Below are positions 1-47,230 of a DNA stretch of 47,230 nt, piece after piece (position 1 is the stretch's first letter; every line of letters starts with the position of its first letter). The DNA comes from Campylobacterales bacterium (GTDB taxonomy: Bacteria; Campylobacterota; Campylobacteria; Campylobacterales; QNZT01), in NCBI GenBank assembly GCA_027084135.1, contig JALWLO010000074.1:1-47230 (forward strand). Reading direction: 5' to 3'. The notes beneath the pieces were generated by a model that worked only from the letters and a program-made list of their open reading frames with translations, did no database searches and was not told the DNA's origin. The translations under genes and the position numbers were made by a program.

Positions 1-1
1 C

Positions 2-1129
2 CCAAAAGAGGAAGAGGGTGGATTAAATAGGGTTTTAAGGATAGATATTAACTCCTGGAGATATAGCAGTATCAAGACAAAAGGATCAAATCCACACTCG
101 ATCGATAGAGCCGGAGATAGTGATAGGTTTTATGTCAGAACGCAAGGGTCTAAAAGCTTTGATGTCGTAAATTTCAAGACTAGAGAAGTTAAAACCATAG
201 ATCTTTACGGTGATACACCAAGATCGATAGGTGCTACAAACCTAAAGTATCATATACAACTCCTACCTGCAAAATATCGCCCTTTGATATACATTATTGA
301 TACGGATAACGACAAGATCATAGGTAGAGTAGGAGATGACTTCAACTTCTACGAATCAACCGCAAACGGTCACACCGGATGGCTAGATAGTAAACACTTT
401 GTATTGGTCGATAGAGTCAATAAAAGGCTATCGGTATATGAAGTGATAGATCACGGCGAATCATTGGATTTTGAGAAGACTCAGACAATAGATATGCAAA
501 CTTCATATCACGGCATTATGAGAGTAGAAAATGTTAAAAATAGTGAAGATTTATATACATTTTACGGCATGGGCGAGGGAGATATTGAAGATGGTATTCC
601 TCCATTTGTTGTGAAATTCAAGTTTGACCCGACTCATGGAAAACTTAAAAAAGTGGCAAAAACATATCTTAGATTTAGTACTAAAAAAGTAAACGGTATC
701 ACCCCACAAACACATCACGCCGGTATCAGTCCAAACGGTGTAGAACTATTTGTACCAACTACCGATGGGAAGCTATATATATTGGATAGATTTTCTATGA
801 AGATCAAAAAGATCTTAAAAGTCGGGTTGGGAGCTGGTCATGTTTACTTCTCAAAGTCTAAAAATTTAGCGATAGTATCAAACCACGATGCACCGTTTGT
901 ATCTGTTATAGATTTGGATAGTTTTGAGCTTATTAAGAATATCAAAATCACTGATAAAAAGTTTGAGAAACACCAACTTCAACCTCATACATCATACATC
1001 AGTCGTACAGGCAGATACTTTTATACCTTTTCAACAGCCGATGGAGACTTTTTAAGGATCGATCTTGATAGATTGGAGGTCAAAGATAGACTCCATGTCG
1101 GAGGAGCTCCTGAACAGGGGCACAGCTAA
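2..1129 (+). CDS. YncE/YVTN-like beta-propeller protein, 5'-truncated by the window edge
   Basis: Frame is open from position 2 (PKEEEGGLNRVLRID...) into ORF 284..1129; repeated blade-like segments (IYIIDTDNDKII, LYILDRFSMKIKKILKVG, VSVIDLDSFELIKNI). Confidence 0.65.
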   Translation, partial: PKEEEGGLNRVLRIDINSWRYSSIKTKGSNPHSIDRAGDSDRFYVRTQGSKSFDVVNFKTREVKTIDLYGDTPRSIGATNLKYHIQLLPAKYRPLIYIIDTDNDKIIGRVGDDFNFYESTANGHTGWLDSKHFVLVDRVNKRLSVYEVIDHGESLDFEKTQTIDMQTSYHGIMRVENVKNSEDLYTFYGMGEGDIEDGIPPFVVKFKFDPTHGKLKKVAKTYLRFSTKKVNGITPQTHHAGISPNGVELFVPTTDGKLYILDRFSMKIKKILKVGLGAGHVYFSKSKNLAIVSNHDAPFVSVIDLDSFELIKNIKITDKKFEKHQLQPHTSYISRTGRYFYTFSTADGDFLRIDLDRLEVKDRLHVGGAPEQGHS

Positions 1130-1141
1130 GAGGATACTCTC

Positions 1142-2479
1142 TTAGCAGATAAAGTACTCTCCGTCAAAGCTAACGAGAGAGTAGTTTCTATCATGCCCTA
1201 AACTCTCCTTTAATCCTTCGATGGACAAAAAGGATAGACTATCCGCACCGATATACTCTCTTATCTCTTCATCACTCATGTTGGCACTGATAAGCTCTTC
1301 ATAACTTGGCGTATCTATACCGTATTTGCACGGGTGCTTGATCTGTGGAGAAGCTAGCTTCATATGCACCTCTTTGGCGCCGGCATCTTTGAGCATCTTC
1401 ACGATCTGCTTAGATGTCGTTCCTCTCACAAGTGAGTCATCTATGATCACCACCCTTTTGCCCTTGATTACCTCTTTGATGGGTGAGAGTTTAAGCCTTA
1501 CCTTGAGATCCCTCATCTCTTGGATCGGCTCTATAAAGGTTCTACCGACATAGTGATTTCGCACGATACCGTTCTCAAAAGGTATGCCGCTCTCTCTCGC
1601 ATACCCCAAAGCCGCCGCTACACCGCTATCTGGTACCGGGAGTACGATATCGGCTTCGACAGGATTTTCTTGTGCGAGTCTTTTTCCCATCTCCAGTCTT
1701 TTTTCATAAACATTTTTACCGTCTATCACGCTATCGGGTCTTGCAAAGTAGATATACTCAAAGGCACAGGGTCTGGGTTCACTCTCATATAGTTGGATAG
1801 ACTCCGGTTCCTTACCCTTCTCAAATATCAGCATCTCACCCGGTCTTACATCTCGTACAAAATCAGCTCCGACAAGATCAAAGGCACAAGTCTCGCTCGC
1901 TACGATATATCCGCCGTTTGGAAATTTTCCAAGAGACAAAGGTCTAACCCCATATTTATCTCGTATAGCAAACATCTTTTTTCTACTCTGTATCACAAAG
2001 CAGTAGGCACCCTTGATATCCTCTAGTGCCTCTATGATCCGCTCTTGAAGGGTCGGCTTTTGGCTTCGTGCGATAAGATGGATGAGATTTTCGGTATCCA
2101 TCTCCGACTGGAAAATGGCACCCTCATTGATAAGTTTTTCTCTTATCTCATTTTTATTGATGAGATTTCCGTTATGGGCGATAGAAATTTGACCAAGTTT
2201 ATAGTTTGCCATGATAGGCTGAGCATCTACTACCGATTTGCTACCAGCCGTTGAGTATCTATTGTGTCCTATCGCCATAGAGCCTTTGAGATAATCAAAG
2301 TTCTCCTCATCCATAAAGACTTCAGTTACAAGCCCTTTTCTCTTTCTCGTTCTGATCGTACTACCGTCACTTGCACTGATACCGGTTGCCTCTTGACCGC
2401 GATGCTGCATCGCAAAAAGCGCATAATATGCCACTTTGGAAGCATTTTTTACATTAAATACACCCACTACCGCGCACAT
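1142..2479 (-). CDS. purF: amidophosphoribosyltransferase
   Basis: N-terminal catalytic Cys, QHRGQEA, GHNRYST, CAFEYIYFARPDS, PRPP motif VIIDDSLVRGTT. Confidence 0.98.
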   Translation of the reverse strand: MCAVVGVFNVKNASKVAYYALFAMQHRGQEATGISASDGSTIRTRKRKGLVTEVFMDEENFDYLKGSMAIGHNRYSTAGSKSVVDAQPIMANYKLGQISIAHNGNLINKNEIREKLINEGAIFQSEMDTENLIHLIARSQKPTLQERIIEALEDIKGAYCFVIQSRKKMFAIRDKYGVRPLSLGKFPNGGYIVASETCAFDLVGADFVRDVRPGEMLIFEKGKEPESIQLYESEPRPCAFEYIYFARPDSVIDGKNVYEKRLEMGKRLAQENPVEADIVLPVPDSGVAAALGYARESGIPFENGIVRNHYVGRTFIEPIQEMRDLKVRLKLSPIKEVIKGKRVVIIDDSLVRGTTSKQIVKMLKDAGAKEVHMKLASPQIKHPCKYGIDTPSYEELISANMSDEEIREYIGADSLSFLSIEGLKESLGHDRNYSLVSFDGEYFIC

Positions 2480-2480
2480 C

Positions 2481-3248
2481 TTAAAGTCCTAAACAGTCTG
2501 TAATATTATAGAGTCCGCTATTTTGAGAGACAAGCCATTTGGCAGCTTTTATCGCGCCCTTCGCAAAGGTATCTCTACTTGTTGCGGTGTGATTTAACTC
2601 GATAAACTCTCCGTCATTGTAAAAGCCGACCGTATGCCTCCCTACGATATCTCCGCCTCGTAGAGCCATCACCGCTATCTCATCCTTGCTTCTCTCTCCG
2701 ATGTTGCCGTCTCTTCCGCTCACTCTCACTTTATCCAGTTCAAGCCCCCTCGCTTTTGCGACATGCTCCGCAAGGGTGAGAGCCGTACCGCTTGGCGCAT
2801 CTTTTTTATATCTATGGTGCATCTCCACGATCTCCGCGTCAAAATCATTCAGCGCTTTTGATGCGATGGATGCCAATTTATTTAAGATCGCCACTCCTAA
2901 AGACATATTGGTCGCATAGAGTATCGGCATCTCTTTGGAAGCGGTTGCCATCAAATTCATCTGATGCGCGCTCAAACCGGTCGTACCGATCACTAAAGGG
3001 GTTGGATTTTTCAGCGCCCCCTCCAAAAGCGCTTCAGTGCCGTCCGGTAGTGTAAAATCTATCACTACCTCACTCTGTTCAAGCATCACATCCACACTGT
3101 TTGTGACCACTATCCCCTCATCTATAGGAAAATCTATCTTCTCTATAGCATGCGCAACACTTACCTTTGCTAGTTCATCATTTTTTAGATTTTCGAGCAA
3201 TAACCTACCGACTCTACCTGTTGAACCGTGTACACCTACTTGTATCAT
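2481..3248 (-). CDS. dapB: 4-hydroxy-tetrahydrodipicolinate reductase
   Basis: [28 protein letters not shown]. Confidence 0.97.
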
Positions 3249-3256
3249 CCCCGTCC

Positions 3257-4183
3257 TTAATGTGATTTTGCTACAACTTGAAGTGCCGCTATCGCCCCAT
3301 CACTTGCGGCACAAACCACCTGTTTCGGTGCCTCTATGCGTATATCTCCCGCCGCATATAAGCCCTCGACAGAGGTATTCATCGATAGATCGACTATCAC
3401 CTCTCCCCACTCATTTACCTCGCACAAGAAGCTACCGTCCTCCTGTTTGAGTACTTGATTTTGCACATCCATACCTACAAAGATAAAGACTCCGGGTACC
3501 TCTATGTGCCTCTTGGTACCCTCTTTGGAGATGATATCCACACCGGTAACTCCACTCTCATCACCCAATATCTCATCCACTACGCTATTTAGTACTAACT
3601 CTATTTTGCTATTTGCTTTTACTCTCTCAACCGTATGCGGTGAAGCTCTAAAGCTATCTCTCCTGTGTACCAGATAGACTTTTGAGCAGATATTTGCCAG
3701 ATAGAGAGCCTCCTCCAGTGCGGTATCACCTCCGCCTATCACCACAACTTCTCTATCTTTATAGAAAAATCCGTCGCAAGTAGCGCAGTTGCTTACCCCT
3801 CTTCCATAGTAGGTATCTTCCCCTTTGATACCCGCTCTTTTTGGTTTGCTTCCGGTAGCGACGATCACACTTTTTGCTTCTATTTTGTCGCCGCTCGCTA
3901 AGTGAAGTAAAAAGTGCTCACCCTCTTTGGAAACTCGTTTTACTTCACTCATCTCATGCTTCAAACCAAAACGCATACACTGCTTTGGCCAAGGCTCCAT
4001 CAGTTCCATACCCGTTAAGGGCGCTTCAAAACCGGGATAGTTCTCAATCTCCGAACTTTGTGTGATCTGACCGCCCGGAAGCCCCATCTCATACATCACT
4101 ACATCTTTTAAACCGCCTCTTGTGGCATAAAGCCCTGCTGTGAGTCCTGCCGGTCCTCCGCCGATGATCGCTAAATCAAGCAT
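3257..4183 (-). CDS. trxB: thioredoxin reductase
   Basis: [26 protein letters not shown]. Confidence 0.97.
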
Positions 4184-4194
4184 CTCTTCTCCCC

Positions 4195-4635
4195 TTAATC
4201 GATAGTATAAACTTTCGTATCCTGTTTATAAAGTTTTCCTTTCACACGCTTTATCACAAAAACAGAAGGAACTTCATAGATATTAAATCGCTGGATAAAT
4301 TTCAATAGTGTATTCATACCTGATGATATCGGTATGATACTATCTTCTTGTTTAAATCTCTTTTGATAGAGATCGATCGCTATGATGGGGTGCTCTCTCT
4401 TCACTTTTTTTAAAATATCTTGTAGATTTTGCATATTTGAGCTATACACTATCACCGTATAGATCTCCTCTTTCGGTTCAAAGATATCACTCTTGGTATA
4501 AAAGATATGCTCTTTAAAATCAAAAAATTTATACTCTGAAAATTTATAGTTGTAGTATGCAAAGGCTCCTGCGATCATAGCGGCACCGAAAAAGGAGGAA
4601 AATAGAAGCGTTAATGGAGATCGTTTTCGTTTCAT
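4195..4635 (-). CDS. membrane-anchored hypothetical protein between trxA and trxB (possibly Cys-less thioredoxin-like fold)
   Basis: N-terminal hydrophobic helix; [12 protein letters not shown] resembles the thioredoxin cis-Pro strand; operonic spacing. Confidence 0.6.
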
Positions 4636-4645
4636 CTAAAAAACA

Positions 4646-4663
4646 AGGGGCAAAGAACCCCTT
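4646..4663 (-). terminator. hairpin downstream of trxA
   Basis: AAGGGG-CAAAGAA-CCCCTT; on the minus strand followed by GTTTTTT. Confidence 0.5.
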
Positions 4664-4673
4664 AGTACTACCG

Positions 4674-4991
4674 TTACAGTAGTGAGTCTAATTTATCAGC
4701 AAGAACATCTTTTCCCGCTGCACCTATCATCTGATCGACAAGCTCACCATCTTTGAAAAAGAGAAGAGTCGGTATAGATCTGATTCCATACTGGATAGCA
4801 ATATCTTGCTCCTCATCCGTATTGACTTTTGCGATGGTCGCTTTACCGTCAAAATCCTCTGCCAACTCCTCTATGATAGGAGCTATCATCCTACAAGGTC
4901 CACACCATGGAGCCCAAAAGTCTACAAGTGTGACACCCTTTTTTATCGTCTCATCAAAATTACTGCTATTTAATTCAACATATTTTGCCAT
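4674..4991 (-). CDS. trxA: thioredoxin (105 aa; start moved to MAKYVEL)
   Basis: WCGPC active site; GGAG RBS upstream of ATG at 4991. Confidence 0.97.
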   Translation of the reverse strand: MAKYVELNSSNFDETIKKGVTLVDFWAPWCGPCRMIAPIIEELAEDFDGKATIAKVNTDEEQDIAIQYGIRSIPTLLFFKDGELVDQMIGAAGKDVLADKLDSLL

Positions 4992-5096
4992 AGTATCTCC
5001 AAATTCATTATTTTCACTATTCACCATTTGTGAACATGGTATTATACCCAAACTTGATTAATACAATATTAATATATTTTTTAAGCTAGTACTAAG

Positions 5097-6302
5097 CTAA
5101 TGAATAACCGCCTCGATCCTTCTATTTTGCTCTCTTCCTTCAGGTGTATCGTTCGATGCGATTGGGTTTAAGTCTCCCTTTCCTATCGCTTTGATCCTCG
5201 AGGCTTTGATGCCGTAGCTTATCAGCAACTCTTTCACGCTTTGTGCTCTTCTTTGGGATAGATAGAGGTTTTTATCAGGATTTCCGGAGCTATCTGTATA
5301 TCCGACTATATCCACTTTTGCATTTGGATACTTTTTGAGAAAAGCGGCGAACTCTCTTATCTTCCATTGCTGATCAATCGGTACGGTAGCGCTATTTACC
5401 TCAAATCTTATCTGAAGATTTTTTTTAACCGGACAGCCTATCTCATTTACACTAAACCCTTTGGGTGTATTTGGGCACTCATCTTCACTATCATTTACCC
5501 CATCTCCGTCACTATCCAAACTTCTTCTCTTTTTGACTACCCTTTTTGGCTTTATCTTCTCTTCCAAAACTTTCACATCCCTTTTGGTGATCACCGGACA
5601 ACCGCTCGCATCCACACCTACATTTGGAGGGGTATTGGGACAGTTGTCGATACGATCCGGGATACTATCTCCGTCACTATCCATCTCTACTTGTACCGTG
5701 ATCGGACAACCTCTAGCATCAACTCTCGCTCCTAGAGGCGTTCTGGGACACTCATCGTTATAGTCAGCTACCCCGTCTCCGTCACTATCCACCGGAGCAC
5801 TATAGGTCGCCCCTAGAGGCATGGACAAACCGACAAAAAGAGCCGTCTCTCCATCTTGACCCTCGCCCGTTAAAAGATAGATACCTCTAAACTCTCCAAA
5901 AATATTGAGATCCTTGGTGATAGGATAGTAGGCACCGATACCGCCGTCGATAAAAAATTGGCTATCAAAATTTTTTCGAGAATTGAACACATGCTCATAT
6001 CCGCCACCTGCGAAGAGATAGGGAGTTAGTTCATAATTTGAAATGTAGTCGTAAACACCGTCTATATTAAATTGCAGTAGCCCGTCAACACTCTCCCCCT
6101 TTTTATCTATACTGATATAGCCCAACTCCACTCTTGGAGATATCGCTTGTCCGTTATCGAGCTTCAAGCCAAAGACAAATGAGTTCTGATCAAAATCTGA
6201 CCCTGCTCCTAGAGATGTCAAGCCATACTTAAAAGAGGCGACATTCGCTCCAAAGAGGCTAGTGAGAGAAAGAAGCAGAAGTGCGGATAATCTTTTTAAC
6301 AT
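5097..6302 (-). CDS. OmpA/OprF/CadF-type outer-membrane protein with thrombospondin type-3 repeats
   Basis: Signal peptide MLKRLSALLLL; beta-barrel region; three DSDGDG...CP repeats; C-terminal OmpA domain (GYTDSSG, LSQRRA, NRRIE). Confidence 0.9.
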   Translation of the reverse strand: MLKRLSALLLLSLTSLFGANVASFKYGLTSLGAGSDFDQNSFVFGLKLDNGQAISPRVELGYISIDKKGESVDGLLQFNIDGVYDYISNYELTPYLFAGGGYEHVFNSRKNFDSQFFIDGGIGAYYPITKDLNIFGEFRGIYLLTGEGQDGETALFVGLSMPLGATYSAPVDSDGDGVADYNDECPRTPLGARVDARGCPITVQVEMDSDGDSIPDRIDNCPNTPPNVGVDASGCPVITKRDVKVLEEKIKPKRVVKKRRSLDSDGDGVNDSEDECPNTPKGFSVNEIGCPVKKNLQIRFEVNSATVPIDQQWKIREFAAFLKKYPNAKVDIVGYTDSSGNPDKNLYLSQRRAQSVKELLISYGIKASRIKAIGKGDLNPIASNDTPEGREQNRRIEAVIH

Positions 6303-6406
6303 ATCAGATCCTTTTACAAACCCAAATTTGAGTTGAGTCATCTTGCACTATTTTAACATTTTTGTATTAATATTGAAGTATCGAAATTTATTTAAGGAGT
6401 CTCTAG

Positions 6407-6841
6407 ATGATAAATCTTTTAAAATACCTTTTCCTGCTAATCCTCTTGAATACCACCCTATCGTCTAAATCGCTCGACAAAAGATCACTCGCTTTGGAGA
6501 TGTTAAATACAATGAATAAAAACGGCTATGTTCAAAAGATGATGGATGGGGAGATCTACCAAAGGGTTTCACAAAACCCTCTCCTTGCGGCAAATAGCAA
6601 AAAGGTGATCCGAGTGCTCAAAAAGCATCTCTCATTTAACAAACTCAAACCAAAACTTGCAGCCTACTATGCCAAAGAGCTTAGTACTAACGAGATAAGG
6701 GCATTTACAAAGTTTTGCGCTACAAAAGAGGGGCAGAAGATACTGCTTAAGTTTCCAAAGCTGATCAACATAGGTTCAAAACTCGCGGAGATAGAGCTAC
6801 AAAAGCACTATAAAGAGCTTATCAGTGAAGTGATGAAGTAG
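6407..6841 (+). CDS. exported protein, DUF2059-like
   Basis: Signal peptide; YAKELSTNEIRAFTKFCATKEGQKIL matches the DUF2059 pattern; AAGGAG RBS. Confidence 0.7.
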   Translation: MINLLKYLFLLILLNTTLSSKSLDKRSLALEMLNTMNKNGYVQKMMDGEIYQRVSQNPLLAANSKKVIRVLKKHLSFNKLKPKLAAYYAKELSTNEIRAFTKFCATKEGQKILLKFPKLINIGSKLAEIELQKHYKELISEVMK

Positions 6842-6843
6842 GG

Positions 6844-6996
6844 CTACTTCGCGATAAAGTTTTTACAACCCTTCTCTTTAGTTCCACCGAAGGTTTTCAC
6901 CTCCTTCGCCTCACCGCTTCTTGCTCTCTCATTTCTTTTACACTCATCCTTTTTGATACACTCTTGATTGTTACATCCGATATGTTCAGGTTGCAT
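6844..6996 (-). CDS. unannotated 50-aa protein with four Cys
   Basis: MQPEHIGCNNQECIKKDECKRNERARSGEAKEVKTFGGTKEKGCKNFIAK*; TAAGGAG RBS; below the ORF-track length cutoff. Confidence 0.75.
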   Translation of the reverse strand: MQPEHIGCNNQECIKKDECKRNERARSGEAKEVKTFGGTKEKGCKNFIAK

Positions 6997-7017
6997 AATG
7001 ACTCCTTAAGTTTTTTA

Positions 7018-7434
7018 TTATAGCGTTCTTACGATTTCAAGATCTTTAGATATGAAATTTTTGTCGTTTGTTACGATAATATCTGCATCTATTTCTTTGG
7101 CACATACATACTGCATCGCATCCTCATAGTCGATACATATACCATTTACACATAGATCCAACGCTTTTCGGGAAATATCTTCATCAATTGCCACAACCGT
7201 AAAGATATCATGTATAAAATAGATCTTTTCTAAAGCCTCCTTAAAAGAGAAGTCGGCTCTATATTTTAGAATATAAAAAAGAGTCGATAAACTATCGCTA
7301 TTGATATACAACTCACTACTAGCCATATATTTTTGAATTGTACTTAAGCTTACTTTATGCGCCTCTCTTTTGATATCGCATATATCTATGATGATATTTG
7401 TGTCAACATATACATTGTTGATGCTATTGGGCAC
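7018..7434 (-). CDS. PIN-domain (VapC-like) toxin
   Basis: VYVDTNIIID, DYEDAMQ, IVTNDKNF; overlaps the upstream small gene. Confidence 0.88.
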   Translation of the reverse strand: MPNSINNVYVDTNIIIDICDIKREAHKVSLSTIQKYMASSELYINSDSLSTLFYILKYRADFSFKEALEKIYFIHDIFTVVAIDEDISRKALDLCVNGICIDYEDAMQYVCAKEIDADIIVTNDKNFISKDLEIVRTL

Positions 7435-7672
7435 TATTTAATGCCTTTTCTATCCTGATTTGTCTGACATCAACATCGACTAAACTACCGGGTGGAACAC
7501 AGCCGACCAATTGCTCCAGCGCTTCAATGCGTTTTTTTCTTTTTCTCTCACGCTTCAATGCTTCTACTGCCTGTTTAACAGTTTCAGTTTGGGTGATTCC
7601 CTCCTCTTTAGCAATATCTTCAATAGTTTGTGCCGTTTCATTATCAAAGATAAAGTTTTTGCGCACGGTCAT
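7424..7672 (-). CDS. putative antitoxin (ribbon-helix-helix/CopG-like) of the PIN toxin
   Basis: RKNFIFD beta strand followed by helices (IAKEEGITQTETVKQAV); upstream of and overlapping the PIN gene; start moved to MTVRKN. Confidence 0.75.
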   Translation of the reverse strand: MTVRKNFIFDNETAQTIEDIAKEEGITQTETVKQAVEALKRERKRKKRIEALEQLVGCVPPGSLVDVDVRQIRIEKALNSAQ

Positions 7673-7688
7673 AACATATCCTTCATGC

Positions 7689-7726
7689 ATATATTATTTA
7701 TGTATTATACCATAAACATAATATAT
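7689..7726 (-). promoter_or_regulatory. TA promoter with an inverted repeat flanking the -10 box (likely autoregulatory operator)
   Basis: ATATATTATTTATG...CATAAACATAATATAT arms around TGGTATAAT on the minus strand. Confidence 0.5.
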
Positions 7727-7809
7727 TTTGCAAATAGATTTGAACCTCAGAAAAATACTATTAACCATCAACAATACCATGGAAAAAATACTAATTTTAA
7801 CTTTGAAAG

Positions 7810-7899
7810 TGGCCGGGAGAGGGGGATTCGAACCCCCGGAGGCTGTTAACCTCAACGGTTTTCAAGACCGCCGCATTCGACCAGCTCTGCCATCTCCCG
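7810..7899 (-). tRNA. tRNA-Ser (TGA)
   Basis: Cloverleaf with long variable arm; anticodon loop CT-TGA-AA; GTTCGAATC; encoded CCA. Confidence 0.97.
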
Positions 7900-8001
7900 A
7901 AGTAGATGAAGTATATCTAAAAACTCTCGACCTTTTTGGTCGTAGCTTTATAGTGACTGAAAAACTATGAGGCTTTGCCTTATAGTTTTGAGACATTTAA
8001 A

Positions 8002-8076
8002 TGGAGGCGACACCCGGATTCGAACCGGGGATCAGGGCTTTGCAGGCCCGTGCCTTAGCCACTTGGCTATGTCGCC
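8002..8076 (-). tRNA. tRNA-Cys (GCA)
   Basis: GGCGACA acceptor; loop CT-GCA-AA; T discriminator plus CCA. Confidence 0.97.
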
Positions 8077-8109
8077 GGCTTGGTCACCTCGCATTGCATT
8101 GCTTGATGG

Positions 8110-8197
8110 TGGTGCCCGAGGCCGGACTTGAACCGGCACAGCTGCAATAGCCGGGGGATTTTAAGTCCCCTGTGTCTACCAATTCCACCACCCGGGC
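8110..8197 (-). tRNA. tRNA-Leu (TAA)
   Basis: Loop CT-TAA-AA; long variable arm; ACCA end. Confidence 0.97.
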
Positions 8198-8241
8198 TTA
8201 ATAGACACCACTTATTATCTATCAAATTTCATTCTCTAAAA

Positions 8242-8316
8242 TGGAGCGGGAAACGAGGATCGAACTCGCGGCCCCGACCTTGGCAAGGTCGTGCTCTACC
8301 ACTGAGCTATTCCCGC
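8242..8316 (-). tRNA. tRNA-Gly (GCC)
   Basis: GCGGGAA acceptor; loop TT-GCC-AA; TCCA end; first gene of the Gly-Leu-Cys-Ser cluster. Confidence 0.97.
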
Positions 8317-8394
8317 ATCTATTTAAAGAGACGAGATTATATCAAATTTTTTTTTAAATGTAAAGATTTTTGCCAAGAAATGTTATCATTTTAT

Positions 8395-9324
8395 ATGAAA
8401 AAAATTGCCCTTTTGCTTTTTATCACGCTTTTACCTCTACTTGGCGAAAATAGCTTGATATCTAAACTGGATCGTTTTAGAGGAGAGTGCTGCAACTGGT
8501 ACTATAAGACTTTACAAAATATTGACGCTTATTTTGGAAAAACATCACAAAGCGAATATCAAACGATTTTAGAAAAAAACAGCATCAAAATCGTACTCTC
8601 GAACAGATATAGTACGATTGAAAAGTATAAACCCTATATCTATTTTAAAACCAACATTACACTCCCAAATATCAACAAAAGACTCGAGATGAGTATCAAC
8701 CGACAAAACCGAAGAAGTTACCAAAATAGATCATTTAGTACTAACGAAAATCAAAACCTGAGAGATCAAGACCTCCACTTCGGGCTTGGATATCGTTTTT
8801 TCAAGAAAAACGATCTAACCCTCAAACTCAAAGTCGCCACCCACATCGCAAAACCGCACCATATTTATCTGCGACTTAGCACCTCAAAGGACGTCGATTT
8901 TGAGAAAGGATCGGCACTCTTTGAAAGTCGTATCTATAAGTATCTATTTCAAAATCGTCTAATAGTATCAAACTCTATGAACTTTACCAGATATCTCTCT
9001 CCCCATTTTAGACTCTTTTTTGACAATAGCCTAAACTGGAAAAACGAGGATATCAACTGGGAGTATGATCACTCTTTAGAGCTGATACAAAAAGTATCGA
9101 CAAGAGATATACTCAATTACGATCTCTCTTATGGAGCCGATAATCTAAAAGGTCTCTATACAAGAAAGTATAACTCACTCAAATTTGGGCTTAAACACTT
9201 CTTTAGAGAGTGGCTCTATATTGAGCCCTCTATCCGGTTCTTACATAGCAGAGAGCATGATTTTGCAAATGAGAGGGTTTATCGATTTGATATCGGTTTT
9301 GTCGTCTCCAGATATAGGCGTTAA
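8395..9324 (+). CDS. exported hypothetical protein, probable outer-membrane beta-barrel
   Basis: Signal peptide MKKIALLLF at 8395; amphipathic aromatic-rich strands; the ORF-track extension to 8128 overlaps tRNAs. Confidence 0.6.
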   Translation: MKKIALLLFITLLPLLGENSLISKLDRFRGECCNWYYKTLQNIDAYFGKTSQSEYQTILEKNSIKIVLSNRYSTIEKYKPYIYFKTNITLPNINKRLEMSINRQNRRSYQNRSFSTNENQNLRDQDLHFGLGYRFFKKNDLTLKLKVATHIAKPHHIYLRLSTSKDVDFEKGSALFESRIYKYLFQNRLIVSNSMNFTRYLSPHFRLFFDNSLNWKNEDINWEYDHSLELIQKVSTRDILNYDLSYGADNLKGLYTRKYNSLKFGLKHFFREWLYIEPSIRFLHSREHDFANERVYRFDIGFVVSRYRR

Positions 9325-9584
9325 AGAATAATTTTTACGCAATCCTCCTTTTTAAACTGCTCAAAAAGCCCTACCCTATCCTCATCGCTATGCACCAATA
9401 GAGTGACTTTGTAGCTGATATAGTTTTTATCTTTGCTGTGTCTAGGCTCACCTATGGTATAGAGTCTGTCACCGACAACATTTTTGACAATATGCTCTAT
9501 CTTGCAGTGAGCGTTTATGATCACCTTATAGTTCCAGTTGCACGGATACTCAAGCTCTAGCTTTTTACCCTCTAATGTATTCAC
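9321..9584 (-). CDS. DUF493/YbeD (HP0495-like) protein
   Basis: [23 protein letters not shown]; probable GTG start at 9584. Confidence 0.8.
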
Positions 9585-10044
9585 CGCTCTTTCCTCCACT
9601 CTTTTTCTCTAGTCTCACATCGGAGATCTCCATCGATTTATCTATCGCTTTTGCCATATCGTAAATCGTGAGCAACCCTATACTCACTCCCGTTAACGCC
9701 TCCATCTCAACCCCCGTTTTGCCTGTAAGTTTTGCTGTTACAAAGAGCTTGAAACCGGGAAGTTCAGGTATCTCCTCTATATCGCACTTGATGGAGGTGA
9801 GCATCAGCGGATGACACATAGGAATAAGGGAGCTTGTCTGCTTCGCCCCCATGATAGCCGCGATAACGGCGGTTTGAAGTACCGGTCCTTTTTTGGTTCT
9901 ATTTTCTATGATCATCTCATACGCCTCTTGGCTCATCTTTATCACACCGCTTGCCACCGCCTCTCTTTGGGTATCGTTTTTATCCCCTACATCTACCATT
10001 TTTGGTCTATCGTTTTCGTCTAGATGTGTTAATCTCACACTCAT
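9565..10044 (-). CDS. moaC: cyclic pyranopterin monophosphate synthase
   Basis: LTHLD...[29 protein letters not shown]. Confidence 0.97.
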
Positions 10045-10062
10045 CTCCCAAATTTATCGATA

Positions 10063-10315
10063 TTAAACCCAAATTTTGCATTATAAGGTGCATCAGATGT
10101 GTTGATGCCCGGTGTGCAAGGGTGTTGAAGCAAAACTCAGGCATAACCGGAGGGGAGAAGCGTAAAGAAAAAGCAAACTGCTTTGCTTTTTTAGCTTCGC
10201 ACGGCGATGCTTTATGCATACTTGCATAGTATACGCCTAAGAGGATTTACTTCAATCGCCCATGCCGCCGATAATCAATACAGACGATGTATCGGCTAAT
10301 GCAAATTTGTGTTAA
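10063..10315. repeat. long imperfect palindromic (rod-like) element C between moaC and its apparent promoter
   Basis: Nested arms CAAATTTTGCATTA/TAATGCAAATTTG, GGTGCATC/GATGTATC, TGTGTTGAT/ATCAATACA, GGGTG-TTGAAG/CTTCAA-T-CGCCC, AAAAAGCAAA/TTTGCTTTTT. Confidence 0.75.
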
Positions 10316-10374
10316 ATTATATCATACTACACTAGAAACTTTAAAAGGTTAAACTATTTCATAAAAGGAAAGCA

Positions 10375-10905
10375 ATGTTTAAAAAATTTATCTTAGTACT
10401 AATGATACTTTCCACTTCACTTTTTGCACAAAACTTAAACTTAGAGCTAAAAAGTACGATAAACAAAAGATACCATCTCCATACCACGGATGAAGGCATC
10501 AAGATCGATGAGTGGAAAAGAGGCGGGATACTGCTTGTTTTTTTCGGTACGCACTGTCCACCCTGCAAAGCTGAGATACCTAAACTCAAAGAGATACAGA
10601 GACATAGAAACGGGCTTTTGGTATTTGCTATACAGGTTGAGCAGGGTGTCAGCGATGAAGAGGTTACAAGATTTGTCAAAATGCACCATATCAACTATCC
10701 GGTCGTAAACTATACTTATGCGATGAGTTTGATACTATTTATGAGGGATAATCTCGACTGGGGTGGGGAGATACCTACGATGTATCTCTTTGCAAAAGAT
10801 GGAAGCTATATCAAAACATATGTCGGCATCACCTCAAAGAGGAGGATACTTGAGGATTTCAAACACTCTAAAAAAGAAGTACTAATATCTATATCTCAAA
10901 TATAG
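10375..10905 (+). CDS. TlpA/ResA-family thiol-disulfide oxidoreductase
   Basis: Signal peptide; FFGTHCPPCKAEIP; IPTMYLF. Confidence 0.85.
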   Translation: MFKKFILVLMILSTSLFAQNLNLELKSTINKRYHLHTTDEGIKIDEWKRGGILLVFFGTHCPPCKAEIPKLKEIQRHRNGLLVFAIQVEQGVSDEEVTRFVKMHHINYPVVNYTYAMSLILFMRDNLDWGGEIPTMYLFAKDGSYIKTYVGITSKRRILEDFKHSKKEVLISISQI

Positions 10906-12282
10906 CCTAATATCCTGTGCATCTTTGATAGGATCGAGTCCCGCTTTTTGGGCTTGAGTCATACTCATAGGAGTTCCGCTCATACCGAAAAACCCTTGAG
11001 AGCCGGTATAGTCATATGCTATCTTTGTCCACCTCGCTTGAAATGAGAAGGCTTTATTGATCTGCATTGTCCAAAATATCTCATACGCATCACCTCGCGC
11101 GGCAAGTTTAGAGCCTATAAGCGTATCCTCTCCATATGTAAAACTTCTCCAATATTTTGAGCCGTGGTTATACTCCACTCCAACCCTTGCGTCATCCACA
11201 AAGAGGCAGTCCCAATTTGCACCTACATAGTAGGAAGTACCGCTTTTATCACTACCGCTTCCCAGCATCGCTTTGCCGCTATCGGGATGGGTTTTTGAGT
11301 AGGCGATAGAAGCAAAAAGCTTCATGCTATCTAGTGTTGCGTTGATCCCGTTACCGACACTGTCGATCAGCAAAGAGACTCCTGCGCCCTCTATAGAGCC
11401 GAGACTCTTTAGATCCCCGCTATTATCCAGAAATCCCGGTAAATTCCAGCCGCGATAGTAAGTACTCATCACCTCATATTGACCGTCATTGTAGGGCACA
11501 AATATAAAGCCGGCAAGATCGACATCCTTCAGCGCTCCAAACTCTTTGCTATAGTCGGCACCGTCCCTGCTAAATCTCGCTTTCGCGTTGCTCACACCCC
11601 TACCGTAACACGCTTTGATATACATACCGTTGATATCGCTCAATTTTTCAAGATCGAGTTTAAAACTTGCACCGTCAAACTCCATATTGATCGTATGCCC
11701 AAGCGGTGAGTTTGGCTTATCATCATCTCTCATCGATACCAAAAAACCGTTTGTCGAGGGTCGCCGTCCCAGTGAAGCAGTCCAATCTATACCTGTTCCA
11801 AAGAGATCTTTGCCGTAGTAGAGCCAGTACGCTTCTCTGACTCTTAACTCTCCGTCGGTAAGGTTTTCATTGATCACCCAGTCAAACTTGTCATATCCCA
11901 TCGCTCTTTGTGGCATATGGGTAGCCGGACTTAGAGGTGTTGCGCCATAAGCTTTGTAGTATGATAGTTTCGCTCTAAAAATAGTATTGCTCAACGGTCG
12001 ATATGCCAAATCTATCCAAAACCTATTGGATAAAAGGGCGTTGTTTTTATACTTTTTTCCACTTGCACTCTTATACTCTATCCTATCCATAGCTGTTCTA
12101 TGATCCGCACTGAGTTTGAGATTATCTTTCGCATCATGTTTTTTAACTTTTATCAACTCTTTTTTGAGCTTTTTGATCTCTTTCTTGAGCTTTTGAATAT
12201 CTTTATCGCAAATTGTGTCATGAGCTTGTAAGGCACTAGTGCTAAATAGGAGCATCAACGCATATACTAGACTCTTTTTCAT
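10882..12282 (-). CDS. DUF3373-like outer-membrane protein
   Basis: Signal peptide MKKSLVYALM, coiled coil, beta-rich body, HGSKYWRSFT motif, C-terminal LRYRY. Confidence 0.75.
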   Translation of the reverse strand: MKKSLVYALMLLFSTSALQAHDTICDKDIQKLKKEIKKLKKELIKVKKHDAKDNLKLSADHRTAMDRIEYKSASGKKYKNNALLSNRFWIDLAYRPLSNTIFRAKLSYYKAYGATPLSPATHMPQRAMGYDKFDWVINENLTDGELRVREAYWLYYGKDLFGTGIDWTASLGRRPSTNGFLVSMRDDDKPNSPLGHTINMEFDGASFKLDLEKLSDINGMYIKACYGRGVSNAKARFSRDGADYSKEFGALKDVDLAGFIFVPYNDGQYEVMSTYYRGWNLPGFLDNSGDLKSLGSIEGAGVSLLIDSVGNGINATLDSMKLFASIAYSKTHPDSGKAMLGSGSDKSGTSYYVGANWDCLFVDDARVGVEYNHGSKYWRSFTYGEDTLIGSKLAARGDAYEIFWTMQINKAFSFQARWTKIAYDYTGSQGFFGMSGTPMSMTQAQKAGLDPIKDAQDIRLYLRYRY

Positions 12283-12342
12283 AAGTTTACCTAATATTGG
12301 AATAGTAGAATTATAGTAAGGAAAATTTAAAAAGTGAAACAT

Positions 12343-12436
12343 AAAAAAACGGCACTCTATATGAGTGCCGTCTCTCCCCTGATTTGTTACCTTAAAGAAG
12401 GTAACCCCCTATATAGCAGTCATTTATCGATGCTGC
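12343..12436 (-). ncRNA. candidate ~94-nt small RNA
   Basis: TGGTATAAT at 12451-12443; three hairpins; last is a 9-bp GC-rich stem plus T-tract; no meaningful ORF. Confidence 0.6.
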
Positions 12437-12454
12437 AAAAGAATTATACCAAAA

Positions 12455-12473
12455 TAAGATAAATTTAGTCTTA
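12455..12473. promoter_or_regulatory. 19-bp palindromic operator, copy 1 (sRNA promoter)
   Basis: TAAGATAAATTTAGTCTTA next to the extended -10. Confidence 0.65.
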
Positions 12474-12600
12474 ATTAAAGTTAGTAAAAGATAATTTTTG
12501 TTATATATTATAGGTTTTATATAATGCGATGTAGATTTTATGGGTTATAAAAAGAAAAAGCCCCATATTTGGGACTTTTAGAAGTTTTCAGTACCTAGTA

Positions 12601-13125
12601 CTAAGCGTTAGCTGCCTCTTTAGCTGCGTTGATAGCCTCTTCATAATCAGGCTCTTGAGTAATCTCAGGAACAACTTGTTTATAAGTTACTTTTCCATCT
12701 TTTCCGATGACAAAGATCACTCTTGCAAGAACTCCTGCAAGTGGTCCGTCTGCTAAAAGAACACCGTATGCATTACCAAAATCTTTATTTCTAAAGTCGC
12801 TACATACTTTGATATTATCTACTCCTGCGGCTCCACACCATCTAGCAGCAGCAAACGGTAGATCCATAGATACAGTCACTACTTCAACACCATCAAGTTT
12901 AGTCGCCTCTTCATTAAATCTTCTAGTCTCAGCATCACACACACCTGTATCCAGTGACGGAACCGCTACAACAAGTTGAACTTTCCCTTCTCCACCGATC
13001 TTCTCATCTTGAAGCATCGGGTTACAGTTTACGACTGTTACCTCCGGAGCTTTATCTCCTACATTTACCTCATTTCCTGCTAAGTTGCATACCGTGTCGT
13101 TTTTAAATGTAACTGTTGTTGCCAT
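12601..13125 (-). CDS. tpx: thiol peroxidase
   Basis: VPSLDTGVCDAETRRFN, SMDLPFAAARWC, EPDYE. Confidence 0.96.
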   Translation of the reverse strand: MATTVTFKNDTVCNLAGNEVNVGDKAPEVTVVNCNPMLQDEKIGGEGKVQLVVAVPSLDTGVCDAETRRFNEEATKLDGVEVVTVSMDLPFAAARWCGAAGVDNIKVCSDFRNKDFGNAYGVLLADGPLAGVLARVIFVIGKDGKVTYKQVVPEITQEPDYEEAINAAKEAANA

Positions 13126-13192
13126 CTATCTCTCCTTGTTTTTGTTAAATAACTCTTGAGTAACTCAAGATATAAGTGAGATTATAACCAAA

Positions 13193-13211
13193 TAAGATAA
13201 ATTTTATCTTA
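13193..13211. promoter_or_regulatory. 19-bp palindromic operator, copy 2 (tpx promoter)
   Basis: TAAGATAAATTTTATCTTA, perfect 9-1-9, next to TATAAT on the minus strand. Confidence 0.75.
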
Positions 13212-13254
13212 ATTAAACTATACTCTCTGAAAATTATACCATTAAAGGACGAAT

Positions 13255-13737
13255 ATGGAGCTAAATATACCAAAATATATAAGTATCATTTATATACTGA
13301 TACTCTCTATCACACTAGGAGCATCACTCTATGCAGGAGCTGTCGTTGCACCGACTATCTTTCATAGTGAGACATTTTTAGGTGGAGAAATCCTCAGTCA
13401 CTACCAAGAGGGTTTACTGATGACCCAAAACTTTATCAAGTTATCTTATCTTGTGGATCTTACGGTTTTGGCTGTCATTTTTTACGAAGGGTATCGGTTT
13501 AAAAGTTTTGAGAGAGATAGTATCGCGCTTTTGAGTGCGGTTCTTGTAGTACTAAGCGGTCTTCTCTTTGCGCACTACTATATACCGTGGATCTTGGAGA
13601 TGCAGACAAAAGGTGCTGAGGCAACTCAAAGTAAAATATTTGAAAATGCACATTTTGCCAGCGAACTCGACTTTAAACTCTTTAGCATAGCACTCTTAGT
13701 ACTTATCGTAAGAAACCTCTATCGATATCCAAGATAG
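13255..13737 (+). CDS. DUF4149-like membrane protein
   Basis: Four hydrophobic segments; VVAPTIF and FENAHFASE motifs. Confidence 0.75.
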   Translation: MELNIPKYISIIYILILSITLGASLYAGAVVAPTIFHSETFLGGEILSHYQEGLLMTQNFIKLSYLVDLTVLAVIFYEGYRFKSFERDSIALLSAVLVVLSGLLFAHYYIPWILEMQTKGAEATQSKIFENAHFASELDFKLFSIALLVLIVRNLYRYPR

Positions 13738-13754
13738 CAGAAGAGTCTGCTATC
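13732..13754. terminator. hairpin between convergent genes
   Basis: GATAGCAGA-AGAG-TCTGCTATC followed by TTTT. Confidence 0.6.
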
Positions 13755-13759
13755 TTTTC

Positions 13760-15292
13760 CTATAAGTCATCTGGACCAAAAAAGCTAGTTTGCGTCCAAT
13801 CCCTACTCCATGTCCTTAAAAATGCGATACCGTCTTGTGGGAAATCAGCCATATCAGTTGGGATAGATACCGTTACCGTATCACCCTCTCTTTGATAGTC
13901 AACTTCACCGATTCTCTCCCATCTCCAGTTGTTTCCATTTCCGGCATATCTATAAAGAATGCTACCCTCTACAAGGAAACCGCTATATCTATCTTGGTTT
14001 GCTCTATCTCTGATAAAGAACTGTGTTCTATCATTTGGCGTTATGTTAGCTAAGTTTGCAGTGATATTGATAGATGGTCCCGTATTTGTTCCATTCCAAA
14101 ATGTAAGATCTCCACCGCCGTTGTCGCCATTGTTGTCTATCCTCACGGTTGTAGGTTCCAGATCTCTTAATCTTCTCCAATCTTGTGTCAACAAACTACC
14201 GTCAATGCGAACATTTCCGTTAAACTCCAACGCCCTTACAGGCACTACTAATGAAATACTATTTGCATCGGCATTTCTTACCACTTGAGTCACAAACTCC
14301 CATCTCCAGTTTGTACCGTTACCCGCATATCTATAGAGATTTCTACCCTCTATTAAGTATCCGCCAAATCTATTTTGATCATTGGTATCTCTCAAAAATA
14401 GTTGCGTTCTACTGCCGGCTTCATTTTCCAAGAGTGCAATGTTGATATGAAGTTCATTATTTGCAACCTCGGCAGTTAAACTATTTTGGATGATATCGAG
14501 ATTTGGCGTATAGTGAAACTCGACAGGGTCTAAACTATCCATAACATAAAGCCAATCATGATTTTCATCCTCCCTAAACAGTGCTACACCAACCCTAATA
14601 TCTCCGTTAAACCTTGCAGCTACATCGTCATAATCAACAAAACCGTAATGTTCATATGCGTGAAATCTCTCTCTATCTGCCGGTGCATGCAGAGTCAAAA
14701 ATGAGCTTGGAATCTCTACGATAAATCTTCCCGCATCAGGGTTTGGATTGAAATCCACTCTCATCAACCTTTGCCAACTAAGATACCACCATCTCCAAGA
14801 TCTTGTGGCTCTGTTGAAGTAGTGCATTACGCCGTCTACGATAATCAAATCCGCACCGATATTTCCATCAGGCTGAGGAGTCGTATCTCTCCAAGAGTTT
14901 CTACTGTTTAGTTGTAAACCTGTTGAGCTATCATGATCCAAGTCTATATAAAACTCCACATGTTGCACATTTGGGTTATCTATATTCACCATTAAGGCAA
15001 GGTTTTGATTTGCCATCTGTGTGACGGAAAGTTGTGCGGTAAGGTTATTGTATATAGAGTTTACCTCTCGTGTAACGGTAGAGTCGTTTTCAAAGTCGGC
15101 TACAACGGCTCTTGTCATTTTTGGTTTTGATAACACCGCCTTAGTGACATGTGGTTGCGCTTGTGCAACTTGAGTCTCTGTTTGAGATGTCGTTGTGATA
15201 TTAGTATTACTATCAACTCTAGCTGAAGATGAACCGCAACCGCCAAGGGCTAAAATAGCAATTGCCGATAAAACTGTTAAACTTTTTTTCAT
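13760..15292 (-). CDS. surface lipoprotein with tandem Trp/Tyr-rich beta repeats; mature domains lysine-free
   Basis: Lipobox LGGC (Cys19); two similar repeats carrying LYRYAGNGxNWRWE and a third degenerate copy. Confidence 0.85.
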   Translation of the reverse strand: MKKSLTVLSAIAILALGGCGSSSARVDSNTNITTTSQTETQVAQAQPHVTKAVLSKPKMTRAVVADFENDSTVTREVNSIYNNLTAQLSVTQMANQNLALMVNIDNPNVQHVEFYIDLDHDSSTGLQLNSRNSWRDTTPQPDGNIGADLIIVDGVMHYFNRATRSWRWWYLSWQRLMRVDFNPNPDAGRFIVEIPSSFLTLHAPADRERFHAYEHYGFVDYDDVAARFNGDIRVGVALFREDENHDWLYVMDSLDPVEFHYTPNLDIIQNSLTAEVANNELHINIALLENEAGSRTQLFLRDTNDQNRFGGYLIEGRNLYRYAGNGTNWRWEFVTQVVRNADANSISLVVPVRALEFNGNVRIDGSLLTQDWRRLRDLEPTTVRIDNNGDNGGGDLTFWNGTNTGPSINITANLANITPNDRTQFFIRDRANQDRYSGFLVEGSILYRYAGNGNNWRWERIGEVDYQREGDTVTVSIPTDMADFPQDGIAFLRTWSRDWTQTSFFGPDDL

Positions 15293-15404
15293 AATCTTAC
15301 TCCTTGCATAAATAAATTTTTATGCTTTTAGAATAAGATGATTTTAATATTAAGTCAATAGTTATTTACTAATTTTAAGAAGAATATAATTTAAGTTTAC
15401 CTTT

Positions 15405-16391
15405 TTACTCACTTTTTGGTTTTGCGATGAGTTCGCAGTGGGTAGTAAATCTGCCTCTTTTATAGGCTTCCACACCGTATCTACCGATCATCACGGCATT
15501 ATCTGAGCAATATTTTAGCTCAGCTAAGTGAAGATTGGTGCTATATTTGTCAGTGAGCGTTTTGATCTTCTCTCGTAGATACAGATTTGCGCTTGCACCC
15601 CCAACGATAGCAAAATCCCTTATCTCTCTCTCTTTGAAGACTCTTCTTAATTTATGCAACAGATGCTCCACCGCAACTCTCTGAAAAGATGCGGCGATAT
15701 CGGCTCTATCTTGATCACTTATCTTCTCTCCAAGCTCTGCTATAGCTAGTCGAACCTGATTTTTCAGACCGGAGTATGAGAAGGCTAACTTCGGTGAATT
15801 TTGAAGCGGCACGGTAAAGTCAAACCTCTTCTCATCCCCCTCTCTTGCCAACTCCTCTATGATAGGACCGCCGGGATATCCAAGTCCCAGCATCTTCGCC
15901 ACTTTATCGAAACTCTCACCGAAACTATCATCCATACTCTTTGCTATCACCCTAAAGTCGTCAAACCCTTTGGCATCTATCACCTCCGTATGTCCACCGG
16001 AGACCAAAAGTACCGTCATGGGAAAAACCTCCTCCCTCTCTATAAAGAGAGAGTAGATATGCCCATAGAGGTGATTGACCGATATGAGTGGAAGTTTTAG
16101 AGAGATGGAGAGAGCCTTTGCCATCATCACCCCCTCCAAAAGTGTAACAGATAGCCCAGGGTGAGTCGTCACGGCGATTGCCTTTAAGTGGGGGAAAAAC
16201 TCCTTAGTACTAGAGAGGATATCGGGCAGTGCTTTGGCATGAAGCCTTGCCGCAAGCTCCGGTACTACGCCGCCATACTTGGAGTGTTCCAACTCTTGGG
16301 AGATCTTTTTGTGAAAAAGCACATCTTTGGTATCTATCTTCGTTATCGCAATGGAGCTATCGTCACAACTGCTCTCTATGCTTAGTATCAT
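15405..16391 (-). CDS. tsaD: tRNA N6-threonylcarbamoyltransferase
   Basis: [44 protein letters not shown]. Confidence 0.97.
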
Positions 16392-16400
16392 GCCGTCACC

Positions 16401-18089
16401 TTAGAAGTAGTGAAAGAGGTTTATTTGAAAGCGCCTCTTCTCTTTTTCGCCCTCTATTTTACCGCTTTGGAGCTTGAAGTTTATCGCATTGTCTCTATCA
16501 ACCTTATGAGTATAAAAGCCTTCTGCACGATAGTACCCTACTCCGCCATCCTCTACCCCTCTCTCAAAGTGGGCACCCACCTTTTCGTTGGATCGGTTTG
16601 CTACAAAGCCGCCTCGAAGAGCTGTTTGAAAGTGAATACCGGCTCTTAGATGTAGAGACGGCGTCGCTATAAGATAGTAGAATAATCGATCCTCCCCAAA
16701 ACTCACTCCAACCTTAGTACTAAGTTCAAAATGCTCCCTATCTCTAAAGCGATCTAACCCAAACCTCACTCCCCATGAAATCGGTTTCAATATCTCATCC
16801 CTCAAAGCGTAAGAGCTAATATCCACAAAACTAAATCTCTCCAGCTTTACCAAATCTTTATCGTATCTAAACAGCAGGCGAAAGAAGTCTATATATGCCC
16901 CCGCTTTAAATCCCTCATCCAGATCATAGCTATCATGAAAAGCGGGTTTATAACCAAAGAATATCTCCCCGCTATCCTCTACACCAATATCCACTCTTGA
17001 ACTTTTGTGCCCTAGTACCGGATCTGTCGGGGTCTTAGTACTAGGCTTTGGAACCTTTGGAAGTTTGCTTCTCTTTTTGCTTAGCCGAAGCAGCTCTTTG
17101 ATATAGCTTTTTTTATCGATCTCTCTCTCTTGCCTCTTTAACTGCAGTTTTGCAACCTCAAGCTCCATCTCAATCGCCTCTTTCTGCTCCCCTTTAAGAG
17201 TCTCTTTCATCTCTAAAAGGGCTCTTATTTTTGTCGCTTTTGAGGCTCTAAAGCGTGAATTTGCTATAAAGCCCGCCTCTTTTACGACTCTGATCGTATC
17301 TATCGGTATCGCTTTATAGCTAAATCGATCGACTAGATCACTATCTCTAGCAATCTCTAACATCCATAAAAGATTATAAGAGCAGTTGCGCGTAAAGAAG
17401 TAGTAGTCCGAGTAGCTGTTTCGTATCTCATACATATGGGTAAGAAGTTTTTCGATCTCCGTCGGAGTAAGGTTTAGTTCATACTCCCAAATATCTCTTT
17501 TTTCCATATTGCTATACTCTTTGATCTTTTGATAGTATGGGAGTGCGGAGTATCTGCCTTTATACTTTCCAAATAGTCCTTTATATGCAAAGATGATGCC
17601 GTTTTTGTCATTGCTATCAGCGAAAAAATTGATCGCGTTTGACATCAACATCAAACCCTTTTTATCGGTGATAGCTAAAAATGTATGACCATACATAGAA
17701 GCCGGAGAGTTGATATTTGCCGTTGGAAAGATCAGATAGGCTCTCCTTGGTGCATAGGCTTTGAGTATCTCATCAAGCTCTTTACAGCTACGGTACGGCA
17801 CCCTTTTTACGATATCGGGTCTATGTTTGTATATCCACTTCACTCTTGCGGGAAATCGACAAAATATCCTATCATCGCTACTAAGAATAGCCCTTATCGT
17901 AGCGTTTAACTCTTTTAAGGGATCGGTTTTCCCACTCTTTGAGAGAAAGAAGTTTGGATCACCGATCTCACTCTCTCCATCTCTATAGTGCAGTAATCTT
18001 AGCCAATCTCTATCTATATCTTTATCAGTCAATGTAAAGGAGTAGGAGTATATAGATAAGAGGGCAAGTAGTATAACCCCCTTAAACAT
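16401..18089 (-). CDS. DUF4105 (Lnb N-terminal-like) protein with a C-terminal beta-barrel-like region
   Basis: WLRLLHY, CRFPAR, SPASMYGHTF, YYFFTRNCSY; ends in FHYF; adjacent to DUF3015. Confidence 0.8.
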   Translation of the reverse strand: MFKGVILLALLSIYSYSFTLTDKDIDRDWLRLLHYRDGESEIGDPNFFLSKSGKTDPLKELNATIRAILSSDDRIFCRFPARVKWIYKHRPDIVKRVPYRSCKELDEILKAYAPRRAYLIFPTANINSPASMYGHTFLAITDKKGLMLMSNAINFFADSNDKNGIIFAYKGLFGKYKGRYSALPYYQKIKEYSNMEKRDIWEYELNLTPTEIEKLLTHMYEIRNSYSDYYFFTRNCSYNLLWMLEIARDSDLVDRFSYKAIPIDTIRVVKEAGFIANSRFRASKATKIRALLEMKETLKGEQKEAIEMELEVAKLQLKRQEREIDKKSYIKELLRLSKKRSKLPKVPKPSTKTPTDPVLGHKSSRVDIGVEDSGEIFFGYKPAFHDSYDLDEGFKAGAYIDFFRLLFRYDKDLVKLERFSFVDISSYALRDEILKPISWGVRFGLDRFRDREHFELSTKVGVSFGEDRLFYYLIATPSLHLRAGIHFQTALRGGFVANRSNEKVGAHFERGVEDGGVGYYRAEGFYTHKVDRDNAINFKLQSGKIEGEKEKRRFQINLFHYF

Positions 18090-18092
18090 CTC

Positions 18093-18533
18093 CTATAATG
18101 TAGAAGCGATACCGTCTATCACAGAGGCAGACGATACATTTTCATTTGCGTAGATTTTTGTGTAGTTTGCTTTGAGTTTCGCTTTTGCCGTTGCTTTATC
18201 TTTTACATTCATAAGAGACAAAAGCGTATCAAGACTCTCACCCTCACCCGAAGCCACCTCAACCGCAAGCGTGTCCATATTGTCCGCTACAAACTTTTGT
18301 GCTTTCTCATTCATCACAAGTTTATACGGTTTTGTACAGTTGAGTGAACCGCTTGTGATACCAAAAGTTTGGTTACCGAATGTTCCGTTAGAAGTAGCCG
18401 CCAAAACTTGTGTTGCTACACTGTTTTGCTCAGGGATAAGCATACTTCCCAAACCGCAACCGGTATTGCTATTTCCTGCCGCAAAGGCAGAAGAAGCGAT
18501 TAGAAAAGTGCTTAGTACTAAAACTTTTTTCAT
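18093..18533 (-). CDS. DUF3015 family protein
   Basis: GCGLGS, NQTFGITSGSLNC, GEGESLDTL. Confidence 0.88.
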   Translation of the reverse strand: MKKVLVLSTFLIASSAFAAGNSNTGCGLGSMLIPEQNSVATQVLAATSNGTFGNQTFGITSGSLNCTKPYKLVMNEKAQKFVADNMDTLAVEVASGEGESLDTLLSLMNVKDKATAKAKLKANYTKIYANENVSSASVIDGIASTL

Positions 18534-18754
18534 ATTTTATCCTTTTATTTAAAGTAGTAAAATGATTATACAACTTTACCTATTAGAGGCAACTTTTGTA
18601 GATCTAACTTACATTAAATTTAGTTTTTTATTATTATTTTAATTTAAGATAAGATGTGTAAAATGCAAAGCTCTGATAGTAATATTTTAAAAAAAAATTA
18701 AATTTTAGTAAAGTTGAGCACTTTTTTGACGATTATTGCTCTAAATTACTAAAA

Positions 18755-18970
18755 ATGGAGTGTGTAATGACTGTTGAAGAGTTAGAACTACTTGGAACTC
18801 TCAGTGAGATCGATATAGATGAACTTGATGACGATATGATAGCTGAGCTTCTTGAAGATGCTTTGCAAATCACTGATGATGATCCTTATGAGGCTATCAC
18901 TTTTATCACTGAAAATAGCGAAATACCGTACGAAGATCTCAAGAGAGTTTACGATACCTTTAAGAAGTAG
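18755..18970 (+). CDS. small acidic hypothetical protein (start may be 18767)
   Basis: D/E-rich ORF; GGAG before the second ATG; hairpin after the stop. Confidence 0.65.
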   Translation: MECVMTVEELELLGTLSEIDIDELDDDMIAELLEDALQITDDDPYEAITFITENSEIPYEDLKRVYDTFKK

Positions 18971-19097
18971 GAGTCACAACTCCCGCTTCTTAACAAACCG
19001 ATTAAAAGTTTCAATATCCTTTTGCTAAACAAAAGACAATTTTGTGATATAATAATTACTGCAACAATTAGACAACTCAAAAAATAAAAGGTCTGTT

Positions 19098-19340
19098 TTG
19101 CCTACGGTTTTAAGGATAGGGTCATACAAGTTCTACTTTTATAGCCATTAACCTAATGAACCTGCTCATATACATATAGATAGAGATAATTTTAGTGCAA
19201 AGTTTTGGTTAAAACCTGTTGCATTAGCAAAAAATTTAGGTTTTTCACCTATAGAATTGAGAAAATTAGAGAGGCTTGTAGATTTGCATCAAAATGAATT
19301 ATTGGAGGCTTGGTATGGGTATTTTGGCGCTGAACGCTGA
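19098..19340 (+). pseudogene. DUF4160-family TA component with an in-frame TAA at codon 18
   Basis: TTG start; MPTVLRIGSYKFYFYSH*PNEPAHIHIDRDNFSAKFWL...LEAWYGYFGAER; stop at 19149-19151. Confidence 0.85.
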
Positions 19341-19575
19341 TGAGAGAGTTAAAGATGTTGAAGTGACTGATGATAGTTTGAGTGTTGATTTAATGGATGG
19401 AAGAACTATTATTGTGCCTCTTATATGGTATCCGAGATTAGACCGTGCTACAAAAGAACAGCAGAAAAATTGGAAAGTTTGCGGCGGCGGATACGGTATA
19501 GAGTGGGAAGATATAGATGAACATCTTAGTGTAGAAGGACTGCTTCGCGGGGCACCTGCTCCTAAGGCAACTTGA
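19315..19575 (+). CDS. DUF2442-family protein (partner of DUF4160)
   Basis: LMDGRTIIVPLIWYPRL, GIEWEDIDEHLSVEGLL; GGAGG RBS before ATG at 19315. Confidence 0.88.
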   Translation: MGILALNADERVKDVEVTDDSLSVDLMDGRTIIVPLIWYPRLDRATKEQQKNWKVCGGGYGIEWEDIDEHLSVEGLLRGAPAPKAT

Positions 19576-20092
19576 GATTTCCTCCATTTGCCATATACGC
19601 CTTCATCACTCTGTAATATTTAAACAAAAAGGCTCCGTGGTCTATCGCATCAAATATATCCTCATCGCTCCAACCTGCACCTTTTAACTTGTCTATGTCC
19701 GCTTCACCAAACTCCACTGCTTCATAGAGTGCTTTGAGAACTTTTTGCATCAAAAGCTTATGCTTCTCATCAAAGGGAATCTCCCCGCTCTTTAAAAACT
19801 CCTTTAGTACCAACCTCTCATAACCCCTTGCCAAAAGCAGTTTCGTGTTGAAGCTTTTACAGTAGCTAAACCCCTCTCGATCCGCCACACCGAGACGAAT
19901 AAACGCAAAAAAGTCCGGCTCAATATGCGGATGATCTAAGAGATACTCTATCTCCTCCATAAATATCTCAAATCTTTTTGGATTGAGGTAAAGAAGCAGT
20001 TTCCACTGAGGGGGCATGACACCAAGTTTCTCTGCTATCCTATCAGCTACTTTCTGCTGCTGCGGCTTTAACTCTATATCGATAAAAAACAT
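19562..20092 (-). CDS. AhpD/carboxymuconolactone decarboxylase-like protein
   Basis: SYC at the CxxC position; ADIDKLKGAGWSDEDIFDAI resembles the AhpD-like C-terminus. Confidence 0.65.
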   Translation of the reverse strand: MFFIDIELKPQQQKVADRIAEKLGVMPPQWKLLLYLNPKRFEIFMEEIEYLLDHPHIEPDFFAFIRLGVADREGFSYCKSFNTKLLLARGYERLVLKEFLKSGEIPFDEKHKLLMQKVLKALYEAVEFGEADIDKLKGAGWSDEDIFDAIDHGAFLFKYYRVMKAYMANGGNLKLP

Positions 20093-20104
20093 ACAATCTC
20101 CTTA

Positions 20105-20142
20105 TTAGACAAGCTTGTCTAAAGTATAGATAAAGTTGTCTA
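20105..20142. promoter_or_regulatory. tandem palindromic operator, likely bound by the adjacent TetR
   Basis: Perfect 18-bp TTAGACAAGCTTGTCTAA (20105-20122) plus imperfect TAGATAAAGTTGTCTA (20127-20142). Confidence 0.7.
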
Positions 20143-20196
20143 ATAATATGCTTATACGCTCAAAAATAGAAATCTAACTAAGATAGATAGAACTCT

Positions 20197-20760
20197 CTAT
20201 TTTGTAATTGCCCAAATCAACCTATGCATATCTTTGAGAAAGAGTGTTTTATCTGAAGTGTGCGGCATCCTCGAGAGGATTCCCCAAGTTGATAGGATAA
20301 AAAACTCCGCCCACTCTTTTGGCTGCTCCTCTCTTATCTCCCCCCTTTCTATACCATACTTAAGTACTTTTTCGAGTTTATTTGCAAGCCTTTTGAACTC
20401 ATCTTCACAAGCCATAGCGATATCGATATCTTGCGAAGCCATCTCAAACATCAATCGATGCAAAGGGCAACCGTACTTTAAAAGCATCTCGTTTTTGCTC
20501 ATCTTTTTTACGGTATGTTCTATGATAGCAAGCGCATCTTCACCCTCTCTTATCTCAAAATCGAAAAACTCCCTCACTTTCGGTGCCAACCGCTCCTCTA
20601 TCATCGCTAGTACTAACGCTTTTTTAGAGGGGAAGTAGTGATAGAGTGAGCCTCTCGGCAGTTTCGCCTTTTTGAGTATCCTCGTCGTCGATGCGGCAGC
20701 ATACCCGTAGATATAAACCTCTTCAAATGTCGCATCCAGTATCTTGTTTCTACTGCTCAT
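20197..20760 (-). CDS. TetR/AcrR family regulator
   Basis: HTH KAKLPRGSLYHYFPSKKAL; GCP motif; start moved to MSSRNKIL. Confidence 0.92.
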   Translation of the reverse strand: MSSRNKILDATFEEVYIYGYAAASTTRILKKAKLPRGSLYHYFPSKKALVLAMIEERLAPKVREFFDFEIREGEDALAIIEHTVKKMSKNEMLLKYGCPLHRLMFEMASQDIDIAMACEDEFKRLANKLEKVLKYGIERGEIREEQPKEWAEFFILSTWGILSRMPHTSDKTLFLKDMHRLIWAITK

Positions 20761-21394
20761 CTCCACCCTTTTGCAAAATAACAACATCTTTACCCATATA
20801 GACTATCTTGGCAGCGATACGCTTTGCAATAGACTCAAAGCTCTGAGGAGTATAAAAGGCGATATGTGTCAAATCCCTTTTATAGTACCAATGTTCAAAA
20901 TCATCCACCCTAAAGGCGGTCATGATCCCCATCACTCCGCCGCTCTTGAGCAACTTCCAAAGCCTTATAAGCTCTTTCATAGGATCATGCAGATGCTCTA
21001 AAACCTCGCTCATCGTGATAAAATCGTACCGCTTATCAAAAACCGATCTATCATCATGATAAAAGAGATCATATCGATCCATCTCGTAACCTCTCTCTCG
21101 CATCATAGATCCAAGCGCATCAGTCGGACCGCTTCCAAAATCAAGTCCAACCGCACCGCTTTTTAGATAAGCTTCCATCGGCAAAAGCAATCTATCTAAA
21201 AAGCTTCGATACCCCTCATCCAAAAGATACCGGTGAGCGTCATATCTCTTTTTCTCATCTTCATTTGAGAGCCAAAAAGCTTTTGGTACAAAGACCAAAT
21301 CACACGCTTCACACCTATAATAATCCCTATCTTCAGAGTGCCAAAAGTGCTTCGTACGAGTACTACGGCAAAGTAGGCAGTGAGCTATCACCAT
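20750..21394 (-). CDS. class I SAM methyltransferase with N-terminal Cys (zinc-binding-like) domain
   Basis: CLLC...CEAC; LDFGSGP; EVLEHL; WYYKRDLTHI. Confidence 0.85.
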   Translation of the reverse strand: MVIAHCLLCRSTRTKHFWHSEDRDYYRCEACDLVFVPKAFWLSNEDEKKRYDAHRYLLDEGYRSFLDRLLLPMEAYLKSGAVGLDFGSGPTDALGSMMRERGYEMDRYDLFYHDDRSVFDKRYDFITMSEVLEHLHDPMKELIRLWKLLKSGGVMGIMTAFRVDDFEHWYYKRDLTHIAFYTPQSFESIAKRIAAKIVYMGKDVVILQKGGDEQ

Positions 21395-22460
21395 AGACTT
21401 TCTTGAGATACTCCATCTTTGCACTCATATTGAGCAGAAGCATATCGGCTACGACGATCGCAGCCATTGCTTCGGCTACCACACTCCCTCTGATAGCTAC
21501 ACAGGGATCATGCCTTCCTTCCAGCTTGTACTCTATCTCTTCTCCATACACATCGATACTTTTTTGCGGCTTAAATATCGACGGGGTCGGCTTAAAATGC
21601 ACCCTCAACTCGATAGCTTCACCGTTGCTTATGCCGCCGAGTATCCCGCCGCTACGGTTACTCAAAAAACCCTCTTTGGAAATAGGGTCGTTATTTTGAC
21701 TTCCCTTTAACTCACTCGCTCTCACCCCCTCGCCTATCTCAACCGCTTTTGCGGCGTTGATACTCATCATAGCGTTAGCCAGTATGCTATCAAGCTTATA
21801 ATAGACCGGCTCACCCAGCCCTATAGGGGGATTTTCTACCCTTACAAAAACAACTCCGCCGACAGAGTCGTTTGACTTTTTTGCTTGTAAAATCGCCTCT
21901 TTTTGAGCATCTTCTACACTACTATCCAATGCAAATATCTCACTACGCTTAGCATGATCGAAATCAATCTCCTCTGCCCAGATCCCATCAACCGCAACCA
22001 CTCCGCTCTTCACCTCGATACCCAACTCTTTGAGTATGAGCTTTGCGATAGCCCCTGCCGCCACTCTCATAGCGGTCTCTCTGGCACTACTTCTACCACC
22101 GCCGCGATAATCTCTTATCCCATACTTATGAAAATAGGTAAAATCAGCATGCCCCGGACGAAAGATCTCTTTGATATTGGAGTAGTGGCGGCTCTTTTGG
22201 TCGCTGTTTTTGATGATCATCGCTATTGGAGTCCCGGTACTAATCCCCTCAAAGACTCCGGAGAGTATCTCAACCCTATCCTTCTCATCTCGCTTCGTAC
22301 CAAACTCATTTTGTCCCGGTCGTCTTCTATCCAACTGCTCTTGGATGTACGCCTCATCTATCTTCAAGCCGGCTGGAACACCATCCACGACACACCCTAT
22401 CGCTGTTCCGTGTGATTCACCGAAAGTGGTAAAGCTAAAAATCTCACCAAACCTATCCAT
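21363..22460 (-). CDS. aroC: chorismate synthase
   Basis: [26 protein letters not shown]. Confidence 0.98.
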
Positions 22461-23151
22461 CTATCTCCTCTCTCTCAATCTTCTCAATCGCAAGTCTTGC
22501 CGCCTCTTGGTGAGCAGATTTTTTACTTTTTCCTTTGGCTCTGGCATACTCTTTGCCGGCAACCTTCACCATCACCTCAAACTCTTTGTTGTGATCTGGA
22601 CCGGTTGCCCGAACTACGACATACTCCGGGGTGACACCCACCCTTGCTTGCGTTATCTCTTGAAGTGTGGTTTTATAGTCCATAAAGACACTCTTTAGAT
22701 TGAGGTTAGGATAGATCTCATTGATGAGTTTTGTCACGATTCTCTCGACCTCTTTTAAACCGCTCTCCAGATAGATCGCCCCCATAATCGCCTCAAAAGC
22801 GTTTGAGCAGATAGAGGATTTGTATCGACCTCTATTGTTCTCCTCCGCACTGGAGATTTGGATACATTCACCCAACTTTAACTTTTGAGCCAATCTATAA
22901 AACCCCTTCTCATTCACAAGCGAAGCACGCATCTTGGAGAGATCCCCTTCATGAAGATTTGGAAACTTCTTAAAGAGATACTCTCCCACTACTAGATCAA
23001 GCACCGCATCACCCAAAAACTCTAATCTCTCGTTATTATACGGTTTTTTACAGCTTTTGTGAGTCAGTGCCTCATCTAAGAGTGCTCTATCTTTAAACTT
23101 ATAGCCTAAATTTTCTTCTAAATGACAAACTCTATCCATACTACTCTCCAC
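22453..23151 (-). CDS. rnc: ribonuclease III (start may be 23139)
   Basis: [12 protein letters not shown]; dsRBD with DYKTTLQE and GPDH. Confidence 0.97.
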
Positions 23152-23569
23152 TCTTTTGTTTCATCGCTTCCTCTTTCGCTATTTTATCACAGATCTCATT
23201 CTCTCTGTGCCCGTCATGACCTCTTACCCAAACCGCTTTGATTTTATGAGGCTTTGCCGCCTCTAGATACTCTCTCCAAAGCTCAGGATTTTTGACCTTT
23301 TTAAAATCCTTCTTGATCCACCCCTCCAGCCACTCGTTGATACCCTTTACCACATAGCTAGAGTCGCTCACTATCTCGACCTCACACGGCTCTTTTAAAG
23401 CCTTTAACCCCTCTATCACCGCTCTAAGCTCCATCTGATTGTTAGTAGCAAGCTTCTCACCGCCGCTTATGATCTTCTCAGTCTCTTTATATCTAAGTAT
23501 AGCACACCATCCACCCTCACCCGGATTTCCCAGAGATGAGCCGTCACTAAATAAATGAACCCGTTTCAT
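23141..23569 (-). CDS. rnhA: ribonuclease HI
   Basis: [27 protein letters not shown]. Confidence 0.97.
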
Positions 23570-24587
23570 AACTCTTCTCTATGAGATTTATCTCGATATC
23601 GGTCGTATCGATCTGCTGACACTTCGGACAGCGGTAAAAGTAGATCGGAAATACCTCCTTGCAGTTACTGCAAATATATGAAAAACTGATATCCGCCCTC
23701 ACATCTCCCACCTTTTGAAGCTTTATCATCGTATCGAGTGCAAAGATATCGCTTCTTTCACTTCCTTGGATCTCCCCTTTTGCACTATATATCTCATTGA
23801 GGACTCTATTTTTCTTTAGAGCCTCCTTGTCAAACTGCATGATCGGCGTCGTCCAGAGTAGATCTATCACATTTTTTAGCTCTACCCTATCTAGGAGCTC
23901 CTCATCTATCTCCATCCTGCTCTGCTTGAGAAATTCAAATATCTTTCGTTGTACGATCCTACTCTCTAACCCTAACTTCTTCAACTCCTCCAGCTTCTGC
24001 TCATTGGAGAGCTCTTTGCTATTGATGATACTTAGCGTCTTGAAGTATAGCCGCTTCTGTCCGACATTGCTCCCTATCGCTTCCAGCGAATCAAGCGTCT
24101 CGATCGCCTTATCATACTCTCTAAGTATCTCATAGATAACACTTAGAGTGGTGAGAGACTCCTCATTTCTAGGGGAGAGCTTCAGTGAAGTGAGCAGTGT
24201 CTCTCTCGCCTTTTGTAAAAAACCGGCTTTATAGTAGGTTTTACCGAGAAGCGTGAGGATATCTTGCCGCTTTTGGGGACCCAGCGTATTTTTCAAAAGT
24301 GCCAGATAGATCTCTATCGCCTTCTCAAACTCGCCGCTCTTCTCATAAGTAAGCGCCATCAATATCGCCGACTCTGTCGGTACATCTCTTCTTTTGATCA
24401 AACTCTTATAATCATCGAAACTGTTATATTGATCAAATTTTTTGACATACTTTTTGATATTTGTCTCTTCTTCCTTACTCTTAAAGATCTCCCACCAATA
24501 GGAACTGATCGATATGATAAGGATGATCGCAAGAAGTGTAATAACACCAAAAATAGGATCTCTATAATCTAAAGATAAATACTCCAA
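23547..24587 (-). CDS. membrane-anchored TPR protein with C-terminal CxxC...CxxC (LapB-like architecture)
   Basis: N-terminal TM helix, TPR helices, CSNC...CPKC. Confidence 0.75.
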   Translation of the reverse strand: MEYLSLDYRDPIFGVITLLAIILIISISSYWWEIFKSKEEETNIKKYVKKFDQYNSFDDYKSLIKRRDVPTESAILMALTYEKSGEFEKAIEIYLALLKNTLGPQKRQDILTLLGKTYYKAGFLQKARETLLTSLKLSPRNEESLTTLSVIYEILREYDKAIETLDSLEAIGSNVGQKRLYFKTLSIINSKELSNEQKLEELKKLGLESRIVQRKIFEFLKQSRMEIDEELLDRVELKNVIDLLWTTPIMQFDKEALKKNRVLNEIYSAKGEIQGSERSDIFALDTMIKLQKVGDVRADISFSYICSNCKEVFPIYFYRCPKCQQIDTTDIEINLIEKSYETGSFI

Positions 24588-24807
24588 GTTATGCCCACTC
24601 TTTCCATACTCAATGTTTAGTACTAATGTATAGTTAGTACTAAGTGTATCACAAAAAAATTTATCTTTTGGTTTTTAACGCTATAGCGCCCTATTTTCGG
24701 CTCTCTTGCCAGTACAAAATAGTTGATTTTTCCTTAAATTTTATGATATAATTATAAAAAAGTTTGAGTGAGTATCTATAAAGGATATTCACTCAAAAGA
24801 GGTCAAT

Positions 24808-25833
24808 ATGCAATACTACAGAAAAGTTAAAGCAAAAGAGAAGATCACCTGCCTCCTGTGTCGCCACTACTGCCAACTAAAGGAGGGACAGGTAGGTGTA
24901 TGCGGCGTCAATAAAAATGCAAACGGGAAACTCAAAAATCTCGTGTACGGACACCCGATCGCACTTCATGTAGATCCCGTGGAGAAAAAACCGCTCTACC
25001 ACCTTTTACCGGGAACGACCGCACTCTCGTTCGGTACGGTGGGTTGTAACTTTAAGTGTCCCTTTTGCCAAAATTGGGATATCTCACAAACTTCCAAAGT
25101 GAATGAAAGCATAGAGGTTAGCCCCGAGCAGATGGTACAGCTTGCACTAGAGAACGGAAGTAGCTCTATCGCTTACACCTATAACGAGCCGACTATCTTC
25201 TATCCTTATGCGAAAGATATCGGCGTGATAGCAAGAGAAAAAGGGCTCAAAAATATCTTTGTAAGTAACGGCTTTGAAACACCCGAGATCATCGAAGATA
25301 TGCCAAGCTGGCTAGATGCGGCAAATATCGACCTAAAGAGTTGGGATGAAGCTTACTATAAAAAGGTGTTAAAAGGCGGACTTGAAGCGATCAAAGATAC
25401 GCTTAGACGCATGGTAGATGCCGGCATCTGGGTAGAGGTAACCACACTGCTGATCGAGGGTGAAAATGATAGCAACGAAGATCTGAAGGCGATGGCGAAC
25501 TTTATCGCAAACGATTTAGGACGCCATGTACCCTGGCACTTAAGCGCTTTTCATCCCGATTATAAGATGAAAGATCATAAGTGGACCGGCATAGAGACAC
25601 TCAAAAGAGCTAGTGATATAGCCAAAAAAGCGGGTCTTTACTATGTCTATATGGGTAATGTTGCGGTACATGGAGATACTTACTGTCCTGATTGCGGCGC
25701 ACTGCTGATAGATAGAGCAGGCTATTCGGTGACCATCAACAACCTCGCAGAGGGTCACTGCTCAAAATGCAACCGCGCGATCGAAGGTATATGGGCATCG
25801 GGTAGCTATATACCGGTTAAATCCAAAATTTAG
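24808..25833 (+). CDS. AmmeMemoRadiSam-system radical SAM enzyme
   Basis: CLLCRHYC, DPVEKKPLYH, GCNFKCPFCQN, YTYNEP, C-terminal CPDC/CSKC. Confidence 0.9.
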   Translation: MQYYRKVKAKEKITCLLCRHYCQLKEGQVGVCGVNKNANGKLKNLVYGHPIALHVDPVEKKPLYHLLPGTTALSFGTVGCNFKCPFCQNWDISQTSKVNESIEVSPEQMVQLALENGSSSIAYTYNEPTIFYPYAKDIGVIAREKGLKNIFVSNGFETPEIIEDMPSWLDAANIDLKSWDEAYYKKVLKGGLEAIKDTLRRMVDAGIWVEVTTLLIEGENDSNEDLKAMANFIANDLGRHVPWHLSAFHPDYKMKDHKWTGIETLKRASDIAKKAGLYYVYMGNVAVHGDTYCPDCGALLIDRAGYSVTINNLAEGHCSKCNRAIEGIWASGSYIPVKSKI

Positions 25834-25987
25834 TTTAAAGTTTCTAAACTCTCTTATCTGTAACTTTTTGTGCTTCTTTCTCACTTTTTTATACAAATAT
25901 CCCACTTTTACAAAAAAGATAAATTTTTTTGACGATTTAGAATTAAACCCACAATTGGGGTTAAATCAAGTATTAAAAGGAGCAATA

Positions 25988-27499
25988 TTGAGCAAGTTCA
26001 ACTCTCATCTAAGAGATCTTTATAACTGGAGTGCGTTTGAAAGCGATGAAACACTTTCTCGGTTTATCGAGGAGAAAAAGTTATCTCCTGAAGATGCCTT
26101 TTACCTAAGAAGAGCCAAAACACTTCTCCATCAGCATATGGATAGAGGCAACAGCAATCTAACAGATGCAACGATCGTTGATAAAGCTATTGTTATCAAA
26201 TCCAAATTTGAACCGATTAAAAACTCACAGACTCCCACTCCGGTAACGCTAGATGAACTGGATGAGATACGATCTCTCAATAAAAAGGCTAGTACGAGTG
26301 ATGAGCATGGAGATAGCTCTCAAGCCGAAACAACACAACTCACAGCTACTACACCTCAAACCTTACAAGAGACAAAAAATGTCGATACACTTGATTCGCC
26401 CACTCCTCCGACGGCAAATCTTGACCCAACTGAAGTTGAAAAACCAAAAGATAAAGGAGAGTATGAGGCTTTGGAGTTTAGAGGCAGTACGAAAGAGTAT
26501 TTCAAGATATGGATCGTCAATGCCTTTTTCACACTAGCAACACTAGGGATCTACTCAGCTTGGGCAAAAGTGAGAACTAACAGATACTTTTACGCCAACA
26601 CATTCTATAAAGATGACGCCTTTGAATATACGGCAAATCCTCTATCCATTCTTAAGGGTAGAGTATTGATAGTACTCTTTTACGGTGCATTTATCTATTC
26701 GGCTCAAGTTTTGCTCAATCCAACCATTGCCCTCTCCATAGCGGCAGTGGCGCTACTTGCTATGCCTTGGATCATCAACAGAGCTATCAAATTTAAACTC
26801 AAGACTGTTAAATATAGAAATGTAAACTTTGCCTACCACAAAGATGCCGGAGAGTTTTATAAATTTTTTACCATTCACACACTTTTAAATATCTTAACAA
26901 TAGGCTTGGCATATCCCTATAGTCTCAATAAATTTAAAGAGTTAGTCGTCTCAAACAGTAGTTATGGTGGTGAGAAATTTAGCTATAGCGGTAAAACGGG
27001 AGAGATGTATGGAAACTATCTACTCGTGATCGCTCACACACTAGTACTAGTCTTTGTATTTGGTGTTATCGTAGGTGCTTCTACCTATATCATGAAGAGA
27101 GTCTCTATGACTTCACCGGATATGATGTGGCTTATGATGATGGGATCGATTGCCATGTCCTACCTCATCTACATTGCTTCACTTACTTATACAAAAGCGA
27201 TCTATGATGCGATCATCCAAAACTACAGTTGGAAAAATAGCTCACTAGGGGGGATAAAATTTAGAACAAACTACAAATCCTCAAAGCTTGGATGGATCTA
27301 CTTTAGCAATCTTGTAGTACTCATCCTCTCACTTGGATTACTCTACCCTTGGACAAAAGTGAGAGTTACAAAGTATAAAACCCAAAACTTTGAGATCAAA
27401 AGCGACGATCTAGATAACTTCGTTGTGACCGCACAAAAAGAGCAATCGGCTGTCGGCGAAGAGTTTGACGACTTTTTTGATATCGATATAGGATTTTGA
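25988..27499 (+). CDS. YjgN/DUF898 membrane protein with an N-terminal soluble extension
   Basis: EYFKIWIVN...TLGIYSAWAKVRTNRYFYANT; TTG start after AAGGAG. Confidence 0.85.
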   Translation: MSKFNSHLRDLYNWSAFESDETLSRFIEEKKLSPEDAFYLRRAKTLLHQHMDRGNSNLTDATIVDKAIVIKSKFEPIKNSQTPTPVTLDELDEIRSLNKKASTSDEHGDSSQAETTQLTATTPQTLQETKNVDTLDSPTPPTANLDPTEVEKPKDKGEYEALEFRGSTKEYFKIWIVNAFFTLATLGIYSAWAKVRTNRYFYANTFYKDDAFEYTANPLSILKGRVLIVLFYGAFIYSAQVLLNPTIALSIAAVALLAMPWIINRAIKFKLKTVKYRNVNFAYHKDAGEFYKFFTIHTLLNILTIGLAYPYSLNKFKELVVSNSSYGGEKFSYSGKTGEMYGNYLLVIAHTLVLVFVFGVIVGASTYIMKRVSMTSPDMMWLMMMGSIAMSYLIYIASLTYTKAIYDAIIQNYSWKNSSLGGIKFRTNYKSSKLGWIYFSNLVVLILSLGLLYPWTKVRVTKYKTQNFEIKSDDLDNFVVTAQKEQSAVGEEFDDFFDIDIGF

Positions 27500-28473
27500 T
27501 GAAAATAGAAGCGGATCTATTTGACGGGAAAAGTTCTCAAAAGACTCCCGTCAAACTTATTTTTTCTCAAAACGGGATCGATATCTCAGTAGATGAGATC
27601 CAAAAGCACTACGACTATTATGAAGTAGAGATCTCTTCTAGAGTGGGAAATACCCCTAGAAAAATCGTTTTTCCTGACGGATTGATAGCAAACTCTTTAG
27701 AAAACGATAAGATCGATGCTGCCCTAAAAGCATTTCAAAACAAAAAAGAGTTCGCCCACATCTTCGAGTCAAAAGGCTCTCTAGTACTCATAAGTTTTAT
27801 CTCCATCATCCTAGTCGCTCTCTTCTTTATCACAAACGGAAGCGATATGGCGGCAAAAGCGATAGCCGATGTCACTCCTCTTAGTATCGAGAAGAAGATA
27901 TCCTCTTCCGTACTCAAGACTCTCGATGAACATCTACTCCGCGAGTCAAACCTCACGCAAGCTCAAAAAGAGGAGATTTTAAAAGTTTTTCAAAGAGTGA
28001 CCAAAAATGACCCGAAATATCACCTACACTTTCGACAAGGCATAGGGGAAAACGCTTTTGCGCTTCCGGGAGGAGATATCGTTATCACCGATGAGATCAT
28101 CAACTTCAGCAAGGGCGATGATGAAATGATCTACGGTATCCTTGCCCATGAGATGGGGCATGTCGAGCATAAACACTCTCTGAAGATGATCATCAAAGCT
28201 TCCGCTATCTCGATCGTTATCGGGTACCTAACCGGCGATGTGTCGGTTTTAACAACCTATGCCGCATCGCTCTTAACTTCAGGATATAGCAGAGATTTTG
28301 AGAGAGAGGCGGATGATTTTGCCAAACAAAGGATGAAAGCCGATCACATTTCACCAACGCATCTGGTAAAATTTTTCAAAGAGATTGAGAAGAAGTATGG
28401 AAAGGGTGGAGACAATAACTTCTTTGCCACCCACCCATCCAATGAAGAGAGGATACAAAACCTACTCAACTAA
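27496..28473 (+). CDS. M48-family metallopeptidase (usual YjgN partner)
   Basis: NAFALPGG, HEMGH, EREAD, THPS. Confidence 0.92.
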   Translation: MMKIEADLFDGKSSQKTPVKLIFSQNGIDISVDEIQKHYDYYEVEISSRVGNTPRKIVFPDGLIANSLENDKIDAALKAFQNKKEFAHIFESKGSLVLISFISIILVALFFITNGSDMAAKAIADVTPLSIEKKISSSVLKTLDEHLLRESNLTQAQKEEILKVFQRVTKNDPKYHLHFRQGIGENAFALPGGDIVITDEIINFSKGDDEMIYGILAHEMGHVEHKHSLKMIIKASAISIVIGYLTGDVSVLTTYAASLLTSGYSRDFEREADDFAKQRMKADHISPTHLVKFFKEIEKKYGKGGDNNFFATHPSNEERIQNLLN

Positions 28474-28718
28474 GAGCAGTGTCCGCCACCGCAGCATCCG
28501 CTGTGCTGCTCCCTTTCTCTCTCATTGACCAAGATGGTAAACTCGTTTCCATTTTCCATGAGAGTAAACTCATGCTTCCCACAAAATTTTTCATTCATAT
28601 GGTTTACCATATGTTGGGCACTCATGAGTGCATCATCTTTTGAGTGAAAGCTCACGCCGTTTTCAAAGTCGCTCTTTTTAAAGCAACCACACTCTTTTGT
28701 TACATTTACTTGGTACAT
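28470..28718 (-). CDS. 82-aa Cys/His-rich hypothetical protein
   Basis: ECGCF, FCGKH, HSGCCGGGHCS; AGGAGG RBS. Confidence 0.8.
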   Translation of the reverse strand: MYQVNVTKECGCFKKSDFENGVSFHSKDDALMSAQHMVNHMNEKFCGKHEFTLMENGNEFTILVNEREREQHSGCCGGGHCS

Positions 28719-28760
28719 AACCCCTCCTAGATTGATTTAGTACTAAGATAGTAGCATAAA

Positions 28761-28779
28761 TAAGATAAAATTTATCTTA
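28761..28779. promoter_or_regulatory. 19-bp palindromic operator, copy 3
   Basis: TAAGATAAAATTTATCTTA, perfect 9-1-9, next to TGCTACTAT on the minus strand. Confidence 0.75.
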
Positions 28780-28864
28780 TTTGAAAATCTCGCTCTTAAG
28801 TTGAATAAAGTTAAAATAAATTGAGTGTTTTAAACAAACTATTTCATCTAATCTGGAGGCACCT

Positions 28865-30010
28865 ATGAAAGCTTACCTCACTATTATATTTGTACTTATA
28901 TTCTCACTATTTATTGGATGCCAAAGAACAAGTAATAGTCAAGATAGCCATACCCTATCCACCAACTCATACAACCATAGCGGCGGCGAAGTGCTCTTTC
29001 ATATCATCTCCAAAACCAATACACTCAGCGATGAAAACGGCGGTTATAAAGATAGCGGTCACTACAGCATCATCTATCAAGCAAAAAGCAAGCGCTACGA
29101 TATGCCTATTGAAGGGTTGAACAACGATGCGTTCTACACGCTTTATGAAAACGGCAAAAGAGAGGAGGAGACCCTCTATCATGTCGCAGCGGATCCCAAA
29201 AATGTCTCCAATAAGATTCTACTCCTTTTAGATTTTTCAGGCTCTATCGTGAACGACTGCGACAAATCTGACGCTAGTACTAATCCTAGCAATCTATGTT
29301 ATCAGATCGTAAACGCTTCACAAAAATTTATCGATAAGGTGCTTAGCAAAAATCAGAGCATGAGTATCTACTACTTCAACTCCCAAAAGATCATCCTCCC
29401 ACTCTCGAACAATGCCCAGCCTATAAATGATGCCACTCTTTTAAAATCATCACTATCAAAACTCTATGATGCAAACTGGAGAGATGAGCATCTCAAAGGG
29501 TATAGCGGTACCAATCTCTACGGAGCGGTAAGTGACGCCATAGAGGTAGTAAGGAGGTGGTTTCCTGAATTATATGGAAAAGAGGATAAAGTCGATATCG
29601 CCAATAGAAAGCGCTACGACTTTGCAACGCTTGTAATCTTTACCGACGGACACGATAACGCCCATACCACTTCACTGGAGAGCATCTTAAACAAGATAGA
29701 AAAGTTTAGTAAAAATTACTACTACTTTACCATCGGTCTCGGCAGTGATGTCGATAATAGCGCTTTGAAACAGATAGGTAAAGATGGATATTTTCGTGCC
29801 AATGAGATAGAGGAGCTAGACGGAAAGTTTGAAAATCTCGGCGAGAGGATCAGTAGCTTTGCAAACAGCTTTTATAGACTCGACTTCTGCCCTGTGAGTA
29901 AAAATTCGTTAGTACTAAAGGTAAAACTTAATGATGATAGGGGATATTACGGAGAGATGAAGGAGAGGATAGATCTCATCTCCAAAGATTTTAGATGCGA
30001 TCTCTATTAA
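28865..30010 (+). CDS. vWA-domain lipoprotein
   Basis: Lipobox FIGC; MIDAS LLLDFSGSI; TNLYGA; IFTDG; TIGLG. Confidence 0.85.
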   Translation: MKAYLTIIFVLIFSLFIGCQRTSNSQDSHTLSTNSYNHSGGEVLFHIISKTNTLSDENGGYKDSGHYSIIYQAKSKRYDMPIEGLNNDAFYTLYENGKREEETLYHVAADPKNVSNKILLLLDFSGSIVNDCDKSDASTNPSNLCYQIVNASQKFIDKVLSKNQSMSIYYFNSQKIILPLSNNAQPINDATLLKSSLSKLYDANWRDEHLKGYSGTNLYGAVSDAIEVVRRWFPELYGKEDKVDIANRKRYDFATLVIFTDGHDNAHTTSLESILNKIEKFSKNYYYFTIGLGSDVDNSALKQIGKDGYFRANEIEELDGKFENLGERISSFANSFYRLDFCPVSKNSLVLKVKLNDDRGYYGEMKERIDLISKDFRCDLY

Positions 30011-30029
30011 CCTCTATAGAAGTTATCTT

Positions 30030-32057
30030 CTATAGGGTAAACTCTGCGACCTTTTTATGAATCTCTTTCACTTTCGTTGACAACTCATTTGAGCTCTCAT
30101 AGATCGTAGCTACTTTCTTAGTATTGTCTTCAGAGAGTTTGTTGCTCTCTTGAAGATCGAGCGCTATTGCTTCAACGCTCTTGGCATTTTTCTCAACACT
30201 TATCGATGATTTTTCTATCTGATTATTTGCCTCATTCATGATGGTATTGATCCACTCCACCTCTTTTAATACCTCTTCGGATACCTCGGTCATAGCTGAG
30301 ATCTCCTCTGCATTTTGATTCATCTCGCTACTGGCTTCTGTGATATTTTGCATGATGACATTGATCGTCGCATTAATTTCAGAGAGAGATTTTTGCGTCC
30401 TCTCTGCCAGTTGTCTCACCTCATCGGCAACGACCGCAAACCCTCTACCGTGTTCTCCCGCTCTTGCCGCCTCTATCGCGGCATTGAGTGCAAGCAAGTT
30501 TGTCTGCTCAGCGATATCGTTGATGACTGAAAGAACATTTTTTACATCGTTAGCATCTTGGCTTAGTTGGTTAATCTTATCCGCCATCTCCATCTCTTTT
30601 TGACTACTCTCTTCAACTCTCTCAACAAGTTTATTAATCGTTTGAGTCGCTTGCTGAAGCGTCTCATAGGCAGCAGCAATCTGCTCTTTGGAGTTTGCCG
30701 CTATCTCTTTTGAGGAGATGAGTTCCTCCTTAATATCTTCACCTTTTTGCGCCATATTTGTGATCACTTTTGACATATCTTTTGAGTTAGCAGCGATCTC
30801 TTTTGACTCCTCTTGCATCTTAGCGGCATTTCTCGTACTCACATCCACAACACTTAGAATATCTCTCATCGTTTCATGGATAGAGACTCTCAGAGAGTTA
30901 TAGGCTGTTGCGATCTCTCTTAGCTCATCATTGGTATTGATCTTTAGATCTTTTGAGAGATCCTTTTTCCTCTCGATCTCTTTTAGCTGACTGACAACTG
31001 AACCGACTGTACCGGTGATGGAGTGATAAAAAGCTTGCGACATGATAAAGAGGAACAGCGCAAAGACACCTACCTCTATCCAAAGTTTTGTTGCTTCCCA
31101 CTTCTTTTTGGCTACTCGATTTGCTAAAAGTTCTTGAAGTTTTACATTTGTAGCGTCATATAACGCACTCGCTTTATTGATAACATCTGTACCTTCGGCA
31201 AATATCGACTCAGATGAGACATCTTGAGAAAAGAGGACATGATCATTGACATCATTGAGAAATTTTTGTGCACTATTCATAAACTCACTCTCTGCCTTAG
31301 ATAGCGCACTTTTGACATTTGGATTTACTTCATAAGATGTTTCATATCCGCTTTGCAATCTTTTGATCATCTCATGTGCATTCGCCTCAAGTCTATCTAG
31401 CTTTAACATCTCTTCTCTTTCTATAGTTCCCTTTGTAGAGATAGTCGCACTGAGTCCCCTCATCTTTCCAAGATACTCCATAATAGTCGGTAACTTATTG
31501 ATACCTGCATCCATCAGATAGAAGCTGTCAAGCTCAGGATCGAGTATGAGATTTGACTCATCTCCTATCTTTACTATCAGATCCAACTCTTTAGATACCA
31601 CATCACTATACCTCTTAAATGCCTCTTTTGCCGGCATATTTAAGGCATTTTCCATCAAGCTATTGAGAGAACTCTCTATCTGTGTAGCAAGTGTATCAAG
31701 ATTGTTTATACCGTTGTCTTTTGCCATCTCAAGATTTGGCTTTAACTCTTTAAGATCTCTTTTGACTTGCTCTTTTAGCGATTGGATTTTCGGCAGTGCA
31801 TTTTTATTGCCACTAAGGTATGTAGCGGTCGTTCCTCTTAATTTTTGCGTATCCATTAAAAGCGTTTTAACAGGTGGAAGCACCTTCGACCCTACATACT
31901 CTTTATTGGCAAAATCGATCGAATGATTGATCCTAATGATATTATTATAGACAAGCAATACGGTATAACTTAAGGCAACCGCACCTATGAGCATAAATTT
32001 TGACCGATATGATAAGTGATTGAGTAGATTTATCAACGGCGAGAGTAAATTTTTCAT
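30030..32057 (-). CDS. methyl-accepting chemotaxis protein
   Basis: Two TM segments; sensor with [14 protein letters not shown]; HAMP; [34 protein letters not shown]. Confidence 0.95.
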
Positions 32058-32231
32058 ATTTCATCCTTTCTATCAACAAAAATAGCTTAGTACTAGATCG
32101 GTTTTAAAAAAATTTTTTTTAACTTTGAAACGCTTTTTGAGATATGAAAAACAGGACAATTATTGTTCAAAAATTAAGCAATGAGAAGAGTTGGATTTTC
32201 ATAACATAAAATGAGGGAAGAAAAACCTCCC

Positions 32232-33932
32232 TTAACACTCCTCTATATCTGTCTTGAGTACCGCGCCGTTGCTTGCGTTTGAGACGAGTATCCTATACTG
32301 TTTGAGCCATGAGCTTTGGAGTGCCTTTTTCTTCGGCGTAAATGACGCTCTCCTCTTTTCCAACTCCTCATCACTAAGTCTAACTTCAAGCTTATAGTTA
32401 TCCACATCGATATCGATGATATCTCCATCTCTAAGCAAACCTATCACGCCCCCTTCAGCCGCTTCAGGACTTACATGACCGATGCTAGCTCCCCTTGTCG
32501 CTCCGCTAAATCGCCCATCTGTGATGAGTGCCACTTTGTCTCCTAGCCCCATACCGGCGATGAGCGAAGTAGGAGCTAGCATCTCTTGCATACCCGGACC
32601 CCCTTTTGGTCCTTCATACCTGATAACCACTACATCTCCCGGCTTCACCTTACCGCCGACTATCCCCTCTATCGCCTCTTGTTGAGAGTCAAAACAGACT
32701 GCCGTTCCACTAAATACTCGCATTTGGGGATCTATTCCCGCCGTTTTCACTACCGCACCCTCTTTGGCTAGATTTCCAAAGAGTATCGCCAATCCTCCGA
32801 CTTGTGAGTAGGGGTTGTCTATCGTATGGATAATAGTCGTATCTTTTATCTCGCTATCCGCTATCCGCTCACCGACTGTTTGCCCCTCTATGGTTGGATT
32901 GTCCAGATGGAGGATCTCTCCTCTTTTACTAATCTCATGCATCACCGCACTCACTCCACCGGCACTATGGATATCCTCCATATGAACCGTACTGAGAGAG
33001 GGAGAGATCTTGGCTATATGAGAGACCTTTTTACTCATCTCGTTGATATCGGCAAGATTAAAATCAACTCCCGCCTCTTTGGCGATCGCAAGCATATGGA
33101 GAACGGTATTTGAGCTTCCACCCATCGCCATATCTACCGCAAAGGCGTTGTGAACCGCCTTTTCATTTAAGATATTTTTGATCTTAAACTTTTCGGTAAG
33201 CTCCTCACTCTTTGCGATCTCACACACTCTTCTAGCCGCCTCTCTGAGTAGCTCCTCTCTCTGTGGGGTTTGCGCGAGGATAGTACCGTTTCCTTTGAGT
33301 GCGATACCCATTGCTTCCATGAGGGTATTCATACTATTTGCGGTAAACATACCGCTACAGCTTCCGCCGCTTGGACACGCTTCACACTCGATCTCCGCAA
33401 GTCTCTCTTTGCTGATATTGCCGGCTTCATACTCACCCACCGCCTCAAAGGCAGTCGCCAAATCTATACTAGTACCGTCGCTTAGCTTCCCGGCTCTCAT
33501 CGGTCCGCCGCTGACAAAAACGGTAGGAACATTAACCCTAAGCGCTCCCATGATCATCCCGGGAGTGATTTTGTCACAATTTGGTATGCAGATCATCGCA
33601 TCGAGTTTATGCGCATTCATCACCGTCTCTATGGAGTTTGCTATGATCTCCCTACTCGGTAATGAGTAGAGCATCCCGTCATGCCCCATCGCGATACCGT
33701 CATCGACTCCGATCGTATTGAACTCAAAAGGAACACAACCGTTTTTTCTGATCTCATCTTTGATAATCTCACTATATTTGTTTAAGAAAAAGTGCCCGGG
33801 TATAATCTCTATAAAGGAATTTGCCACCCCGATAAAGGGCTTGTCAAAATCCTCATCTTTCAGACCCGTAGCTCTAAGCAGACTTCTATGCGGAGTTCTG
33901 TTGTAGCCTTTTTTAACCTCATCACTTCTCAT
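32232..33932 (-). CDS. ilvD: dihydroxy-acid dehydratase
   Basis: [28 protein letters not shown]. Confidence 0.98.
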
Positions 33933-33980
33933 CTATACTATCCTTAATCATAAATATTTGGGGATTATACATAAAAAGGG

Positions 33981-34259
33981 CTAATCATCCTCTTTTTGCT
34001 CTTCTCTTAAAGCCTCCATTTTTGCCTCATAAGCCATCATCTCATACCTTATCTCATCGATCTGCTTTTTGGTGACATTCTCCTCCTGCTGCCAAATCAC
34101 CTCTACATAGCCGCCATATATCTGACCCATATCCTCTATCTTCGCGGCATACTCATCCACATCTAAAGCATACTCGACTCTATCTTGCTCCTCATCTACA
34201 AGCTCAAAATACCACCTTCCCTCCGGGTTTACTTTGATGATTGATACGATTGTTCCCAA
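33981..34259 (-). CDS. small acidic hypothetical protein
   Basis: 92-aa ORF with TTG start after AAGGA. Confidence 0.65.
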   Translation of the reverse strand: MGTIVSIIKVNPEGRWYFELVDEEQDRVEYALDVDEYAAKIEDMGQIYGGYVEVIWQQEENVTKKQIDEIRYEMMAYEAKMEALREEQKEDD

Positions 34260-34364
34260 TACTCATCCTTTTTTAAAATTTGTGCAAAAATTTTTAACAA
34301 AAAGTCAATAACTTTCGCTATACTTCCAACAGATGAATTTTATCAATTTTTCCGGGAGTTTATA

Positions 34365-35558
34365 TTGATTTTTATCAGGATACTTCTTTTGACATTTATA
34401 TCTTTACTTATAGGTTGCGGTGGCGGGGATTCTAAAAATCATCCTCCGATTGCTTTTGATCAAAACTTAAGCGTAAAAGCGGGAAAAAGTATCAAAGTTC
34501 CTTTTAAAGCAGATGATCCTGACGGTGATCAAATCAAATTTATTGTCTATAAGTTACCGCAAAACGGTCGATTTGACGCCGATAACTTAACCTATACTCC
34601 AAACGATACCTTTGCAGGGATAGATGAGATAGCCTTTTATGCAGTCGATGATAAAAACAACAGATCCAACGATGCGAAAATCATCATCCAATCTCTCTAT
34701 GATGCCCCACCCACTTTGACGCTCAATGGAGCAGAAACCATCATTATCGAACTTGGCGATAACTTTGATGATCCTGGAGCAACAGCTATCGACCCCGAAG
34801 ATGGAAACATTAGTGACACCATCTCAACAAGCGGGATAGTCGATACTTCAACTATCGGAACCTATACGATCACTTATAGTGTTACTGATAGCGCCTCTCA
34901 TAGCGTCACCAAAACAAGAGAGGTAAGAGTGGTACTACCTCGTTCATCAAATGATGATCTCATGATCATCAACCCTCATAACAGTAACCTCGTCATCAGC
35001 TATGATGATAATGAGGCACCCTATGATCCAAATACTCTCACCGTAAATATCTATGATAATACCCCTCAAGTTCCGAAAGAACCTAGAATGGTAGATATAG
35101 GAAACGCTAACTATGCACTTGAACTTTTTGGCAACGGCATCGATAATGCTTTTCATATATTAGGCTATGATACGATCAAAAAATATTATTGGAATGAACA
35201 TCCCGAATATCAAACTAGATTTCATATCTCATGGGATGCGAAGTTTAGTAGTGATTTTGTGATCTATATCGTACTAAAGTTTCAAACAGCTGACGGACAA
35301 ACAATCTGGAACGATCTAGTCTATACACCGACTCCAAACGGCTATGAAGGAGTTACAAACGGATTTTTACATATCTCTTTAGGAATCGGTGCCAAGGATG
35401 GAGAGTGGCACCATTATGAAAGAGATATCCTAGATGATCTACATAGATTTTATCCGGGAGCAACCATACCCTATAATGACAATAAAAAGGGCTATGTAAA
35501 CGGATTTGCGATAAGGGGAAGCGGTCTCATTACAAATCTAAAGCTATCTCTGAACTGA
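34365..35558 (+). CDS. lipoprotein with Ig-like domains (cadherin-like plus DUF5011-like) and a C-terminal beta domain
   Basis: Lipobox LIGC; NHPPIA...DPDGD...YTPNDTFAGID; PTLTLNG...DPGATAIDPEDG...GTYTITYSVTD. Confidence 0.8.
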   Translation: MIFIRILLLTFISLLIGCGGGDSKNHPPIAFDQNLSVKAGKSIKVPFKADDPDGDQIKFIVYKLPQNGRFDADNLTYTPNDTFAGIDEIAFYAVDDKNNRSNDAKIIIQSLYDAPPTLTLNGAETIIIELGDNFDDPGATAIDPEDGNISDTISTSGIVDTSTIGTYTITYSVTDSASHSVTKTREVRVVLPRSSNDDLMIINPHNSNLVISYDDNEAPYDPNTLTVNIYDNTPQVPKEPRMVDIGNANYALELFGNGIDNAFHILGYDTIKKYYWNEHPEYQTRFHISWDAKFSSDFVIYIVLKFQTADGQTIWNDLVYTPTPNGYEGVTNGFLHISLGIGAKDGEWHHYERDILDDLHRFYPGATIPYNDNKKGYVNGFAIRGSGLITNLKLSLN

Positions 35559-35562
35559 ACCC

Positions 35563-35746
35563 TCTGAAAAACTATAAATTGAAGAAAAGCTTTATAATTT
35601 TAGCAAAAATTTTATGTTAGCCGCAGGCTAAAAAGAGCACTAAACCACGAAGGGGCGCTTGCGTTTGCTCTTTTTAATAAAATTTTTTTGCGTTCGCGAA
35701 GCGGAAAAATTATAACTTGCTTGAGTGAAATTAATAGTTTTTCAGA
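35563..35746. repeat. palindromic intergenic element A (184 bp)
   Basis: Perfect 13-bp terminal inverted repeat TCTGAAAAACTAT/ATAGTTTTTCAGA; nested arms; homologous to 37103-37336. Confidence 0.8.
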
Positions 35747-35801
35747 ACACTAAACTAGCAAAAATTAAAGAATCAATATAGTTTAAAATATTTAATACAA
35801 C

Positions 35802-35815
35802 TTGATAAAAATCAA
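35802..35815. promoter_or_regulatory. Crp/Fnr-family-type box
   Basis: TTGAT-AAAA-ATCAA, exact TTGAT-N4-ATCAA, upstream of the CAP lipoprotein gene. Confidence 0.45.
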
Positions 35816-35851
35816 GCTATTATCATCCTAAATAGATCGAAAGGATGATAG

Positions 35852-36838
35852 ATGAGATATATTTCTTTAGTACTAGCTACCTTGCTGCTCATAGGATGTG
35901 GCGGCGGGAGTAGCAAAATCGACAAGGCAAAAGAGAAAGTCCAAAGTCTCATAGATGAAAATATCGGTTCGCAATCAAATGATATGAGTGGGCAAACAGA
36001 AACTACAAAAGCTACACAACCATCTACTACGGATGATCAAAATAGCACTACGCCAACCGATGAACAAAACGGTAGTAATATGCGACAAAGTGACACTACC
36101 AAGAGCGATACGGACAACACCCATAGTGACAACGACACCTCCTCGCAAAGTAGTACCGATGAACCCGCTTCAGGTAACAATAATAACCATACTGCCGACA
36201 CCAATAAAACAGATGATCAAAAGAGTAGTACTAACGATAATCAAAGTAGTGAAAATAACAGTTCATCAGAGAGTAGTACTAATAATAGCATAGACAATCA
36301 ACACAGCGATACAAATACTACCATAAAAAAGATCGTTGATAGACACAACTACTATAGAAACCTTCTCTATCACGATAGCAATCTCACTTGGGACGATGAG
36401 ATCGCAAAAAGTGCCCAAGAGTGGGCTAACTATCTCGCAGAACACTACACCGTTCAAGCAAGAGATAGAGGATACTCTCCACACGATAATCAAAACTTCG
36501 ACTATGGTGAAAATATCGCTTGGGGTATCCCTTCGATGGATTTTGTCACCGATGAGCCGATAGAGGATATCGATACTCCGAGTGACACGATTCCAGACGG
36601 AGCAGTAGATGCATGGGCAAGTGAAAAGGCTTACTATGATTATGAGACAAATAGTCAAAAAGCCGGTTATGAAGATAAAGTCATCGGACACTATACGCAA
36701 CTTGTCTGGAAAGAGAGTACTAAGGTCGGGTGTGCAAAGGCAAAGTCACAAACGGATCTAGGTGGCGAATGGGTTGTATGCAGATACTATAAACCGGGAA
36801 ATATGACGATAAACGGAGTAAAACAGAAGCCCTATTGA
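35852..36838 (+). CDS. CAP/SCP (PR-1-like) domain lipoprotein with a low-complexity S/T/D/N linker
   Basis: Lipobox LIGC; HNYYR, GENIAW, GHYTQLVWK, VCRYYKPGN. Confidence 0.92.
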   Translation: MRYISLVLATLLLIGCGGGSSKIDKAKEKVQSLIDENIGSQSNDMSGQTETTKATQPSTTDDQNSTTPTDEQNGSNMRQSDTTKSDTDNTHSDNDTSSQSSTDEPASGNNNNHTADTNKTDDQKSSTNDNQSSENNSSSESSTNNSIDNQHSDTNTTIKKIVDRHNYYRNLLYHDSNLTWDDEIAKSAQEWANYLAEHYTVQARDRGYSPHDNQNFDYGENIAWGIPSMDFVTDEPIEDIDTPSDTIPDGAVDAWASEKAYYDYETNSQKAGYEDKVIGHYTQLVWKESTKVGCAKAKSQTDLGGEWVVCRYYKPGNMTINGVKQKPY

Positions 36839-36843
36839 TTTGA

Positions 36844-36919
36844 TGGTGGAGCATAGCGGGCTCGAACCGCTGACCCCGACGCTGCCAGCGTCGTGCTCTC
36901 CCAGCTGAGCTAATGCCCC
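36844..36919 (-). tRNA. tRNA-Ala (GGC)
   Basis: GGGGCAT acceptor with G3:U70; loop CT-GGC-AG; ACCA end. Confidence 0.97.
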
Positions 36920-36950
36920 GAAAACGAGAGGATATTATACCACATTTTCC

Positions 36951-37067
36951 TCAGTTTTTCCTCTCTTCCTCTCTTTTTTTTGCCGCTTTTTTACCAAAAT
37001 GAAGTCCTATATAGATAGGCGCTACAATAATAGCGGCTCCGATAAGAACCCAAATGATCGTTGTCAT
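36951..37067 (-). CDS. unannotated 38-aa single-pass membrane peptide
   Basis: MTTIIWVLIGAAIIVAPIYIGLHFGKKAAKKREEERKN*; AGGAGAGG RBS. Confidence 0.7.
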   Translation of the reverse strand: MTTIIWVLIGAAIIVAPIYIGLHFGKKAAKKREEERKN

Positions 37068-37102
37068 ATACCTCTCCTGACATATTTAAATTTAATTGAT
37101 TA

Positions 37103-37336
37103 GTTTGAAAAACTGTTAATTGAACGAAAACTTTATAATTTTGTCCTCGTCACTCCGTTCCTGCGGGATTGTCGCAAGGCTCGGATAAGTTAAAAACTCA
37201 GCGTTAGCCGTAGGCTAAAAAAGTGCACCAACCCCGAAGGGGCACTTTAGTGTTTGCACTTTTTAGCAAAGTTTTTAACTGTTTGCGAAGCAATAAATTA
37301 TAACTCGTTTGAATGAGTATTAACAGTTTTTTAAAC
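37103..37336. repeat. palindromic intergenic element B (234 bp)
   Basis: 18-bp terminal inverted repeat GTTTGAAAAACTGTTAAT/ATTAACAGTTTTTTAAAC (one mismatch); same internal architecture as element A. Confidence 0.8.
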
Positions 37337-37349
37337 CCAAATTTTGTCT

Positions 37350-38336
37350 CTATTTTACCACAAAATATTTACTTGCCTCTTTTTTATCATCAAACGGCAC
37401 CGCTTCTAACTCTTCATCACCGATAAATATCCTACTCTTCTTGCCTCTTTGCGCTTTGGTATAGGTCAAAAAGAGTCGTCCCGCCAACTCTCTATCAGCT
37501 TCACTTGCATCTTTTGAGAGGTAGGTCACACCGCACGGAAGCCCGTCGCTCTTGATCCTTACATAGCCGCTATGGTTGATCTCTTTGAGATACTCGTTAT
37601 CCTCTCGGTTTCTTCCGATAACGAGCTTCGCCCCGCCCGGCAGTCTAAAGTGCCTACCGTATTTCAAAAGCTCGATATCTTCGACAACAAACTCTCCATG
37701 CTCTTGTATATCTCTTATCTTCATCGCCATCGAAGCATCCGTTAGCAGACAACCGCCTCCGGGAGACTCATAATCTTCAAAACCGTACTCTTTAGCGAGT
37801 CTGAGCTGTACCTCACGGCTTCTGCCCTGTATCCCCAAAAGTCTCTCTCTATCGACCCACCCCTCTATCTCCGGTGTTGTGGGTTCAAGTACCTTAGCCG
37901 AGAGCGGTCTGAGGATGAGATTTCTCTCTTGGCTATCGGCAAGGGCGGAGACCTTTTTGAGTGCATCACTCCTTTGACTCATCGGTCTCTGCCCCACCAC
38001 TTCACCCGTAATGATAAATGAGGCGCCATACTTCTCAAGTAATCCCAAGGCGATGCGAAACATATTTCCGTGGCAATCGATGCAGGGATTGAAGTTTTTG
38101 CCGTATCCATACTTTGGATTAAAGAGTATCTCTTTGACAAACTGCTCTCTTGTGTTTATCACATTAAAATCAGCCCCCACCATCTCTGCTCTTTTTTGAA
38201 GTAGCTCAAATCTATCCCTGCTACTTCCAAACCCTATGTCGATGTGCAGTGCGGTTACATCGATACCCTGCTCCGTGATGAGCTTTACAGCAAGCATACT
38301 ATCAAGCCCGCCGCTAAAGAGTGCTAAAGACTTCAT
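37350..38336 (-). CDS. PP-loop ATPase, ThiI/MnmA-like tRNA thiolation-type protein
   Basis: SGGLDS, NPCIDCH, GEVVGQRPMSQ, PGGGCLLT; overlaps the end of dnaG. Confidence 0.8.
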   Translation of the reverse strand: MKSLALFSGGLDSMLAVKLITEQGIDVTALHIDIGFGSSRDRFELLQKRAEMVGADFNVINTREQFVKEILFNPKYGYGKNFNPCIDCHGNMFRIALGLLEKYGASFIITGEVVGQRPMSQRSDALKKVSALADSQERNLILRPLSAKVLEPTTPEIEGWVDRERLLGIQGRSREVQLRLAKEYGFEDYESPGGGCLLTDASMAMKIRDIQEHGEFVVEDIELLKYGRHFRLPGGAKLVIGRNREDNEYLKEINHSGYVRIKSDGLPCGVTYLSKDASEADRELAGRLFLTYTKAQRGKKSRIFIGDEELEAVPFDDKKEASKYFVVK

Positions 38337-39981
38337 ACCGAACCATCTCCCCTCGTTTTAATCTTCCTATTATATCTTGAATTTTCCTACTATAAAAGCT
38401 CTTTTGCTCTAGAGTCAAATCTTTTTTAAATCTCAGCTTGTCCATCAGTGAAGCGTAGTGTCTTCTGAGCATAAATCTTATCTGCTCAAATAGCTCCTCT
38501 TTGTCATACTCTTTGAGATCCTCTCTCACCATGATACCGATGATCGCGCTATCTTCAGTCTCATCTCCTATCAACAACTCAAACTCTCTTTTGTGTGTTT
38601 TGAACACATCGATCGAGAGATACTCCAACACCTCATCCAAAAATTGCGGTTTAGCAAGAAGCGTTTTGATGATATTGAGCTCCGCGATATCCTCTTGGTT
38701 CTGTACTATCGGTTTGGATAGACGGCTACTCTTAGTACTAGATATTTTGATATGGCTAGTACTAATATCCAATAAGATCGCTAAAAAATCCCTATACTCA
38801 TCTTGGATAAGCGGCGCAAGGGTATGGAGATATTTGAGAGACTCATTGAGCGCTTTTTGCTTCTGCAGGGCATCATTGAGATCAAACTTACTTACGATAA
38901 ACTCCAACGCATACTCGATAAAAGGCTTTGAGGCGTTGAACTTCGCCTTTAGCTCATCCTCTCTCCCCTCTTTTACCATATCCGCCGGATCCATCCCCTC
39001 ATCAAATATCACAACCCCGCCTCTCATCTCCTTTTGGCTCAAAAGCTTTGCCGCCTTAAATGCCGCCTCCTTTCCGGCACTATCTCCGTCATAGGCAACG
39101 ATCACTTCCGGATCACCCCGTTTGATAAGCGGAACGACCTTTTCGGTAAGTGCCGTTCCAAGCGTCGCCACGGCATTTCTCCAACCGGCTTGATGGAGCA
39201 TCACCACATCCAAATTCCCCTCTACAATGATGATGCGCCCCTTTTTCATGATGCTATCTTTAGCTTTATGATAGCCAAAAAGGAGTGTTGATTTGTCAAA
39301 TATCCTACTTTGCGGGGAGTTGATATATTTTCCGATATCATTTCGTTGGGTGAGGATCCTCCCGCCAAAACCGACTATCTTACCGCTTGGACTAAAGATA
39401 GGAAAGGTGATACGATTGCTAAATCTCGCATATACCCTGCCGTCATCGCCTTTTGCCAAGATCCCCAGCTCCAACCCCTCGCTAAGTTTTACACCTCTAT
39501 TTCTCAAAAAATCCAAACTTTTATAGGAAGCAGGTGCGAAACCTATCTCAAACTTTTCGATGGAAGATTCATATACCCCTCGATTTAGCAAGTAGTGCTT
39601 CGCCTCAGGGTTGTTTTGCAACTCCTTTTTGAAAAAGTTGTTCAACTCCTCTAAGATAGAGGCTTTTTGATAGATAGAATCACTGTTTTGTGTTCTTTTT
39701 AGTGTTACTCCATATTCACTTGCCAGCTTCTCTATCGCTTCGGGATAGGTGAGATTTTCATACTCCATCACGAACTTGATACTATCGCCGCCGATACCGC
39801 AGCCAAAACACTTAAAGAGCTGTTTTGCGGGACTGACCGTAAAAGATGGAGATTTCTCATCATGAAAGGGGCAGTTTGCCTTATAGTTGGCTCCCGCTTT
39901 TTTAAGCTCTATATACCTGCTAACAACATCGACAATATCAAGTCTCGCTTTGAGCTGTTCTATGGACTCTTGTTCTATCAT
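38314..39981 (-). CDS. dnaG: DNA primase
   Basis: CPFH...CFGC zinc finger; GFGGR; KYINSP; TOPRIM VEGNLD and YDGDSAG. Confidence 0.98.
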   Translation of the reverse strand: MIEQESIEQLKARLDIVDVVSRYIELKKAGANYKANCPFHDEKSPSFTVSPAKQLFKCFGCGIGGDSIKFVMEYENLTYPEAIEKLASEYGVTLKRTQNSDSIYQKASILEELNNFFKKELQNNPEAKHYLLNRGVYESSIEKFEIGFAPASYKSLDFLRNRGVKLSEGLELGILAKGDDGRVYARFSNRITFPIFSPSGKIVGFGGRILTQRNDIGKYINSPQSRIFDKSTLLFGYHKAKDSIMKKGRIIIVEGNLDVVMLHQAGWRNAVATLGTALTEKVVPLIKRGDPEVIVAYDGDSAGKEAAFKAAKLLSQKEMRGGVVIFDEGMDPADMVKEGREDELKAKFNASKPFIEYALEFIVSKFDLNDALQKQKALNESLKYLHTLAPLIQDEYRDFLAILLDISTSHIKISSTKSSRLSKPIVQNQEDIAELNIIKTLLAKPQFLDEVLEYLSIDVFKTHKREFELLIGDETEDSAIIGIMVREDLKEYDKEELFEQIRFMLRRHYASLMDKLRFKKDLTLEQKSFYSRKIQDIIGRLKRGEMVRYEVFSTL

Positions 39982-40059
39982 TGGGATATTATATCACACT
40001 AACACTGCGCTAACACTACTTTCATAAAATTGAATGCACGAGAAAAGATAGGGGCAAAA

Positions 40060-40161
40060 ATGGATATTTGGGATATATTGATAATACTATTTATCTCTTT
40101 TTTGATAGGTGGTTTGATCAATGAGTTGATTACCTATTTTGAAAATAGAGAGGAGATGTAA
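40060..40161 (+). CDS. unannotated 33-aa hydrophobic peptide
   Basis: MDIWDILIILFISFLIGGLINELITYFENREEM*; AGGGG RBS-like motif. Confidence 0.5.
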   Translation: MDIWDILIILFISFLIGGLINELITYFENREEM

Positions 40162-40224
40162 CGATTTAGACTCCTTGATTATAATTTTGGTATAATAATC
40201 CTATCTTATGATCAAGGATTTTAT

Positions 40225-41439
40225 ATGCCAATCGACATCTATGATGCTCTCCAAAAAATTGATGAGATCTCCTTAACCCCTCCATCCATCCTCGTTCCGA
40301 TAGAAGAGAGTATCACAAAAGTTGCCGCAGAGGATCTCACAGCGACACTCCCTTTGCCAAACTTTGATAACTCCGCTATGGACGGCTACGGGATAAGAGG
40401 ATCATCTAAAAGCTACAAAATTAGAGAAACCATACTTGCAGGTCAAGAGAAAGATCTTGTACTAAGTGACGGCGAGTGTGTCGCGATCATGACAGGTGCA
40501 AGGGTACCAAAGAGTGTAGAGCGTATCATCCCAAAAGAGATGACAAGTAAAAAAAGCGATAGCATTAGCATCGATCAATTGCTTCCTTTAGGTGCAAATA
40601 TCAGAAAGAAGGGTGAAGATATCGATATCGGTGAGAGTATCATCAAAAAGGGCGAAATCGTCAACTCCTCTCATATCGCGCTACTGGCTTCTCAAGGTAT
40701 CACCCATATCAAAGTCTACGCCACTCCTAGAGTCGCTATCTTCTCTTCAGGAGATGAGCTAAAGATGCACTATGAGAAGCTTGAGGGAGAGGCGGATCTC
40801 TATAACTCCAATACCCCCTACTTGGTAGCTAGGGCAAATGAACTTGGAGCTCAAGCCTTTTTTCTCGGTAGAGCGGATGACAACCTAGACTCTCTCAAAT
40901 CCAAAATCAAAGAGGCGCTAAGTTATGACCTTATCATCACAAGCGGCGGAGTGAGTGTGGGTGAAGCGGACTTCATGAAAGAGGCGTTTAAAGAGATGGG
41001 CTTGGAGAGCTTCTTTGATAAAGTAGCTATAAAACCGGGTAAACCGACCCACTTTGGACGCATAGGCGCTACCCTAGTACTAAATCTGCCGGGCAACCCT
41101 TTAGCAAGCGCGATGAACTTTGAGATCTTCGGTAAATTTATCATCAACAAACTCAGAGGCTTATCGGCACCTTACCACTCCTATATCCTCACCAAAAGTG
41201 CCTCTAATATCATCTCCAAAAAACCGGTCGATAGCGTGATAGGGGGATATTTTGACGGTAAGAGCTTCATGCTTCCGGCTAAAAAGGTCTTTCCGGGAAG
41301 TGTCAATGCACTCAATCACTGCAACTGCATCATTGTAATCGATAAAAGTACCGATGAGATAGATGTTGGTGAAGAGCTAAAGATATTACCTATAAGATGG
41401 GGATTTTTCAGTAAGCACTTTGTGGAGTTTAAGTCTTAG
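40225..41439 (+). CDS. moeA: molybdopterin molybdenumtransferase
   Basis: NSAMDGYG, IMTGA, SGGVSVG, IKPGKP, LPGNP. Confidence 0.95.
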   Translation: MPIDIYDALQKIDEISLTPPSILVPIEESITKVAAEDLTATLPLPNFDNSAMDGYGIRGSSKSYKIRETILAGQEKDLVLSDGECVAIMTGARVPKSVERIIPKEMTSKKSDSISIDQLLPLGANIRKKGEDIDIGESIIKKGEIVNSSHIALLASQGITHIKVYATPRVAIFSSGDELKMHYEKLEGEADLYNSNTPYLVARANELGAQAFFLGRADDNLDSLKSKIKEALSYDLIITSGGVSVGEADFMKEAFKEMGLESFFDKVAIKPGKPTHFGRIGATLVLNLPGNPLASAMNFEIFGKFIINKLRGLSAPYHSYILTKSASNIISKKPVDSVIGGYFDGKSFMLPAKKVFPGSVNALNHCNCIIVIDKSTDEIDVGEELKILPIRWGFFSKHFVEFKS

Positions 41440-41443
41440 TAAC

Positions 41444-41700
41444 TCATCCATAATGGTAACGACACTGCGCTATCAGTATAGCATCCTCAGTCACTTTATA
41501 GACCAATCGATGTTCTATCGTAATGCGTCTTGACCAATAGCCTGACCAGTTATATTTTAAGGTTCTGGCTCTCCGATTCCTTCAAAAGGGTTTCGCTCTA
41601 TCTCTTTGATAAGACGATTGATCTTTTTTAAAATCTTTTTGTCGTGTTTCTGCCAATAGAGATAGTCCTCCCAAGCTTCATCTGCAAAACTTTGTATCAT
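41444..41700 (-). pseudogene. yoeB: YoeB/Txe toxin with a 1-bp deletion frameshift near 41560
   Basis: MIQSFADEAWEDYLYWQ...GIGEPEP*, continuing in a shifted frame as LKYNWSGYWSRRITIEHRLVY...QCRYHYG*. Confidence 0.9.
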
Positions 41701-41951
41701 TCCTCAATCAACTCTCGCTCTTTCCCTTTTCCGGCTTCAAGCTGTTTGATTGCATCATTTAATCTTTTTGCATTGACTTCGCTCTGCATAAGATAGATCG
41801 TCTCCTCCATCGCTTTAAAATCACGCATAGAGATAATGACTACGGACTCCTTGTTCTGACGCGTTACAACGATTGGAGTAGAGTCTACTACAACTTTATC
41901 AAAAGTTGAAGCCAGATTTTGACGAGTTTGTGAAAAGTTGATAGTTTTCAT
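41697..41951 (-). CDS. yefM: YefM/Phd antitoxin
   Basis: MKTINFSQTRQNLA...VTRQNKESVVIIS...EETIYLM; ATGA overlap with the toxin. Confidence 0.92.
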   Translation of the reverse strand: MKTINFSQTRQNLASTFDKVVVDSTPIVVTRQNKESVVIISMRDFKAMEETIYLMQSEVNAKRLNDAIKQLEAGKGKERELIEE

Positions 41952-41962
41952 AAAACCCCTTC

Positions 41963-41990
41963 TATACAAATATGTACAAATCATAGTACA
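41963..41990. promoter_or_regulatory. YefM-type operator
   Basis: TGTACA (41973) and AGTACA (41985) 12 bp apart, plus TATACA (41963); TGTACA is the known yefM-yoeB operator core. Confidence 0.6.
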
Positions 41991-42071
41991 CATTTACCGA
42001 AATCTTGCTAAAAGCGTATCTGTCAAAAAGAAGTTTTTTAGGGGGATCCTTGAGTTTGTAAGTTGGAAATA

Positions 42072-42090
42072 GATAGGGGGAAACCCTATC
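42072..42090 (-). terminator. hairpin after the cytochrome c gene
   Basis: GATAGGG-GGAAA-CCCTATC. Confidence 0.55.
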
Positions 42091-42096
42091 GTTAGA

Positions 42097-42816
42097 CTAT
42101 TTTAAAGTAGAGATATATGCAGCTAAAGCTTTGATATCATCATCGCTAAGACCTGCCGCTTGACCTTTCATCACACCTTTCATAGCTCCGCCGTAAGTTC
42201 CGGCTTTGTAACCTTTGAGAGCCTCTTCAACTTTAACGGCATCCCATCCAGCGATCACTTGAGAAGCACCAAGCGCTTTCTTCTCCGCTTTCGCACCGTG
42301 GCATCCTGCACACTTTGTATATAGTTTAGCACCGGCTTCAGCAGCACCACCACTTGCAGCCTCAGTAGCGGCAGCAGCAGCACCGGCAGCAGCTTCCTTA
42401 GCACCTTCTGTGGCTTGTTCAGTAGTCTCTTTCGCAGCCTCCGCAGCTTTTTCAGCACCCTCTTTTGCGGCTTCTGTTGCACTGCTTGCAGCCTCTTTTG
42501 CTTTCTCTACAGCACCGCTTGCAGCCTCTTTCGCAGCTTCAGTTGCGGCACCCGCAGCCTCTTTCGCGCTCTCAACTGTTTTGCTAGCAGCCTCTTTTAC
42601 CGCCTCTTTCGCAGCTTCAGCTACATTTCCACCACTCTTTACAGCCTCTGCCGCACCTGCAGCAGCCTCTTTTGCATGATCAGCCGCTTTACTTGCTACT
42701 TCACTCGCAGCCTCTTTTGCTTTATCCATCGCTCCACTTGCGCTCTCTTTTAGCGTGTCACCACAACCAACTAAAAGTGACGCAACAACTAATGAATACA
42801 AAAAAGTTTTCTTCAT
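42097..42816 (-). CDS. lipid-anchored cytochrome c553-like protein with an Ala/Glu/Lys-repeat linker
   Basis: Lipobox LVGC; many AKEAA units; CAGCH heme motif; Met-rich MKGVMKG region. Confidence 0.92.
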   Translation of the reverse strand: MKKTFLYSLVVASLLVGCGDTLKESASGAMDKAKEAASEVASKAADHAKEAAAGAAEAVKSGGNVAEAAKEAVKEAASKTVESAKEAAGAATEAAKEAASGAVEKAKEAASSATEAAKEGAEKAAEAAKETTEQATEGAKEAAAGAAAAATEAASGGAAEAGAKLYTKCAGCHGAKAEKKALGASQVIAGWDAVKVEEALKGYKAGTYGGAMKGVMKGQAAGLSDDDIKALAAYISTLK

Positions 42817-42951
42817 TCTTTTTCTCCCAAAATAAATTTTACTCTGCTATTTTACAGCTATATAATTAAAATAAACTTTTTAATAATAGTAGTTTAAGTT
42901 TAACAAACTCAGTTAAGCCCAAGAAATGATCGTTTCATCCAAATTGTGAAT

Positions 42952-43533
42952 TTAACTAGGTTTGGGGTTGACAAAAATCTCATTATTTAACAGTTTATCC
43001 CACATTTTTGGATCGCTCCACTCATTTTTGACCTCATCCGAAAACTCTATAGCACTTAGATCGATCTTCCCCATCAACTTGCTATAGGCATCCTCCCTAA
43101 AGGCTTGTGCATAGCCCGTATCTGTCTCATGTACGATGACACTATGCACCTTGACATCTTTTTCACCATTTTGCATCTTGGTTTGAGCCAATACTCTATC
43201 GACCATCAAAAATATTACCCTTGTAAACTGTTCCGCTGAGGGCGAAACAGGCAGAGAGACCCACCTTAGAGAGTGTTTTTTGATAAATTCGATATAGACT
43301 TTATCATCTTCACTCCAAAAGGCGGTCGCATGGTCAAACGAGTCTATCAACTCCTTGATCATCAACTTTGTCAATCCAAAATCATAAACCATCTGCCCCT
43401 TATCAAGATAGTTGGATTCAAAAAGCACCTCTATCTTATAGGAGTGCCCGTGCAGTGAATATTTGCAACGCCTACTAGTACAGTTCCTCACGATATGGGC
43501 ATTTTCAAACTTAAATAATTTTCTGATGATCAT
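42952..43533 (-). CDS. queD: 6-carboxytetrahydropterin synthase (long form)
   Basis: FENAH, LHGHSY, FDH, PSAE, ETDT; adjacent to queE. Confidence 0.88.
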   Translation of the reverse strand: MIIRKLFKFENAHIVRNCTSRRCKYSLHGHSYKIEVLFESNYLDKGQMVYDFGLTKLMIKELIDSFDHATAFWSEDDKVYIEFIKKHSLRWVSLPVSPSAEQFTRVIFLMVDRVLAQTKMQNGEKDVKVHSVIVHETDTGYAQAFREDAYSKLMGKIDLSAIEFSDEVKNEWSDPKMWDKLLNNEIFVNPKPS

Positions 43534-44261
43534 CTCCCCTCCTCATTATCCCAAAGTCTTATATGCAGTCTATCACAAAAAAGATAACCGTTTTTTATAC
43601 AGATTTTTGCCGTGGCTCTATCATGTTTACAAAGTTCACGGCTTGTAGCACCCATCGGCATACAGTACACCGGTATATTTGGCGCCAGTGAGGCGATCTC
43701 TCTTATCTCCTCTTCATCACTCCTTTTTGAGACTACAAACTTAAAAAATGACCTCTTAGTACTAAGAGCGATAGAGGCTATCGCTTTGGGATTTACCCTT
43801 TTTGCGTAAGTTTCACCGCTATTGTTGAGCTTCACACTCATCGAAAAGACCACTTCCCTATAAATGGGAAAGCGCTCAAAATCTATCTCTATCGTGGCAT
43901 TGGTCTCGATGGTGATAGTAAAGCCTCTCTCTATATAGTGAGCGAGTGCATCCAACAAGATAGGATTTTGGTAGTGGATAAGGGGTTCACCACCGGTTAT
44001 GACGATATGCGGCTTAAACGCTAAGTTCTCCAAATAGTTCTCGATAGTGGGAATCAAACTCTCGACCCTCTCCCATCTATCCCCAAACTTCTCCTCATCG
44101 ACCGCTCTGACTGAATCACAGCCGATAGCTCCTTCATATCTGACCCCAAAGCCTTTGCAATTAAGATTGCATCCGCCGAGTCTGACAAAGATAGAGGGTG
44201 TACCGGCAAATCTTCCCTCTCCCTGAAAAGAGTAGAAGCTCTCAACAAGCGGCAGACTCAT
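43530..44261 (-). CDS. queE: 7-carboxy-7-deazaguanine synthase
   Basis: SFQGEG, CNLNC...CDS, ITGGEP, IETN, RLH. Confidence 0.92.
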
Positions 44262-45223
44262 CCACCCGTCTCATAAAATGCTCGATTGGAGCTCTCACTC
44301 TCATCTTCGCTCCATCTATTTTTCTCAGGCTTATTTCGTAACACCTCCCTGAGTACTTCAACGGCTCCCTCGATATCCCCCTTTTGCACCGCATCCTTAA
44401 TACTCATCGCCTCATCAAAGTAGAGACATGGGATCAGATAGCCCTCGGCAGTGAGCCTTATACGGTTACAGCTCTCGCAAAAGTCATGCTTATGCGGATC
44501 GATCAGTCCAAACTTATACCCATCTTCGAGCAGATAGCTAAAACTTGGGCTACTCCCCTCGCGACCTAACTTTTTGATAGTATATCTCTCTTTGATCTTC
44601 TCAAGGATCTCTTTGCCAAGCAATCCCCTAATCGTACTGTTTGCCATATTATTTTCCATATACTCGATAAATCGTATCTCGATACCTCGCTCTTTGGCAA
44701 ACTCAAGCACATCGAGGATATCATCTTCGTTGATCCCTTTTAGCGGAACCATATTGATCTTTATCCCTAGCCCTACACTCCTAGCCGCCTCTATCCCCTC
44801 CAACACATCAGATAGCACATCTTTTTGGGCAATCTGCTTAGCGGTTTCGGGATTGAGGGTATCAAGTGAGATATTTAAGCGTTTTAGCCCCGCATCTTTA
44901 AGTTTTTTTGCAACATGTTTCAAAAGGTAACCGTTTGTGGTGAGTGCAAGGTCTATATCGCTACGATGATTGTAGATCATCGCGATAAATCTATCCAGAT
45001 CTTCTCTAAGCAATGGCTCTCCGCCGGTAATCCTCACCTTTCTTATCCCCTCATCAATCGCCGCTTTGATAAACAAAAAAAGCTCTTCAAACTTCAGCAG
45101 ATTTTCCCTCGGAGTCCAAGAAAAGGGCTTATCCGGCATACAATACTGGCATCTAAAGTTACACCTCTCCGTCACTGAAACCCTTAGATAGTCTACCTTT
45201 CTTCCATGTCCGTCTATTAACAT
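44258..45223 (-). CDS. moaA: GTP 3',8-cyclase
   Basis: [16 protein letters not shown]...C, C-terminal GG. Confidence 0.97.
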
Positions 45224-45296
45224 TTTAAACCTATTAAAACAATTTTTTCATCTGTCGATATTATATCCAAGAAATTAAAAATAAAGGAGAGTTGTT

Positions 45297-45806
45297 ATGA
45301 GTGTGCCGATGCCGACCCCACATGAACGGGTTATGAGAGAAGAGGACTTTATCGTATCTAAAACTGATACAAAAGGTAGGATAACCTATTGTAATAAGAT
45401 ATTTATGGAGATGGCTGCGATGAGTGAGGATCAGCTTCTAGGTAAACCGCACAATATCGTTCGCCACCCAGATATGCCTAGGGTAGTCTTTAAGCTACTT
45501 TGGGAGTATGTGCAAAGCGGTAAGGAGATCTTTGCCTATGTGAAAAATCTATCAGCTGACGGAGCCTACTACTGGGTCTATGCCAATGTAACACCCTCCT
45601 ATGACAATAACGGCAACATCATAGGCTACTACTCGGTGAGGATCAAACCGAAAGATTCGGCACTTCAGGTGATCAAGCCGCTCTATGAAAAGCTGCTGGA
45701 GATAGAGAGGGGTTCAGGTATGGAGGCATCTTATAAAGAGTTGATGAGTATATTAGAGAGTAAAGGAGTAACCTATGATGAGTTTATTATCAGTATCCAA
45801 AAGTAG
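45297..45806 (+). CDS. stand-alone Aer-type PAS protein (CetB-like)
   Basis: [38 protein letters not shown]. Confidence 0.9.
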
Positions 45807-47052
45807 TGCTAAAAGTGACTTAGTTAAAAAGATAGATGAGGTTGTGGCATGTGCGGCAAAAGGGGAGTTAGAACCAAGGATAACCGGAATAAACCCAAAT
45901 GATCCGCTAGCACCTATAGCATGGAATATCAATAATATGCTCGATCAAGTTGAGGCTGTTATGCGTGGTTCAGCTACAGCAATAGAAAAAGCGAGTCAAG
46001 GGGACAATAGTAGAACAGTATTTTGTAGCGGCTTGAAGGGAGGTTTTAGACAAAATTGTCAGAGTGTCGCAAAGGCTGTACACACTATGCAAGAGGGACA
46101 TGAAGCACAACTAAAATCCCAACTTGCTCTTGAGTTTGAAAAGATAAGCGGAGGAATTAAAAAATCGATATCGACACTACAACATGATCTAGAAAGTGCG
46201 ATAGAGAGCATCAATGAAGTCGCCGACCTCTCTAAAGATACGGCAGATAAGTCAAACGAGTCACTTAGTACTACGATGGAACTTAGTGAAAAACTAAATC
46301 ATCTCATTGAACTCATCAACAATGTCACCCTCTCTATCTCGTCGCTTACCGAGAGAACAAGTGAGATCAGTCAAGTGGTAAATCTCATCAAAGATATCGC
46401 CGATCAAACCAATCTCCTCGCACTAAATGCAGCTATCGAGGCGGCAAGAGCGGGTGAACACGGCAGAGGATTTGCAGTCGTTGCCGATGAAGTGAGAAAA
46501 CTTGCCGAGAGAACACAAAAAGCAACCAGTGAGATATCTATCACGATCCAAACGCTTCAACAAGAGACAAACCAGATCCAAAGTGATGCAAGTGAGGTAA
46601 ATGAGATCGCCACCACTTCCGGTGAGACGGTTGAGCATTTTGCTTCAGTACTTCAAGAGTTTAATAAAAATACAAATGAGGCATCGGAGCTTGCTCAAAA
46701 AACAAAACTCAAAAACTTTTTAACACTGGTCAAAGCTGATCATATCGTCTTTAAGGCAAACGCTTACAATGCAATCCTACATGATACCGGAAATAAAACC
46801 CCTAGACTTAGTGAAAAAGAGTGTAGATTTGGTAAGTGGTATAACGGTGAGGGAAGAGATGTCTTTGGCAACACAAAAGTGTTTAAAGATATCGAAGCCC
46901 CACATAGAGAAGTACACCAATATGCAAACCAAAACATAGAGATAACCGACCAAGAGCTCAAACCTGAAATGGTACCGCAACTTAGAGAGAACTTTGAAAA
47001 GATGGAAAAAGCTAGTGAAAAACTCTTTGATATACTTAATGATCTTGTTTAA
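45775..47052 (+). CDS. soluble chemoreceptor: HAMP-like plus MCP signalling plus CZB domain
   Basis: MCP tip motif; [21 protein letters not shown]; no TM helix visible. Confidence 0.9.
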
Positions 47053-47074
47053 TCGGAGTAGCCTCTACTCCGAT
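47052..47074. terminator. 10-bp perfect hairpin after the MCP gene
   Basis: ATCGGAGTAG-CCT-CTACTCCGAT; no clear U-tract. Confidence 0.5.
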
Positions 47075-47103
47075 AGATCTACCGATAACTTACTTTCGAT
47101 CCA

Positions 47104-47132
47104 TTGACAAAAAAATAGATCTAATGTATAAT
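47104..47132 (+). promoter_or_regulatory. consensus sigma70 promoter firing out of the window
   Basis: TTGACA-17 bp-TATAAT. Confidence 0.65.
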
Positions 47133-47230
47133 TTATGATGTATAAAGTAAAAGCCGTTTTATAAAGAATAACTGAAACGGCAGAAAAAAAGATAAAAATA
47201 TATAGGTAGTGTGTTTGATCCTTGAAGTGC

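Follow-up and report, generated by a model that had tools for sequence, protein, structure and literature searches.

The 8-letter palindrome TAGTACTA is the commonest 8-mer in the genome of this Campylobacterales bacterium (1,214 sites in a metagenome-type assembly of 1.98 Mb, 144 contigs and 92% completeness). Such gross over-representation of a palindromic octamer across the genome makes it a highly iterated palindrome. A directional process acting at the DNA level in this one species has turned approximately 1,200 scattered positions into (Y)TAGTACTA(R) by point substitution; it works in genes and spacers alike, with protein constraint as its sole brake.

Within the window, i.e. the whole stretch of 47,230 nucleotides analysed, exactly 29 copies were counted, where a preliminary description of this DNA had given at least 29, spanning positions 676 to 46273. 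Twelve of them are the full TTAGTACTAA, and 28 have the 5' T or the 3' A, the exception being CTAGTACTAG at 27042-27049 in a DUF898 gene (25868-27499, +). The earlier statement that no copy has a 5' A or a 3' T holds for these 29 but not genome-wide, where position -1 is T at a frequency of 0.68, C at 0.18, G at 0.08 and A at 0.06. As described, 22 copies lie inside coding sequences in two stop-free frames, six are intergenic and one gives a stop codon. Copies in the x-Ser-Thr-x frame are located at 676-683 (TTAGTACTAA; CDS 284-1129, +), 6682-6689 (TTAGTACTAA; CDS 6407-6841, +), 8736-8743 (TTAGTACTAA; CDS 8128-9324, +), 16205-16212 (tsaD, 15405-16391, -), 16715-16722 and 17036-17043 (both in an Lnb_N-domain gene, 16401-18089, -), 29275-29282 (CDS 28865-30010, +), 36226-36233 and 36274-36281 (both in CDS 35852-36838, +), 38733-38740 (dnaG, 38314-39981, -), 43757-43764 (CDS 43530-44261, -) and 46266-46273 (MCP/CZB chemoreceptor gene, 45775-47052, +). 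A second dnaG copy (38757-38764) lies 24 nt from the first. The Leu-Val-Leu frame is used at 3590-3597 (TTAGTACTAA; trxB, 3257-4183, -), 10394-10401 (TTAGTACTAA; CDS 10375-10905, +), 18513-18520 (CDS 18093-18533, -), 20608-20615 (CDS 20197-20787, -), 29910-29917 (CDS 28865-30010, +), 35868-35875 (CDS 35852-36838, +) and 41075-41082 (moeA, 40225-41439, +), and a GTAGTACTAA copy at 13547-13554 encodes Val-Val-Leu (CDS 13255-13737, +). On the minus strand, the copy at 12596-12603 indeed supplies the TAG stop codon of tpx (12601-13125, -). The intergenic copies were found at 4663-4670 (TTAGTACTAC), at 5087-5094 (CTAGTACTAA) just past the stop of an OmpA-family gene (5097-6341, -), at 24618-24625 and 24635-24642 as two neighbours 17 nt apart in the spacer that separates ORF 23547-24587 (-) from ORF 24808-25833 (+), at 28738-28745, and at 32088-32095 between an MCP gene (30030-32057, -) and ilvD (32232-33932, -). 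The gene names trxB, tsaD, moeA and tpx were confirmed by NCBIfam and dnaG by Pfam; for the CDS 43530-44261, previously put forward as queE, no NCBIfam match at E ≤ 1e-20 was obtained.

The window GC content was 0.40-0.43 rather than the roughly 38% estimated before, and the chance expectation of about 1.5 copies had been set too high: dinucleotide-preserving shuffles averaged 0.75 copies, with 5 at most, and none of the 100 reached 29. In the whole assembly, TAGTACTA exceeded the expectation of a third-order Markov model 26-fold and that of synonymous-codon shuffles 15-fold. Coding sequences contained 982 copies versus 63.6 ± 8 in 30 synonymous shuffles and 28.1 in codon-order shuffles, demonstrating that the enrichment is independent of codon and amino-acid usage. 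Leu-Val-Leu tripeptides were spelled TTAGTACTA in 395 of 676 cases versus 5.2 expected. Thus, the enrichment holds in the comparison with Markov and codon-preserving null models that had been proposed as a check, and the word is a genome-wide, HIP1-like iterated palindrome as suggested; no earlier description of it was found in the literature searched. In a restriction-type avoidance test TAGTACTA was enriched, the opposite of an avoided restriction target. Separately, ACGT and GGCC were observed at 0.06 and 0.08 of expectation in the same genome.

The consensus of the sites is YTAGTACTAR, with no information beyond ±3 and hence no wider conserved flanks. Sequences with zero, one and two mismatches were found at 108-fold, 5.2-fold and 0.76-fold of expectation, respectively. 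One-off variants were up to 3.0-4.9-fold enriched at positions 1 and 2, and 0.5-1.7-fold at the core positions 3-6.

The density of TAGTACTA was approximately 0.6 per kb and even across contigs; 81% of the sites fall in coding sequences, and the density is higher in spacers. Convergent, terminator-type spacers contained 0.90 sites per kb versus 1.17 in tandem ones, i.e. no convergent enrichment. Over deciles of codon-usage atypicality the density was flat (0.48-0.65 per kb). Reading frames are preserved, with none of 985 coding sites in frame 0, and 50 stop codons are supplied by the word genome-wide. Spacing was Poisson-like at short range (index of dispersion 1.01 versus 1.00 ± 0.08 simulated), which agrees better with an unconstrained drive than with a function that depends on evenly spread sites. 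Among close pairs, distances between centres of 12 bp (14 pairs) and 13 bp (8 pairs) stood out sharply, with about 0.7 expected per distance, and several pairs resemble tandem duplications of one 12-nt unit.

The word is not an artefact: none of the contigs of at least 5 kb was motif-poor, there was no excess at contig ends, and contigs from an independent study carried 98-99% identical DNA over the window. The deviating site at 27042 was intact in the independent run X2, of which record 9 differed once, at 27128. The concern that the word might be confined to this window or assembly is therefore settled by the second study's contigs, which carry the same DNA; it does apply at the level of the species. 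The 10-mer occurred 564 times here, whereas 0-20 copies per genome were counted in the 435 further members of the phylum that were scanned, among them the 31 remaining species of the family. Being confined to one species among these, the word is not a phylum-wide feature, unlike HIP1.

In the same-genus genome G003, only one of 111 orthologous sites carried the word, with four to five mismatches being commonest. Nucleotide identity at the sites was 0.465 versus a background of 0.681. An insertion was found near 7.7% of 117 sites, and 92% had none nearby. The copies thus arose by substitution and not by insertion. A REP/MITE-type repeat was rejected as a candidate on the basis of the absent flank information beyond ±3, the 81% share in coding sequences and the 92% of sites lacking a nearby insertion; a larger repeat was rejected because of the uninformative flanks. 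In agreement with the preliminary description, the word is neither a protein motif nor a mobile element, given the codon-aware null model, the unconserved flanks and the origin by substitution.

Proteins pay a measurable cost: amino acids are changed at hundreds of sites, the encoded tripeptides are about twice as frequent, and the 50 stop codons come from the word. The observed/expected ratio of Leu-Val-Leu was 1.93 versus 0.74 in G003, and ratios of 2.53 and 2.44 were determined for FST and STK, respectively. Sites are located at poorly conserved residues (full conservation 0.18 and 0.05 versus 0.44 and 0.37 in controls), and the most conserved genes are avoided: genes with at least 75% identity contained 0.22 sites per kb versus 0.54-0.64 elsewhere.

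To our knowledge, hyperabundant short words have been described in very few lineages, namely cyanobacteria (HIP1) and two proteobacterial families (DUS/USS). Like HIP1 (GCGATCGC) and the alternate cyanobacterial HIPs, TAGTACTA is perfectly palindromic over 8 bp and outnumbers every other octamer of its genome. HIP1 is similarly enriched roughly 20-100-fold over expectation and occurs about once every 1-2 kb, within genes as well as outside them; codon or amino-acid usage does not account for it, and its one-off variants are mostly at outer positions. In contrast to HIP1, TAGTACTA is AT-rich with a GTAC core and belongs to one species instead of a whole phylum; the clade-wide sharing of HIPs does not apply, as no relative carries the word. 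For HIP1, a periodicity of tens of kb has been reported and a methylation-dependent increase of transformation has been shown. DUS (Neisseriaceae) and USS (Pasteurellaceae) resemble TAGTACTA in having about 10 informative bp and about a thousand copies per 2-Mb genome and in being lineage-specific, with a similar copy number and density; the higher density of TAGTACTA in spacers is a further likeness. The DUS/USS signatures given by Findlay and Redfield (2009), an approximate doubling of the encoded tripeptides and a preference for poorly conserved genes and residues, are also seen here. Unlike TAGTACTA, DUS/USS are asymmetric words and often form inverted pairs in terminators, whereas TAGTACTA is not concentrated in terminator-type spacers. 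They are also reported to be missing from recently acquired genes; no depletion of TAGTACTA was seen in codon-usage-atypical genes. Compared with the DUES of Bakkali, for which 145-fold and 10-fold are given, the mismatch profile of TAGTACTA (108-fold, 5.2-fold, 0.76-fold) is steeper.

These properties are best read, tentatively and from sequence data, as those of a putative self-recognition sequence that is linked to transformation and propagated by molecular drive. TAGTACTA would identify self DNA in natural transformation, and a symmetric (dimeric) reader in a DNA-uptake or recombination pathway would favour fragments with the word, which it may recognise in methylated form. Whenever DNA of the same species is imported and recombined, mutations improving a near-match would be passed on in excess, amounting to molecular drive. 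Alterations of the central GTAC would be least tolerated by the reader, the outer T/A positions would be softer, and the word would build up to a density of about 0.6 per kb at all places that tolerate the peptides Leu-Val-Leu or x-Ser-Thr-x or a TAG stop. Molecular drive has been proposed for DUS/USS and is now discussed for HIP1. ComEC, DprA and two secretin clusters represent the transformation machinery in the genome of this organism, G000, which has a secretin/pilus-type apparatus and no ComB10. The competence genes found are common to motif-free relatives, so that no lineage-specific reader was identified, and no receptor candidate for the word was found. Further points against this reading are the palindromic form of the word, as opposed to the asymmetry of known uptake sequences, its lack of enrichment in convergent spacers and its steeper mismatch profile. 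In Campylobacter jejuni transformation, the RAATTY mark identifies self DNA for uptake via a secretin/pilus-type apparatus. This short palindromic word from the same phylum is a precedent there for uptake that selects DNA by sequence or methylation. It differs from TAGTACTA in being a degenerate 6-bp word that is frequent by chance, so that genomic accumulation is unneeded; moreover, no matching methyltransferase was identified for TAGTACTA.

An unlikely alternative is the methylation-linked ratchet that Elhai proposed for HIPs, in which a methyltransferase marks a GTAC or AGTACT core and methyl-directed repair or nicking preferentially fixes those mutations that enlarge it to the full palindrome. 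It would account for the enrichment of one-off variants at outer positions alone, a pattern that Elhai likewise reports for HIP1, and the genome does encode one type II methyltransferase with an SPPY motif, located on C19 in an operon with a TdeIII-family endonuclease. This enzyme has weak PDB matches to N4-cytosine methyltransferases, and the sole C on each strand of the word sits in GTAC. However, homologs of the C19 enzyme occur in four relatives with 0-3 copies of the 10-mer (G005, 80% identity in a partial match; G038, G025 and G040, 58-63% identity), and its partner endonuclease is GGNCC-type according to the Pfam family description. A motif sweep of the 92%-complete assembly revealed no further DNA methyltransferase. 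The searches for a C5 methyltransferase, a Dam-type enzyme, Vsr and MutL gave no hit (PF00145 and PF02086: no matches) in this incomplete assembly, in which their absence is unproven; this would set TAGTACTA apart from HIP1 with its orphan methyltransferase of C5 or Dam type. A MutS-family protein is common to 30 of 40 relatives. GTAC outside the word is not over-represented as expected for a core mark (3,516 of 6,043 genomic GTACs lack both TA flanks). A ratchet starting from a core of 4-6 bp would need one or two steps, far fewer than the 4-5 of 8 positions at which the sites deviate from the G003 orthologue. Of the interpretation offered in the preliminary description, the HIP1-like genome-wide signal stands, whereas methylation-linked repair is weakened.

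We regard it as rather unlikely that the word is bound by an abundant homodimeric protein inside the cell and maintained by per-site selection for nucleoid organisation, for chromosome maintenance or as a self-marker against a nuclease or defence system. Dimeric DNA binders typically recognise sites that, like this word, have perfect dyad symmetry and half-sites of about 5 bp; the pairs at 12 and 13 bp would suit cooperative binding, and in Leu-Val-Leu copies the central synonymous third position is tightest (395 perfect versus 11-61 per outer variant, with no central variant among the top six spellings). Yet selection at about 1,200 redundant sites could hardly have changed amino acids at hundreds of positions, the spacing is random and not regular, the apparent 12-nt tandem duplications make binding unnecessary for several pairs, and no candidate protein was found; we know of no architectural site reaching the copy number of TAGTACTA. 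Very unlikely is a Chi-like recombination signal read by a RecBCD/AddAB-type enzyme and over-represented for protecting and repairing the cell's own DNA. Known Chi sites are asymmetric, polar, co-oriented with replication and few-fold enriched, and a palindrome is unable to be polar. Chi is described as a short frequent oligomer tied to recombination, ranks among the most frequent 8-mers of E. coli in a table of Bakkali (2007), and is invoked by the HIP1 transformation preprint, which suggests a Chi-like component; the Chi excess given by Bakkali (5.7-fold, and 1.5-fold at one mismatch) is opposed by the 21-26-fold excess observed here. The limitation to one species and the 144-contig metagenome-type assembly might point to a neutral by-product of context-specific mutational bias or to an assembly or binning artefact, an explanation we consider hardly credible: a mutational bias would need to act in symmetric fashion on 8-10 specific positions, core one-off variants are not enriched, reading frames are preserved, and the uniform density, the lack of a contig-end effect and the independent contigs oppose an artefact.

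The origin of the HIP1 and DUS/USS words has long been open because they are ancient and shared in their groups. Here, one hydrothermal-vent species with the word and 31 sister species without it provide clean before-and-after genomes, and the case tests the HIP methylation-repair model, as the search for the customary partners (C5 methyltransferase, MutL, Vsr) gave no hit. The word is also a near-perfect marker for binning contigs of this organism in vent metagenomes and, if uptake is confirmed, would give a handle for the genetic manipulation of vent Campylobacterota. It is possible, though doubtful, that the sequence features reflect a de novo palindromic uptake or self-recognition sequence of one vent species, with a putative dimeric receptor and possibly N4-methylcytosine in GTAC written by the C19 enzyme, i.e. 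a young, lineage-private counterpart of DUS/USS and HIP1. If so, it would be the first in a phylum with no known uptake sequence of such kind, and a natural experiment on the birth of genome-wide tags and on the extent to which they overwrite proteins.

A direct count in the window returned 29 exact copies of the palindromic octamer TAGTACTA in 47,230 bases, compared with 100 dinucleotide-preserving shuffles that averaged 0.75 copies and never gave more than 5. The sub-counts of the preliminary description were all reproduced: the full 10-mer TTAGTACTAA is complete in 12 copies, and 28 of the 29 carry the 5' T or the 3' A. As it had also reported, 22 copies lie within coding sequences, in the two frames that avoid an in-frame TAG, and one supplies the stop codon of tpx; six are intergenic. 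The gene names trxB, tsaD, moeA, tpx and dnaG hold up; NCBIfam gave no match to the ORF named queE at E ≤ 1e-20. The GC content of the window is 0.40–0.43, and the rough estimate of about 38% has to be corrected accordingly.

The word extends far beyond the window, in line with the genome-wide signal that had been proposed. In the assembly that includes the window as contig C74 (G000; 1,982,976 bases, 144 contigs, 92% complete), 1,214 TAGTACTA sites were found, one per 1.63 kb, together with 564 sites of TTAGTACTAA. The octamer is at the top of all 8-mers, with a both-strand count of 2,428 versus 92.7 expected from a third-order Markov model (26-fold), and the next most over-represented 8-mers are all shifted versions of it. 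In a symmetrised logo, position −1 was occupied by T (0.68) or C (0.18), positions −2 and −3 were weakly biased, and background was reached further out; the absence of information past −3 indicates that the unit is YTAGTACTAR and no longer repeat. One-off variants were in excess at the outer positions only (up to 3.0–4.9-fold at positions 1 and 2), those in the central GTAC occurring at 0.5–1.7 times expectation. Relative to base composition, the 10-mer was found at 108-fold with no mismatch, 5.2-fold with one and 0.76-fold with two. A MITE or REP element is ruled out by the absent conserved flanks and the coding location of copies.

Spacing of the copies is near-Poisson. No contig of ≥5 kb is significantly motif-poor, the 20 copies within 100 nt of contig ends represent no excess over the 17.6 expected, and both the gaps of ≥5 kb (33 versus 34.2 ± 4.7 in simulations on the real contig set) and the index of dispersion (1.01 versus 1.00 ± 0.08 simulated) fit random placement. 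The sole departure is a doubling of gaps <100 nt (134 versus 71.8 ± 7.8 simulated), the close-pair distances peaking sharply at 12 and 13 bp. Such close 10-mer pairs, 12–13 bp centre-to-centre, occur at 25 places in G000, e.g. on contigs C75 (46379), C87 (852) and C143 (57139); all eight 13-bp pairs are in spacers or at gene boundaries; most of the 12-bp pairs are in frame within genes. Several of these pairs have the common unit TTAGTACTAACT and look like tandem duplications.

The window is present in public sequencing runs of two studies, whose records are labelled hydrothermal-vent metagenome. Contigs of one run (X1) are identical to it, and this run is probably the source of the assembly. 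Contigs of the other run (X2), from a separate study, differ from the window by 0.2–2.6%. The X2 contig over site 27042 has a single difference, which lies elsewhere, so this copy is intact in X2; at the seven other X2-covered sites no change appeared among the approximately 40 of 778 differences listed, which is no evidence of intactness. Confinement of the word to one assembly is thus contradicted by near-identical DNA from another study. At 37142–37203, contigs of all four runs compared carry 16 other letters in place of 60 nt, and the adjoining bins 35005–37005 have a very high summed depth, which suggests a population variant beside a segment shared with other organisms.

Coding frames were evaluated with crude longest-ORF gene calls (1,879 genes, 90% coding). 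Within genes, 573 sites are read as NTA-GTA-CTA and 412 as NNT-AGT-ACT-ANN, with none in the stop frame; 184 sites fall between genes and 45 at gene boundaries, and site density is 0.93 per kb in spacers versus 0.55 per kb in coding DNA. The preliminary description had placed first among possible objections that the enrichment might vanish under codon-aware null models. It survives them: 982 copies were counted in coding sequences versus 63.6 ± 8 (maximum 79) in 30 synonymous-codon shuffles, so refutation by codon usage fails, and codon-order shuffles gave 28.1 copies. The word TTAGTACTA spells 395 of 676 Leu-Val-Leu tripeptides, with 5.2 expected from codon usage, and global distortion of codon usage in G000 is negligible. 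The first 5' decile of coding sequences holds 176 sites versus about 90 per decile, an excess that is probably an artefact of the longest-ORF start calls. TAG forms 620 of the 1,879 called stops (33%), the palindrome's own TAG accounting for 50 of these 620; in 384 orthologue pairs, TAG stops numbered 129 in G000 and 105 in the same-genus relative G003. Spacer copies cluster right after stop codons, the stop-side distance being <10 nt in 33 of 137 cases, and convergent spacers of G000 showed no preference for the word.

A count across related genomes, proposed earlier as a check, identified the word as private to G000 among 435 distinct other genomes, in which the 10-mer reached a maximum of 20 copies. 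Compared with the 564 in G000, it occurs 0–11 times in 40 relatives, three same-genus species among them with 2, 0 and 7 copies; 0–11 times in each of the family's 31 other species; and 0–20 times per genome in a phylum-wide draw of 400. A 400-kb sample of G003 contained nine TAGTACTA sites and no hyperabundant word of its own (top observed/expected ratio 4.2). G003 and a second congener, G001, have only about 73% nucleotide identity to the window, and the branch on which the word originated is therefore long. Closely paired 10-mers, sought across the whole collection, gave at least 103 stretches, those listed being scattered single pairs or local coding arrays, which bears neither way on carriers outside the phylum; the corresponding viral scan gave 37 stretches, none a dispersed carrier. 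Arrays of TTAGTACTAA with 21-nt spacing occur in unrelated phage or MAG contigs (L157:5055-5638, L150, L145, L133, L123, L131 and L071). The iteron idea raised by them was dropped: in L157, the one examined in detail, the array sits inside a 634-aa ORF and hence is a 7-codon protein repeat unrelated to the dispersed palindrome.

Conservation at orthologous sites, another proposed check, was assessed in genes that have an orthologue in G003; 122 motif sites were located there, of which 111 aligned gap-free. G003 carries the word at 1 of these 111 sites, the commonest distance being 4–5 mismatches of 8, and nucleotide identity was 0.465 at the sites versus 0.681 for the background. The encoded amino acids were fully conserved at 12 of 68 sites in the Leu-Val-Leu frame and 2 of 43 in the Ser-Thr frame, versus control fractions of 0.44 (3-residue windows), 0.37 (4-residue windows) and 0.37 (other hydrophobic triplets). 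The proteome is marked as well: LVL is found at 1.93 times expectation in G000 and 0.74 times in G003, ST at 1.25 versus 0.97 times, with FST and STK ranking among the top tripeptides. Site density was 0.54–0.64 per kb in genes <75% identical to G003 and dropped to 0.22 per kb across the most conserved set of 108 genes; no depletion was seen in codon-usage-atypical genes. An insertion lies ≤6 residues away at 7.7% of 117 sites (control, 1.9%). A transposon-excision footprint (TA duplication plus element ends, 6 nt added) was rejected, as 2-residue insertions occur at just 2 of the 117 sites and 92% are without a nearby insertion. These comparisons show that the copies were made by a DNA-level directional substitution process countered by protein constraint, the picture of uptake sequences drawn by Findlay & Redfield (2009).

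Family searches identified three DNA methyltransferases in G000: a type I HsdM, a type III-like Mod (603 aa; contig C105) at a contig edge, and an SPPY type II methyltransferase (528 aa) whose gene overlaps by 4 nt that of a TdeIII-family endonuclease (252 aa), the two forming a type II R-M operon at C19:17579-19921 (L174:3580-5921). No further one emerged when every ORF was swept for methyltransferase motifs. The SPPY enzyme, with FxGxG early and SPPY late, is N4-cytosine-like; its 2.3-kb operon contains no motif copy, and PDB searches gave no hint of its specificity. It was rejected as a sufficient driver, its homologs being patchy (4 of 40 relatives) and all in motif-free genomes. Eco57I-family matches were accounted for by PrmC and a small methyltransferase of RNA or protein. 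No C5 methyltransferase, Dam-type enzyme, Vsr or MutL was found by family searches of this 92%-complete genome. A MutS-family protein (970 aa, domains I, III and V, no Pfam nuclease match; C19:5497-8406, L181:1498-4410) is encoded in this genome with no MutL domain found; its G003 copy is only 60% identical, those of other genera up to 70–73%. As it is common to 30 of 40 relatives, it was discarded as a lineage-specific factor. ComEC and DprA are present, as are two secretin clusters, of MSHA/type IV pilus-like and T2SS-like type respectively, both syntenic with G003; ComB10 was not found in the G000 search. The one very divergent gene, in the MSHA/type IV pilus-like cluster with an MshE-type ATPase, a secretin and a PilO-like protein, encodes a TPR pilus-assembly-type protein and no DNA reader (262 aa; C85:2223-3011, L185); it is only 36.5% identical to its G003 counterpart (neighbours, 56–83%). 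Family searches and comparison with relatives thus yielded no candidate lineage-specific reader or writer in G000. The tetramers ACGT (observed/expected 0.06 in G000, 0.00 in the G003 sample L011–L030) and GGCC (0.08 and 0.11) are nearly absent from both genomes, and strong depletion extends to GTCGAC, GTATAC, GAATTC and GTTAAC, which suggests long-standing restriction pressure across the genus.

The word resembles the cyanobacterial iterated palindrome HIP1 in form, as a palindrome that heads the octamer ranking, does not depend on codon usage and has its deviants at outer positions, and the uptake sequences of Neisseriaceae and Pasteurellaceae (DUS/USS) in its interaction with the proteome (Findlay & Redfield 2009). 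Recent work ties HIP1 to methylation-dependent transformation (Rodriguez-Cruz 2026; HIP1 transformation preprint). On these three grounds a transformation-linked self-recognition sequence, spread by molecular drive, is favoured, if tentatively. An Elhai-type methyl-directed repair ratchet would agree with the deviants at outer positions; its usual enzymes were not found in G000, and it hardly explains sites that are 4–5 substitutions from the orthologue, and this reading is unlikely. A dimeric intracellular binder with sites under selection agrees with the symmetry and the 12–13-bp pairs; selection would have to be strong at some 1,200 sites that are redundant and randomly spaced, and this reading is doubtful. 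A Chi-like signal is a weak proposal and quite improbable, and an artefact or mutational bias, likewise weak, is very improbable.

The supposition that the motif was undescribed is supported: the literature on the word, uptake sequences and hyperabundant palindromes held no account of it in the titles, abstracts and passages covered, the titles listed for the word itself concerning primers and unrelated operators. No uptake sequence carrying this word was found described for vent Campylobacterota, and the HIP papers listed concerned cyanobacteria throughout. The feature is real and very strong, a lineage-private highly iterated palindrome of the HIP/DUS kind in a vent bacterium.
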